Source: Flavobacteriales bacterium (lineage in GTDB: Bacteria; Bacteroidota; Bacteroidia; Flavobacteriales_D; Sanyastnellaceae). From it: a DNA stretch of 43,697 nt. Shown here in pieces: positions 1-43,697 of this stretch. Positions within the stretch are counted from its first letter, which is position 1. Each line of letters starts with the position of its first letter. The stretch lies in assembly GCA_042089975.1 (NCBI GenBank), contig JBELJW010000002.1, positions 1 to 43,697 of the forward strand, in the 5' to 3' direction. The position numbers and the translations under genes are program-made. The notes under the pieces are model-generated. The model had not been told where the DNA came from and made no database searches. It worked only from the letters and a program-made list of their open reading frames with translations.

Positions 1-1
1 G

Positions 2-574
2 ATGGCAGATTCTGCCTTGAAGACCTTTGCCACGCGCAATGGGCGTGAAGTGTTGGAAGGTCGGGGGATCCTTCCCGATGTGGAAGTCGCTGCCCCGGAA
101 CTCTCCTACGTTTTGGCAGGATTGCTGGAAAAGCATGTCCTGTTTGACTTTGCCGTGGAAAAACGCGACGCCCTTGTGGCACCTGACAACGCCTCAGAAT
201 TTGGCTTGACCGAGGAGGTCTGGCGAGAGTTTGTGGAGCACGTGTCGTCCTTGGACGAGGTCCCCTACGCCTCGGGCACCTTCAAAGCCTTTGCTGCGCT
301 GGAAGAAACTGCCCAAAAAGAACGCTTGGCCCAAGACAATGTCCAAGCACTCGACCTCTTGAAGGAAGGGCTACAAGCAGACGTCGCGGCGGACCTCTCT
401 CGTTACGAGGCCTCCATCCGAAAGGCCCTCGAGCAAGAGTTGGTGGTCCATCTCTACAATGCCACGGGTCGCTACCAGCATGGGTTGATGGTGGATCCTG
501 TCTCCCTTTGGGCCGTCGCCTTGCTCGAATCCAATGAGGCCGCCCGCATCCTTGAAGGTCCGCTGAATCGGTGA
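2..574 (+). CDS. C-terminal fragment of an S41-family (C-terminal processing, Ctp/Prc-like) peptidase; 5' end lies outside the window
   Basis: The ORF is open from the window edge. The segment REVLEGRGILPDVEV resembles the conserved GI-PD-V block just after the catalytic domain of S41 peptidases. The catalytic residues themselves are not in the window. The TGA stop (572-574) overlaps the next ATG (574) as TGATG. Confidence 0.5.
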   Translation: MADSALKTFATRNGREVLEGRGILPDVEVAAPELSYVLAGLLEKHVLFDFAVEKRDALVAPDNASEFGLTEEVWREFVEHVSSLDEVPYASGTFKAFAALEETAQKERLAQDNVQALDLLKEGLQADVAADLSRYEASIRKALEQELVVHLYNATGRYQHGLMVDPVSLWAVALLESNEAARILEGPLNR

Positions 575-2085
575 TGGATTGGCCTCGGATCTTTCGAGGG
601 AGTTCTTTGGGGTGGTTCCTGCTCATTTGGGGCACACCTTGGTCGCATGCGGCCATGTCACTTGGCGTGGCATGGACAGGGTTTGTAGCCGTCAAAACAT
701 GCATCCGTCAACCCTCCAAGAGGCAACTTACAAGACCACTGAAGTGGCTTGGGCTGATGTTGTTGTGGCTCACGGCGAGTCTGGCGTGGACCGAGAACTT
801 GACGTGGGGCTTGCGACTGTTGGGCTTGCAATGGCCCCTGTGGGTGCTCTTGGCCGCCTGGCATGTGAGTCCACTGGGAACAGATGATGGACAAACCGCC
901 CGCCGGTGGGTCATGGGCAGCGCGATGCTGGCCATGTCGGGAGCGTTGGCGTGGGGCAGCCTCCAATGGCTCCAAGGTCACCCATTGGAGGGGAGGGAAT
1001 GGTCGCCTTGGATGTCGCACATCCGGCTTTCGCTCTTTGCTGCCCTCGCCATGGGCTGGAATGCCAAGGTGGGTTCGGGCAAAGAGCTCGGCCTTTTTGG
1101 ATTGGTTTGGGGAGGCTTCACCCTGGCCACTGGCTCCCTGACCAGTGTCATGTTGGTGCCTTTGACCCTTGGTTGGGTGTTGTTTCAACGGTCTGCCCCA
1201 GGCCAAAGGCCCATTGTGCTGTCCATAGGCCTCGTGGGAACATTGGTGGTGGCAATGGTCATGGGCCATTGGCTTCGGCCTGTGCCCCTCCCACACGACG
1301 GGTTGCCTTCCCACACCGCATGGGGCAATCCCTATGTCCATCAACCTGAACGCGTGCTCTCCGAAGGAGGCCACCGGCTTCATGTGTTGATGTGTGAGAA
1401 AGAGTGGGCAGAGGCTTGGCGCCAAGTCAGCCAAAAATCCCTTGATGAACAGAATGCCTCAGGCTACAGCATACGGCCAAGGTTGTTGCGGTATTTGACC
1501 TCCAAAGGATGGCCCAAAGACGGAGAACACATCGTTCAATTGAGCCCAATCGAAGTGCAGGCCATTGAACAAGGGGCCACCAACGTAAGGCCACGCAGTG
1601 GGCTCTCCCAAAGGCTGCACGCCTTCCGATGGGAATATGAAACTTGGCAGGACGGAGGAAATCCCTCCGGACACAGTCTCTTTCAGCGTTTGGAGCATTG
1701 GCAGGCAGGGTGGCATGCCTGGAACGAATCCCTGTTGTGGGGGGACGGCATCGGGGACGCAGAAGCGTCGATCCAACGCAGTTACTTGGCGCTGGACACC
1801 CCGCTGTCAGAAACGTTTCGCCACCGCGCGCACATGCAATACCTCACCTTGGGGATGACTGGAGGCTGCATGGCATTGGCGTTGTGGCTTGCCTTCGCCT
1901 TGAGTTGGTCCTGGCGATTCCGGGACCATGCGGTTGCGCAATGGTCCGGGCTCTTGGTCGCACTGAGCTTCCTCTTTGAAGACACGCTAGAAACCCAAGC
2001 AGGCGTTGTCGTCGTTGGTTTGGCTTTCGCACTCGGCAGTCACGCATTCAGCACAAGTGCCCGTCACTCACGAAGGACGAGCTGA
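574..2085 (+). CDS. O-antigen ligase-like (Wzy_C/WaaL superfamily) polytopic membrane protein with a large extracytoplasmic loop
   Basis: The N-terminal half contains many Trp/Leu-rich hydrophobic segments. A hydrophilic insert of about 170 aa follows. Next comes HRAHMQYLTLGMTGGCMALALWL, which resembles the H-N-x-Y-L...G block of O-antigen ligase family proteins, and then final TM segments. The gene sits next to LPS-core glycosyltransferase domains. I chose the start at ATG 574 (the GTG at 571 is one codon upstream). Confidence 0.5.
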   Translation: MDWPRIFRGSSLGWFLLIWGTPWSHAAMSLGVAWTGFVAVKTCIRQPSKRQLTRPLKWLGLMLLWLTASLAWTENLTWGLRLLGLQWPLWVLLAAWHVSPLGTDDGQTARRWVMGSAMLAMSGALAWGSLQWLQGHPLEGREWSPWMSHIRLSLFAALAMGWNAKVGSGKELGLFGLVWGGFTLATGSLTSVMLVPLTLGWVLFQRSAPGQRPIVLSIGLVGTLVVAMVMGHWLRPVPLPHDGLPSHTAWGNPYVHQPERVLSEGGHRLHVLMCEKEWAEAWRQVSQKSLDEQNASGYSIRPRLLRYLTSKGWPKDGEHIVQLSPIEVQAIEQGATNVRPRSGLSQRLHAFRWEYETWQDGGNPSGHSLFQRLEHWQAGWHAWNESLLWGDGIGDAEASIQRSYLALDTPLSETFRHRAHMQYLTLGMTGGCMALALWLAFALSWSWRFRDHAVAQWSGLLVALSFLFEDTLETQAGVVVVGLAFALGSHAFSTSARHSRRTS

Positions 2086-3809
2086 CGCATTGCGTCCAGA
2101 ACCTCCTGCTCCCCAATCTGCAACCCCCCTTCCTCGTCCAATGCCGATGTCGCCAAAACATGGGCTTTGCCCAGCGGCGCCCAACGGGCCGCCCAAAACG
2201 GTGCCTTGTCTCGGTAAAGCCCCACCACTGGCGTGCCCAACGCCGAGGCCATATGCAAAGGCCCTGTGCTGGAGGCAACCACCACATCCACATGGCCAAG
2301 TTCAGCCAAGAGCTCAGAAAGGTCCCATTTGCCGACCGCATCGACCAAGCCCGAGGAAGAGGACAAGCCGGCAAGCCAGTCTTCCAACGGAGGGCGTTCA
2401 CGCAAGGTCCCTGTGACCACCACCCGCCACCCGTCCGCCAAAAGCAAATCGGCAAGTGCCTGAAACCGAGGCACGGACCATCCGTTGGCAGACCCATGGT
2501 TCCCAGGATGCAGCAAGGCTGTAGGGGCCTCACTGACTTCTGACGCACCTGAGACAGGAGAGGGCCACCCCACCAAAGACGGCCAATCGCTTGGCTCAGG
2601 GAAGCGCCACGCTGCGGGGACGTTGAGCCCATGGAGCAGCCTCAATCCCTGCAGCGTTTCATGCACGGGACGACGTCTTCGGCTGTTCCACATTCGGACA
2701 TTGGCATGCCAAAGCCCCGACCATCTCCGCCCTGTGGCCACGCGGACCGGAACGTCGCATTTTGCAGCTGCAGCCATCAAAGTCGGCTCTGGAAAAGCAA
2801 ACACCACCGCATCCAAATTTTGCAACCACGACAGGGCATTCCCTTCGTCCTCTGGAGACCATGTTTGGACTTCATCTACGTGTTGAGACATGCTTGCCAA
2901 CGCGCTCGCATACGGCCGGCACACCCAAATGACTTCCATGTCGGGTTGATGCCACTTCAAAGCCCCGGCCAAAGGCAAGGTCAAAACATTGTCCCCCAAT
3001 CCATCTGTGCGCACCACAGCCACGCGTTTCAGCGGTCGACGGCGGTCCAATGCCGACACTTGCCGCCATTTCCAAAAGGCCGCCAGTGCACTCCATCTGG
3101 CAATGTCCCATCCCGTGCGTCCATCTCTCCATCCCGATTGGACCCCAAATTGCTTGGTCCACTGAAACACCGCGCGGGCCCATGGCTTGATCCATGAGCT
3201 CTTCGCGCCCTTGCGCACGGCGTCTCTTGCCCCAAGCATCGAAAATTGTGCCAGCTGCCTCCAATGGTCAGGACGACGTGCATAGCTGAAGTGCAACAGG
3301 TCCGATGCCATCGGCACCACCCTTCCCCCCGCGCTTGGGAGCCACTCCTCATGGAGCACCACCCCTGGTGCGGAGGTTTGCCACGCCCCCGCTCCTTTTC
3401 GCCAAAGTCGGGTTTTTCGGTCGGGGTACCAGCCGCTGTGGTGCACCCATTGTCCGCAGTAAGAGGTTTTCCGAGGCATGGACCATGCCACATCATGTTC
3501 CTCCAAAGTCGACACATCTTCCTTCCAATGCTTGATTTCCATTTGCAGGTCTTTGCCCAAGGCCTCGTCGGCATCCAGGCTCAGGACAAAAGGATGGGAT
3601 GCATGCTGGGCGGCCCAGTTTTTTTGGTCTGCATAAGAGGTGAAGGGACGGGAAAGAACCTTGGCGCCAAGGGACATGGCCAGATCCTGGGTGCCGTCGG
3701 TGGAGCCAGAATCCACCACCACAACTTCATCCACAACGCCCACAAGGGATGCCAAGCACCTTGGAAGGTTCTCAGCTTCATTGTGGGCGATGATGACTGC
3801 ACTCAGCAC
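2064..3809 (-). CDS. Bifunctional glycosyltransferase: N-terminal GT2 (WaaE/KdtX-like) fused to C-terminal GT9 (heptosyltransferase-like)
   Basis: The N-terminus reads MLSAVIIAHNEAENLPRCLASL..VDEVVVVDSGSTDGT..LSLDADE, a typical GT2 DxD-type fold. From about aa 265, VAVVRTDGLGDNVLTLPLAGALK, HPGNHGSANGWSV..RVVVTG and VVASSTGPLHMASALGTPVVGLY match GT9 ADP-heptose:LPS heptosyltransferase blocks. The frame is single and uninterrupted, with a GTG start at 3809. Confidence 0.75.
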   Translation of the reverse strand: MLSAVIIAHNEAENLPRCLASLVGVVDEVVVVDSGSTDGTQDLAMSLGAKVLSRPFTSYADQKNWAAQHASHPFVLSLDADEALGKDLQMEIKHWKEDVSTLEEHDVAWSMPRKTSYCGQWVHHSGWYPDRKTRLWRKGAGAWQTSAPGVVLHEEWLPSAGGRVVPMASDLLHFSYARRPDHWRQLAQFSMLGARDAVRKGAKSSWIKPWARAVFQWTKQFGVQSGWRDGRTGWDIARWSALAAFWKWRQVSALDRRRPLKRVAVVRTDGLGDNVLTLPLAGALKWHQPDMEVIWVCRPYASALASMSQHVDEVQTWSPEDEGNALSWLQNLDAVVFAFPEPTLMAAAAKCDVPVRVATGRRWSGLWHANVRMWNSRRRRPVHETLQGLRLLHGLNVPAAWRFPEPSDWPSLVGWPSPVSGASEVSEAPTALLHPGNHGSANGWSVPRFQALADLLLADGWRVVVTGTLRERPPLEDWLAGLSSSSGLVDAVGKWDLSELLAELGHVDVVVASSTGPLHMASALGTPVVGLYRDKAPFWAARWAPLGKAHVLATSALDEEGGLQIGEQEVLDAMRQLVLRE

Positions 3810-3814
3810 AATGG

Positions 3815-3822
3815 CGAAGGTA
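3815..3822 (-). promoter_or_regulatory. -7-like box TACCTTCG, 5 nt upstream of the GTG start of the GT2-GT9 gene
   Basis: The minus strand reads TACCTTCG-ccatt-GTG. The same 8-mer at the same offset precedes holB and the mlaE-like gene. It fits TAnnTTnG, against the Bacteroidota -7 consensus TAnnTTTG. Confidence 0.35.
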
Positions 3823-3879
3823 GTCGGGAACGGGGGTTTTTGTGGAAAACCTCTCGACCTGCTCGAAGGTGCGATGGTG

Positions 3880-3887
3880 TAATTTTG
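3880..3887 (+). promoter_or_regulatory. Perfect Bacteroidota -7 box TAATTTTG, 5 nt upstream of the purD ATG
   Basis: The sequence reads TAATTTTG-agtcc-ATG(3893). I saw no clear -33 TTG at canonical spacing. Confidence 0.45.
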
Positions 3888-3892
3888 AGTCC

Positions 3893-5170
3893 ATGAACGT
3901 GTTGCTCATCGGCTCAGGAGGCAGAGAACATGCCCTCGCATGGAAATTGCTTCAGAGTTCCTTCCTTACCCAATTGTTTGTCGCACCAGGCAATGCTGGG
4001 ACCGCGGAGTTGGCCACAAACCTCAAGGTGGATGTGAACAACCACAACGCCGTCAGCCGTGCGGTCAAAAAACACAACATTGGTCTTGTGGTGGTGGGGC
4101 CTGAAGCGCCTCTGGTGAATGGATTGGTGGACCACTTGCAGGATTGCGGGAAGCACCCAGAGTTGGTGGTCGTTGGACCGCGGGCTGCAGGCGCCCAGCT
4201 CGAGGGCAGCAAGTCCTTCGCCAAGGAGTTCATGAAGCGCCACAACATCCCAACAGCCGCGTACGGCGCATTCGACGGGGAACAGGTGAAAGAAGCTTTG
4301 GCCTTCCTGGCCAAAATGAAGGCCCCGTATGTGTTGAAGGCCGATGGCCTTGCGGCTGGAAAAGGCGTCATCATCACTGACGACCTCTCAGAGGCCGAGT
4401 CCGTGGTGAAGGACATGTTGTCTGGCGCTTCCTTTGGCGATGCCGGAAGGCGCGTGGTCATTGAGCAATTCATGGATGGCATCGAATGCAGCATGTTTGT
4501 CGTGACCGATGGCAAAGCCTACCACCTGTTGCCTTCCGCCAAGGACTACAAACGCATTGGCGAGGGAGACACAGGAGCGAACACCGGTGGAATGGGGGCC
4601 GTCAGCCCGGTGCCGTTCATGGATGCCGAGTTTCATGAAAAGGCGATCAACCAAATCATCATCCCCACCGTCAAAGGACTTGCAGCAGACGACATCCCTT
4701 ACAGCGGGTTCATCTTCTTTGGGTTGATGAAGGTTGGGGGCGATCCTTACGTGGTCGAATACAATTGCCGCCTTGGCGACCCTGAAACCGAAGTAATCGT
4801 GCCCCGCATCCAATCGGATCTCTTGCATTTGTTCGAGAACATGGGGGCGGGATTGCTGAGTGAATACCACCTGCAAATCGACCCCAAAACCTGTTCTACG
4901 GTGATGCTGGTATCTGAAGGCTATCCTGGCAACTACGCCAAAGGGAAGTCGATCACCGTTCCCGAACGAATGGAAAAGGACACCCTGCTCTTCCACAGCG
5001 GCACTGGAACATCAAGGGGAAATACCGTGACTTCGGGGGGTCGGGTGTTGGCCTGTTCTGCATTGGCAGCCACACCAGAAAATGCGCTCAAGAAGAGCTA
5101 CGCTTTGGCCGACGCCGTGTCATTCACCGGCAAAGCCTACCGCAAGGACATCGGACAAGACATCCTTTGA
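3893..5170 (+). CDS. purD: Phosphoribosylamine--glycine ligase
   Basis: The N-terminus MNVLLIGSGGREHALAWKL is the classic PurD start. ATP-grasp blocks are present (VLKADGLAAGKGV, EYNCRLGDPETEV). I moved the start from the ORF-track position 3842 to ATG 3893 based on the conserved N-terminus. Confidence 0.95.
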   Translation: MNVLLIGSGGREHALAWKLLQSSFLTQLFVAPGNAGTAELATNLKVDVNNHNAVSRAVKKHNIGLVVVGPEAPLVNGLVDHLQDCGKHPELVVVGPRAAGAQLEGSKSFAKEFMKRHNIPTAAYGAFDGEQVKEALAFLAKMKAPYVLKADGLAAGKGVIITDDLSEAESVVKDMLSGASFGDAGRRVVIEQFMDGIECSMFVVTDGKAYHLLPSAKDYKRIGEGDTGANTGGMGAVSPVPFMDAEFHEKAINQIIIPTVKGLAADDIPYSGFIFFGLMKVGGDPYVVEYNCRLGDPETEVIVPRIQSDLLHLFENMGAGLLSEYHLQIDPKTCSTVMLVSEGYPGNYAKGKSITVPERMEKDTLLFHSGTGTSRGNTVTSGGRVLACSALAATPENALKKSYALADAVSFTGKAYRKDIGQDIL

Positions 5171-5180
5171 ACGGCTGCCC

Positions 5181-5369
5181 TCACATCAAGGTCCCGTCCT
5201 TCTCGGCGCGGGAGTTGTACTTGGACTGAAGGCGCAACCAAAAGACGAGGCCCGCTCCTCCCAAGGCAATCACTCCCCAGTTCGCTCCGTCGCTGATGGG
5301 CAGCAGCAAAGTCTCAAAGGTCCATTCGATGAATTTGGCCACAGGGGTGATGATGTCTTGTGTGTTCAT
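5181..5369 (-). CDS. Small (62 aa) membrane protein, DUF6341-like
   Basis: MNTQDIITPVAKFIEWTFETLLLPISDGANWGVIALGGAGLVFWLRLQSKYN has one or two hydrophobic helices. It resembles the small conserved Flavobacteriia protein family. I chose the start at the internal ATG 5369, which has a TATTTTTG box 17 nt upstream. Confidence 0.5.
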   Translation of the reverse strand: MNTQDIITPVAKFIEWTFETLLLPISDGANWGVIALGGAGLVFWLRLQSKYNSRAEKDGTLM

Positions 5370-5386
5370 GGCGTTGGTTTGCGCCT

Positions 5387-5394
5387 CAAAAATA
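5387..5394 (-). promoter_or_regulatory. Perfect -7 box TATTTTTG, 17 nt upstream of the small membrane protein ATG
   Basis: The minus strand reads TATTTTTG-N17-ATG(5369). It lies in the 101-bp divergent intergenic region. Confidence 0.4.
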
Positions 5395-5460
5395 CGCAAG
5401 GCCACGAGAAATGAAACCTTCAAGGACATGAGTGCGTAAGGAGAAGCCAAACCCTATCAG

Positions 5461-5468
5461 TACGTTTG
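5461..5468 (+). promoter_or_regulatory. Box TACGTTTG, only 2 nt upstream of the adhesin ATG (ambiguous)
   Basis: This is a perfect TAnnTTTG match. The 2-nt gap to ATG 5471 is too short for a transcription start at that ATG. It may be chance, or the start may use flexible TSS selection. Confidence 0.2.
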
Positions 5469-5470
5469 CC

Positions 5471-8400
5471 ATGAGAGCGATCCTTACCCCCTTTGCGATG
5501 TTGTTTTCCCTTGTGATTTGGGGACAAACCTCACAACATCCTTTCCCCGAGTTTTCTCAAGAGACTGTGGATCAGGCCGTCTTGGCTTGGGAACAAAATC
5601 GTTCTTCTGCCCAAGAAGAGCCATCCGTTCCTCCCCGCGCCGCCGTGGAAATGGCCGCGACATTCAGCCGCGACATGTCCATCCATTCCGTAAGGCGCGG
5701 TGCATGGAATGATGCCACGACCTGGGATTGCCAATGCATTCCTTCGTTGGACGACATGGTGCAAGTGGACCATGAAGTCGGATTGTCCGAAGATGCCTTC
5801 TGCACTTCCTTGACCGTGACGTCCTCCGGCCAAGTGTTTGATGTGGAAGACGTCACATTGACGTTGGGCGGCGATTTGGTGGCCCTTCGGCCTTTGAGCT
5901 TGGACAGAGTGCATTTGACATTCACTGGAGAAGGCATCGACCACACCGTGGCCGCGCATGCAACGGTGGCCCGTTTGATCGCCCAACCTGGAGCGTCCCT
6001 CAGCCTTGAGGGAGATGTCCTGGTGACAGAGAGGGCCACGGCCGACAATGCCACCATCACGGTGGACCCTGCTGGCAGCTTGATCTTGGGCAATGGCCCC
6101 CTGGGGCGTGCTTCAGCCTTGCGTCCAGGAACTGGCGAAATCTTTGGCTTGGTGACCCGTGAAATCATTTTGCCGGCCACCGCCAACCACGGTACCTTGA
6201 ATACTGTGGAACAACGGGTTGCACTCGGCTTGGAAGGGGTCACAGTGGACCAGTTCATCGGAGACATCCCCACTTGGGGTTTTGACGGTGCCGACTCGTC
6301 GGAAGGATGGTCCAACTTGGGGTACTGGGATGTCAACTCTGCTTGGAGCTACAAGCAAATCACCTCCGTTCACGACTCTCTCCCTGTCGTCCAAGGAATC
6401 TACCTTGCATTGGCTCCTGCTGAATCCTACACGTTGACATTCAAAGGAACTTTGCCAAGCAAAGAGGTCACATTGGACGTCCCTGCAGACTTGTACCCAG
6501 CAGTTTTTGGCAACGCCCTCAACGCGCCATACAATCTCAATGCGATTGGCTCAGCAAGTGGGGACAAAGCCATCGATCTTAGCTGCTGGAACATCGAAAC
6601 TTTGCAATTTGACACCCATGTCCAAGGGCACTCGACGAATGGCCTCAATGGCGTCTTGAACCCCAACACCACTTGCCAGGTCCTGCCAAGCGAGACATTG
6701 GCCATTGCGTTCTCTTCCGATGATGTGGATCTGACGGAAGGAACGAATTTTGCAGAAGAACGCGGTCGAATTGTGTTTTCTCTTTCCAACCAGTCGGGTT
6801 ACTCGGACGAGGCTCTCCTGCTGCTGGCCGACAGTGCTTCCACGGGGTTCGTCTCCGCGGAAGATGGTCGAAACATCAAGTCTTGGTCTGCCTCATGTGA
6901 CCTGTACTTGTTGGACGAAAACAACAACCGTATGGCGATCAACCAAGTTGATTTTGCCCGTGAAGCCATGCATTCTTACGAACTCGTGCTTGCGGCCAAC
7001 AACCCCATTGACGGCGAATATTCTGTAGACGTCCGTTCGATGAATTGGACAGAGGGTTGTGTGCAGTTCACAATGGCTGGCGAGACCATAGCGCGTCCCC
7101 TCGTGGAAGGTCACTTGACCGATGTGACCCTCGATTCTCAAGCAAACAGCACCTACACCATTGGACAAGTGCACGTCATTCCTGAAGTCCGAGACATTTC
7201 GGTTTCTCCGGGATGTGAAGGGTTGGGCAGTCCAATGATCGAGGTCATCCCCAACGGGGAAGGGCCATGGACCGTGGCACTGACTGACGGCCAGGGCATC
7301 GCCTACGAAGGAGAAAGCGACAATGGATTGACGTGGGTGTTTGAGGACTTGCCCTCTGGCGAATTCATGTACGAAGTCCAGAATGAAGGCTCCTTTGTTT
7401 GTGGATCCCAGATGGGACAGCAACGTGTGATCCGTCCCACCAGGATGGTGTTTTCACACGACCTTCAGCACGACTGTGGTGAAGGAGGAGCAGCAATGGC
7501 ACAGGCCACAGGTGGCTCTGGAAGCATTGCCTATGCTTGGTCCAATGGCACAGAAGGAAATGCCGTGGAAGGAGTTGAGGGAGGCGAATACACCCTGGTG
7601 GCCACCGACGACTTTGGTTGCCGCGACACCCTCCACGTGACCGTATTGACTTCTCCAGAAGTCGATGTGATGGCCGTGGATGGAGATTGCGAGGGTTTGA
7701 GCCTTTCGGCCATTGAGGTCAACAGCGACAATGCAGATGCCAAGTGGGACGTGGAGATCCTCGACGCCTCAGGCGTTGTGGTGCGCTCTGCGATGGACAG
7801 CTCCACCCCCATCTTCTTCGATGAGTTGCCAACGGATGAGTACACCGTTCAAGCCTTGGTTTTGGGCGAGTATGGCTGCGATGCCCAACGTGAGGAGGCA
7901 TCCATCGTTCAGCCCATTCCCATGGCCCTTGAATTGGCGACTGTCACCCAGTGTGACGATGCCCAACTCGGATCCATTGAAGCTGCTGTGGAGGGAGGAA
8001 TGAATCCAGTGATTTCCGTTTGGAATGACAACGGAACAGAGGTCGACCCAGACGCATTGTTGGCGGGTCAGTACACCGTTGAGGTCCATGATGAGGACGG
8101 CTGCACCAAGGTGTCACAAGCCACTGTAGAGATGTCTCCACAAATGGAAGTGAACGTGCTCGACGCCAGCTGTCACGGCCAAGGCGAAATTGGGTTTGCA
8201 TTGGCCGGCGATGCTGGGACCACCTGGAACATCTCCGTGCAAAACGCTCAAGGAACCTCGATGTTTGAAGACGTGGCCTCCAACGGAACAGAGGAAATCT
8301 TGGGATTGGCCCAAGGCACCTACACCGTTTCCACCCAGTCCAATGCAGAGGACGGCTGTCCTGCCAAGACCACCATTGCAGCCATGGGCGAGGCTTCCGA

Positions 8401-9184
8401 CTTGGACGTGGAGGTGCACACCACGGCCATGGAGTGTGGGGACGAGGAGAGCGGAGAAATCCAATTGACAGTCTCCGGTGCCATCGGTCAGGCGCGCATC
8501 AATTGGAGCCACGGTGCCCAGGGCACTTTCTTGGAAGGATTGTCCGGAGGGGAGTACGAGGCTGTGGTGATGGACGACAACGGATGCACCGAGGTGGTTC
8601 GTGTCCAGCTGGACGAGACCCCAACGGTACGGGCCGACTTTGTGGCCCCCACCGGTGGCTTGACCGACGGGCAAGCAGGGTCTGGCATGACGCTGAGTTT
8701 CACGAACACGTCGGAAGGAAACATCACTGGAAACACTTGGTACTTCGGCGACACCGATGAGCCCAATTACGACCACCACGCAGTGCACACCTTTGCAGAG
8801 GCCGGGGCGTACGACGTCTTCTTGAATGTTTGGAACGACCAGTGCAGCCATACGGTGCGACAGACTGTGGTGGTCAGCGCCGGCAATCACCCCACGGAAG
8901 AAGACGAATGGAGCGACGTGGTGTCGAACATTGCAGAAGGAAACCTGAGCCAAATTCAAGCCCCCACCACCACGGAAATGGGTTGGATGATGGACCTGGG
9001 TGCCGCAGCGGACGGCATGACCATGCATGCCATGGATTTAACTGGACGTGTGTTGTGCACGCCCATCCAAGCGGATGGACAGGGTCAAATCTGGGTTGAA
9101 AAAGACCAATGGCCTGCCCTGGTGTTGCTCCGTTTGGTGCACGGACCGACCCAAACTGCACGGACTTGGAAAATGGTTCGGTAA
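5471..9184 (+). CDS. Large T9SS-secreted cell-surface/adhesin-like protein: N-terminal region, six SprB-type Cys-bracketed repeats, PKD domain, T9SS C-terminal sorting domain
   Basis: A signal peptide MRAILTPFAMLFSLVIWGQ starts at ATG 5471. Six repeats of about 75-85 aa span 7202-8629; one example is CGEGGAAMAQATGGSGSIAYAWSNGTEG..GGEYTLVATDDFGC. A PKD-like segment FTNTSEGNITGNTWYFGD...HTFAEAGAYDVFLNVWN spans 8630-8877. The C-terminus ends ...LLRLVHGPTQTARTWKMVR, which is typical of Por/T9SS CTDs. Confidence 0.8.
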   Translation: MRAILTPFAMLFSLVIWGQTSQHPFPEFSQETVDQAVLAWEQNRSSAQEEPSVPPRAAVEMAATFSRDMSIHSVRRGAWNDATTWDCQCIPSLDDMVQVDHEVGLSEDAFCTSLTVTSSGQVFDVEDVTLTLGGDLVALRPLSLDRVHLTFTGEGIDHTVAAHATVARLIAQPGASLSLEGDVLVTERATADNATITVDPAGSLILGNGPLGRASALRPGTGEIFGLVTREIILPATANHGTLNTVEQRVALGLEGVTVDQFIGDIPTWGFDGADSSEGWSNLGYWDVNSAWSYKQITSVHDSLPVVQGIYLALAPAESYTLTFKGTLPSKEVTLDVPADLYPAVFGNALNAPYNLNAIGSASGDKAIDLSCWNIETLQFDTHVQGHSTNGLNGVLNPNTTCQVLPSETLAIAFSSDDVDLTEGTNFAEERGRIVFSLSNQSGYSDEALLLLADSASTGFVSAEDGRNIKSWSASCDLYLLDENNNRMAINQVDFAREAMHSYELVLAANNPIDGEYSVDVRSMNWTEGCVQFTMAGETIARPLVEGHLTDVTLDSQANSTYTIGQVHVIPEVRDISVSPGCEGLGSPMIEVIPNGEGPWTVALTDGQGIAYEGESDNGLTWVFEDLPSGEFMYEVQNEGSFVCGSQMGQQRVIRPTRMVFSHDLQHDCGEGGAAMAQATGGSGSIAYAWSNGTEGNAVEGVEGGEYTLVATDDFGCRDTLHVTVLTSPEVDVMAVDGDCEGLSLSAIEVNSDNADAKWDVEILDASGVVVRSAMDSSTPIFFDELPTDEYTVQALVLGEYGCDAQREEASIVQPIPMALELATVTQCDDAQLGSIEAAVEGGMNPVISVWNDNGTEVDPDALLAGQYTVEVHDEDGCTKVSQATVEMSPQMEVNVLDASCHGQGEIGFALAGDAGTTWNISVQNAQGTSMFEDVASNGTEEILGLAQGTYTVSTQSNAEDGCPAKTTIAAMGEASDLDVEVHTTAMECGDEESGEIQLTVSGAIGQARINWSHGAQGTFLEGLSGGEYEAVVMDDNGCTEVVRVQLDETPTVRADFVAPTGGLTDGQAGSGMTLSFTNTSEGNITGNTWYFGDTDEPNYDHHAVHTFAEAGAYDVFLNVWNDQCSHTVRQTVVVSAGNHPTEEDEWSDVVSNIAEGNLSQIQAPTTTEMGWMMDLGAAADGMTMHAMDLTGRVLCTPIQADGQGQIWVEKDQWPALVLLRLVHGPTQTARTWKMVR

Positions 9185-9211
9185 GGACGTTCAGATGAAG
9201 GAGAGAATGCC

Positions 9212-9219
9212 GAACTTCG
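9212..9219 (+). promoter_or_regulatory. Degenerate -7-like box GAACTTCG, 4 nt upstream of the purQ ATG
   Basis: The sequence reads GAACTTCG-tccc-ATG(9224). The core (ACTTCG) and offset match the sORF and DUF2480 boxes. Position 1 deviates (G rather than T). Confidence 0.25.
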
Positions 9220-9223
9220 TCCC

Positions 9224-9916
9224 ATGAAGATTGGTGTAGTCACCTTCCCCGGCTCGAATTGCGACATGGACATGGTCCATGCACTGAGCCACAACCTCGG
9301 CTTCAACGTGGTGCAACTCTGGCACAAAGACAGAGATTTGCAAGGCGTTGAAGCCGTTGTCCTTCCCGGCGGTTTCAGTTACGGGGATTACCTGCGCAGC
9401 GGCGCCATCGCACGCTTCTCTCCCATCATGGAGGAAGTCATTGCCTTTGCCAACAATGGCGGGCGCGTATTGGGGGTATGCAATGGATTCCAAATCCTGT
9501 GCGAAGCGGGGCTCCTGCCCGGCACCCTGAGACACAACGAAAGCCGGAAGTTCATTTGCAGGAACGTGCACTTGAAGCCCGTCTCTCGCACCGCCCCTGT
9601 GTCCAAGGGCTGCGATCCTGACACTCCCCTTTTGGTGCCCATCGCACACGGCGAAGGAAACTACTTCATTGGTGAAGAAGGTCTGCAGTCCCTAAAAGAC
9701 AACGACCAGATCCTTTTCCAGTATTGCGATGAAGAAGGCAAGGTGAATGGCATGAGCAACCCCAATGGGGCATTGATGAACATCGCAGGCGTTTGCAACG
9801 AGGGGAAAAATGTTTTTGGCATGATGCCTCACCCTGAGCGTGCGTGCAGCGAAGACCTCGCCAATGCCGATGGAAAGGCCATTTTGATGGGCCTTGTCCA
9901 GGAGGTTTTGGCCTGA
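9224..9916 (+). CDS. purQ: Phosphoribosylformylglycinamidine synthase subunit PurQ (glutaminase)
   Basis: The sequence contains MKIGVVTFPGSNCDMD, the GVCNGFQIL nucleophile-Cys block, and HPER near the C-terminus. These are class I glutamine amidotransferase features in the PurQ layout. Confidence 0.93.
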   Translation: MKIGVVTFPGSNCDMDMVHALSHNLGFNVVQLWHKDRDLQGVEAVVLPGGFSYGDYLRSGAIARFSPIMEEVIAFANNGGRVLGVCNGFQILCEAGLLPGTLRHNESRKFICRNVHLKPVSRTAPVSKGCDPDTPLLVPIAHGEGNYFIGEEGLQSLKDNDQILFQYCDEEGKVNGMSNPNGALMNIAGVCNEGKNVFGMMPHPERACSEDLANADGKAILMGLVQEVLA

Positions 9917-9967
9917 CGGGACGAGACCTGTTCTGAACATTTGGGACCAAAGGAAACCTGAAGGGGT

Positions 9968-9975
9968 TAGATTTG
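9968..9975 (+). promoter_or_regulatory. Perfect -7 box TAGATTTG, 22 nt upstream of the dxs ATG
   Basis: It lies in the 81-bp purQ-dxs gap. A TTG sits at 9941-9943, 24 nt upstream, which is longer than the canonical -33 spacing. Confidence 0.4.
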
Positions 9976-9997
9976 TTACAATCCCTCAACACCTGAT

Positions 9998-11959
9998 TTG
10001 AACCCCATGGATGCCTACTCAGCCGGACCCTTCCTTTCACAGATTGAGGACCCCTCCGATTTGCGGAGCAAATTCAAGACAGAAGAACTTCAGCAAGTGG
10101 CCGATGAGCTCCGGCAATTCATCGTCGACGTGGTGTCGGAAAAGGGCGGACATTTTGGGGCGAGTTTGGGGGTGGTTGAGTTGACGGTTGCCCTGCACTA
10201 TGCGTTCAACACCCCTCAAGACCAAATCGTTTGGGATGTGGGGCACCAGGCCTATGGCCACAAGATTTTGACAGGACGTCGCCACGACTTCCACACCAAC
10301 CGCCAACACAAAGGCCTCTCCGGATTCCCCAAGAGGAGCGAGAGCCCCTACGACACCTTTGGCGTGGGCCACAGCAGCACGAGCATCAGTGCGGCACTGG
10401 GCATGGCCGTGGGCAGCCGCCACAACGGCGAACGCAGCACACAACACGTGGCCGTGATTGGCGACGGTGCCATGACCGCTGGTTTGGCCTTTGAAGGGTT
10501 GAACCACGGCGGCGTGGAAGACACCAACATGCTGGTCATTTTGAACGACAACTGCATGTCCATCGACCCCAATGTTGGCGCGCTCAAAGAGTACTTGACC
10601 GACATCACCACCTCCCATACTTACAACAAGGTGAAGGACGAAGTCTGGGAGTTGCTGGGACGGATCAGCAAGTTTGGCCCCAATGCCCAGGCGATCGCCC
10701 AAAAGGTGGAGAATGCTGTCAAGAGTGCTGTCTTGAAGCAAAGCAACCTTTTTGAATCCCTGAATTTCCGGTACTTCGGACCTGTGGACGGCCACGACGT
10801 GGAGTACCTGGCCAAGGTGATGGAGGACCTCAAGGACATTCCCGGTCCCAAGCTCCTTCACGTGGTGACGAGAAAAGGTGCTGGATATGCACCTTCAGAG
10901 GCAGGAAGCCCCACCAAGTGGCACGCTCCAGGCTTGTTCAACAAGGACACCGGAGAGATCTTGAAATCTGCAGAGGCAGCGCCCAAGCCCCCCAAATTCC
11001 AAGACGTTTTTGGACGGAGCATCATCGAGCTTGCCAAAAAAGACCGCCGCATTGTAGGGGTCACACCGGCCATGCCTTCGGGGTGCAGCTTGAAATACAT
11101 GATGGAGGAAATGCCCGACCGGGCCTTCGATGTCGGCATTGCTGAACAGCACGCCGTGACCTTCAGCGCAGGAATGGCAACGCGTGGTCTTGTTCCGTTT
11201 TGCAACATCTACTCGACCTTCATGCAGAGGGCCTATGACCAAGTCATCCACGACGTGGCCATCCAAAACCTGCATGTGGTCTTCTGTCTCGACCGTGGAG
11301 GTCTCGTTGGTGCAGATGGACCCACCCACCACGGGGCATACGATCTGGCGTACATGCGCTGCATCCCCAACCTTGTGGTGAGTGCGCCCATGGACGAACA
11401 AGAACTCAGGAACCTGATGTACACCTCGTCCCAAAAACACGACGGTCCATTCGTCATTCGCTACCCCAGAGGCACGGGCTCCATGGTGGAATGGCAAACA
11501 CCATTCGAAGAAGTCGAGGTGGGACGCGGTCGTCGCTTGCGCAACGGCAACGCTCTTGCCATCCTCAGCATCGGTGCCATCGGCACCCAGGCTGTCAAGG
11601 CTGCAAAAGATCTCGCAGAACGCGGGGTGGAAGTGGCGCATTACGACATGCGCTTTGTCAAGCCTTTGGACGAAGTCTTGCTCCACGAAGTATTTGGCCG
11701 GTTCAAGGATGTGATCACCCTCGAAGATGGTTGCATCCAAGGAGGCATGGGAAGTGCCGTCACGGAGTGGGCCATGGAGCACGGCTACGGCTCAAAGGTG
11801 GCCCGTCTCGGTGTGCCTGACCGCTACATTGAGCATGGGACCCAATCCGAGCTGTACGCTGAGTGCGGCTATGACGCAGAGGCCATCGTGGCCAAGGCCA
11901 TGGACATGTGCCAAGCGCGGGCTGCTGAAAGCAGCGATGAAGGACTGCGAATTGCCTGA
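9998..11959 (+). CDS. dxs: 1-deoxy-D-xylulose-5-phosphate synthase
   Basis: The sequence contains GGHFGASLGVVELTVALHY, WDVGHQAYGHKILTGR, the GDGAMTAGLAFEGLN TPP-binding motif, and a transketolase-like C-terminal half. Confidence 0.95.
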   Translation: MNPMDAYSAGPFLSQIEDPSDLRSKFKTEELQQVADELRQFIVDVVSEKGGHFGASLGVVELTVALHYAFNTPQDQIVWDVGHQAYGHKILTGRRHDFHTNRQHKGLSGFPKRSESPYDTFGVGHSSTSISAALGMAVGSRHNGERSTQHVAVIGDGAMTAGLAFEGLNHGGVEDTNMLVILNDNCMSIDPNVGALKEYLTDITTSHTYNKVKDEVWELLGRISKFGPNAQAIAQKVENAVKSAVLKQSNLFESLNFRYFGPVDGHDVEYLAKVMEDLKDIPGPKLLHVVTRKGAGYAPSEAGSPTKWHAPGLFNKDTGEILKSAEAAPKPPKFQDVFGRSIIELAKKDRRIVGVTPAMPSGCSLKYMMEEMPDRAFDVGIAEQHAVTFSAGMATRGLVPFCNIYSTFMQRAYDQVIHDVAIQNLHVVFCLDRGGLVGADGPTHHGAYDLAYMRCIPNLVVSAPMDEQELRNLMYTSSQKHDGPFVIRYPRGTGSMVEWQTPFEEVEVGRGRRLRNGNALAILSIGAIGTQAVKAAKDLAERGVEVAHYDMRFVKPLDEVLLHEVFGRFKDVITLEDGCIQGGMGSAVTEWAMEHGYGSKVARLGVPDRYIEHGTQSELYAECGYDAEAIVAKAMDMCQARAAESSDEGLRIA

Positions 11960-11989
11960 CCATTCGTTGGGCTTGCTTCCTGCGTGACG

Positions 11990-11997
11990 TAGCTTCG
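11990..11997 (+). promoter_or_regulatory. -7-like box TAGCTTCG, 5 nt upstream of the DUF2480 ATG
   Basis: The sequence reads TAGCTTCG-gggac-ATG(12003). It has one mismatch (C for T at position 7) to TAnnTTTG. Confidence 0.3.
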
Positions 11998-12002
11998 GGG
12001 AC

Positions 12003-12512
12003 ATGGAAGAACCGCTTGTCAACCGAGTGCAAGAAAGTGGCCTGATTCAATTGGATTTGGAGCGTGAATTGGCGCCGCCAAAGGTGGCCACCGTCGACCT
12101 GTCCACCTGGCTAGAAGGAGGGTTTGTCCTGCGGGAAAAACACTTCCGACAGGAAGTCACGGCATGGGATGCCACCCCTTACAAGGACCATGTGGTCGCC
12201 ATGGATTGCTCCACCGATGCCATCCTCCCCGATTGGGCGTGGATGCTTGTGGCCCAGAAGCTCTCCACCGTAGAGGCCATGGCCATCCATGGCCCATTGG
12301 AAAGGGCACAAACAGAGGCTTGGAAAGTCGCCGTCGAAAGGCTCGATTTGGAGCGCTTCAGGGAAGAGCGGCTCATCGTCAAAGGCTGCGCCAGCGCTGG
12401 CGGCCCAGGAACGTTGGTGGCCTTCACCCAAAAGGTCAGCCCCATCGTCAAAAGTCTCATGTTTGGTGAGGCCTGCAGCGCTGTGCCCATTGTCAAGAAC
12501 CGCATCTCATGA
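12003..12512 (+). CDS. DUF2480 family protein (Bacteroidota-conserved, function unknown)
   Basis: It is 169 aa long. The N-terminus ..LVNRVQESGLIQLDLE.. and the overall length match my memory of the DUF2480 family. The stop overlaps the polA start (ATGA, 12509-12512). Confidence 0.55.
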   Translation: MEEPLVNRVQESGLIQLDLERELAPPKVATVDLSTWLEGGFVLREKHFRQEVTAWDATPYKDHVVAMDCSTDAILPDWAWMLVAQKLSTVEAMAIHGPLERAQTEAWKVAVERLDLERFREERLIVKGCASAGGPGTLVAFTQKVSPIVKSLMFGEACSAVPIVKNRIS

Positions 12513-15346
12513 TCACGCCTCCTTCCGACAAAAAATTGTTTTTGGTGGATGCCTATGCCCTCATTTTCAGAGCATACTACGCGTTCATCAAGAACCCCCG
12601 CATCAACACCAAGGGGATGAACACCTCTGCCGTTTTTGGCTTCACGAATGCATTGATGGAGGTCATCAAAAGAGAGGAGCCCACGCATCTCGCCGTGGTG
12701 TTCGACCCTCCTGGACCCAACCTTCGCAACGAACAATTCGAGGCCTACAAGGCCAACCGCGACGAAACCCCCGAAGACATCAAACTCAGTGTGCCTTGGA
12801 TTGTCAAAGTCCTCGAAGGACTCAACATCCCAGTGCTTCAGGCGCCTGGTTTCGAGGCCGATGACCTGATCGGTTGTTTGGCCAAGCGCGCCGAAAAGGA
12901 AGATTTCGATGTGTTCATGATGACCCCCGACAAGGACTTTGCCCAATTGGTCACGGAACGCATCCGCATGTACAGACCAGGTCGAAGTGGCAACCCTCCT
13001 ACCATTTGGGGACCCGCTGAAGTTCGCGAAAGGTACGGCTTGGAAGAGCCTGAGCAAGTCATTGACTTGCTGGGCCTCATGGGAGATTCTGCAGACAACA
13101 TCCCGGGCGTGCCGGGCGTCGGTGAAAAAACCGCCATCAAGTTCTTGCAGCAATTTGGGTCCATGGAAGGGCTTTACGACAACCTGGACCAACTCAAGGG
13201 GAAGATGAAGGAAAAGGTGGAGGCGAACCGGGACCAAGCGTTCCTCTCACGCCAGCTTGCCACCATCGTTCTGGACATTGACTTTGAGGAAGATTTTCCT
13301 GCCATGAAACTGCAGACGCCCAACGTCGAGCTGTTGTCCCAAGTCCTGGAAGAACTGGAGTTTCGAACGTTGGCGCGGCGGCTGCTTGGCGACGTTTCAG
13401 CCCCGGCCCCATCGGCTGCCAACGCCAAGCCTTCTGACGCCCAAGCGTCCGCTGCCTCCTCCGAAATGGCCGACGATGCCGAGGGCCAATTGAGCATGTT
13501 CGATGCCGCCTTGGAGGTGGCACCCTCTGCTGCGTCCTCGCTCGGTTCCTACGACGCGGACAACGTGGCGTACCATTTGGTCCAAGACGAGCAAGGATGG
13601 AAACAACTCGTTGCGGACATGACCTCCGCGGGACGATTTGCATTTGATACGGAAACCACGGGCCTCGATGCCATGCAGGCCGGGCTGGTGGGCATGTCCT
13701 TTTGTGCTGCCCCAGGCACTGCATACTACGTGCCAGTGCGTCCCGACACGTGGGAAGGCATCCGCAAGGTGTTCCAGCCATTGCTCGAGCACCCCGACAT
13801 GGTCATCGTCGGGCAAAATCTGAAGTACGACGGGAAAATCATGGCGCGCCGCGGCATCGACATCACCGGAGCACAGCTCCAAGACACCATGGTGGCGCAC
13901 TACCTCATCGAGCCCGACCAGCCACATGGGATGGACGCCCTGGCACAAGCCTTCCTCGATTACCAATGCATTCCAATCACTTCTTTGATTGGCAAAAAAG
14001 GCAAGAACCAAAAGTCCATGGCTGACCTCTCCCCTGAAGAGGTCGTGGCTTATGCCTGCGAGGATGCTGACATCACCCTTCAATTGGCCAATGCCCTGCT
14101 GCCGCGATTGAAAGACATGCAACTGGAGTCGCTGTTCCGCGACGTGGAAATGCCATTGGTCGCCGTGCTCATGCGCATGGAACTTCAAGGCGTGGCCATC
14201 GACCGTGCCCATTTGGCAGACTTCAGTGCCCAACTCGCCGAGCAACTCGACACCCTTCAGCGTTCCATACAAGAAGCTGCTGGCGTGCCGTTCAATGTGG
14301 ATTCTCCCAAGCAATTGGGCGAAATCCTGTTTGACCATTTGGCCATTCCTGCGAAGGTGAAAAAGACCAAAACGGGGCAATACCCCACTGGCGAAGCCAT
14401 CCTGAGCAAATTGAAAAACCAACACCCCATCGTGGGGGATGTCCTTGAGTATCGAAAATTGAAAAAGCTTCGATCCACCTATGTAGAACCCCTGCCAGCC
14501 CTTGTGCATCAAGACACGGAGCGCATCCACACGACCTACATGCAAGGTGTGGCCGCCACGGGCAGGCTGAGCAGCAAAGACCCCAATCTGCAGAACATCC
14601 CCATCCGCACTGCACAAGGGCGGGAAATCCGGAAGGCCTTCGTGCCCAGTGGGCCAGGCCGCGTATTGGTGGCCGCCGATTACAGCCAAGTGGAATTGCG
14701 CATTGCCGCCGCCATGAGCGGAGAAAAGGGGTTGATTGATGCCTTTCAGCAAGGGCTTGACATCCACGCAGCCACTGCGTCCAAAGTCTTCGGGGTCGGA
14801 TTGGAGGAGGTCAGCAGAGAACAGCGAAGCCAAGCCAAAGCCGTCAATTTTGGCATTCTCTATGGCCAAGGCGCCTTCGGGTTGGCAGAAAATTTGGGCA
14901 TTCCACGAAAGGAGGCGAAGAGCATCATCGAATCCTACCACGCACAGTTTTCCGGACTTGAAGCCTTCACCCAAGAATGCGTCGCCAAAGCAAGGGAGGC
15001 GGGCAAAGCCACCACATTGCTTGGAAGGCACCGTCCACTTCCGGACATCAACAGCAACAATGCCGTGGTGAGGGCCTTCGCAGAAAGGAACGCCGTCAAC
15101 ACCCCCATCCAAGGATCCGCCGCAGACATCATCAAAGTGGCCATGATCCGTGTGGCGGAGGCCATGAAAGGCATGAAGAGCAAGTTGATCATGCAGGTCC
15201 ATGACGAATTGGTCGTGGACGCGACAACCGACGAATTGGACAAGGTCAAGTCCCTCTTGGTGGAGTGCATGGAGGGCGCGGTCACACTCGATGTCCCTTT
15301 GGACGTCGAAGTGTCCCACGGGCAAACATGGCTCGAAGCCCACTGA
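12509..15346 (+). CDS. polA: DNA polymerase I
   Basis: The 5'-nuclease N-terminus reads LFLVDAYALIFRAYYA. The 3'-5' exonuclease block reads FAFDTETTGLD. The polymerase motifs are DYSQVELRIAA, NFGILYGQ and QVHDELV. An Ala/Ser-rich linker sits at about 13390-13560. Confidence 0.97.
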   Translation: MITPPSDKKLFLVDAYALIFRAYYAFIKNPRINTKGMNTSAVFGFTNALMEVIKREEPTHLAVVFDPPGPNLRNEQFEAYKANRDETPEDIKLSVPWIVKVLEGLNIPVLQAPGFEADDLIGCLAKRAEKEDFDVFMMTPDKDFAQLVTERIRMYRPGRSGNPPTIWGPAEVRERYGLEEPEQVIDLLGLMGDSADNIPGVPGVGEKTAIKFLQQFGSMEGLYDNLDQLKGKMKEKVEANRDQAFLSRQLATIVLDIDFEEDFPAMKLQTPNVELLSQVLEELEFRTLARRLLGDVSAPAPSAANAKPSDAQASAASSEMADDAEGQLSMFDAALEVAPSAASSLGSYDADNVAYHLVQDEQGWKQLVADMTSAGRFAFDTETTGLDAMQAGLVGMSFCAAPGTAYYVPVRPDTWEGIRKVFQPLLEHPDMVIVGQNLKYDGKIMARRGIDITGAQLQDTMVAHYLIEPDQPHGMDALAQAFLDYQCIPITSLIGKKGKNQKSMADLSPEEVVAYACEDADITLQLANALLPRLKDMQLESLFRDVEMPLVAVLMRMELQGVAIDRAHLADFSAQLAEQLDTLQRSIQEAAGVPFNVDSPKQLGEILFDHLAIPAKVKKTKTGQYPTGEAILSKLKNQHPIVGDVLEYRKLKKLRSTYVEPLPALVHQDTERIHTTYMQGVAATGRLSSKDPNLQNIPIRTAQGREIRKAFVPSGPGRVLVAADYSQVELRIAAAMSGEKGLIDAFQQGLDIHAATASKVFGVGLEEVSREQRSQAKAVNFGILYGQGAFGLAENLGIPRKEAKSIIESYHAQFSGLEAFTQECVAKAREAGKATTLLGRHRPLPDINSNNAVVRAFAERNAVNTPIQGSAADIIKVAMIRVAEAMKGMKSKLIMQVHDELVVDATTDELDKVKSLLVECMEGAVTLDVPLDVEVSHGQTWLEAH

Positions 15347-15469
15347 GGCCCTTGCGGTCAACGCCCCTGACAAAACGTGTCTCTGGTTCACATTCCAGCG
15401 TGTAGAACTTTTCGCTTGCACGCCCGTACACTGGGGGAAGAAACCCAAATTCGTACCAACCCAAAACGC

Positions 15470-16354
15470 ATGAAGAAGTTCCGCAATTCCTTGTTTCTCA
15501 GCCTTGCAGCTGCAACCCTCGTCCTCGCTGGCTGCGGTGAATCGACCGGTCCCACGACTTCCGGTTCCTCCCTTTCAGAAGGAGCGTCCGTGACGCAACG
15601 TACCAAACGATTGAAGAAGATTTTCAGAGCGGCACCTACGCCCATGGAAACGGCACGCATCGTCCAAAAAACTGGGGCCACCTTTTCACAGGACCACCTG
15701 CACTCGGCCATGTCGGCCTCCAACTATGTCACCGCTGACCGCCAAGCCATCAATCTCGGCATCTACGGAGCGGACCTCAGCTACGCGACCATCTTCGAAG
15801 AAAATGCCGTGTCCCTGACCTACCTCGAGGTGGTCAAGAGCCTTGCGCGTGATTTGGGCGTAGGCGACGTCATCGACGACAACTTGCTCGCACGCGCAGA
15901 ATCCAATCGCGCACGCCAAGATTCCTTGATCTCCATTGTGTCTGAGGCCTTTTTGAACATGAACCAAAAGCTCAAATCCAATGGACAAGAAGACCTCAGT
16001 GGCATGCTCGTGGCCGCTGGTTGGGTGGAGAGTTTGTATTTGGCCACACGTCACCAAGACAAGGCCAACGACGATCTCAGAAGCAGAATCGCAGAGCAAA
16101 AGCTGGTGATGGAAGATGTGGTGGATTTGGTCACCAGCTACGAACAGTCGCCGGGACTCAAAGACATGATCGCGGGCCTTCAACCCATCGTGGACGCATT
16201 CGATGCCGTGCAAAAAGAAGAAGCGAGCAACACCATACGCAAGAGCCAAGGTGCCATCCTCATCGGGGGAGGCAGCCGATACACAGCAAGCGAAGAGGTT
16301 CTTGCCCAAATTTCAACTGCTGTGGCAGATGTACGTAACCAACTTGTGAAATGA
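15470..16354 (+). CDS. Predicted lipoprotein of unknown function (about 294 aa, probably helical)
   Basis: MKKFRNSLFLSLAAATLVLAGCGES is a lipoprotein signal with a lipobox Cys. I recognised no catalytic motif. I moved the start from 15377 to ATG 15470 to fit the signal peptide. Confidence 0.6.
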   Translation: MKKFRNSLFLSLAAATLVLAGCGESTGPTTSGSSLSEGASVTQRTKRLKKIFRAAPTPMETARIVQKTGATFSQDHLHSAMSASNYVTADRQAINLGIYGADLSYATIFEENAVSLTYLEVVKSLARDLGVGDVIDDNLLARAESNRARQDSLISIVSEAFLNMNQKLKSNGQEDLSGMLVAAGWVESLYLATRHQDKANDDLRSRIAEQKLVMEDVVDLVTSYEQSPGLKDMIAGLQPIVDAFDAVQKEEASNTIRKSQGAILIGGGSRYTASEEVLAQISTAVADVRNQLVK

Positions 16355-16788
16355 GCGTAAAGACTACTACGATGAAGCACACCACTCTCCTGCTCGCCTT
16401 TGTGTCCCTGCTCGCGGCCTCAGCGTCCGCACAATGCCGAACATTCACAAAGAAGAATTGCCTCCCACTGCTGGAGGACTACATCCAGAATGACAATTAC
16501 AACTCTGCGGTCCTCATCCCAGGCGACGAAGCAGAGCTGGACCTGACTTTTCTTGCGGGCACCAACTACCGCGTGGCAGTTTGCGCACATCCCGTGTTGG
16601 GAGAGGTCAAGTTTGACGTCTTGGACGACCAGGACATCCGCATCTGGAGCAATTCAGATGAATCTGACCACCTCGACTTCAGTGTTGAAAATGCCCAAAG
16701 ACTTCGTTTCCGCGTTCAAGTACCTGAAACCGACGCTGCCATTCTCCATGAAGGCTGCGTGTCCATCTTGATCGGAAGCAAAGATTGA
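16351..16788 (+). CDS. Small secreted Cys-containing protein of unknown function
   Basis: A signal peptide (MSVKTTT)MKHTTLLLAFVSLLAASASAQ is followed by four Cys residues in the mature part. The start is either ATG 16351 (ATGA overlap with the upstream stop) or ATG 16372. Confidence 0.55.
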   Translation: MSVKTTTMKHTTLLLAFVSLLAASASAQCRTFTKKNCLPLLEDYIQNDNYNSAVLIPGDEAELDLTFLAGTNYRVAVCAHPVLGEVKFDVLDDQDIRIWSNSDESDHLDFSVENAQRLRFRVQVPETDAAILHEGCVSILIGSKD

Positions 16789-16816
16789 GTCCTTCCTTCC
16801 TAACCTGCTGAAACGA

Positions 16817-16842
16817 GAAGGCCCGCCAATTGGCGGGCCTTC
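16817..16842. terminator. Bidirectional intrinsic-terminator-like hairpin between convergent genes
   Basis: GAAGGCCCGCC-aatt-GGCGGGCCTTC forms an 11-bp GC-rich stem with a 4-nt loop, extendable by flanking A-T. It sits in the 78-bp gap between the + gene ending at 16788 and the - gene ending at 16867. The flanks are only weakly T-rich. Confidence 0.65.
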
Positions 16843-16866
16843 TTCATGTCCTTGAGGTTGGTCGCT

Positions 16867-18987
16867 TCAGCGCACCACCCACTTCCAGGTCCGTTGGAGT
16901 CCAAGGTCCGAAGTGAGCTGCAGAAGGTAGACACCTGGGACACCCGGCGAAGGGAGGTTCCACTCTTGGGATCCTGATGCTGCGGACAAGGCGTGTCGCG
17001 CAACCTCACGGCCTGAAGCATCCTGAACAATCGCCTGACAACGCGATGGACGGCTCAAATGGAAGCGCAACGTAGAAGACGACTGCTGAGAAGGGTTGGG
17101 TGCCAAACTCCAGGCAGACGGAGAACCCAACTCGCCCAATCCATTGATTCCGTCTCCGACCGCGGTGATGTTGATGTCGTCCAAGAAAATGTTGTTGCCC
17201 AGGCGGCTCTCAAACTCAAATTGGACACGGAAATTCTCGGTGAGATATTGGGGTTGATCCAAAACGATGGTGTACTCATTCCAATCCTCTGCACCCGAGG
17301 GGACAAAGGGAAAGGGCGTTGGGTTGGCCGACGGCAAATCTGTGAATCCCCTGTGCATGCGGCGAAGGTCCCAATCGTTGCCACAATCCCCAGTCACACT
17401 GACACGCAGACGGTCGTCGGTTTCAGAATCGTCATTGGACCCTTTGAAAGCGTAGGCCCACCTGTAGTGGATCTGGATTTGATCGGCCTGACTCATGTCC
17501 ATGGTTGCGGTGCGCAAAAAGTCGTCGTTGAACTCCACGGTGTTGCTCCAATTCTCCACCATCATGGACCGGCTGCCAGTGTAGGACGCAGCTGTGGTTG
17601 GCTCCCATGACCCGTCCTCCAGAGGGTCTTCCACGAACCACAAGCTGTTGGGGTATTCCCCAGGCTCAAAGCCCTGCTCCAAGGGGAGATCCAACTCTCC
17701 TCCCCCCATCACGTAGACCGCAGCTTCTGCTGTCGTGCTCACTTCTCCGGTGGCATTGCCCACCGTCAAACTGATGTCAAACGCTCCTGAGCTCTCAAAC
17801 GTATGGTAAACTTCGTTGGCCCCGTCTGCTTCCACACCAGTCATGGTGGCCCCATCTCCGAAATCCCATGACCACTCTGTCACACCGTGGTAACTCTGGT
17901 CCGTGAACAAGATGCTGTCCCCAACACAAATGATGTTGCGGTCCGTCAGAAAGGAAGCCTCACACAGTATGTCCTCGCCAGCAACACCAGTGGCCTCCAA
18001 ATTGGCGGCCGTGGAAAGTTGATTGCGCTGTGCCGTGGTGCTCAAGGCTGCGGTGCGCATGCGCTGCTTTTGGCCTTCGGTGAACATGCGCCCACAGTAG
18101 CTATAGTCCATGTAATTCTGGACATTGTCCAAAGAACCACAGGTCGCACCGTCCAAAGTACAGTTGGTCCAGCCCAATGTGTTGGGCGTGTCGTTGACAT
18201 TGTCGTCTTCGTCACAATTTTCTGCGAGACCTGGGTTGTTGCTGTTCCCCCATGTGTGACGCAAATTGAGCCAATGGCCCACCTCGTGGGTCAGGGTCCT
18301 TGAACGGTAGGGCGTCGAAGTTCCAATGCTTCCAGTGTAGGTGTGCTGCAAGACGATGCCATCCATGTCCGAGTTTTGGTTGTTGGCCACCGAACCCGGG
18401 TACAAAGCGTAACCGGCGGCACCCGCAGCGTATTCGCACACCCAAACATTGAGGTATTTGTTGCGAGGCCATTGAATGAGCGACTTCATTTCAGAATCGC
18501 CCACGTAAGTCAGGTCACTGACAATGCGGTTGATGCCGGGGTGACAATCCCCGTTGGGGTCCCTTTGCGCAAGACGGAATTCTATCTCCACATCCGCCAC
18601 CACATCCTCAAATTCGGGAATCACCTCGCCAATGTTGGCATTCAGGGCACGAAGATTGGTGTTCAAAACATCCACCGCATCCACCACTTGTGCCGTCGCG
18701 ATGTTTTCTGGACCATTGAAATGGATGACGTGGAACACGATGGGAATGATGAGCAATTCGTCGCGCTGACCTGCCGTTTGGGCCAACTGCGTCTCACGCT
18801 CGAGGGCACGCTGGGCTTCCAAGGCAAGGCGGCGGGTCTCTGGGCGCAACGCAAACAGGCGCTCCTGGGCTTGGTGAAGCCCACAAGGTGAAGTGCCCTC
18901 GTGGACGTGGGTTTGGGCTTGCATCAAGGGTGCTGTGGCCAACCAAAGCAGACAAGCCGCGAGGCTGGAGACGGTCAATCGTTTCAT
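16867..18987 (-). CDS. Secreted zinc metalloprotease, M43 (pappalysin/cytophagalysin-like) family, with PKD domain and T9SS C-terminal sorting domain
   Basis: A signal peptide MKRLTVSSLAACLLWLATAPLMQAQ is present. HEVGHWLNLRHTWG is the M43-type HExxHxxxxxH zinc site. The PKD-like block reads FTDQSYHGVTEWSWDFGDG...YHTFESSGAFDISLTV. The C-terminus ...GVYLLQLTSDLGLQRTWKWVVR is a T9SS CTD. An alternative start at ATG 19005 (MIESPT...) is possible. Confidence 0.8.
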   Translation of the reverse strand: MKRLTVSSLAACLLWLATAPLMQAQTHVHEGTSPCGLHQAQERLFALRPETRRLALEAQRALERETQLAQTAGQRDELLIIPIVFHVIHFNGPENIATAQVVDAVDVLNTNLRALNANIGEVIPEFEDVVADVEIEFRLAQRDPNGDCHPGINRIVSDLTYVGDSEMKSLIQWPRNKYLNVWVCEYAAGAAGYALYPGSVANNQNSDMDGIVLQHTYTGSIGTSTPYRSRTLTHEVGHWLNLRHTWGNSNNPGLAENCDEDDNVNDTPNTLGWTNCTLDGATCGSLDNVQNYMDYSYCGRMFTEGQKQRMRTAALSTTAQRNQLSTAANLEATGVAGEDILCEASFLTDRNIICVGDSILFTDQSYHGVTEWSWDFGDGATMTGVEADGANEVYHTFESSGAFDISLTVGNATGEVSTTAEAAVYVMGGGELDLPLEQGFEPGEYPNSLWFVEDPLEDGSWEPTTAASYTGSRSMMVENWSNTVEFNDDFLRTATMDMSQADQIQIHYRWAYAFKGSNDDSETDDRLRVSVTGDCGNDWDLRRMHRGFTDLPSANPTPFPFVPSGAEDWNEYTIVLDQPQYLTENFRVQFEFESRLGNNIFLDDINITAVGDGINGLGELGSPSAWSLAPNPSQQSSSTLRFHLSRPSRCQAIVQDASGREVARHALSAASGSQEWNLPSPGVPGVYLLQLTSDLGLQRTWKWVVR

Positions 18988-19081
18988 CGTCGGGGATTCA
19001 ATCATGAGGGACGGTGAATTTACGACCATCTCCACAAGAACCCGAATGGAGGCGCCTAAGTTGCTTGGAAACGGCACAAAC

Positions 19082-19549
19082 TCAATGGCCCGTTTCAAGG
19101 CGGAGGCCCACATTGGCCAAACCCACCAGGGGATCTCTTCTCATGCCATGGGCGATCTCCAAGCGGTACGTTCCGCTCAATGGAAAGGCCACCTGAGATT
19201 GAAGCATGAACCGCTGGTCCATGAGGTCCCCGAAGCCTGAGCCTCTCCACCGTCCGAGTTCATCCGCCAAGGTGCATGCCACCGTGTCGGTGCGGGTCTT
19301 TCCATTCGGGAATTCGTAGGTCAGAAACAAATACAGGTTGGAAAAGGGGTAATCCTGCGCATGCCTCAGATCCAAAATGACGTCCTGCCTCTGCAACGTG
19401 TCAGACACTTCCCATTGGAAGGACAAAACATCCTCGCCCGCCCAACCCTTGGGGTCAACCTCCGCGGATTCTGCAAACAGCGGAGGGTCGCCACACCCAA
19501 ACGCCGCCAAGCATGCGCAAATCAGTGCGGTGCCAACACGAGATGACAT
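19082..19549 (-). CDS. gldH: Gliding motility lipoprotein GldH
   Basis: The protein is about 155 aa, with a lipoprotein signal MSSRVGTALICACLAAFGCG. The segment ...YPFSNLYLFLTY... and the conserved position downstream of holB and PSP1 match GldH in Flavobacteriia, from memory. ATG 19549 overlaps the PSP1 stop as TGATG (the ORF-track TTG at 19552 is one codon upstream). Confidence 0.65.
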   Translation of the reverse strand: MSSRVGTALICACLAAFGCGDPPLFAESAEVDPKGWAGEDVLSFQWEVSDTLQRQDVILDLRHAQDYPFSNLYLFLTYEFPNGKTRTDTVACTLADELGRWRGSGFGDLMDQRFMLQSQVAFPLSGTYRLEIAHGMRRDPLVGLANVGLRLETGH

Positions 19550-20823
19550 CAAGAAGACTGAGGCTTGGATGCTCCGCCACCGCCTTTCTTGCGGCCGCGG
19601 CCACGGTTTCGGCTGGGTCGTCGGCCACTCGACTTGGCATCCCCTGAGGACGACTTGGCACCTCCCTGTGGAGGTGCGGAGGATCCACCCTTGGGACGTC
19701 TTTTGCCTTTGCGGCGCTTGTTTCTTTTGGCCTCGTCAAATCGGGTCAAACTCTCTTGGCCAACCACATTGCCGAAGGTGGTGTCCACCTCTTCCACCTC
19801 TTCTTCCAATTCGTATGATGCCAAAGACCCCACCACTTCGCCTTTGGCAGAAGCAGCGATCAATTCATTGGCATCTTCAACATTCATGGCGATGGGCGAT
19901 GACCCTTGTTCTCCGAGCTGCAAGAAGTAGACCAGGCGTTTGAAAATGTCCATTTTGAACACCACGGCCTTCCCTTTGGGGGTTTTGATCTTGGCATTGG
20001 GAGAAGGAAACTCTTTCACCGCCTCCACGTACTGGTCCAACTCAAAATTGAGACAGCACTTGAGCTTGCCGCATTGTCCAGCGAGTTTGCCCGGGTTGAG
20101 CGACAGCTGCTGGTAACGTGCTGCACCTGTGCTCACGGATCTGAAATCCTTCAACCACGACGTGCAACACAGTTCACGACCACACACGCCAATGCCCCCA
20201 ATTCGGGCAGCTTCTTGCCTTGCACCGATTTGGCGCATGTCAATGCGGATGTCAAACGTGCTGGCCAACTCTCGAACCAAATCACGGAAATCCACACGTT
20301 GCTCTGCGGTGTAGTAAAACGTCGCCCTGGTGTTGTCGCCTTGGTACTCCACGTCCGTCAGCTTCATGGAAATGTTCAAGCGCTTGATGATGGCCCTTGA
20401 CTCCTTCATGGTGGCGTCCTCTCGCTGCCGTGCTTCGTGCCAAAGCGCCAAGTCTTCTGTGGTCGCCTTGCGCGCAATGCGCTTCAATTCATGGTCATCC
20501 TTGATTTTTCGGAGCTTCAATTGGCTCTTCACCAATTCTCCGGTCAAGCTCACAACGCCTACATCATGTCCCGGTTGAAGGTCAATCACGACCACGTCGC
20601 CAACATGGGCAGTCACCGCTTGGGGACTTCTGACGTATGCCTTGCGGTTGTTCTTGTAGCGGATCTCCACCACGTCATAAGGCGAGGCGCCATTGGGCAG
20701 AGGGACGCCCTCAAGCCAATCAAATACGCTCATGGAGCCGCATCCGCAGTCCCCACAACGGCCGTTGTTTTTGCATCCTCTTGGAAGCCCGTCTTCCCCT
20801 ACGCTGCACGTTGAACATCCCAT
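19549..20823 (-). CDS. PSP1 domain protein (RicT-like) with Cys-rich N-terminus and Arg/Lys/Gly-rich C-terminal tail
   Basis: The N-terminus MGCSTCSVGEDGLPRGCKNNGRCGDCGCGSMSVFDWL is Cys-rich. The central PSP1 region reads ..TFYYTAEQRVDFRDLVRELA..RIDMRQIG. The last 59 or so aa form a KRNKRRKGKRRPKGG...GRRPSRNRGRGRKKGGGG tail. I chose the start at ATG 20823 rather than TTG 20850. The conserved MGC N-terminus supports this, as does a TACCTTAG box 4 nt upstream. Confidence 0.8.
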   Translation of the reverse strand: MGCSTCSVGEDGLPRGCKNNGRCGDCGCGSMSVFDWLEGVPLPNGASPYDVVEIRYKNNRKAYVRSPQAVTAHVGDVVVIDLQPGHDVGVVSLTGELVKSQLKLRKIKDDHELKRIARKATTEDLALWHEARQREDATMKESRAIIKRLNISMKLTDVEYQGDNTRATFYYTAEQRVDFRDLVRELASTFDIRIDMRQIGARQEAARIGGIGVCGRELCCTSWLKDFRSVSTGAARYQQLSLNPGKLAGQCGKLKCCLNFELDQYVEAVKEFPSPNAKIKTPKGKAVVFKMDIFKRLVYFLQLGEQGSSPIAMNVEDANELIAASAKGEVVGSLASYELEEEVEEVDTTFGNVVGQESLTRFDEAKRNKRRKGKRRPKGGSSAPPQGGAKSSSGDAKSSGRRPSRNRGRGRKKGGGGASKPQSS

Positions 20824-20827
20824 GCCC

Positions 20828-20835
20828 CTAAGGTA
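20828..20835 (-). promoter_or_regulatory. -7-like box TACCTTAG, 4 nt upstream of the PSP1 ATG
   Basis: The minus strand reads TACCTTAG-gggc-ATG(20823). It lies in the 23-nt gap after the holB stop. Confidence 0.3.
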
Positions 20836-20846
20836 ACGCCGGAGTG

Positions 20847-21983
20847 TCAATTCCCACCCGCAGGGATCCGCAACATGCGGTGCACACGCAAACTGAGGTC
20901 CACAAACACCAATTTGCCATTGACATTGCCCGCCACATCCCCATGGGCGTCTTCCAATGCCTGTCTGAGCGCGAGCACATTATCATGGTGAATGAAGGTG
21001 CTGAATTTGGACAAAAAACCTTCTTCCGACGGCGTCAGGCGCACGAGTGATTCGGCACCGTAATGGCCCACGATGCTCTGCCTGACAAGATGAAGGGCAT
21101 AATGCAGGAAGCGTTTTTGACCTTCTCGACCCATCGCGGCAAACGCCTCGGAGCCCTCCACCATGGCCTTCCCATCACGGGCCCAGCACGCGCGCATCCA
21201 GGCTGAAAAACGATCGAGGTCCGGTTGGTCGTCGCCTGCCTTCGCCATCCGAAGGGCGAGGGCCAGATTGCCGTCCGCCACATGGGCCAAACTCGTGGCC
21301 TGCGCTTGGGCCATGCCCCACTTCGACACCAACCCCTCTGCAGCTTCTTCCGAACTCAAGTTGGGCACATGGATGCGTTGCACCCTCGACCGAATGGTCG
21401 CCAAAAGGCGGTCGGGGTGCTCCGTGACAAACAGCATCACTGTCTTGTCAGTGGGCTCTTCCATCAATTTCAAAAACTTGTTTGCGGTGTCGACCCGCAT
21501 CGTCTCAGGCAGCCAGCAAATCCAGATTTTCCAACCCCCATGAAACGACTTCAAGCCAAGCTTGCGGTTCACCTCTAGCGCCTCGTCCACAGAAATGAAG
21601 AGCTGTTTCCTGTCGGCCCCCAAACGTTCAAGCCAATCTTCCACACCCAGATAGGCTCCTTCCAACATGGCCTCGCGCCACGATCCTTGGTGCGGTTCTG
21701 AAGTGGCTTTGTCTTGACCGTCTGCCTTGAAAAAAGGGAAACACCAATGCACATCTGGATGCTGGAGTTTGGCATGGGCTTGACAAGAAGGGCAGACGCC
21801 ACAACTGTCCTCTGTTCCTGGATCCGCACAGGTTAGATACTGGGCAAAGGCCCGGGCCAAGGCGAGGGCACCGGCCCCTTCTTGACCTTCCAACAATTGG
21901 GCATGGGCCACACGCGATGAACGTGCGCTCTCACGCAGCTTTGCCCCCAAGGTTTGGTGGCCCACAACATCGGCGAATCGCAT
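20847..21983 (-). CDS. holB: DNA polymerase III subunit delta prime
   Basis: MRFADVVGHQTLGAKLRESARSSRVAHAQLLEGQEGAGALALA matches the clamp-loader AAA+ N-terminus. A Cys-rich zinc module (CADPGTEDSCGVCPSCQ) and the SRVQ sensor block are also present. Confidence 0.85.
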   Translation of the reverse strand: MRFADVVGHQTLGAKLRESARSSRVAHAQLLEGQEGAGALALARAFAQYLTCADPGTEDSCGVCPSCQAHAKLQHPDVHWCFPFFKADGQDKATSEPHQGSWREAMLEGAYLGVEDWLERLGADRKQLFISVDEALEVNRKLGLKSFHGGWKIWICWLPETMRVDTANKFLKLMEEPTDKTVMLFVTEHPDRLLATIRSRVQRIHVPNLSSEEAAEGLVSKWGMAQAQATSLAHVADGNLALALRMAKAGDDQPDLDRFSAWMRACWARDGKAMVEGSEAFAAMGREGQKRFLHYALHLVRQSIVGHYGAESLVRLTPSEEGFLSKFSTFIHHDNVLALRQALEDAHGDVAGNVNGKLVFVDLSLRVHRMLRIPAGGN

Positions 21984-21987
21984 CTGT

Positions 21988-21995
21988 CGAAGGTA
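21988..21995 (-). promoter_or_regulatory. -7-like box TACCTTCG, 4 nt upstream of the holB ATG
   Basis: The minus strand reads TGA(receptor stop)-g-TACCTTCG-acag-ATG(21983). The octamer is identical to those upstream of the GT2-GT9 and mlaE-like genes. Confidence 0.35.
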
Positions 21996-21996
21996 C

Positions 21997-24435
21997 TCAG
22001 AATTGTGCGGTGGCAGTCAACCGAAGGTTGCGCCCGGGTGCGGACAATCCCGACCCAAAGGTCCGGTAGTGAAGGTCCAGCAAGTTCATGGCTGCCACAC
22101 GGATTTCCAGCGTGTCGTTCAGCCGCCACGATCCCGAAACGTTCCATGTTGCCCAGGCCGGAGAACCCTTCGGCAGGGCCTCTTGCAAGTTGTCCGTGGC
22201 CCCGGGACCATAATCCTCTGCCCGTTTGGGCAAGGCATAACGGACGGTCGTGCTCCAACGGCCACGGGGGTGGGTTTGGACCCATTCCAACAGCCCAAAC
22301 GTCGGGGGGATGTGGGCAAGCGGCTGCGCGCCTTGCTCCAGGCTGTTGCCAAGCGTCCAGTTGACAACGCCTCGAAGGGTCGCACGCGGACCGAGGCGCG
22401 CTTGGCCCTCGAGGCGCGCGCCCCGCACCCAAGCACGGTCGATGTTCTGGTTCATTTGGATCCTCGCGGTGTCCCCGTCAATGGTCAACAAAGTGTCCCC
22501 ATTCATGGAGGCGTTGGTCTGGACAATCGCATCGTTCCAAAGACTGCCAAACACCGCTGCGCGAAGCACCAAAACGTCGCTGTTGGGCACATATGACCAA
22601 GTCAGCCCCTGTTCTGCGGTGTAGAGGTATTCCGGACGAAGGTCAGGGTTGGGGACGAGCACAAAACCCGCTTTCTCTCGAACCTTGCCCAGGTCGTCGA
22701 CATTGGGGTGACGGAATCCGCTGGACAAAGACGTCGCCCACGATCCGCGCGTCGACACCTTTCCAGTCCATGCGCCACTGGCGGTCAGGGCGCCTCCCTG
22801 TTGGCTCACCTCTCCGAAGGGCAGCGACAACCGGGTGGTGTCTTCAAAGGACGAATGCACCGACGCATGGCTGTAACGCAAACCGCCGCGAAAGGCATGC
22901 TTGCCTCGTTCCACGTGGGCCGAAGCAAATGCCCCCCATGTGGACATCGTGGAGCCACCATCGGCATATCGCGTCCATGCATCACCCTCCAGTCCAGAGG
23001 CCAAATCTTCGAAGCGCGCGGTCGATTCCACTGCGTTCCATTGGCCATCTGCACCAGCTTCCATTTTCCACTCCCCGACCCTGCCGCGCAGCACAGAGGT
23101 CAGTCCACCCACCAAGAGGGATTCCCTCTGAACGGTCCTCATGTCGCTTCCAAAACGCCGCTTGATGCGGCTTTCTTCAATCCTTTGTACGCTTGCGAGG
23201 GTCGTCCACGTCCAGCGCTCTGCCACGGCCCGTTGAAGGGTCAAAGCGGCCAAGGAACGCTGTTGCGGACCATAGGCCCATTCCGCCCACTTGGTGGTGC
23301 CTCCTGCCATGTCGTTGTAGACGTCAAAACGAGGCACATCCCCTGTGGTGCTGTGCTGCAGGTTCAAATCGATGAATCCACCCTTCCAATGGGCACGCAT
23401 CCTGTGTTGAAAGTCCCATTGATCGTAGGCCGTGGCCACTTGCAGCGTGGGGTCCGCATTCACCACCAGCGTGTCTTTGCCACCTTGGCGTACGACCGTG
23501 AACGGGACCAAGCCCCAAGTGCTGTCTCCGTGGGCCCGCCAACCTCCCATCTTCAGGTGACCAAATGCACGGCGGGTGACCTGCGTGACGGACCCCCAAC
23601 GAGGGGCCTGCACGTTGATTTCGGCGTGTCCCGCCCATCCTCCATTGACGGTGCTCCCTTGCGTGGTGAATTGGCCATGAGCCTCCAAAGAGTCGGTGCC
23701 AAATCGCGGCGCTTTGGTCATGAAGTGCACCACACCACCTAGGGCATCGCTGCCGTACAGCACACTGCTTGGGCCCATTAGCACGTCGGTGCGGACGACC
23801 GCAAAAGGGTCGATGCTTCCCGCATTTTGGACGTGGCCAGACCGGTAAATGGCGTTGTTCATGCGGACCCCATCGACCACGAGAAGGACCCTGTTGGCCT
23901 CAAAACCTCTGAGAACAGGGCTGATGCCGCCTTGTTGGCTCATCTGAAGATGAATTTGACCCGAACTCTCCAAAAGGTCGCCTGTGGTCTCTGTGGTCCG
24001 CACAGGCGCGCGCGCCACCATCCGGGTCAAGTCGGCCCCTGCCATGGCGGCCGTGGCGCTCCAAGACACGGCACTCGATTGCACCACAACCTCTTCGATG
24101 GCGAACGTGGTGGACAACAGATCCACGGTCCAAGTCGTCGCGCTTCCCGGCACCCCCCATTGGTCGTCGTGGCCCAAAGACTGTACCCGCAATGTGTCCG
24201 TGGGCGCCCAAGGCTCCATTTGAGCAATTCCAAAGGCATTGGCGGCGACGGCCGTTCCCGACGAGACATTTGCGACGGTGGCAAATGGCACTGGGACACC
24301 ATTGGTCAGGACTTCCACCGACCAGTCTTTTTGGGCCATCACGAGGGACGATGCCCCATAGCACGCCATCCCCATCCCCAAAAGGAAGAGGCGACGGAAC
24401 CAGCCTAGGTCAGGCAAAGAGGGCTTCCAGAACAT
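21997..24435 (-). CDS. TonB-dependent receptor (with N-terminal carboxypeptidase-regulatory-like domain)
   Basis: A signal peptide ends ...SSLVMAQ. The plug-domain blocks are ISPVLRGFEANRVLLVVDGVRMNN and VLYGSDALGGVVHF. A long beta-barrel region ends in a terminal aromatic (..LTATAQF). No SusD-like partner is adjacent. The start overlaps the recO 3' end by 26 nt. Confidence 0.85.
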   Translation of the reverse strand: MFWKPSLPDLGWFRRLFLLGMGMACYGASSLVMAQKDWSVEVLTNGVPVPFATVANVSSGTAVAANAFGIAQMEPWAPTDTLRVQSLGHDDQWGVPGSATTWTVDLLSTTFAIEEVVVQSSAVSWSATAAMAGADLTRMVARAPVRTTETTGDLLESSGQIHLQMSQQGGISPVLRGFEANRVLLVVDGVRMNNAIYRSGHVQNAGSIDPFAVVRTDVLMGPSSVLYGSDALGGVVHFMTKAPRFGTDSLEAHGQFTTQGSTVNGGWAGHAEINVQAPRWGSVTQVTRRAFGHLKMGGWRAHGDSTWGLVPFTVVRQGGKDTLVVNADPTLQVATAYDQWDFQHRMRAHWKGGFIDLNLQHSTTGDVPRFDVYNDMAGGTTKWAEWAYGPQQRSLAALTLQRAVAERWTWTTLASVQRIEESRIKRRFGSDMRTVQRESLLVGGLTSVLRGRVGEWKMEAGADGQWNAVESTARFEDLASGLEGDAWTRYADGGSTMSTWGAFASAHVERGKHAFRGGLRYSHASVHSSFEDTTRLSLPFGEVSQQGGALTASGAWTGKVSTRGSWATSLSSGFRHPNVDDLGKVREKAGFVLVPNPDLRPEYLYTAEQGLTWSYVPNSDVLVLRAAVFGSLWNDAIVQTNASMNGDTLLTIDGDTARIQMNQNIDRAWVRGARLEGQARLGPRATLRGVVNWTLGNSLEQGAQPLAHIPPTFGLLEWVQTHPRGRWSTTVRYALPKRAEDYGPGATDNLQEALPKGSPAWATWNVSGSWRLNDTLEIRVAAMNLLDLHYRTFGSGLSAPGRNLRLTATAQF

Positions 24436-25138
24436 CGTAGCTTTTCAATTCGCGTTGTTTGCCCAATTGTGCTTGAACGTACCTGTAGGCGCCAAGCACA
24501 AGAGGTTTGCGTTGGTCACGGGTCCAAGGAAGGCGCTGGAGTGAACCAAAATTCATGCCAGGAATTTGCCGGAGCAACGACACGACTTCTGGAGAAAGGG
24601 AGGACTTGGTCGCGTGCTCGGGATCCACATAGTCACCTGTGGCCACATCGAGCCACATCCCATGGTCATCGTCCAGCGGAGGCATCATGCCCAGGGCCTC
24701 GACCAGATGGGCCATGAATTTCACATGGATCCAAGGGACTTGTTCCTCCGTCTCCAGCCAATCCAATGCCTGGAGGGTCAGCTCATACACGTCCTCTGCC
24801 GGCGCCCCTTCCTCCAAGCAAGCCGACAAAACTTCCGCGACAAAGAAACCCACGGCGGATCGCTCAGGTGACCTCCGAAAGGTCAACTGAGGAGCTGCCC
24901 GTCGACATTCCTTTGCCATCCACAATCCCTGGCCCTTGCCCGGTTTCAAGTCGCTGATTTCGAGATGGGCCATGGGGTGCCAAAGGGCCTTTTGCTTGCC
25001 TGCATTTGCCACCCAAAGGGGAATGCACCCATGGGCCCGTGTCAACAACCTCACAATCCGACTGCGGTCGCCGTATGCCACACCACCCACCACCACTGCG
25101 TGGGCTTCAGATTCCATGGAAAGAGAAGTGTGGGACAT
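24410..25138 (-). CDS. recO: DNA repair protein RecO
   Basis: The OB-fold N-terminus reads ..AHAVVVGGVAYGDRSRIVRLLT..G. Length and layout fit RecO. I chose the start at ATG 25138 (MSHTSL...) rather than 25177, because a perfect TACTTTTG box ends 6 nt upstream of it. Confidence 0.75.
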   Translation of the reverse strand: MSHTSLSMESEAHAVVVGGVAYGDRSRIVRLLTRAHGCIPLWVANAGKQKALWHPMAHLEISDLKPGKGQGLWMAKECRRAAPQLTFRRSPERSAVGFFVAEVLSACLEEGAPAEDVYELTLQALDWLETEEQVPWIHVKFMAHLVEALGMMPPLDDDHGMWLDVATGDYVDPEHATKSSLSPEVVSLLRQIPGMNFGSLQRLPWTRDQRKPLVLGAYRYVQAQLGKQRELKSYDVLEALFA

Positions 25139-25144
25139 GCCGTT

Positions 25145-25152
25145 CAAAAGTA
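25145..25152 (-). promoter_or_regulatory. Perfect -7 box TACTTTTG, 6 nt upstream of the recO ATG
   Basis: The minus strand reads TACTTTTG-aacggc-ATG(25138). Confidence 0.45.
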
Positions 25153-25214
25153 CGGGGGGAGTCCAGTCAACATCCATGATTCCCAGCGGTTATCTTCACA
25201 GCGCAACCTTGACG

Positions 25215-27164
25215 ATGAAAGACACTGCCTACTGCCCCGATGCCTTCAACTACCAACGTCGATCCTCCCGGCCTGTGCAGGTCGGCAACATCGGCATAGG
25301 AGGAGAGCACCCGATCCGGGTGCAGTCCATGACCACCACCAACACTTTGGATGTCGATGCCACTGTGGCCCAGAGCATCCGAATGATCGAAGTGGGGTGT
25401 GAATTGGTGCGCATCACCGCCCCCAGCAAAAGGGATGCCGAGGCTTTGGAACACATCGCCCAACAATTGAAGGATGCCGGGCACGACGTCCCATTGGTGG
25501 CGGACATCCACTTCACCCCCAATGCAGCAGAAATCGCGGCAGAACACGTGGAAAAGGTCCGTGTCAACCCCGGAAACTATGCGGACAAGAAGCGGTTCGA
25601 GAACTTGGTCTACACCGACGAATCCTACGAAGAAGAATTGTCGCGCATCCGTGTGAAATTCACGCCTTTGGTGCGCAAGTGCAAAACCCTTGGCAAGGCC
25701 ATGCGGATCGGCACCAACCACGGATCGTTGTCCGACCGCATCATGAGCCGCTACGGAGACACCGCACTGGGCATGGTGGAGAGTGCGTTGGAATTCCTCC
25801 GGATTTGTGTGGACGAAGAGTATTTCGAGGTCGTGGTCTCCATGAAATCATCCAACCCCCAAGTCATGGTCCAAGCTTACCGCTTGCTCGTGGCAAGGAT
25901 GGAAGAGGAAAACATGGCCTTTCCCCTTCATCTCGGGGTGACCGAGGCAGGCGACGGTGAAGACGGCCGCGTCAAATCGGCCTTGGGCATAGGCACGTTG
26001 CTGGAGGATGGACTCGGCGACACCGTTCGGGTCAGCTTGACAGAGGAACCAGAAGCTGAAATGCCCGTGGGCCGAATGCTTGTGGAGCGCTACGCCGGGC
26101 GTGAGGGCCATGACGCCATCCCCCCAGTGGAAAGCAACTTGGACCCCTTCGCCTACACAAGGCGCGCTTGCCATGAGGTGGGACAAACGGGCGGGAAGAA
26201 CGTTCCGGTGGTGGTCCACACCCTTCGCGAAGAAGACACCCAGCCTGCGCATCTTTTTGGCGCGGGTTACCGCTACAGTGTTCCATTGGACAAATGGAAT
26301 CTGGACGACGCCGCATGCGATGTGGTCTATGCCGGGTCAGGGAGCTTGGCTTTTGGGCTGCCTGGAACCCTTCAAGTGCTGATGGACGCGGACGCATGGC
26401 GCCAATTGGAGCACAAGCCCGCCCAGCACATCCCGCTTTGGTCTGCCACCCAATTGGCCGACATGCCCCATCCGAAGGACGGCCAAATCCATTGGGTCCG
26501 GGTGCGCCGAAAGGATGTGGGACCAGCATTGAAAGCAGCCGTGTCCGACGCTTCAGGAAACATGCGCGCGGACCTGGTGTGGGTCGTGGAGACTGAACAC
26601 GTCCACGCCATGGTCGATCTGCGGACCACGGTCCTTGCATTGGACGCCGCAGGATGCATTGCCCCTGTGGTCCTCAGGCGCACATGGTCCGAACTGGACG
26701 TCGATCGCTTGACCCTCCATGCAGCCACCGACCTCGGTGGCCCCATGATCGACGGCTTGGGGGACGGCCTTTGGGTGGACGCTCCGCATGTCCCTTTGCA
26801 AAAGCGCAATGCCCTGTCTTTTGGCATCCTCCAAGCGGCGCGGACCCGCATCTCCAAGACGGAGTACATCAGCTGCCCAAGCTGCGGGCGCACCCTCTTC
26901 GACCTTCAAGAGACCACCGCCAAAATCCGGGAAGTCACGCATCACCTCAAGGGCGTCAAAATTGGCATCATGGGGTGCATTGTGAATGGCCCGGGAGAAA
27001 TGGCCGATGCCGATTACGGATATGTCGGGACAGGACCTGGCAAAATCACGCTCTACAAAGAGAAAGAGGTGGTCCGAAGGAATGTCCCAGAAGACGACGC
27101 TGTCGATGCCTTGATCGACTTGATCCGAGAACACGGGGACTGGGTGGAGGCGCCTACGGTCTGA
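25215..27164 (+). CDS. ispG: 4-hydroxy-3-methylbut-2-en-1-yl diphosphate synthase, long form with insertion domain
   Basis: The N-terminal TIM-barrel part contains RPVQVGNIGIGGEHPIRVQSMTTT. The C-terminal 4Fe-4S part contains CPSCGRT...GCIVNGPGEMADADYG. An insert of about 270 aa separates them, as in Bacteroidota, Chlamydia and plant GcpE. I moved the start from 24936 to ATG 25215. Confidence 0.93.
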   Translation: MKDTAYCPDAFNYQRRSSRPVQVGNIGIGGEHPIRVQSMTTTNTLDVDATVAQSIRMIEVGCELVRITAPSKRDAEALEHIAQQLKDAGHDVPLVADIHFTPNAAEIAAEHVEKVRVNPGNYADKKRFENLVYTDESYEEELSRIRVKFTPLVRKCKTLGKAMRIGTNHGSLSDRIMSRYGDTALGMVESALEFLRICVDEEYFEVVVSMKSSNPQVMVQAYRLLVARMEEENMAFPLHLGVTEAGDGEDGRVKSALGIGTLLEDGLGDTVRVSLTEEPEAEMPVGRMLVERYAGREGHDAIPPVESNLDPFAYTRRACHEVGQTGGKNVPVVVHTLREEDTQPAHLFGAGYRYSVPLDKWNLDDAACDVVYAGSGSLAFGLPGTLQVLMDADAWRQLEHKPAQHIPLWSATQLADMPHPKDGQIHWVRVRRKDVGPALKAAVSDASGNMRADLVWVVETEHVHAMVDLRTTVLALDAAGCIAPVVLRRTWSELDVDRLTLHAATDLGGPMIDGLGDGLWVDAPHVPLQKRNALSFGILQAARTRISKTEYISCPSCGRTLFDLQETTAKIREVTHHLKGVKIGIMGCIVNGPGEMADADYGYVGTGPGKITLYKEKEVVRRNVPEDDAVDALIDLIREHGDWVEAPTV

Positions 27165-27167
27165 GCC

Positions 27168-27776
27168 TCAACGCACAGACGGAAAGTAGGTTCGCTGGTG
27201 GAGCAGCATCCAAATCACGCTGACCGAAATGGCCGCATCGGCCAGGTTCCATATCGGTGGAAAAATCTCCCGTCCGGCCCACGCTTGGATGGGCCACCAA
27301 GCCGGCCAGGTGACGATGAAGTGGAACATGTCCACCACATGCCCTTGAAACCACGGCGCATACCCTCCACCTTCAGGCAAAAATTCGGCAAGGGTCCCCC
27401 AACCAGAACGGCCAAACAGCCTTCCATACACCGCACTGTCGATGATGTTGCCCAAGGCACCTGCCCACACAAAGGTCAGGCCCGTCAACACGCCACGGGG
27501 GGCATGTTCTTTGATTCTTCTGGAGATGTACACCCCAATGCCCACCGCCGCCACCAGGCGAAACGCGGTCAGCAAGAGTTTGCCGAGCGTGCCGGGCAGC
27601 GCCCAACCGAAGGCCATGCCCTCGTTCTCAATGAACTGCAATTCCAAAATTCCGGGCACAAAAGGCATCCTCTCGCCAATGGCGAAGGAGGTCTTGACCC
27701 AGAACTTGATCAGTTGGTCCAAACACAAGATGGGCAACAAAATGCGCCAAACCAATTGTCTCAAAGTGGGCGTCAC
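27168..27776 (-). CDS. lspA: Lipoprotein signal peptidase (signal peptidase II)
   Basis: LDQLIKFWVKTSF..GILELQFIENEGMAFGW and NIIDS..VVDMF are LspA motifs containing the catalytic Asp residues. The GTG start overlaps the upstream stop (GTGA). Confidence 0.9.
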   Translation of the reverse strand: MTPTLRQLVWRILLPILCLDQLIKFWVKTSFAIGERMPFVPGILELQFIENEGMAFGWALPGTLGKLLLTAFRLVAAVGIGVYISRRIKEHAPRGVLTGLTFVWAGALGNIIDSAVYGRLFGRSGWGTLAEFLPEGGGYAPWFQGHVVDMFHFIVTWPAWWPIQAWAGREIFPPIWNLADAAISVSVIWMLLHQRTYFPSVR

Positions 27777-28144
27777 TGTTGTTGTTTCGCCTCGATCGAC
27801 AGGGTCGCGTGAGGCACCAAACGAAGGCGCTCCTTAGGGATCAACTTCCCCGTCACCCGACAAATGCCGTAGGTTTTGTTCTTGATGCGCAGCAAGGCGT
27901 TCTGCAAACTTTGGATGAACTTCTGCTGACGGGCCGCCAATTGGGCCGTCTCTTCTCGGCTCATCGTTTCGGATCCATCTTCCATCATTTTGAAGGTGGG
28001 CGCCGTGTCTTCGGTGCTGTTGTCGTCGCTGTGGGACAGGGAGCGTTGCAATTGGTCCAAATCCTCCTGTGCGCTCTCAATTTTCGTATGAATGAGGGCT
28101 TCGAATTCCTTCAAATCCTTGTCTGAGTATCTCAAATCAGCCAT
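27773..28144 (-). CDS. TraR/DksA family zinc-finger-like protein
   Basis: The protein is 123 aa. A coiled-coil N-terminal part is followed by ..RIKNKTYGICRVTGKLIPKERLRLVPHATLSIEAK. It occupies the classic ileS - dksA-like - lspA position in Bacteroidota. Confidence 0.8.
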   Translation of the reverse strand: MADLRYSDKDLKEFEALIHTKIESAQEDLDQLQRSLSHSDDNSTEDTAPTFKMMEDGSETMSREETAQLAARQQKFIQSLQNALLRIKNKTYGICRVTGKLIPKERLRLVPHATLSIEAKQQQ

Positions 28145-28174
28145 GATGCCATGCGTTGTTTGTGTGCCTCTGAA

Positions 28175-31100
28175 TCAAACTTTTGTCACTTGAGCCCAAA
28201 CCAAGACACTGTCTTCGAGCTGCAAAGATTCCCCCGCTTCTTCCTCTGTCCATGTCACTTCAGACGCGAGCGTTTCAGTTCGAATATAGTCCAAATTGGC
28301 CTCAAGTGAACTGCGAATTTCCGAAGCGGCAGAAAGCGCAAGCGAAATGCGGTCAGCAATGTCCAAACCACCGTCTTTGCGCAGGTTTTGGACCCGGTTG
28401 ACCAATTCACGTGCCAAACCCTCCGACCGAAGTTCTTCGTCCAAGGTCACATCCAAGGCCACCGTCACGCCACCCTCGCTCGACACCAAACACCCTGGGA
28501 TGTCTTCTGTTTGGACCGCAATGTGCTCCGTGGTCAGGGTGATTTCTCCTTGGCCATCTCCTGGGTCAAGGGCAAGGGAGCCATTGCGCTCAAGGGCTGA
28601 GACTTCTGCCGACGAAAGCGCACCAATGGCGGCGGCCACAGCCTTCATACGGGGGCCCATGGCCCTCCCCAAGGCCTTGAAGTCGGCCTTCGCCCGCTTC
28701 ACAAAGGCACTGTCGTCCCGGAGCATTTCCACTTCCTTGACATTGACCTCGCTCCGGATCAGGTCCGACATGGCCTCCAAATGATGGGCGGTTTGGTCGT
28801 CCAAGACCGGCACCATGATTTTGCGCAAAGGTTGGCGGACGCGGATTTTTTCCCGCTTCCGAAGGCTCAACACTTGGGAAGACAACTGGCGGGCCAAGGA
28901 CATCCTCGCCTCAAGCGCTTCGTCCCTTTGTGCGCCGTCGGGGACTGGGAAAGTCGCCAAGTGAACCGAATCCTGGGAACCCGTGACGTCCCGGAACAAG
29001 CGATCCATGTAGAACGGCGCAATGGGGGAGGCCAGGACCGCGACAGTGCGCAAGCAAGTGACCAAGGTTTGGTACGCGCTCTGTTTGTCGGCATTCATGT
29101 CGCCGCGCCAAAAACGACGGCGGCTCAAGCGCACATGCCAATTGCTCAAATCGTCCACCACAAACTCCTGGATGGCGCGGCCTGCTCGCGTGGGCTCCAA
29201 TGCTTCAAAAGCGGCGTCCACCTCCGTCACAAGACCTTGCAAACGGCTGGCAATCCATCGGTCGATTTCCGGTCGGTCGGCGTAAGGAATCGCATTTTCT
29301 CCTCCTTGGTAGCCATCCGCACCCGCATAGAGCGCAAGGAAATTGTAGGTGTTGTGCAACGTTCCAAAAAATTTGCGCTGCACCTCCCCGATCCCTGCCA
29401 CATCGAACTTCAAGTTGTCCCAAGGCTGGGCATTGGTGATCATGTACCACCTTGTGGCATCGGGGCCATAGGTGGACAAGGTCTCGAAAGGGTCCACCGC
29501 ATTGCCCAGACGTTTGGACATTTTTTGACCCGATTTGTCCAAGACCAACCCATTCGACACCACGCGTTTGTATGCCACTTGGTCGAACACCATCGTCGAA
29601 ATGGCGTGCAAGGTGTAAAACCAACCGCGGGTTTGGTCGACCCCTTCTGCAATGAAGTCTGCGGGGTAAGCCCCGCCTGCATCCACCTTCTCCTTGTTCT
29701 CAAAAGGATAATGCCATTGGGCGTATGGCATGCTCCCGCTGTCAAACCAGACGTCGATCAAGTCCGCTTCTCGCTTCATGGGGCGGCCATCCGAAGACAC
29801 CAAGACAATGCCGTCCACGACATGCTTGTGCAGGTCCACCTGTTCGTAGTTCTCGTCAGACATGTCGCCAGCCTTGAACCCGGACAAAGGATGGTCCGAC
29901 ATGATGCCAGCAGCCACAGCTTCGTCGCAGGCGCGCTGCAACTCCTCCACCGAACCAATGCACCTTTCTTCCGACCCATCTTCTGTCCGCCAAATGGGCA
30001 ATGGAATGCCCCAGAAACGCGAACGGCTCAAATTCCAATCGTTGACATTTTCCAGCCACTTGCCAAACCTGCCCGTTCCAGTGCTTTCAGGCTTCCAGGT
30101 GATGGTGTCGTTCAAGGCCATCATCCGCTCCTTCGCATCCGTGGCGCGAACGAACCACGAATCGAGTGGATAGTAAAGGATGGGCTTGTCGGTGCGCCAG
30201 CAATGGGGATAGCTGTGCTCGTACTTTTCCACCTTGAAGGCCTGGCCACGTTCCTTCAAAAGAATGGCAATCTCCACGTCAAGTGGTTTGGTGTCCTCCT
30301 TCGCGTCGACATCAAATTCCTCTTTCACGTGTCGTCCTGCAAATGGACCGACACGAAAACGTCCTTGAAGGTCCACCAAAGGCACCCCATGCCCGTGCCC
30401 ATCGTCCACGAGCATTGCCGGCACTCCAGCATCCTTGGCCACGCGGGCATCGTCGGCACCAAACGTCGGAGCCGTGTGGACCATGCCCGTGCCGTCCTCT
30501 GTGGTGACAAAATCCCCAGGTATGACTTGAAAGGCAGCCTCCACATTCTCCATGGGGGTCGCCCAGTCGAACAAGGGTTCATAGCGCATGCCCACCAAAT
30601 CGGATCCTTTCACGGTCCCCACCACTTCGTGGTCCGGGGCCTTCTTGTCGCCCCACTGTTGGGCGACCAAGGCCTCTGCGAGCACCACAAATCCGGGCGC
30701 TTCAGTGTAGCGGTTGGTGGTGCGCACCACCGCGTAGGGAATGTCAGGACCCACCGTCAATGCCGTGTTGGAAGGCAAGGTCCATGGGGTCGTCGTCCAA
30801 GCCAAAAAGTCCAAAGGCTCCTCCGTTCCCGTGCATCCCACGAGTTGGAGCACCTTTTCCCGTGCGGCGGCTGTGGCGCGGAATTGCGCCACGACGGTGG
30901 TGTCCTTGACGTCCCGGTAAGTGCCCGGCTGATTGAGCTCATGAGAGCTCAATCCGGTCCCTGCCATGGGGCTGTATGGTTGAATCGTATAGCCTTTGTA
31001 AAGCTTGCCCTTTTGGTGCAATTGGGCCAAAAGCCACCACACCGATTCCATGTACTTGGTCTGGTAGGTGACGTAAGGGGCTTCCATGTCCACCCAGTAC

Positions 31101-31522
31101 CCCATTTGACGGGTCAGTTCGTTCCACTCCGAGGTGTAACGCATGACGGTTTTGCGGCATGCATCGTTGTACTCCTCGACCGTGAGTTTGGTCCCGATGT
31201 CTTCTTTGGTGATCCCCAATTCCTTTTCCACCCCCAACTCGACAGGCAAGCCATGGGTGTCCCAGCCAGCCTTGCGTTCCACCCGGTGGCCTTTGAGGGT
31301 TTGGAAACGACAGAAAATGTCCTTGATGGCCCGTGCCATCACATGGTGAATGCCGGGTTTGCCATTCGCCGAGGGCGGGCCCTCAAAGAAGACGTAAGGC
31401 TTGTCCGCAGGGCGTGAGTCGACGCTCTTTTGGAAGGTTTGCTCACGGTCCCAAATCTCAAGCCACTCCTCGGTCAAGGAGGGCAAATGAAGGGGGCCGC
31501 GTTCCGGAAATTTCAACGCCAT
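28175..31522 (-). CDS. ileS: Isoleucine--tRNA ligase
   Basis: The protein is 1115 aa. The HIGH-type block reads PPSANGKPGIHHVMAR, the KMSKS block reads KMSKRLGN, and a CP1 editing domain is present. Confidence 0.97.
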   Translation of the reverse strand: MALKFPERGPLHLPSLTEEWLEIWDREQTFQKSVDSRPADKPYVFFEGPPSANGKPGIHHVMARAIKDIFCRFQTLKGHRVERKAGWDTHGLPVELGVEKELGITKEDIGTKLTVEEYNDACRKTVMRYTSEWNELTRQMGYWVDMEAPYVTYQTKYMESVWWLLAQLHQKGKLYKGYTIQPYSPMAGTGLSSHELNQPGTYRDVKDTTVVAQFRATAAAREKVLQLVGCTGTEEPLDFLAWTTTPWTLPSNTALTVGPDIPYAVVRTTNRYTEAPGFVVLAEALVAQQWGDKKAPDHEVVGTVKGSDLVGMRYEPLFDWATPMENVEAAFQVIPGDFVTTEDGTGMVHTAPTFGADDARVAKDAGVPAMLVDDGHGHGVPLVDLQGRFRVGPFAGRHVKEEFDVDAKEDTKPLDVEIAILLKERGQAFKVEKYEHSYPHCWRTDKPILYYPLDSWFVRATDAKERMMALNDTITWKPESTGTGRFGKWLENVNDWNLSRSRFWGIPLPIWRTEDGSEERCIGSVEELQRACDEAVAAGIMSDHPLSGFKAGDMSDENYEQVDLHKHVVDGIVLVSSDGRPMKREADLIDVWFDSGSMPYAQWHYPFENKEKVDAGGAYPADFIAEGVDQTRGWFYTLHAISTMVFDQVAYKRVVSNGLVLDKSGQKMSKRLGNAVDPFETLSTYGPDATRWYMITNAQPWDNLKFDVAGIGEVQRKFFGTLHNTYNFLALYAGADGYQGGENAIPYADRPEIDRWIASRLQGLVTEVDAAFEALEPTRAGRAIQEFVVDDLSNWHVRLSRRRFWRGDMNADKQSAYQTLVTCLRTVAVLASPIAPFYMDRLFRDVTGSQDSVHLATFPVPDGAQRDEALEARMSLARQLSSQVLSLRKREKIRVRQPLRKIMVPVLDDQTAHHLEAMSDLIRSEVNVKEVEMLRDDSAFVKRAKADFKALGRAMGPRMKAVAAAIGALSSAEVSALERNGSLALDPGDGQGEITLTTEHIAVQTEDIPGCLVSSEGGVTVALDVTLDEELRSEGLARELVNRVQNLRKDGGLDIADRISLALSAASEIRSSLEANLDYIRTETLASEVTWTEEEAGESLQLEDSVLVWAQVTKV

Positions 31523-31570
31523 GGGAAGGAGTGTCGGTGATCAATCTAAACTGTTGCACCACGGTCAAGC

Positions 31571-31587
31571 CGCGGGCTACGCCCGCG
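31571..31587 (-). terminator. Weak hairpin downstream of pyk (CGCGGGC-tac-GCCCGCG)
   Basis: A 7-bp GC stem with a 3-nt loop sits in the 85-bp pyk-ileS gap. No U-tract follows on the minus strand, so its function is uncertain. Confidence 0.25.
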
Positions 31588-31607
31588 AAGATAACCCACT
31601 CCCGGTG

Positions 31608-33047
31608 TCAGACTCGGCTGAGTTTGACCATGTTCGTCATTCCTGCATCTGCAATGGGCATGGAAGCGAGGTGGATCACAAAGTCCCCCTCCTTCACCTT
31701 TCTCCCCTTGTAAAGGATGTACTTGATGTCGGCAATGGTGTGGTCGGTGCTCACCATCTTGGAATAAGGCATGGCAAAGACGCCCCAGACCAAGCTCATT
31801 TGGCTCAACACGCGTCGGTTCGCAGTGAACATGTAAATCTTCGCCTTGGGCCTTTGGCTGCTGACCTGAATGGCCGTGTATCCCGAGAAGGTCATGGTCA
31901 CGATGGCCGCAGCATTGACGCGTCGGGCCAAACGGCATGCGTTGTAGCACATGCTGTCGGAAATGAACCGTTCGTCGTCAGGGTGCAAAGGAGGACGCTC
32001 GCCGTATTCCACCTTGCCGTGGGCCTCAATGTTCTCAATGACTTGACGCATGGCGCGAACGGCATTCAGTGGGTATTTGCCCACGCTCGTTTCGCCGCTC
32101 AGCATGACAGCGTCGGCACCGTCAATCACGGCATTGGCGACATCGTTGACTTCTGCCCTCGTCGGGGTGGCCGACTCGATCATGCTCTCCAGCATCTGGG
32201 TCGCGACAATGACGGGGCGGCTTTTGTCCAAGCACTTTGTGACAATCTCTTTCTGCAAGAGTGGCACTTCCTGCATGGGCATTTCCACGCCAAGGTCTCC
32301 CCGGGCCACCATGACCGCATCTGTGGCGTCAATGATGGCATCGATGTCCTCAATCGCTTCGGGCTTTTCAATTTTGGCAATCACCTTGGCATGCTTTCCT
32401 GCTGCCGCAATTTTCTCCTTCAACTCTATGATGTCGGAGGCATGGCGGACGAAGGACAACCCCACCCAATCCACATCCTTGGAGAGTGCAAATTCGAGAT
32501 CCTCTGCATCCTTAGGGGTGATGCATGGCAAAGACACCTTGGTCTCGGGCAGATTCAGTCCCTTCCTTGGCCGCAGTGGACCACCGTGGACAATGTCGCA
32601 TCGCACCTCATCCTTTCCATTGGTCTCGGTGACCGTCAGGGCCAGTTTGCCATCGTCCATCAGCACCCTTTCGCCGGGTTGAACGTCGGCAGCGAACGCC
32701 TCATAGTCGGTGTACACCACGCCGTCTTTGCCCATGCCTGTGCCCACTTTGACAGTGAGCGTTTCGCCTGCTTCGAGCATCATCTCTCCCCCTTCGATGT
32801 CCCCCCCGCGAAGCTTGGGGCCTTGCACATCCGCAAGTACCGCGGTGCATGTCCCCAATTCCCCATCGATCCGGCGCACGGTGTCAATGGTGGTGCCATG
32901 GACCTCGTGGGAGCCATGTGAAAAATTGATGCGCGCCACATTGACCCCCTCAAGGATCAATTGTTGCAGGACTTCTTCGGAAGAAGTCGCCGGCCCGAGG
33001 GTGGCGACAATCTTCGTGCTTTTGGACACTGGTTGCTGTTGCGTCAT
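31608..33047 (-). CDS. pyk: Pyruvate kinase
   Basis: The sequence contains KSTKIVATLGPATSS, NVARINFSHGSH and MVARGDLGVE. I set the start at ATG 33047 (MTQQQPVSKSTKIVATLGP) rather than at the 44-codon upstream extension. Confidence 0.93.
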   Translation of the reverse strand: MTQQQPVSKSTKIVATLGPATSSEEVLQQLILEGVNVARINFSHGSHEVHGTTIDTVRRIDGELGTCTAVLADVQGPKLRGGDIEGGEMMLEAGETLTVKVGTGMGKDGVVYTDYEAFAADVQPGERVLMDDGKLALTVTETNGKDEVRCDIVHGGPLRPRKGLNLPETKVSLPCITPKDAEDLEFALSKDVDWVGLSFVRHASDIIELKEKIAAAGKHAKVIAKIEKPEAIEDIDAIIDATDAVMVARGDLGVEMPMQEVPLLQKEIVTKCLDKSRPVIVATQMLESMIESATPTRAEVNDVANAVIDGADAVMLSGETSVGKYPLNAVRAMRQVIENIEAHGKVEYGERPPLHPDDERFISDSMCYNACRLARRVNAAAIVTMTFSGYTAIQVSSQRPKAKIYMFTANRRVLSQMSLVWGVFAMPYSKMVSTDHTIADIKYILYKGRKVKEGDFVIHLASMPIADAGMTNMVKLSRV

Positions 33048-33153
33048 AAGGTGAGCGCGTAAGGTTGGCGAAGGTCGTTTCCTTCCACATGCAAAAATGG
33101 GTGGCGAAGTGGGTTCCACAATGGGGTCCCCCTCGAATTCCATGAACATTCTG

Positions 33154-33576
33154 TCATTCGAAAACCGAGAGGGGTTCAAGTGCCCCCGATGCCGTGGGAT
33201 CCAAAGTGGTCACGAACGATACTTCTGGCAGCTTTCTCAGCATGGCCATCACTTCGTGGGCCGCAAGCTCATGATGGTTGAACATGACCAAATAATCCAA
33301 ACGAGACGCCCCTTGCCCCTGGGCAAGCACTCCGCCTGGCATCCTGTTCAGGACAAGGGTGACGGCGACCCCCTCCTCTCGGTTCACGTAACGCATGGCG
33401 GGATGTTGCGTCTCTTCTGCCCCTTTGGGGTGGGTGACCACCACATCCGCTTCGCACGCCAAGGCCCAACCAAACGCACGGTTCAAGGACCATCCCAAAC
33501 GATGGCTTCCAAACGAGGAACTCAGGCCCAACAATTCATACTCTGGAACGTATTCCCACTCAAGCGTATGCTGCAT
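33154..33576 (-). CDS. IPExxxVDY family protein (Bacteroidota-specific, unknown function)
   Basis: The protein is 140 aa. The N-terminus reads ..YELLGLSSSFGSHRLGWSLNRAFG, with ..RLDYLVMF later. It sits between rnc and pyk, where this family is conserved. The recognition is from memory. Confidence 0.5.
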   Translation of the reverse strand: MQHTLEWEYVPEYELLGLSSSFGSHRLGWSLNRAFGWALACEADVVVTHPKGAEETQHPAMRYVNREEGVAVTLVLNRMPGGVLAQGQGASRLDYLVMFNHHELAAHEVMAMLRKLPEVSFVTTLDPTASGALEPLSVFE

Positions 33577-33579
33577 GAC

Positions 33580-34452
33580 CTATTCTTTGGACGGTGCTGG
33601 TCGCCTTCCACGGCCGCCTCGGCCACGCCTCCGATTTCCAGAGGGTTTCGTAGTTCTTGCCTTCTCCTCCCCACCCCCGCCGGACGCTTTCTCCTCGGAC
33701 GACTTTCGTCCTCTTCGCTGGGAGGCGTTGCGGCGGTCGTACACCTTTTTCCAGGCGCGCCTTGCCGCCTCCTGCTCGGCCAATTTCTTGCTGCGACCCA
33801 CCCCGACGCCCATCACCTCGTCATTGACCTTGGCCGCAATTTCATAACGGTCGTCGCCTGCTGAATCGTCGTCCCGCAGCACCTCAAAGGCCAAGTCCTT
33901 CTTGCGCTTTGTGGCCCAATGGTGCAGTTGGCTTTTGAAGTCACTCGTCTCGTTCACCTGCTCGTCCAGGCCATAGTGCTTCAACATGAGCAAAACAGCA
34001 CGCTGGGTCTTCTTGTACCCATGGTCCAAATAGATGGCCCCAATCAAGGCCTCAAGGGCATTGCCCACCATGGTGTCATGGATGTCCTCTCTGCGCATTT
34101 TGGCCCGAATCAAATGCTGCAACCCCATGTTTTTGCCGAGCAAATTCAAGTTCTTTCGGTTCACAATGCGGCTCTTTCGCTTCGTGAGCTCGCCCTCCTG
34201 GGCCTCTCTAAAATTGTGGTAGAGGTAATTGGCCATGGTCATGTCCAACACCACATCGCCCAGAAACTCCAGACGTTCGTTGCTCTTCAACCCTGTCTTG
34301 TCCCCATCCAGCATGGAACTGTGGGTACAGGCCTCGTCGTACACTTTTCTCTGACGGACACGGAGTCCAAACTCACGTCGCACCAAGGTGGAGATGTCGG
34401 TGTCAGGACCCGTTTGGGTGACCCGGTTCAGACGGGACCAAATACGAATCAT
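33580..34452 (-). CDS. rnc: Ribonuclease III with a 52-aa Arg/Gly-rich C-terminal extension
   Basis: The RNase III signature NERLEFLGDVVLD is present. The dsRBD reads ..VGVGRSKKLAEQEAARRAWKKV, followed by the tail DRRNASQRRGRKSS...GNRRRGRGGRGRRPAPSKE. The start overlaps the fabF stop (ATGA). It has the only TAG stop in the window. Confidence 0.9.
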   Translation of the reverse strand: MIRIWSRLNRVTQTGPDTDISTLVRREFGLRVRQRKVYDEACTHSSMLDGDKTGLKSNERLEFLGDVVLDMTMANYLYHNFREAQEGELTKRKSRIVNRKNLNLLGKNMGLQHLIRAKMRREDIHDTMVGNALEALIGAIYLDHGYKKTQRAVLLMLKHYGLDEQVNETSDFKSQLHHWATKRKKDLAFEVLRDDDSAGDDRYEIAAKVNDEVMGVGVGRSKKLAEQEAARRAWKKVYDRRNASQRRGRKSSEEKASGGGGEEKARTTKPSGNRRRGRGGRGRRPAPSKE

Positions 34453-35705
34453 GAAAGGGCTTTGAACACCACGGACGCGTTGTGACCGCCAAACCCAAAG
34501 GTGTTGCTCAAGGCTGCGCGGACTTCGCGCTTTTGGGCTTTGTTGAGGGTGAAATTCAACCGGTTGTCAAGGGCGTCGTCCACGTGCTCGTGGTTGATGG
34601 TGGGAGGCACCACTTGGTCCACAATGGACAGGATGCAAGCCATGGCCTCCACCGCTCCTGCGGCGCCAAGCAAGTGACCTGTCATGCTCTTGGTGGAGCT
34701 GATGTTCAGCTTGTAAGCGTCGTCGCCAAAGACTTGCTGGATGGCCTTGATTTCTGCCACATCGCCCAAGGGAGTGGATGTCCCGTGGACATTGACGTAG
34801 TCCACATCGGCCGAGGTCAATCCAGCATCCTCCAATGCGTTTTTCATCACGTTGCGCGCGCCAAAACCTTCCGGATGAGGCGCCGTGATGTGGTGTGCAT
34901 CGGCTGTCATGCCTCCACCCACCATTTCGCAATAAATTTTTGCCCCGCGCGCCCGGGCGTGCTCGAGGTCTTCCAAAATGATGCCACCGCCTCCCTCGCC
35001 CAGCACAAACCCGTCTCGGGTGGCGTCGAAGGGACGAGAGGCGTGGGCTGGATCATCGTTCCTTGTGGACAATGCCTTCAATGCGTTGAATCCTCCGATG
35101 CCGCCTTCTGTCACTGCAGCCTCTGAACCGCCTGTCACAATCACGTCCGCCTTCCCGAGACGGATGGTATTGAAGGCATCAATCAGGGCGTGCGTGGAAC
35201 TCGCACATGCGGAGACTGTGGCGTAATTGGGACCTCGAAGGTTGTTCCGAATGCTGATGTGTCCCGGCGCAATGTCGGTGATCAGCATGGGGATGAAGAA
35301 CGGTGAAAAGCGGGGGGTGCCGTCTCCTGTGTAAAAATTCCGCGCCTCGGTCATGAAGGTTTGGAACCCGCCAATGCCCGAGCCCCAGATGACCCCAGCC
35401 CGGTCCGGATCGAGGTTGCCCTCTTCCACGGAAAGTCCAGCATCGTTCAGGGCCATTTCCGCAGTGACCACTGCATATTGGGTGAAAAGGTCCATTTTGC
35501 GTGAATCCTTCCTGTGGATCCACTCTGACGCGTCGAAGCCCTTGACTTCGCAGGCGAACTGAGTTTTGAATTTGGACGCGTCAAACCGCGTGATGGGCGC
35601 TGCCCCGCTTGTTCCTTGAACAAGATTGGCCCAAAACGTAGACACATCGTTGCCCAAGGGCGTCAATGCGCCCAGGCCAGTGACCGCTACACGACGGAGT
35701 TCCAA
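34449..35705 (-). CDS. fabF: Beta-ketoacyl-ACP synthase II
   Basis: The N-terminus reads RRVAVTGLGALTPLGN. The active-site block is ATVSACASS, and HGTSTPLGD and GFGGHNASVVF complete the Cys-His-His triad context. The apparent start is TTG at 35705. Confidence 0.95.
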   Translation of the reverse strand: MELRRVAVTGLGALTPLGNDVSTFWANLVQGTSGAAPITRFDASKFKTQFACEVKGFDASEWIHRKDSRKMDLFTQYAVVTAEMALNDAGLSVEEGNLDPDRAGVIWGSGIGGFQTFMTEARNFYTGDGTPRFSPFFIPMLITDIAPGHISIRNNLRGPNYATVSACASSTHALIDAFNTIRLGKADVIVTGGSEAAVTEGGIGGFNALKALSTRNDDPAHASRPFDATRDGFVLGEGGGGIILEDLEHARARGAKIYCEMVGGGMTADAHHITAPHPEGFGARNVMKNALEDAGLTSADVDYVNVHGTSTPLGDVAEIKAIQQVFGDDAYKLNISSTKSMTGHLLGAAGAVEAMACILSIVDQVVPPTINHEHVDDALDNRLNFTLNKAQKREVRAALSNTFGFGGHNASVVFKALS

Positions 35706-35741
35706 AAGCTCAGAGATTGGTTGTTCCCGAAGACAACAGGC

Positions 35742-35978
35742 TTAGCCTACTGTCTTGGAGATGTAGTCCACTGCCTGACCCACCGTGCTGATCTTCTCTG
35801 CTTGGTCGTCTGGAATGGCGATGTTGAATTCCTTCTCGAACTCCATGATGAGCTCAACAGTGTCGAGAGAGTCAGCGCCCAAATCGTTGGTGAATGAAGC
35901 TTCAGTGGCGACTTCGCCTGCGTCAACGCCCAACTTGTCCACGATGATCGCGGTTACTTTTTCTTGGATATCAGACAT
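35742..35978 (-). CDS. acpP: Acyl carrier protein
   Basis: The protein is 78 aa with the [16 protein letters not shown] phosphopantetheine-attachment motif. Confidence 0.96.
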
Positions 35979-36068
35979 GATAAATAGTTGTATTCAGTGT
36001 GAATTCGGCCGCAAATTAACGGCCTCTCTCTCGGACCTGACAAGGAATTGGGAAACTTTTGAACGATT

Positions 36069-36767
36069 TCACAGGGATAACGGATTCCCATGGTACTCAA
36101 CAAGCACCTCCTCTCGGGACTTGCGGGTGAGGTCTGGAACCTTCGCCCCGGCAGCAGGCCAACCCACGGGGATGTTCAAATAGGCCCTTTCGTTGGCCGG
36201 TCGTCCGAGGGACTCTGAAAGAAAGCCCATGGGGGACGGAGTGTGGGTCAAGGCGACCAGCCCAATGCGATGCAAGGCTGTCAACAGCATGCCCACCGCG
36301 ATGCCCACGCTCTCGTTCACATAGTAGTTGGGCTTTTTTCCGGTTTCGTCTTTGGTGTCATGCACCTGCTTGAATACGACGATGAGGGCAGGGGCTTCTT
36401 CGATGAAGGGCTTCACATGGTCGGTGCCCAGAGGGCCCAAGTCCTCCAGCCACGTTTCGCTCATCCGACCATGGTAGTTCTTGAATTCTTCCTGTTCTGC
36501 AGCCTTCCGAATCTTCTTTCGCAGATCGGGGTCAGTGACCAGGCAAAATGTCCATGGTTGTTTGTGTGCGCCTGAAGGCGCTGTGCAAGCGGCATCGATG
36601 CAATGGCGGACAGCCTCCAAGGGAATGGGCTCCTGGGAAAACACACGCACGCTTCTCCGTGTCTCCAGCTCCTCCGCAAAGGCCTTGCTCTTGGCAATCA
36701 TCTCTTCCGCCGACAACCTTGGCAAGTCGTAGGGAATGAACCCATCGCCAGCGTCTTTCTCGGTCAT
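36069..36767 (-). CDS. Iodotyrosine deiodinase-like flavin-dependent dehalogenase (nitroreductase superfamily)
   Basis: From memory, the sequence tracks animal IYD closely. Matching segments are RRSVRVFSQEPIPLEAV..TAPSGAHKQPWTFCLV, EQEEFKNY...HVKPFIEEAPALIVVFKQVH...YYVNESVGIA, and ..PDLTRKSREEV. I chose the start at ATG 36767, which overlaps the stop of the upstream ABC ATPase gene (ATGA). Confidence 0.7.
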   Translation of the reverse strand: MTEKDAGDGFIPYDLPRLSAEEMIAKSKAFAEELETRRSVRVFSQEPIPLEAVRHCIDAACTAPSGAHKQPWTFCLVTDPDLRKKIRKAAEQEEFKNYHGRMSETWLEDLGPLGTDHVKPFIEEAPALIVVFKQVHDTKDETGKKPNYYVNESVGIAVGMLLTALHRIGLVALTHTPSPMGFLSESLGRPANERAYLNIPVGWPAAGAKVPDLTRKSREEVLVEYHGNPLSL

Positions 36768-37522
36768 GACGAAGTGGTCTGGCGGACTTTTTTCATCAGC
36801 TTCGAGGCAAAAATGAACGCCTCCAAGTCGGGGTTTTGGGCTTGGAGAAGGTCCTCGCTGGCCCCATGCCAAGCGATTTGGCCTTGGTGCACAAAGTGAA
36901 TGAAATCCGAGGCCTCCATGACGCTGTTCATGTCGTGCGAAACCACCACGGTGGTCATGTTGAATTCCTCGGTCAAATCGCCGATGAGGTTGTCAATGAC
37001 AATGGACGTCTGGGGGTCGAGTCCCGAATTGGGCTCGTCACAGAACAAATACCTTGGGTTCATGGCAATGGCACGTGCGATGCCTACGCGCTTCTGCATG
37101 CCACCGCTCAGTTCAGAAGGGAACTTCCCAGCCGCATTGGCCAGTTCCACGCGGGCCAAACAGACAGACGCCCGCTCCCGTTTTTCCTCCGCCGTCATGT
37201 CGCTGAACATCCTCAATGGAAAGGTGACGTTCTCTTCCACCGTCATGCTGTCGAACAAAGCACTGCCTTGAAACAGCATGCCGATCTCCTGGCGAACCTC
37301 CTTTCTCGCCACCCGGTCCATGGCCGTGAAATCTCGCCCATCATAGGTGACATGGCCTTGGTCTGGCTCGAGCAGTCCCACCGTGCATTTGGTCATCACA
37401 CTCTTGCCAGAACCACTCCTTCCAATGATGAAGTTGACCTTCCCGGGATGGAACGTGGCCGAGATGTCGCGCAAGATGTTTTGGTCCCCAAACGATTTCG
37501 ATACTTGATGGATCTGGATCAT
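36764..37522 (-). CDS. ABC transporter ATP-binding protein, MlaF-like
   Basis: Walker A is GRSGSGKS, the signature is LSGGMQKRVGIARA, and Walker B is LFCDEPNSGLD. It is paired with an MlaE-like permease. Confidence 0.85.
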   Translation of the reverse strand: MIQIHQVSKSFGDQNILRDISATFHPGKVNFIIGRSGSGKSVMTKCTVGLLEPDQGHVTYDGRDFTAMDRVARKEVRQEIGMLFQGSALFDSMTVEENVTFPLRMFSDMTAEEKRERASVCLARVELANAAGKFPSELSGGMQKRVGIARAIAMNPRYLFCDEPNSGLDPQTSIVIDNLIGDLTEEFNMTTVVVSHDMNSVMEASDFIHFVHQGQIAWHGASEDLLQAQNPDLEAFIFASKLMKKVRQTTSS

Positions 37523-37534
37523 GGAATGCGGGGA

Positions 37535-38272
37535 TTAGCCAAGAAGCATTTGGGTCAGCAACAAATTGGCCACCATGACGATCACGACTGCATACACCAC
37601 AGCTTTGGTGCTGCTTCTTCCCACTTCCAAAGCGCCACCAGAAGTGAAGTAGCCGTGGTAGGCACTCACCGAAGAAATGATCAGTGCAAAAACACAGGTT
37701 TTGATCAAGGCATAGGTGACGTCAAAAGCATTGAAATCGATTTGCATGCCGTATTCGAAATCTGCTGCCGAACTCACCCCTGTGGAAACCCCCACCCACA
37801 TGCCTGCGCCGATGCCGAGGGCCATGCTGAGAATCACCAAAAAGGGAATGCATACGAGGGCGGCAATCATCTTGGGAAGCACCAGATATCCTGCACTGTT
37901 GACCCCCATGATCTCTAGGGCATCGATCTGCTCCGTGACGCGCATCGTCCCCAATTGAGAGGCAATGTTCGAGCCAACCTTTCCCGCCAAAATCACGGGG
38001 ATCAAGGTGGGACTGAATTCCAGAATCATGGTCTGTCGGACCGTGAAGCCAATCGTGTACACCGGGATCCATCCACCAATTTGGTGCGCTGTTTGAATGC
38101 AAATCACGGCCCCCATGAAGACGCTCAACAAAGCCACAATACCGAGGCTTTGAAGGCCAATGGCATTCATTTCCTCCACCAACAAGCGACGAAAAATTTC
38201 GCCTCGCTCAGGACGTCGAATCACGTGACGCATGAACGCAGCGTAGCGGCCGATGTGGAAAAACACACGCAT
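37535..38272 (-). CDS. ABC transporter permease, MlaE-like
   Basis: MRVFFHIGRYAAFMRHVIRRPERGEIFRRLLVEEMNAIGLQSLGIVALLSVFMGAV.. plus several further TM segments fit the MlaE/YrbE family (about 245 aa). I moved the start from 38809 to ATG 38272. The upstream 179 codons are Gly/His/Arg-rich antisense-type sequence. Confidence 0.8.
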   Translation of the reverse strand: MRVFFHIGRYAAFMRHVIRRPERGEIFRRLLVEEMNAIGLQSLGIVALLSVFMGAVICIQTAHQIGGWIPVYTIGFTVRQTMILEFSPTLIPVILAGKVGSNIASQLGTMRVTEQIDALEIMGVNSAGYLVLPKMIAALVCIPFLVILSMALGIGAGMWVGVSTGVSSAADFEYGMQIDFNAFDVTYALIKTCVFALIISSVSAYHGYFTSGGALEVGRSSTKAVVYAVVIVMVANLLLTQMLLG

Positions 38273-38276
38273 GGGA

Positions 38277-38284
38277 CGAAGGTA
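38277..38284 (-). promoter_or_regulatory. -7-like box TACCTTCG, 4 nt upstream of the mlaE-like ATG
   Basis: The minus strand reads TACCTTCG-tccc-ATG(38272). It lies back-to-back with the plus-strand TAACTTCG box, 5 nt away. Confidence 0.35.
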
Positions 38285-38289
38285 CAAGC

Positions 38290-38297
38290 TAACTTCG
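38290..38297 (+). promoter_or_regulatory. -7-like box TAACTTCG, 5 nt upstream of the sORF ATG
   Basis: The sequence reads TAACTTCG-cggtc-ATG(38303). Confidence 0.3.
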
Positions 38298-38302
38298 CGG
38301 TC

Positions 38303-38446
38303 ATGAACCTTCAAGGATTCAGACTTCTCCTGACCGCTTGTGCATTTCTCTTGCTCTTGGGGACAGGATGCACCACCACCCGTGGGACCAAGGGCAAGTG
38401 CCCTACCTGTCCCGAATGGTCGGTGGCACACCCCACCAATCGATAA
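38303..38446 (+). CDS. Candidate 47-aa lipoprotein sORF with CxxC motif
   Basis: The product is MNLQGFRLLLTACAFLLLLGTGCTTTRGTKGKCPTCPEWSVAHPTNR. It has a positively charged N-region, a hydrophobic core and Gly-Cys at a lipobox-like position. The mature part is a 25-aa Thr/Lys/Gly-rich peptide containing CPTC. It fills most of the otherwise unexplained 180-bp gap. Its TAA stop lies 6 nt before the next ATG. It is not listed separately in the ORF track, because it is the tail of the 37955-38446 frame. Confidence 0.35.
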   Translation: MNLQGFRLLLTACAFLLLLGTGCTTTRGTKGKCPTCPEWSVAHPTNR

Positions 38447-38452
38447 CTTCTG

Positions 38453-39547
38453 ATGGCCCACATTCCCCATACATACGCCGTCATCATGGCGGGAGGCATC
38501 GGCTCGCGGTTTTGGCCCATGTCCCGCTCTGCCCAACCCAAACAGTTTTTGGACATCCTTGGGACTGGACGCTCCCTGATCCGCATGACCTATGACAGGC
38601 TCGAAAAACTGGTGCCTGCAGACCACATCTTGGTCGTCACGAATGCACGGTACAAAGACCTCGTCGCCGCCCACCTTCCGGACCTGCCTTCTGACAACAT
38701 CTTGTGCGAGCCTTTCATGCGCAACACCGCCCCGTGCATCGCCTATGCCAATGCAGTGATTGCCTCTCGCGATCCAGAAGCCTCCATGGTGGTGGCCCCC
38801 TCCGACCATCTCATTTTGGACGAATCCGGGTTCCTAGAGGTGTGCAAGACGGCCTTGGACGTGACGCGCGAAACCACCAACCTCGTCACTTTGGGCATCC
38901 AGCCCACCAGGCCCGACACGGGGTACGGCTACATCCAATACGAGGAGTCCAGTGACCCTGCACGCGCTGAAGTGCGCCGTGTCAAAACGTTCACGGAAAA
39001 GCCCGATGCAGACACCGCAAAGACGTTTGTCCGGTCCGGGGAGTTTTGCTGGAACAGTGGGATCTTCGTTTGGTCCCTGCGGAACATTCAAGCTGCGTTT
39101 GAGGCCCACCTTCCCGACATGTTGCATGAATTCAAAGGACTTGACTTGGACAATGAAGCCCAGCTGAACACTGTCTTTGGGCACTGCGAGAGCATCAGCA
39201 TCGACTACGGGATCATGGAAAAGGTCGACCAAGTGCAGGTGGTCCTATGCGACATTGGTTGGAGTGATTTGGGCACTTGGGGCAGCCTCAAGCAGAAGCT
39301 CGAAGACGATCCGCAGGGCAATGCCAGCATCCATGTTGAATTGCGCGCTGTAGATGCAGGAAACAACTTGGTGGTGGGCTCGTCCCAAAATGGCGCTGTC
39401 CAAAAGCTTGTGGCCATCAAAGGCATCGACAACCTGATTGTGGTGGACACGCCTCACGCCCTGCTCATCTGCCCGGCAGAAGAAGAACAGTGGGTGAAGA
39501 CTTTGGTCGGAGAACTCAAGCAAGACAAAGGCGAGCCCTTGGTGTGA
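38453..39547 (+). CDS. Mannose-1-phosphate guanylyltransferase (short form, nucleotidyltransferase domain only)
   Basis: YAVIMAGGIGSRFWPMSRSAQPKQFLDILG is the sugar-nucleotidyltransferase G-loop. Further blocks are VVAPSDHLI and LVTLGIQPTRPDTGYGYI. At 364 aa it lacks the C-terminal cupin/PMI domain. Confidence 0.85.
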   Translation: MAHIPHTYAVIMAGGIGSRFWPMSRSAQPKQFLDILGTGRSLIRMTYDRLEKLVPADHILVVTNARYKDLVAAHLPDLPSDNILCEPFMRNTAPCIAYANAVIASRDPEASMVVAPSDHLILDESGFLEVCKTALDVTRETTNLVTLGIQPTRPDTGYGYIQYEESSDPARAEVRRVKTFTEKPDADTAKTFVRSGEFCWNSGIFVWSLRNIQAAFEAHLPDMLHEFKGLDLDNEAQLNTVFGHCESISIDYGIMEKVDQVQVVLCDIGWSDLGTWGSLKQKLEDDPQGNASIHVELRAVDAGNNLVVGSSQNGAVQKLVAIKGIDNLIVVDTPHALLICPAEEEQWVKTLVGELKQDKGEPLV

Positions 39548-39554
39548 GGGTGCC

Positions 39555-40949
39555 TCAACGGCGACCCACCATGTCCGAAGGCACCACCCATGCGTCGTAT
39601 TCCTCCTCTGTAAGATAGCCGGTGGACAAGGCCGCGACCTTGAGTGTGGTGCCCTCCGCATGTGCCTTGCCAGCAATCTCTGCGGCCTTGTAGTACCCAA
39701 TCTTGGTGTTGAGCGCGGTGACGAGCATCAAGCTGTTGTCCACCAACTCTTGGATGCGCTGCGTGTTGGCCTCCATGCCCTCAATACAGTGTGTTGCAAA
39801 AGACCTCGATGCATCGCCAATCAGGCGCGCAGACTCCAAGATGTTTTTGGCCATCATGGGCTTGAAAACGTTCAGCTCGTAATGTCCCTGGGTGCCGCCA
39901 ATGGTCACCGCCACGTCGTTGCCCATGACTTGGGCACAAACCATGGTCAGGGCCTCACACTGGGTGGGGTTGACTTTGCCAGGCATGATGCTCGATCCCG
40001 GTTCATTGGCAGGCAAAAGCAACTCTCCAATCCCCGAGCGCGGCCCCGAACCCATCATCCGGATGTCGTTGGCCACCTTGTTGAGGGACACGGCGAGCTG
40101 CTTGAGCGCACCATGGGTTTCCACAATGGCGTCGTGTGCCGCAAGCGCTTCAAATTTGTTCTCGGCCGTCACAAAAGGATGGCCTGTGGACGTCGCGATG
40201 TGCTTGGCCACGAGGACGTCATATCCTTCAGGAGTATTGATGCCCGTGCCAACGGCAGTGCCCCCCAAGGCCAACTGTTTGAGATGTGGCAAGGTGTTCC
40301 GCAACGCCTTCAACCCAAAGTCCAATTGGGCAACGTACCCCCCAAGTTCTTGGCCAAGGGTCAACGGGGTGGCATCCATCAAATGGGTGCGGCCGATTTT
40401 GACCACGTCGTCCCATTCGTTTGCCTTGGTGTTCAATGCAGTTCGCAATTGCTCCACACCAGGAATGGTGGTCTCCACCACCATGGCGTACGCCGCAATG
40501 TGCATCGCCGTGGGGTAGGTGTCGTTGGAGCTTTGGCTCTTGTTCACATCGTCGTTGGGGTGGACCGGCCGCGTCCCTTCCCCGAGGGTCCCTCCTGCAA
40601 GAACATGGGCGCGGTTGGCGATCACCTCATTCACGTTCATGTTGCTTTGGGTCCCTGAGCCCGTTTGCCACACCACCAATGGGAACTGATCGTCGAGCTT
40701 CCCTTGCAAAATCTCCTCACATGCAGCAGCAATCAAATCGGTTTTGGAGGCTTCCAACACGCCAAGTTCTCGGTTGGTCCAAGCTGCCGCCCTTTTCAGA
40801 TGCGCAAACGCGCGGACGATTTCCATGGGCATGGAGCCCACAGGGCCAATCTTGAAGTTGTTTCTTGACCGCTCGGTTTGCGCACCCCAAAACTTGTCGG
40901 CGGGCACGTGAACCTCGCCAAGTGTGTCTTTCTCAATCCTTGTCGACAT
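39555..40949 (-). CDS. fumC: Class II fumarate hydratase
   Basis: The sequence contains the [11 protein letters not shown] signature loop, the [12 protein letters not shown]-terminus and [14 protein letters not shown]. Confidence 0.96.
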
Positions 40950-40973
40950 GTTGGTATCGTGTGTTCGTTGGCA

Positions 40974-42080
40974 TCAGTCTTCGCTGTGGTCGGCCCCTGC
41001 CCCTTCGCCCATCAAGAAAGCGCGGAGAAACCCGTCGAGGTCGCCGTTCATTACTGCATCCACATTGGACGTCTCATGGCCAGTACGGACGTCCTTGACC
41101 ATCTTGTAGGGCTGCATCACGTACGAACGGATTTGGGAACCCCATTCAATTTTTTTCTTGTCGGCCTCAATCTCTGCGCGGGCTTCGTTGCGCTTGGCGA
41201 TCTCCATTTCGTAGAGTTGGGACTTCAACAGCTGCATGGCCTTCTCCTTGTTGCCCAATTGGGAGCGCGTTTCCGTGTTGTCGATGATGATGCCGGTGGG
41301 TGCGTGACGCAAACGAACGCCCGTCTCGACCTTGTTGACGTTTTGGCCCCCTGCGCCGCCTGAACGGAACGTTTCCCAAGTGATGTCAGAGGGGTTGACG
41401 TGGATGTCGATGGTGTCGTCCACAAGGGGGTACACGTACACGCTGACAAAACTCGTATGCCGTCTGGCATTGCTGTCAAACGGGCTGATCCGAACCAAGC
41501 GGTGCACCCCGTTTTCGCCTTTCAGCATCCCAAAGGAAAAGTCGCCAGAAAACTCCAAGGTCACTTGTTTGATGCCGGCCACATCGCCGTCTTGCAAGTC
41601 CAGTTCTTTCACCTTGTGGCCATTCTTCTCTCCCCACATGCGGTACATCCGCATCAACATCGACGCCCAGTCGCAGCTTTCTGTGCCCCCAGCTCCTGAA
41701 GTGATTTGCATCACGGCATTGAGGCTGTCCTCCTCTGCGCTGAGCATGTTCTTGAACTCCAGCTCCTCCACCGAGGTCAAAGCTCCTGCAAACGCTGCAT
41801 CCACCTCACCCTCTTCCGCTTCCCCTGCCTTCATGAATTCGTGGAGCACAAGCACGTCCTCCACCGCGGAGCCGCAAGCATCGTAGGCGTCCACCCAGCT
41901 TTTTTTGGTCCGCATCCGTTTCATCACCTTCTCGGCGGCCTTGGAGTCGTTCCAGAATTCTGGGTCTTGCGTCAGCTTCTCATCTTCCGCAATTTCCATT
42001 CGCTTTTGTTCCACCGCCAGGTACCCCTTCAATTCTTCCACGCGCTTGGCCAGGGAATGGATTTTGTCAACCGTCAACAT
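40974..42080 (-). CDS. prfB: Peptide chain release factor 2, encoded without programmed frameshift
   Basis: The SPF tripeptide (RISPFDS) and GGQ ([15 protein letters not shown]) are present. A single 368-codon frame reads through the region homologous to the E. coli slip site (..[11 protein letters not shown]..). Confidence 0.93.
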
Positions 42081-42084
42081 GAGG

Positions 42085-42092
42085 CAAAAGTA
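42085..42092 (-). promoter_or_regulatory. Perfect -7 box TACTTTTG, 4 nt upstream of the prfB ATG
   Basis: The minus strand reads TACTTTTG-cctc-ATG(42080). It lies in the 41-nt gap after recX. Confidence 0.45.
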
Positions 42093-42121
42093 GGTTCCGC
42101 GGGGTCAAGCCCCACATGTGT

Positions 42122-42613
42122 TCATCGGTCCGATGCCTCCTTCAAGGCCCGGAGCACCATGTGCTGAGGAAAACCGCGTTGCATCAACCACCTCAAGACC
42201 CTTTCACGATGCGCCTCCAAGTCTTCGGAACGTCGAGAAAGCAAGGCGTTTGCGGCTGCCTGCCACGCATGCTCGTCGAACGCGGCAATGGCGCGGTCGA
42301 TGTGCTTCGAGGCGACCCCTCGGGCAGAGAGACCTGCACGGATTTTCAAGGGGCCCCATGACTTGTGTTCCAAATGGACCCGCGCGTAGGATGATGCGCA
42401 ACGTGCGTCGTCCAAAAACCCTTCCGCCAATAGAAGGTCCATCCCACGTGCCACCCAGGACTCAGCTTCGGACGAAGTTGGGGGTGGATCCATTTTGCGC
42501 AGCACTTCCTGGAATTTCGCCAAAGCTTCCCGCTCGCTCCGGTCGCGCAAACCACACCACTTTCGAACCCGGTCCAACGCCGCCTTGAGGGCTTTATTCT
42601 GCTTGCTTTGCAT
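42122..42613 (-). CDS. recX: Regulatory protein RecX
   Basis: The helical-repeat protein carries ..ALKAALDRVRKWCGLRDRSEREALAKF.. near the N-terminus, and ..GFLDDARCASSYAR.. and ..RWLMQRGF.. further on. These are typical RecX repeats. I chose the start at ATG 42613 (163 aa) rather than 42742, which would overlap the divergent DUF349 start. Confidence 0.6.
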   Translation of the reverse strand: MQSKQNKALKAALDRVRKWCGLRDRSEREALAKFQEVLRKMDPPPTSSEAESWVARGMDLLLAEGFLDDARCASSYARVHLEHKSWGPLKIRAGLSARGVASKHIDRAIAAFDEHAWQAAANALLSRRSEDLEAHRERVLRWLMQRGFPQHMVLRALKEASDR

Positions 42614-42667
42614 GTCCACGGCTGAAAGGTGCACAGAAAACCCGTATTTTGCAGATTCTAACCATCC

Positions 42668-42675
42668 CAACTTCA
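42668..42675 (+). promoter_or_regulatory. Degenerate -7-like box CAACTTCA, 5 nt upstream of the DUF349 ATG
   Basis: The sequence reads CAACTTCA-ccgcc-ATG(42681). The core and offset match the other boxes, but positions 1 and 8 deviate. Confidence 0.15.
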
Positions 42676-42680
42676 CCGCC

Positions 42681-43697
42681 ATGCGGTCAGAAATTTTGCA
42701 ACGTATCCAAACGCTCCTCGGCAACGAGGACTTGGAGGCCATCCGAAAGGATGTGCGCAGTGAGATCGAGTCGTTTCGTTCCTTGATTCAAGAAGACTTC
42801 CGAACCCAACGCGAGGCTTGGGCGGAATCGGAGCATGATCCCGACGACAAATTCGAGTTTCAACCCAGCGAAGAAGAAATTGAATTCAACGGTCTTCTGA
42901 CGCAGTTCAAAGAGAGGGAGAAGGCCTGGAAGCAGAAGATTGCAGAGGAGCAACGCGCCAACTTGGAAGTGAAGCTCGCCTTGATCGATGAGCTCAAAAA
43001 AACCATCCAAGAAGAAGAGAACATCGGCGCGGCCTTTGCCCGGTTCAATGCGGTTCGTGAGAAGTGGGAAGCCACAGGGGATGTTCCTGGAGACCGCTAC
43101 CGCGAAGTGCACGATGAATACCATCGTTTGCGGGACGAGTTTTTCTACAACATCAACATCTACAAGCAGCTCCAAGAGCATGACTTGCAGAAGAATCTGA
43201 AGTTGAAAGAAGCCCTCATTGCCCAAGCCCAAACCCTCGAAACCATGGAGGGTCTGAAAGAACGTGAAGCGCTCGCCCGGTCCCTTCAAAAACAATGGTT
43301 CGACATTGGTCCCTCCCCGCGGGAGACCTTCCAAGCCATGGCGGACACCTTTTTTGGATTGACGCGGTCCACCTTTGATGCCGTCAAGGAGCACTACGAC
43401 GCCATCCGGTCCCAATTCGAAGTGCACAAAGGAGAAAAGGAAGGGTTGATCACAGCCATCCAAGAAGCCCTGACACAGGACATCGAAGACCACAAGGGGT
43501 GGCAAGCCGCCACAAAGCAAGTGGTCGCTCTGCAAGCAAAGTGGAAATCCACAGGCTTTGCAGGCAAGGAACACAACGAGGCTCTATGGGGACAATTCCG
43601 AGAGGCCGCCGATGTGTTCTTCGAGCGCAAACAGGTGTTCTACGACCGTGTCAAAGCCTCGAGCAAGGTGAGCAAGGAGAAAAAAATGGCCCTGATC
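42681..43697 (+). CDS. DUF349 domain protein, N-terminal 339 codons (3' end outside the window)
   Basis: The frame is open from ATG 42681 to the window edge. It is absent from the ORF track, presumably because it has no stop. The translation shows repeated ..F..L..KW...G.VP......L...F......FF.. helical units, for example AFARFNAVREKWEATGDVPGDRYREVHDEYHRLRDEFFYN and VVALQAKWKSTGFAGKEHNEALWGQFREAADVFFERK. These are characteristic of DUF349. Confidence 0.7.
   Translation, partial: MRSEILQRIQTLLGNEDLEAIRKDVRSEIESFRSLIQEDFRTQREAWAESEHDPDDKFEFQPSEEEIEFNGLLTQFKEREKAWKQKIAEEQRANLEVKLALIDELKKTIQEEENIGAAFARFNAVREKWEATGDVPGDRYREVHDEYHRLRDEFFYNINIYKQLQEHDLQKNLKLKEALIAQAQTLETMEGLKEREALARSLQKQWFDIGPSPRETFQAMADTFFGLTRSTFDAVKEHYDAIRSQFEVHKGEKEGLITAIQEALTQDIEDHKGWQAATKQVVALQAKWKSTGFAGKEHNEALWGQFREAADVFFERKQVFYDRVKASSKVSKEKKMALI

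Follow-up and report, generated by a model that had tools for sequence, protein, structure and literature searches.

The 43,697-nt stretch of Flavobacteriales DNA analysed here (the window) raises the question of why an octamer of the form TAnnTT[T/C/A]G stands a few nucleotides in front of many of its start codons, and whether this octamer is a promoter element that would set the 5' end of the mRNA at the start codon or a signal for translation initiation. A sequence-only reading of the window had listed nine such octamers ending 4-6 nt before start codons, and all nine were re-found with the same gaps. On the plus strand they precede purD (TAATTTTG, 3880..3887; gap of 5 nt to the ATG at 3893), DUF2480 (TAGCTTCG, 11990..11997; 5 nt, ATG 12003) and a small open reading frame of 47 codons (TAACTTCG, 38290..38297; 5 nt, ATG 38303). 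On the minus strand they precede a GT2-GT9 glycosyltransferase gene (TACCTTCG, 3815..3822; 5 nt, GTG start at 3809), PSP1 (TACCTTAG, 20828..20835; 4 nt, ATG 20823), holB (TACCTTCG, 21988..21995; 4 nt, ATG 21983), recO (TACTTTTG, 25145..25152; 6 nt, ATG 25138), mlaE (TACCTTCG, 38277..38284; 4 nt, ATG 38272) and prfB (TACTTTTG, 42085..42092; 4 nt, ATG 42080). ATG is thus the start codon in eight of the nine, the GT2-GT9 gene being the exception. The further claim that one 8-mer occurs three times at starts was also borne out, as TACCTTCG is present exactly three times in the window, always at a start. purQ carries a variant box with G at -12 (GAACTTCG, 9212..9219, plus strand; 4 nt, ATG 9224). 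Strict matches to TAnnTT[T/C/A]G in the window include the nine at starts and three leadered copies. Some of the boxes are closely packed: those of GT2-GT9 and purD are divergent within an 83-bp spacer, those of mlaE and the small open reading frame stand back to back with 5 bp between them, those of recO and ispG are divergent, and at holB the stop codon of the upstream gene ends 1 nt before the box.

The 35 gene starts of the window were re-derived from coding potential and Pfam without reference to the motif, and those of purD, DUF2480, GT2, holB and prfB are backed by N-terminal Pfam alignments. On its own, TAnnTTnG is not enriched in the window (19 copies versus 16.2 +/- 4.4 in dinucleotide shuffles), and this count at shuffle level would be consistent with starts that merely happen to follow a loose TA-containing octamer in GC-rich DNA, as would two copies that lack conservation: TACGTTTG, an extra copy at a gap of 2 nt before a SprB/PKD gene, and CAACTTCA before DUF349 (42668-42675), which had been put forward as a weak copy and which we do not count as real. 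However, the octamer followed by 4-6 nt and RTG occurs 10 times, versus 1.84 +/- 1.32 in shuffled sequence (maximum of 6 in 300 shuffles), and the 3-nt slot before the 35 real starts holds nine copies against 0.023 expected (Poisson 5e-21), a positional enrichment of ~400-fold. Across 74 related genomes the distance from box to ATG peaks sharply at 4 nt (106 cases), with a shoulder at 5-7 nt, while internal in-frame ATGs, taken as a control in the same genomes, lack any such gap peak. The shuffles and the internal ATGs, both proposed as controls in the sequence-only reading, thereby bear out an enrichment linked to starts. Given this enrichment, starts derived independently of the motif, and conservation of the boxes in orthologues over 150 related loci, an artefact of chance or selection is scarcely credible.

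That orthologue comparison, which spans the 150 loci, indicates that presence of the box is all-or-none by gene family within the clade of the window (holB, 22/22; PSP1, 18/18; DUF2480, 15/15; recO, 15/15, at a gap of 4-6 nt), and that orthologous boxes are kept over a GC range of 40-64% with diverged flanks. For holB, a box at a gap of 3-4 nt is found in 72 of 74 related species (gap 4, 55 strict and 10 TAnnTTGY; gap 3, 7 strict), and for PSP1 a box at a gap of 3-7 nt, followed by a conserved ATGGGATG or ATGAGTTG, is found in 60/60; the boxed orthologues start with ATG in every case (holB, 59/59; PSP1, 60/60). In a sister clade, recO has TAAATTCG 19 nt upstream in place of the abutting box. 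Most of 80 metagenome loci (GC 32-64%) have a prfB box 4-7 nt before the ATG, with others having it at 21-26 nt, and the mlaE box stands at a gap of 4-5 nt in relatives with 75-92% prfB identity and at 9-16 nt in more distant ones. The purD box is kept at a gap of 5-6 nt in loci L155, L157, L158 and L159, and the GARS_N Pfam alignment begins at residue 1 of purD; in one relative, purD lies on a 2.03-Mb contig. For GT2-GT9, the arrangement of box, 5 nt and GTG, together with the N-terminus VLS(A/V)VII, is kept in L155-L157, and the upstream ATGs picked by database gene calls lack conservation. The purQ copy, previously considered weak, proved to be conserved as GAACTT[C/A/T]G at a gap of 4-5 nt in 5/5 relatives (L155-L159, GC 41-60%).

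Its base preferences and placement identify the octamer as the -7 box of Bacteroidota sigma-A promoters (TAnnTT[T/C/A]G, -12 to -5) and not a translation signal. The sigma-A (sigma-ABfr) promoters of B. fragilis, F. johnsoniae, F. psychrophilum and B. thetaiotaomicron share the consensus -7 TAnnTTTG / -33 TTTG; their -7 box spans -12 to -5 and the transcription start site (TSS) follows after 4-5 nt (PMC6847099; PMC9723704), and the modal gap of 4 nt found here equals this published spacing. The two free positions are poor in G (12 and 9 of 148 non-redundant sites; 1 of 18 free positions in the window boxes, in TAGCTTCG), as in the F. johnsoniae promoter consensus TAHHTTTG, which has non-G at these positions (PMC6847099). 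Likeness to Bacteroidota sigma-A promoters extends to avoidance of G, the 4-5-nt spacing, and the occurrence of boxes at tRNA and leadered genes. The seventh base of the box is relaxed, in the order C > T > A, and in contrast with the known promoters C is the commonest base there in the GC-rich clade (TAnnTTCG); a further difference is a conserved G-for-T variant at -12 (purQ GAACTTCG, pyk GACCTTCG). Two variants seen here, TTCG and the shifted TAnnTTGY, also occur in the TSS catalogue of F. psychrophilum. Also unlike the known promoters, neither the -33 element nor an AT-rich upstream signal was detected over 148 sites, where positions -62 to -14 carry zero information over background; this agrees with the sequence-only reading, which saw no convincing -33 TTG, and the -33 element is also weak in the global promoter set of F. 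johnsoniae (PMC6847099).

Boxes further from the start provided additional evidence on the nature of the motif. In the window, TATTTTTG (5387..5394, minus strand) lies 17 nt before the ATG at 5369 of a conserved 62-aa gene and is kept in L155, L157 and L158; the dxs box TAGATTTG (9968..9975, plus strand) lies 31 nt before a conserved ATG at 10007 and is kept in L017 and L155-L157; and the ileS box TATCTTCG (31586..31593, minus strand), which overlaps a palindrome (CGCGGGC-GTA-GCCCGCG), lies 63 nt before the ATG at 31522. The leader previously assigned to dxs stands, but the conserved ATG makes 31 nt more likely than the 22 nt first given, and the restriction of leaders to dxs and a DUF6341-like gene does not hold, with ileS added to the leadered set. 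Among related species whose ileS 5' end is complete, most keep TATCTTCG, its distance to the ATG being 4, 22, 34-38 or 55-70 nt, and in F. psychrophilum a SigA TSS of ileS has been mapped behind the TTCG-type TATTTTCG, with a leader of 21 nt. A candidate variant, TATCTTCA (25191..25198, plus strand), 10 nt before a TTG at 25209 or 16 nt before an ATG, is probably a leadered box of ispG; it is kept across the clade of the window, and in other clades its place is taken by TACTTTAG, 16 nt from the start, or TAATTTCG, 4 nt from it. For the conserved boxes of ileS, ispG, recO, prfB and asd, the distance from the start thus ranges from 4 to ~70 nt by lineage, which fits a promoter and does not fit a ribosome signal. 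Moreover, for 7/7 tRNA genes found in the related loci, TATCTTTG stands upstream at a distance of 10-36 nt.

These data bear directly on the possibility, kept as a fallback in the sequence-only reading, that the octamer is a non-Shine-Dalgarno (SD) signal for translation initiation, working within the mRNA at a fixed distance from the start codon, in transcripts that start further upstream. Such a signal would explain the tight spacing to the start codon and the presence of several carriers behind a co-directional gene, from which a spacer of 13-45 nt that lacks a terminator separates them, and Bacteroidota, which are without SD sequences, would need some other signal (PMC6847099). It would not explain retention of the octamer at such different distances from orthologous starts, its occurrence upstream of tRNA genes, the strand-specific back-to-back pairs in divergent spacers (GT2/purD, mlaE/sORF, recO/ispG), or the match to an experimental promoter consensus down to the non-G free positions, and the octamer is without a GGAGG-like purine run complementary to the anti-SD. 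Furthermore, the holB TSS of F. psychrophilum (207 reads, SigA motif) has been assigned by published 5'-end mapping to the A of the ATG, at distance 0, in the layout TATATTTG-CAAT-ATG, that is, TAnnTTTG-N4-ATG as in the window; transcription begins past the box there, which is therefore absent from that RNA. A role in translation is therefore already largely refuted, and we regard it as very improbable.

Based on these data, it is quite probable that the octamers are sigma-A -7 boxes giving leaderless or near-leaderless mRNAs for nine or ten genes of the window. This was the main proposal of the sequence-only reading, and conservation, the 4-nt spacing, the tRNA boxes, the variable leaders and the F. 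psychrophilum holB TSS all favour it. The primary sigma factor would read the box and RNA polymerase would begin 4-5 nt past its final G, so that the TSS would coincide with the first base of the start codon (A or G) or precede it by 1-2 nt; with a gap that has a mode of 4 nt and a range of 3-7 nt across related loci, +1 would be set on the start codon. We infer the TSS positions in the organism of the window from this geometry, and with the TSS at the start codon the nine or ten genes would be transcribed leaderless or near-leaderless. Where the gap is 5-7 nt, more than one TSS position would fit, with leaders of 0-3 nt. Translation would then proceed from a 5'-terminal start codon, presumably with good efficiency, which for GT2-GT9 would require a leaderless GUG start. 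In F. psychrophilum prfB is long-leadered, unlike the arrangement predicted for prfB of the window.

It is also conceivable that the promoters are real and the true starts lie further downstream, such that the mRNAs have ordinary leaders of 20-40 nt and the abutting ATGs are incidental. In recO another in-frame ATG follows 21 nt on, and the RecO_N alignment begins no earlier than residue 8; database start choice varies for purD (442 versus 425 aa) and GT2-GT9. However, every boxed orthologue keeps an ATG (GTG for GT2-GT9) 3-7 nt past the box even where the next codons differ, Pfam profiles begin at residues 1-5 of purD, GT2 and DUF2480, and holB is mapped as leaderless in F. psychrophilum; downstream starts are thus an unlikely explanation. 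Several boxes sit at the very end of a co-directional upstream gene with no terminator between, and under the leaderless reading start-abutting boxes in this position imply that holB, PSP1, DUF2480 and purQ have promoters of their own despite looking internal to operons. Leadered copies of the same cistrons probably also arise by read-through from the upstream genes. That every gene in a head-to-tail, terminator-free string can have its own promoter is relevant to operon prediction in streamlined marine genomes.

Leaderless transcription by this mechanism is already known in the phylum and is usually rare: 5.5% of mRNAs are leaderless in F. psychrophilum, 13% have leaders of 10 nt or less in F. 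johnsoniae, and 3.7% have 5' UTRs under 10 nt in B. thetaiotaomicron. What would be new is its prevalence, which, to go by the boxes, looks unusually common here. An abutting box precedes 9-10 of the 35 window genes (~1/4), or roughly half of the recognisable promoters; in model Bacteroidota, leaderless mRNAs of the same mechanism and geometry account for 4-13% of the transcripts mapped. Start-abutting boxes are found at housekeeping genes, namely prfB, purD, recO, mlaE and, in a flanking locus, leuS. The pattern, initially described as pervasive, is seen in a small sample of 35 genes, and its prevalence is estimated from one 44-kb window plus flanks; counted like for like by gene family, the rate is 5/32 versus 14/229 in distant Bacteroidota loci, a borderline difference (Fisher p = 0.066). 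The chances are evenly balanced that this marine, uncultured family of Flavobacteriales (GC 40-64%) makes at least a quarter of its genes leaderless, including housekeeping and co-directionally embedded ones. If true, no Bacteroidota lineage before it would have shown leaderless usage at levels like those of Actinobacteria or Deinococcus, and the driving element would be the -7 box in place of a Pribnow box. Actinobacteria and Deinococcus-Thermus (GeneMarkS-2 group C; Zheng et al. 2011) share with it a promoter element at a short fixed distance from a sizeable fraction of the starts and a preference for ATG, but leaderless-rich bacteria have a Pribnow TANNNT at ~-10, whereas here a -7 box ends 4-5 nt before the start. 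Earlier Pribnow-keyed surveys state that such a signal would be missed, and 90% of Bacteroidetes were placed in group B (non-SD RBS). Bacteroidota ribosomes work without SD pairing and their choice of start is still under study, and a lineage with many leaderless essential genes would be a natural test bed.

The small gene divergent from mlaE (38303..38446, plus strand) encodes a 47-aa lipoprotein-like product with a signal peptide, a lipobox Cys and a CPTCPEW motif, for which a Pfam search gave no match. It is kept divergent from mlaE in ~24 related loci with the lipobox Cys and a CxxC motif, the latter in the versions CPTCPEW, CNCPQWS and CGTCDAY, and in relatives a box-like element precedes the orthologous ATG by 4-7 nt. 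The box signature offers a cheap means of correcting start codons and recovering small genes in Bacteroidota metagenome-assembled genomes; here, database calls mis-start purD and GT2-GT9, and the 47-aa lipoprotein gene is easily missed.

The sequence-only reading had named nine genes with an octamer of the form TAnnTT[T/C/A]G (the Bacteroidota sigma-A -7 element, hereafter the box) just before the start codon, namely the GT2-GT9 gene, purD, DUF2480, PSP1, holB, recO, mlaE, a 47-codon small gene and prfB, and all nine were found in place, each with the gap assigned to it. The window (43.7 kb, ~57% GC, about 36 genes by Pfam search, among them gldH, TonB-dependent receptor and PKD/SprB-type genes typical of Bacteroidota) is depleted in the TA dinucleotide, and its two strands carry 19 copies of TAnnTTnG, an ordinary total compared to 16.2 +/- 4.4 in dinucleotide-preserving shuffles. 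However, the octamer followed at 4-6 nt by ATG or GTG was observed 10 times versus 1.84 +/- 1.32 (maximum 6 in 300 shuffles), and nine octamers occupied the 3-nt slot directly preceding the 35 real starts, where 0.023 were expected. It is the placement of the copies, rather than their number, that is extraordinary. With these starts, the Pfam profile alignments of purD, GT2, DUF2480, holB and prfB begin at the first residues. The 19 copies comprise nine at leaderless distance, three conserved copies that leave a 5′ leader (the 62-aa gene, dxs and ileS), one doubtful copy and six intragenic or antisense copies. The doubtful copy, TACGTTTG at 5461-5468 with a gap of 2 nt before the SprB/PKD gene, was treated as chance, as its TA is not conserved in two purD relatives (L155 and L156) and its geometry is wrong. 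Given that only about 6 of the 19 are intragenic or antisense while shuffles predict about 16 copies overall, stray octamers are apparently depleted, which suggests selection against non-promoter copies.

Close relatives of the window are represented by MAGs only; its holB shares 99% identity with the holB of the uncultured marine Flavobacteriales MAG CALKGQ010000018.1. Conservation was assessed in 74 loci around holB in the genomes of related species (57-99% identity in holB, GC 40-64%), 80 metagenome loci containing prfB (68-90% identical, GC 32-64%) and five purD loci with independent gene calls (L155-L159). Among ATG candidates in gene-start regions of the holB loci, box counts peaked sharply at a gap of 4 nt (106), flanked by a shoulder spanning 5-7 nt, and the peak was cleaner still within the window's own clade. 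No box peak was observed at in-frame internal ATGs of the same loci, one of the kinds of control that the sequence-only reading had suggested. For holB, the box was present at a gap of 3-4 nt in 72/74 species with diverged flanking sequence, and PSP1 carried it at 3-7 nt in 60/60. It was found before recO and DUF2480 in 15/15 clade members, and was kept in the purD loci for purD, purQ (as GAACTTnG) and the GT2-GT9 gene (box, 5 nt, GTG), in the prfB loci for mlaE and the divergent small gene, and in most of the 80 loci for prfB itself. Within the window's clade, the box is all-or-none per gene family, being present in 0 of 15-20 clade members for the TonB receptor, gldH, polA, dksA, lspA and others.

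The sequence-only reading favored a -7 promoter element, but also considered a start-proximal translation signal. Among orthologues, the distance from octamer to start varies widely by lineage: 4, 22, 34-38 or 55-70 nt for ileS (with TATCTTCG kept), 4 or 10-16 nt for ispG, 4-6 or 19 nt for recO, 4-7 or 21-26 nt for prfB, and 5, 16 or 58 nt for asd. This range, from 4 to ~70 nt, is untenable for a ribosome signal and tenable for a promoter. Neither the window nor the 74 holB loci contain tRNA genes or Rfam RNAs that could serve as a promoter test, but in other related loci all seven tRNA genes (six orthologous tRNA-Gln and one tRNA-Thr, the latter in L156, whose purD is 79% identical to that of the window) carry TATCTTTG 10-36 nt upstream, which also contradicts a translation signal. 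Moreover, G is rare at the two free positions of the box (12 and 9 of 148 non-redundant sites), as in the consensus for F. johnsoniae promoters, refined to TAHHTTTG (PMC6847099). Finally, in the divergent pairs GT2/purD, recO/ispG and mlaE/small gene, the boxes stand back to back, one per strand. Together, these four results decide in favor of a promoter. The 148-site profile contained no -33 or UP-like signal, in agreement with the earlier failure to see a -33 element, which is weak in the global F. johnsoniae promoter set as well (PMC6847099).

In F. johnsoniae, the box spans T-12 to G-5 and lies 4-5 nt from the start site (PMC6847099), and in F. psychrophilum it occupies -12 to -5 (PMC9723704). 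With this spacing, a 4-nt gap would make the A of the ATG the +1 position, and gaps of 5-7 nt would produce leaders of 0-3 nt. The F. psychrophilum 5′-end catalogue provides direct experimental evidence for this: THC0290_T_0021 (207 reads, SigA motif, position 24970) is the first base of holB (CDS 23822..24970, minus strand), at distance 0 from the start codon (PMC9723704). That start reads TATATTTG-CAAT-ATG, identical in gene and box geometry to holB of the window. By analogy, transcription of the box-abutting genes of the window probably begins on or beside the A of the ATG, as had been proposed. The mapped F. psychrophilum ileS promoter, TATTTTCG with a 21-nt leader (PMC9723704), indicates that TTCG boxes are genuine SigA promoters. 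Leaderless mRNA from a -7 box abutting the start already has documented precedents in the phylum, holB among them.

Several carriers had appeared internal to operons. Between 9 and 26 kb, sigma-70 type promoters and intrinsic terminators were at or below shuffle expectation, with none intergenic, and the receptor gene upstream of holB ends with its stop codon 1 nt before the holB box. Since no such signals stand out and the holB box abuts this stop, each of these carriers seems to be served by a promoter of its own, set into the end of the gene before it; the predicted leaderless mRNAs are probably accompanied by read-through transcripts.

Some starts and boxes required revision. Database gene calls mis-start the box-bearing purD (3842-3893) and GT2-GT9 genes: purD of the window is stored as 442 aa (GTG at 3842), whereas 425 aa is the length in most of its close relatives, which are 80-86% identical, and the GT2-GT9 calls in L155 and L156 are stretched to upstream ATGs that are not conserved (region 3809-3905). 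The weak DUF349 copy proposed earlier, CAACTTCA, is not conserved; the promoter is more likely GTATTTTGCA / GATATTTGCA, an element about 28 nt upstream that is conserved. The dxs start is probably the ATG at 10007. The genes dxs and the 62-aa gene (the DUF6341-like gene of the sequence-only reading) are not the only leadered cases, as ileS and several variant boxes are also leadered. The recX ORF as listed (42122-42742, -) overlaps the DUF349 start (42681-43697, +); a recX start at the ATG near 42610, leaving a 70-bp divergent spacer, is more likely.

Strict boxes at nine genes plus the conserved purQ variant amount to 26-29% of 35 gene starts in the window, and about eight recognizable boxes are leadered (the 62-aa gene, dxs, ileS, ispG, pyk, fabF, acpP and DUF349). 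Flanking DNA of close relatives adds leuS (TAACTTTG, gap 4) and two further conserved G-12 variants (G for T at -12). Mapped transcripts of model Bacteroidota give 3.7% for B. thetaiotaomicron (5′ UTR shorter than 10 nt), 5.5% leaderless mRNAs for F. psychrophilum (PMC9723704) and 13% with leaders of 10 nt or less for F. johnsoniae (PMC6847099); the leaderless share of the window, estimated from sequence, is apparently several-fold higher. To compare like with like, strict boxes before ATG were counted with one vote per family and the anchor genes left out, which yielded 5/32 in the window and 14/229 in the distant prfB loci; a control slot of equal width in the latter gave 9/229. As Fisher's test returned p = 0.066 for 5/32 versus 14/229, a prevalence above that of other Bacteroidota is likely only, and the description of leaderless expression as pervasive is based on 35 genes. 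Surveys keyed to the Pribnow box state that such genes would be missed, and in the GeneMarkS-2 classification 90% of Bacteroidetes fall among the non-SD-RBS genomes. The literature searches turned up no account of a Bacteroidota lineage rich in leaderless genes. What the window adds is the arrangement in an uncultured family, its deep conservation and its apparently several-fold higher frequency; the chances that this lineage is a distinct, leaderless-rich variant are roughly balanced.

Variant boxes were also noted. G replaces T at -12 in the conserved boxes of purQ (9212-9219, +; GAACTTCG) and pyk (33069-33076, -; GACCTTCG, 21-nt gap), and a deacetylase-like gene has a conserved G-12 box, GACCTTCG. 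A DUF4271-like gene has GA(A/C)CTT(T/G)(C/G), with TAAATTGC instead in low-GC relatives. Based on G-12 variants across the window, L076/L078/L080 and L155-L157, T-12 seems dispensable in this clade. The shifted variant TAnnTTGY, which is F. psychrophilum motif SM5 (PMC9723704), occurs at acpP (36011-36018, -) and DUF349 (42645-42652, +), and replaces TAnnTTCG at the same holB-upstream position in low-GC relatives (L020-L024, L028, L029, L063, L069 and L072); this interchange among orthologues is a hint that the primary sigma factor recognizes SM5.

At ileS, the box runs into a perfect palindrome, TATCTT-CGCGGGC-GTA-GCCCGCG (31570-31593, -), spanning the box end and predicted start site. The palindrome, which may act as an operator or form a 5′ hairpin, is kept in the GC-rich clade, other clades having different hairpins there; the loci compared were L001-L019, L031 and L044. 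The 47-codon ORF (38303-38446, +) is a real conserved gene. Its product is a small lipoprotein that has a signal peptide, a lipobox Cys and a CPTCPEW / CNCPQWS / CGTCDAY motif and matches no Pfam family, and in about 24 related loci the gene diverges from mlaE. The programmed frameshift of prfB depends on SD-anti-SD pairing. In the window (40974-42080, -) and close relatives prfB is a single uninterrupted ORF, whereas several more distant relatives (L104, L108, L115, L118 and L122) keep the classical +1 frameshift site AGGGGGTATCTTTGAC, implying that the window's clade lost the frameshift.
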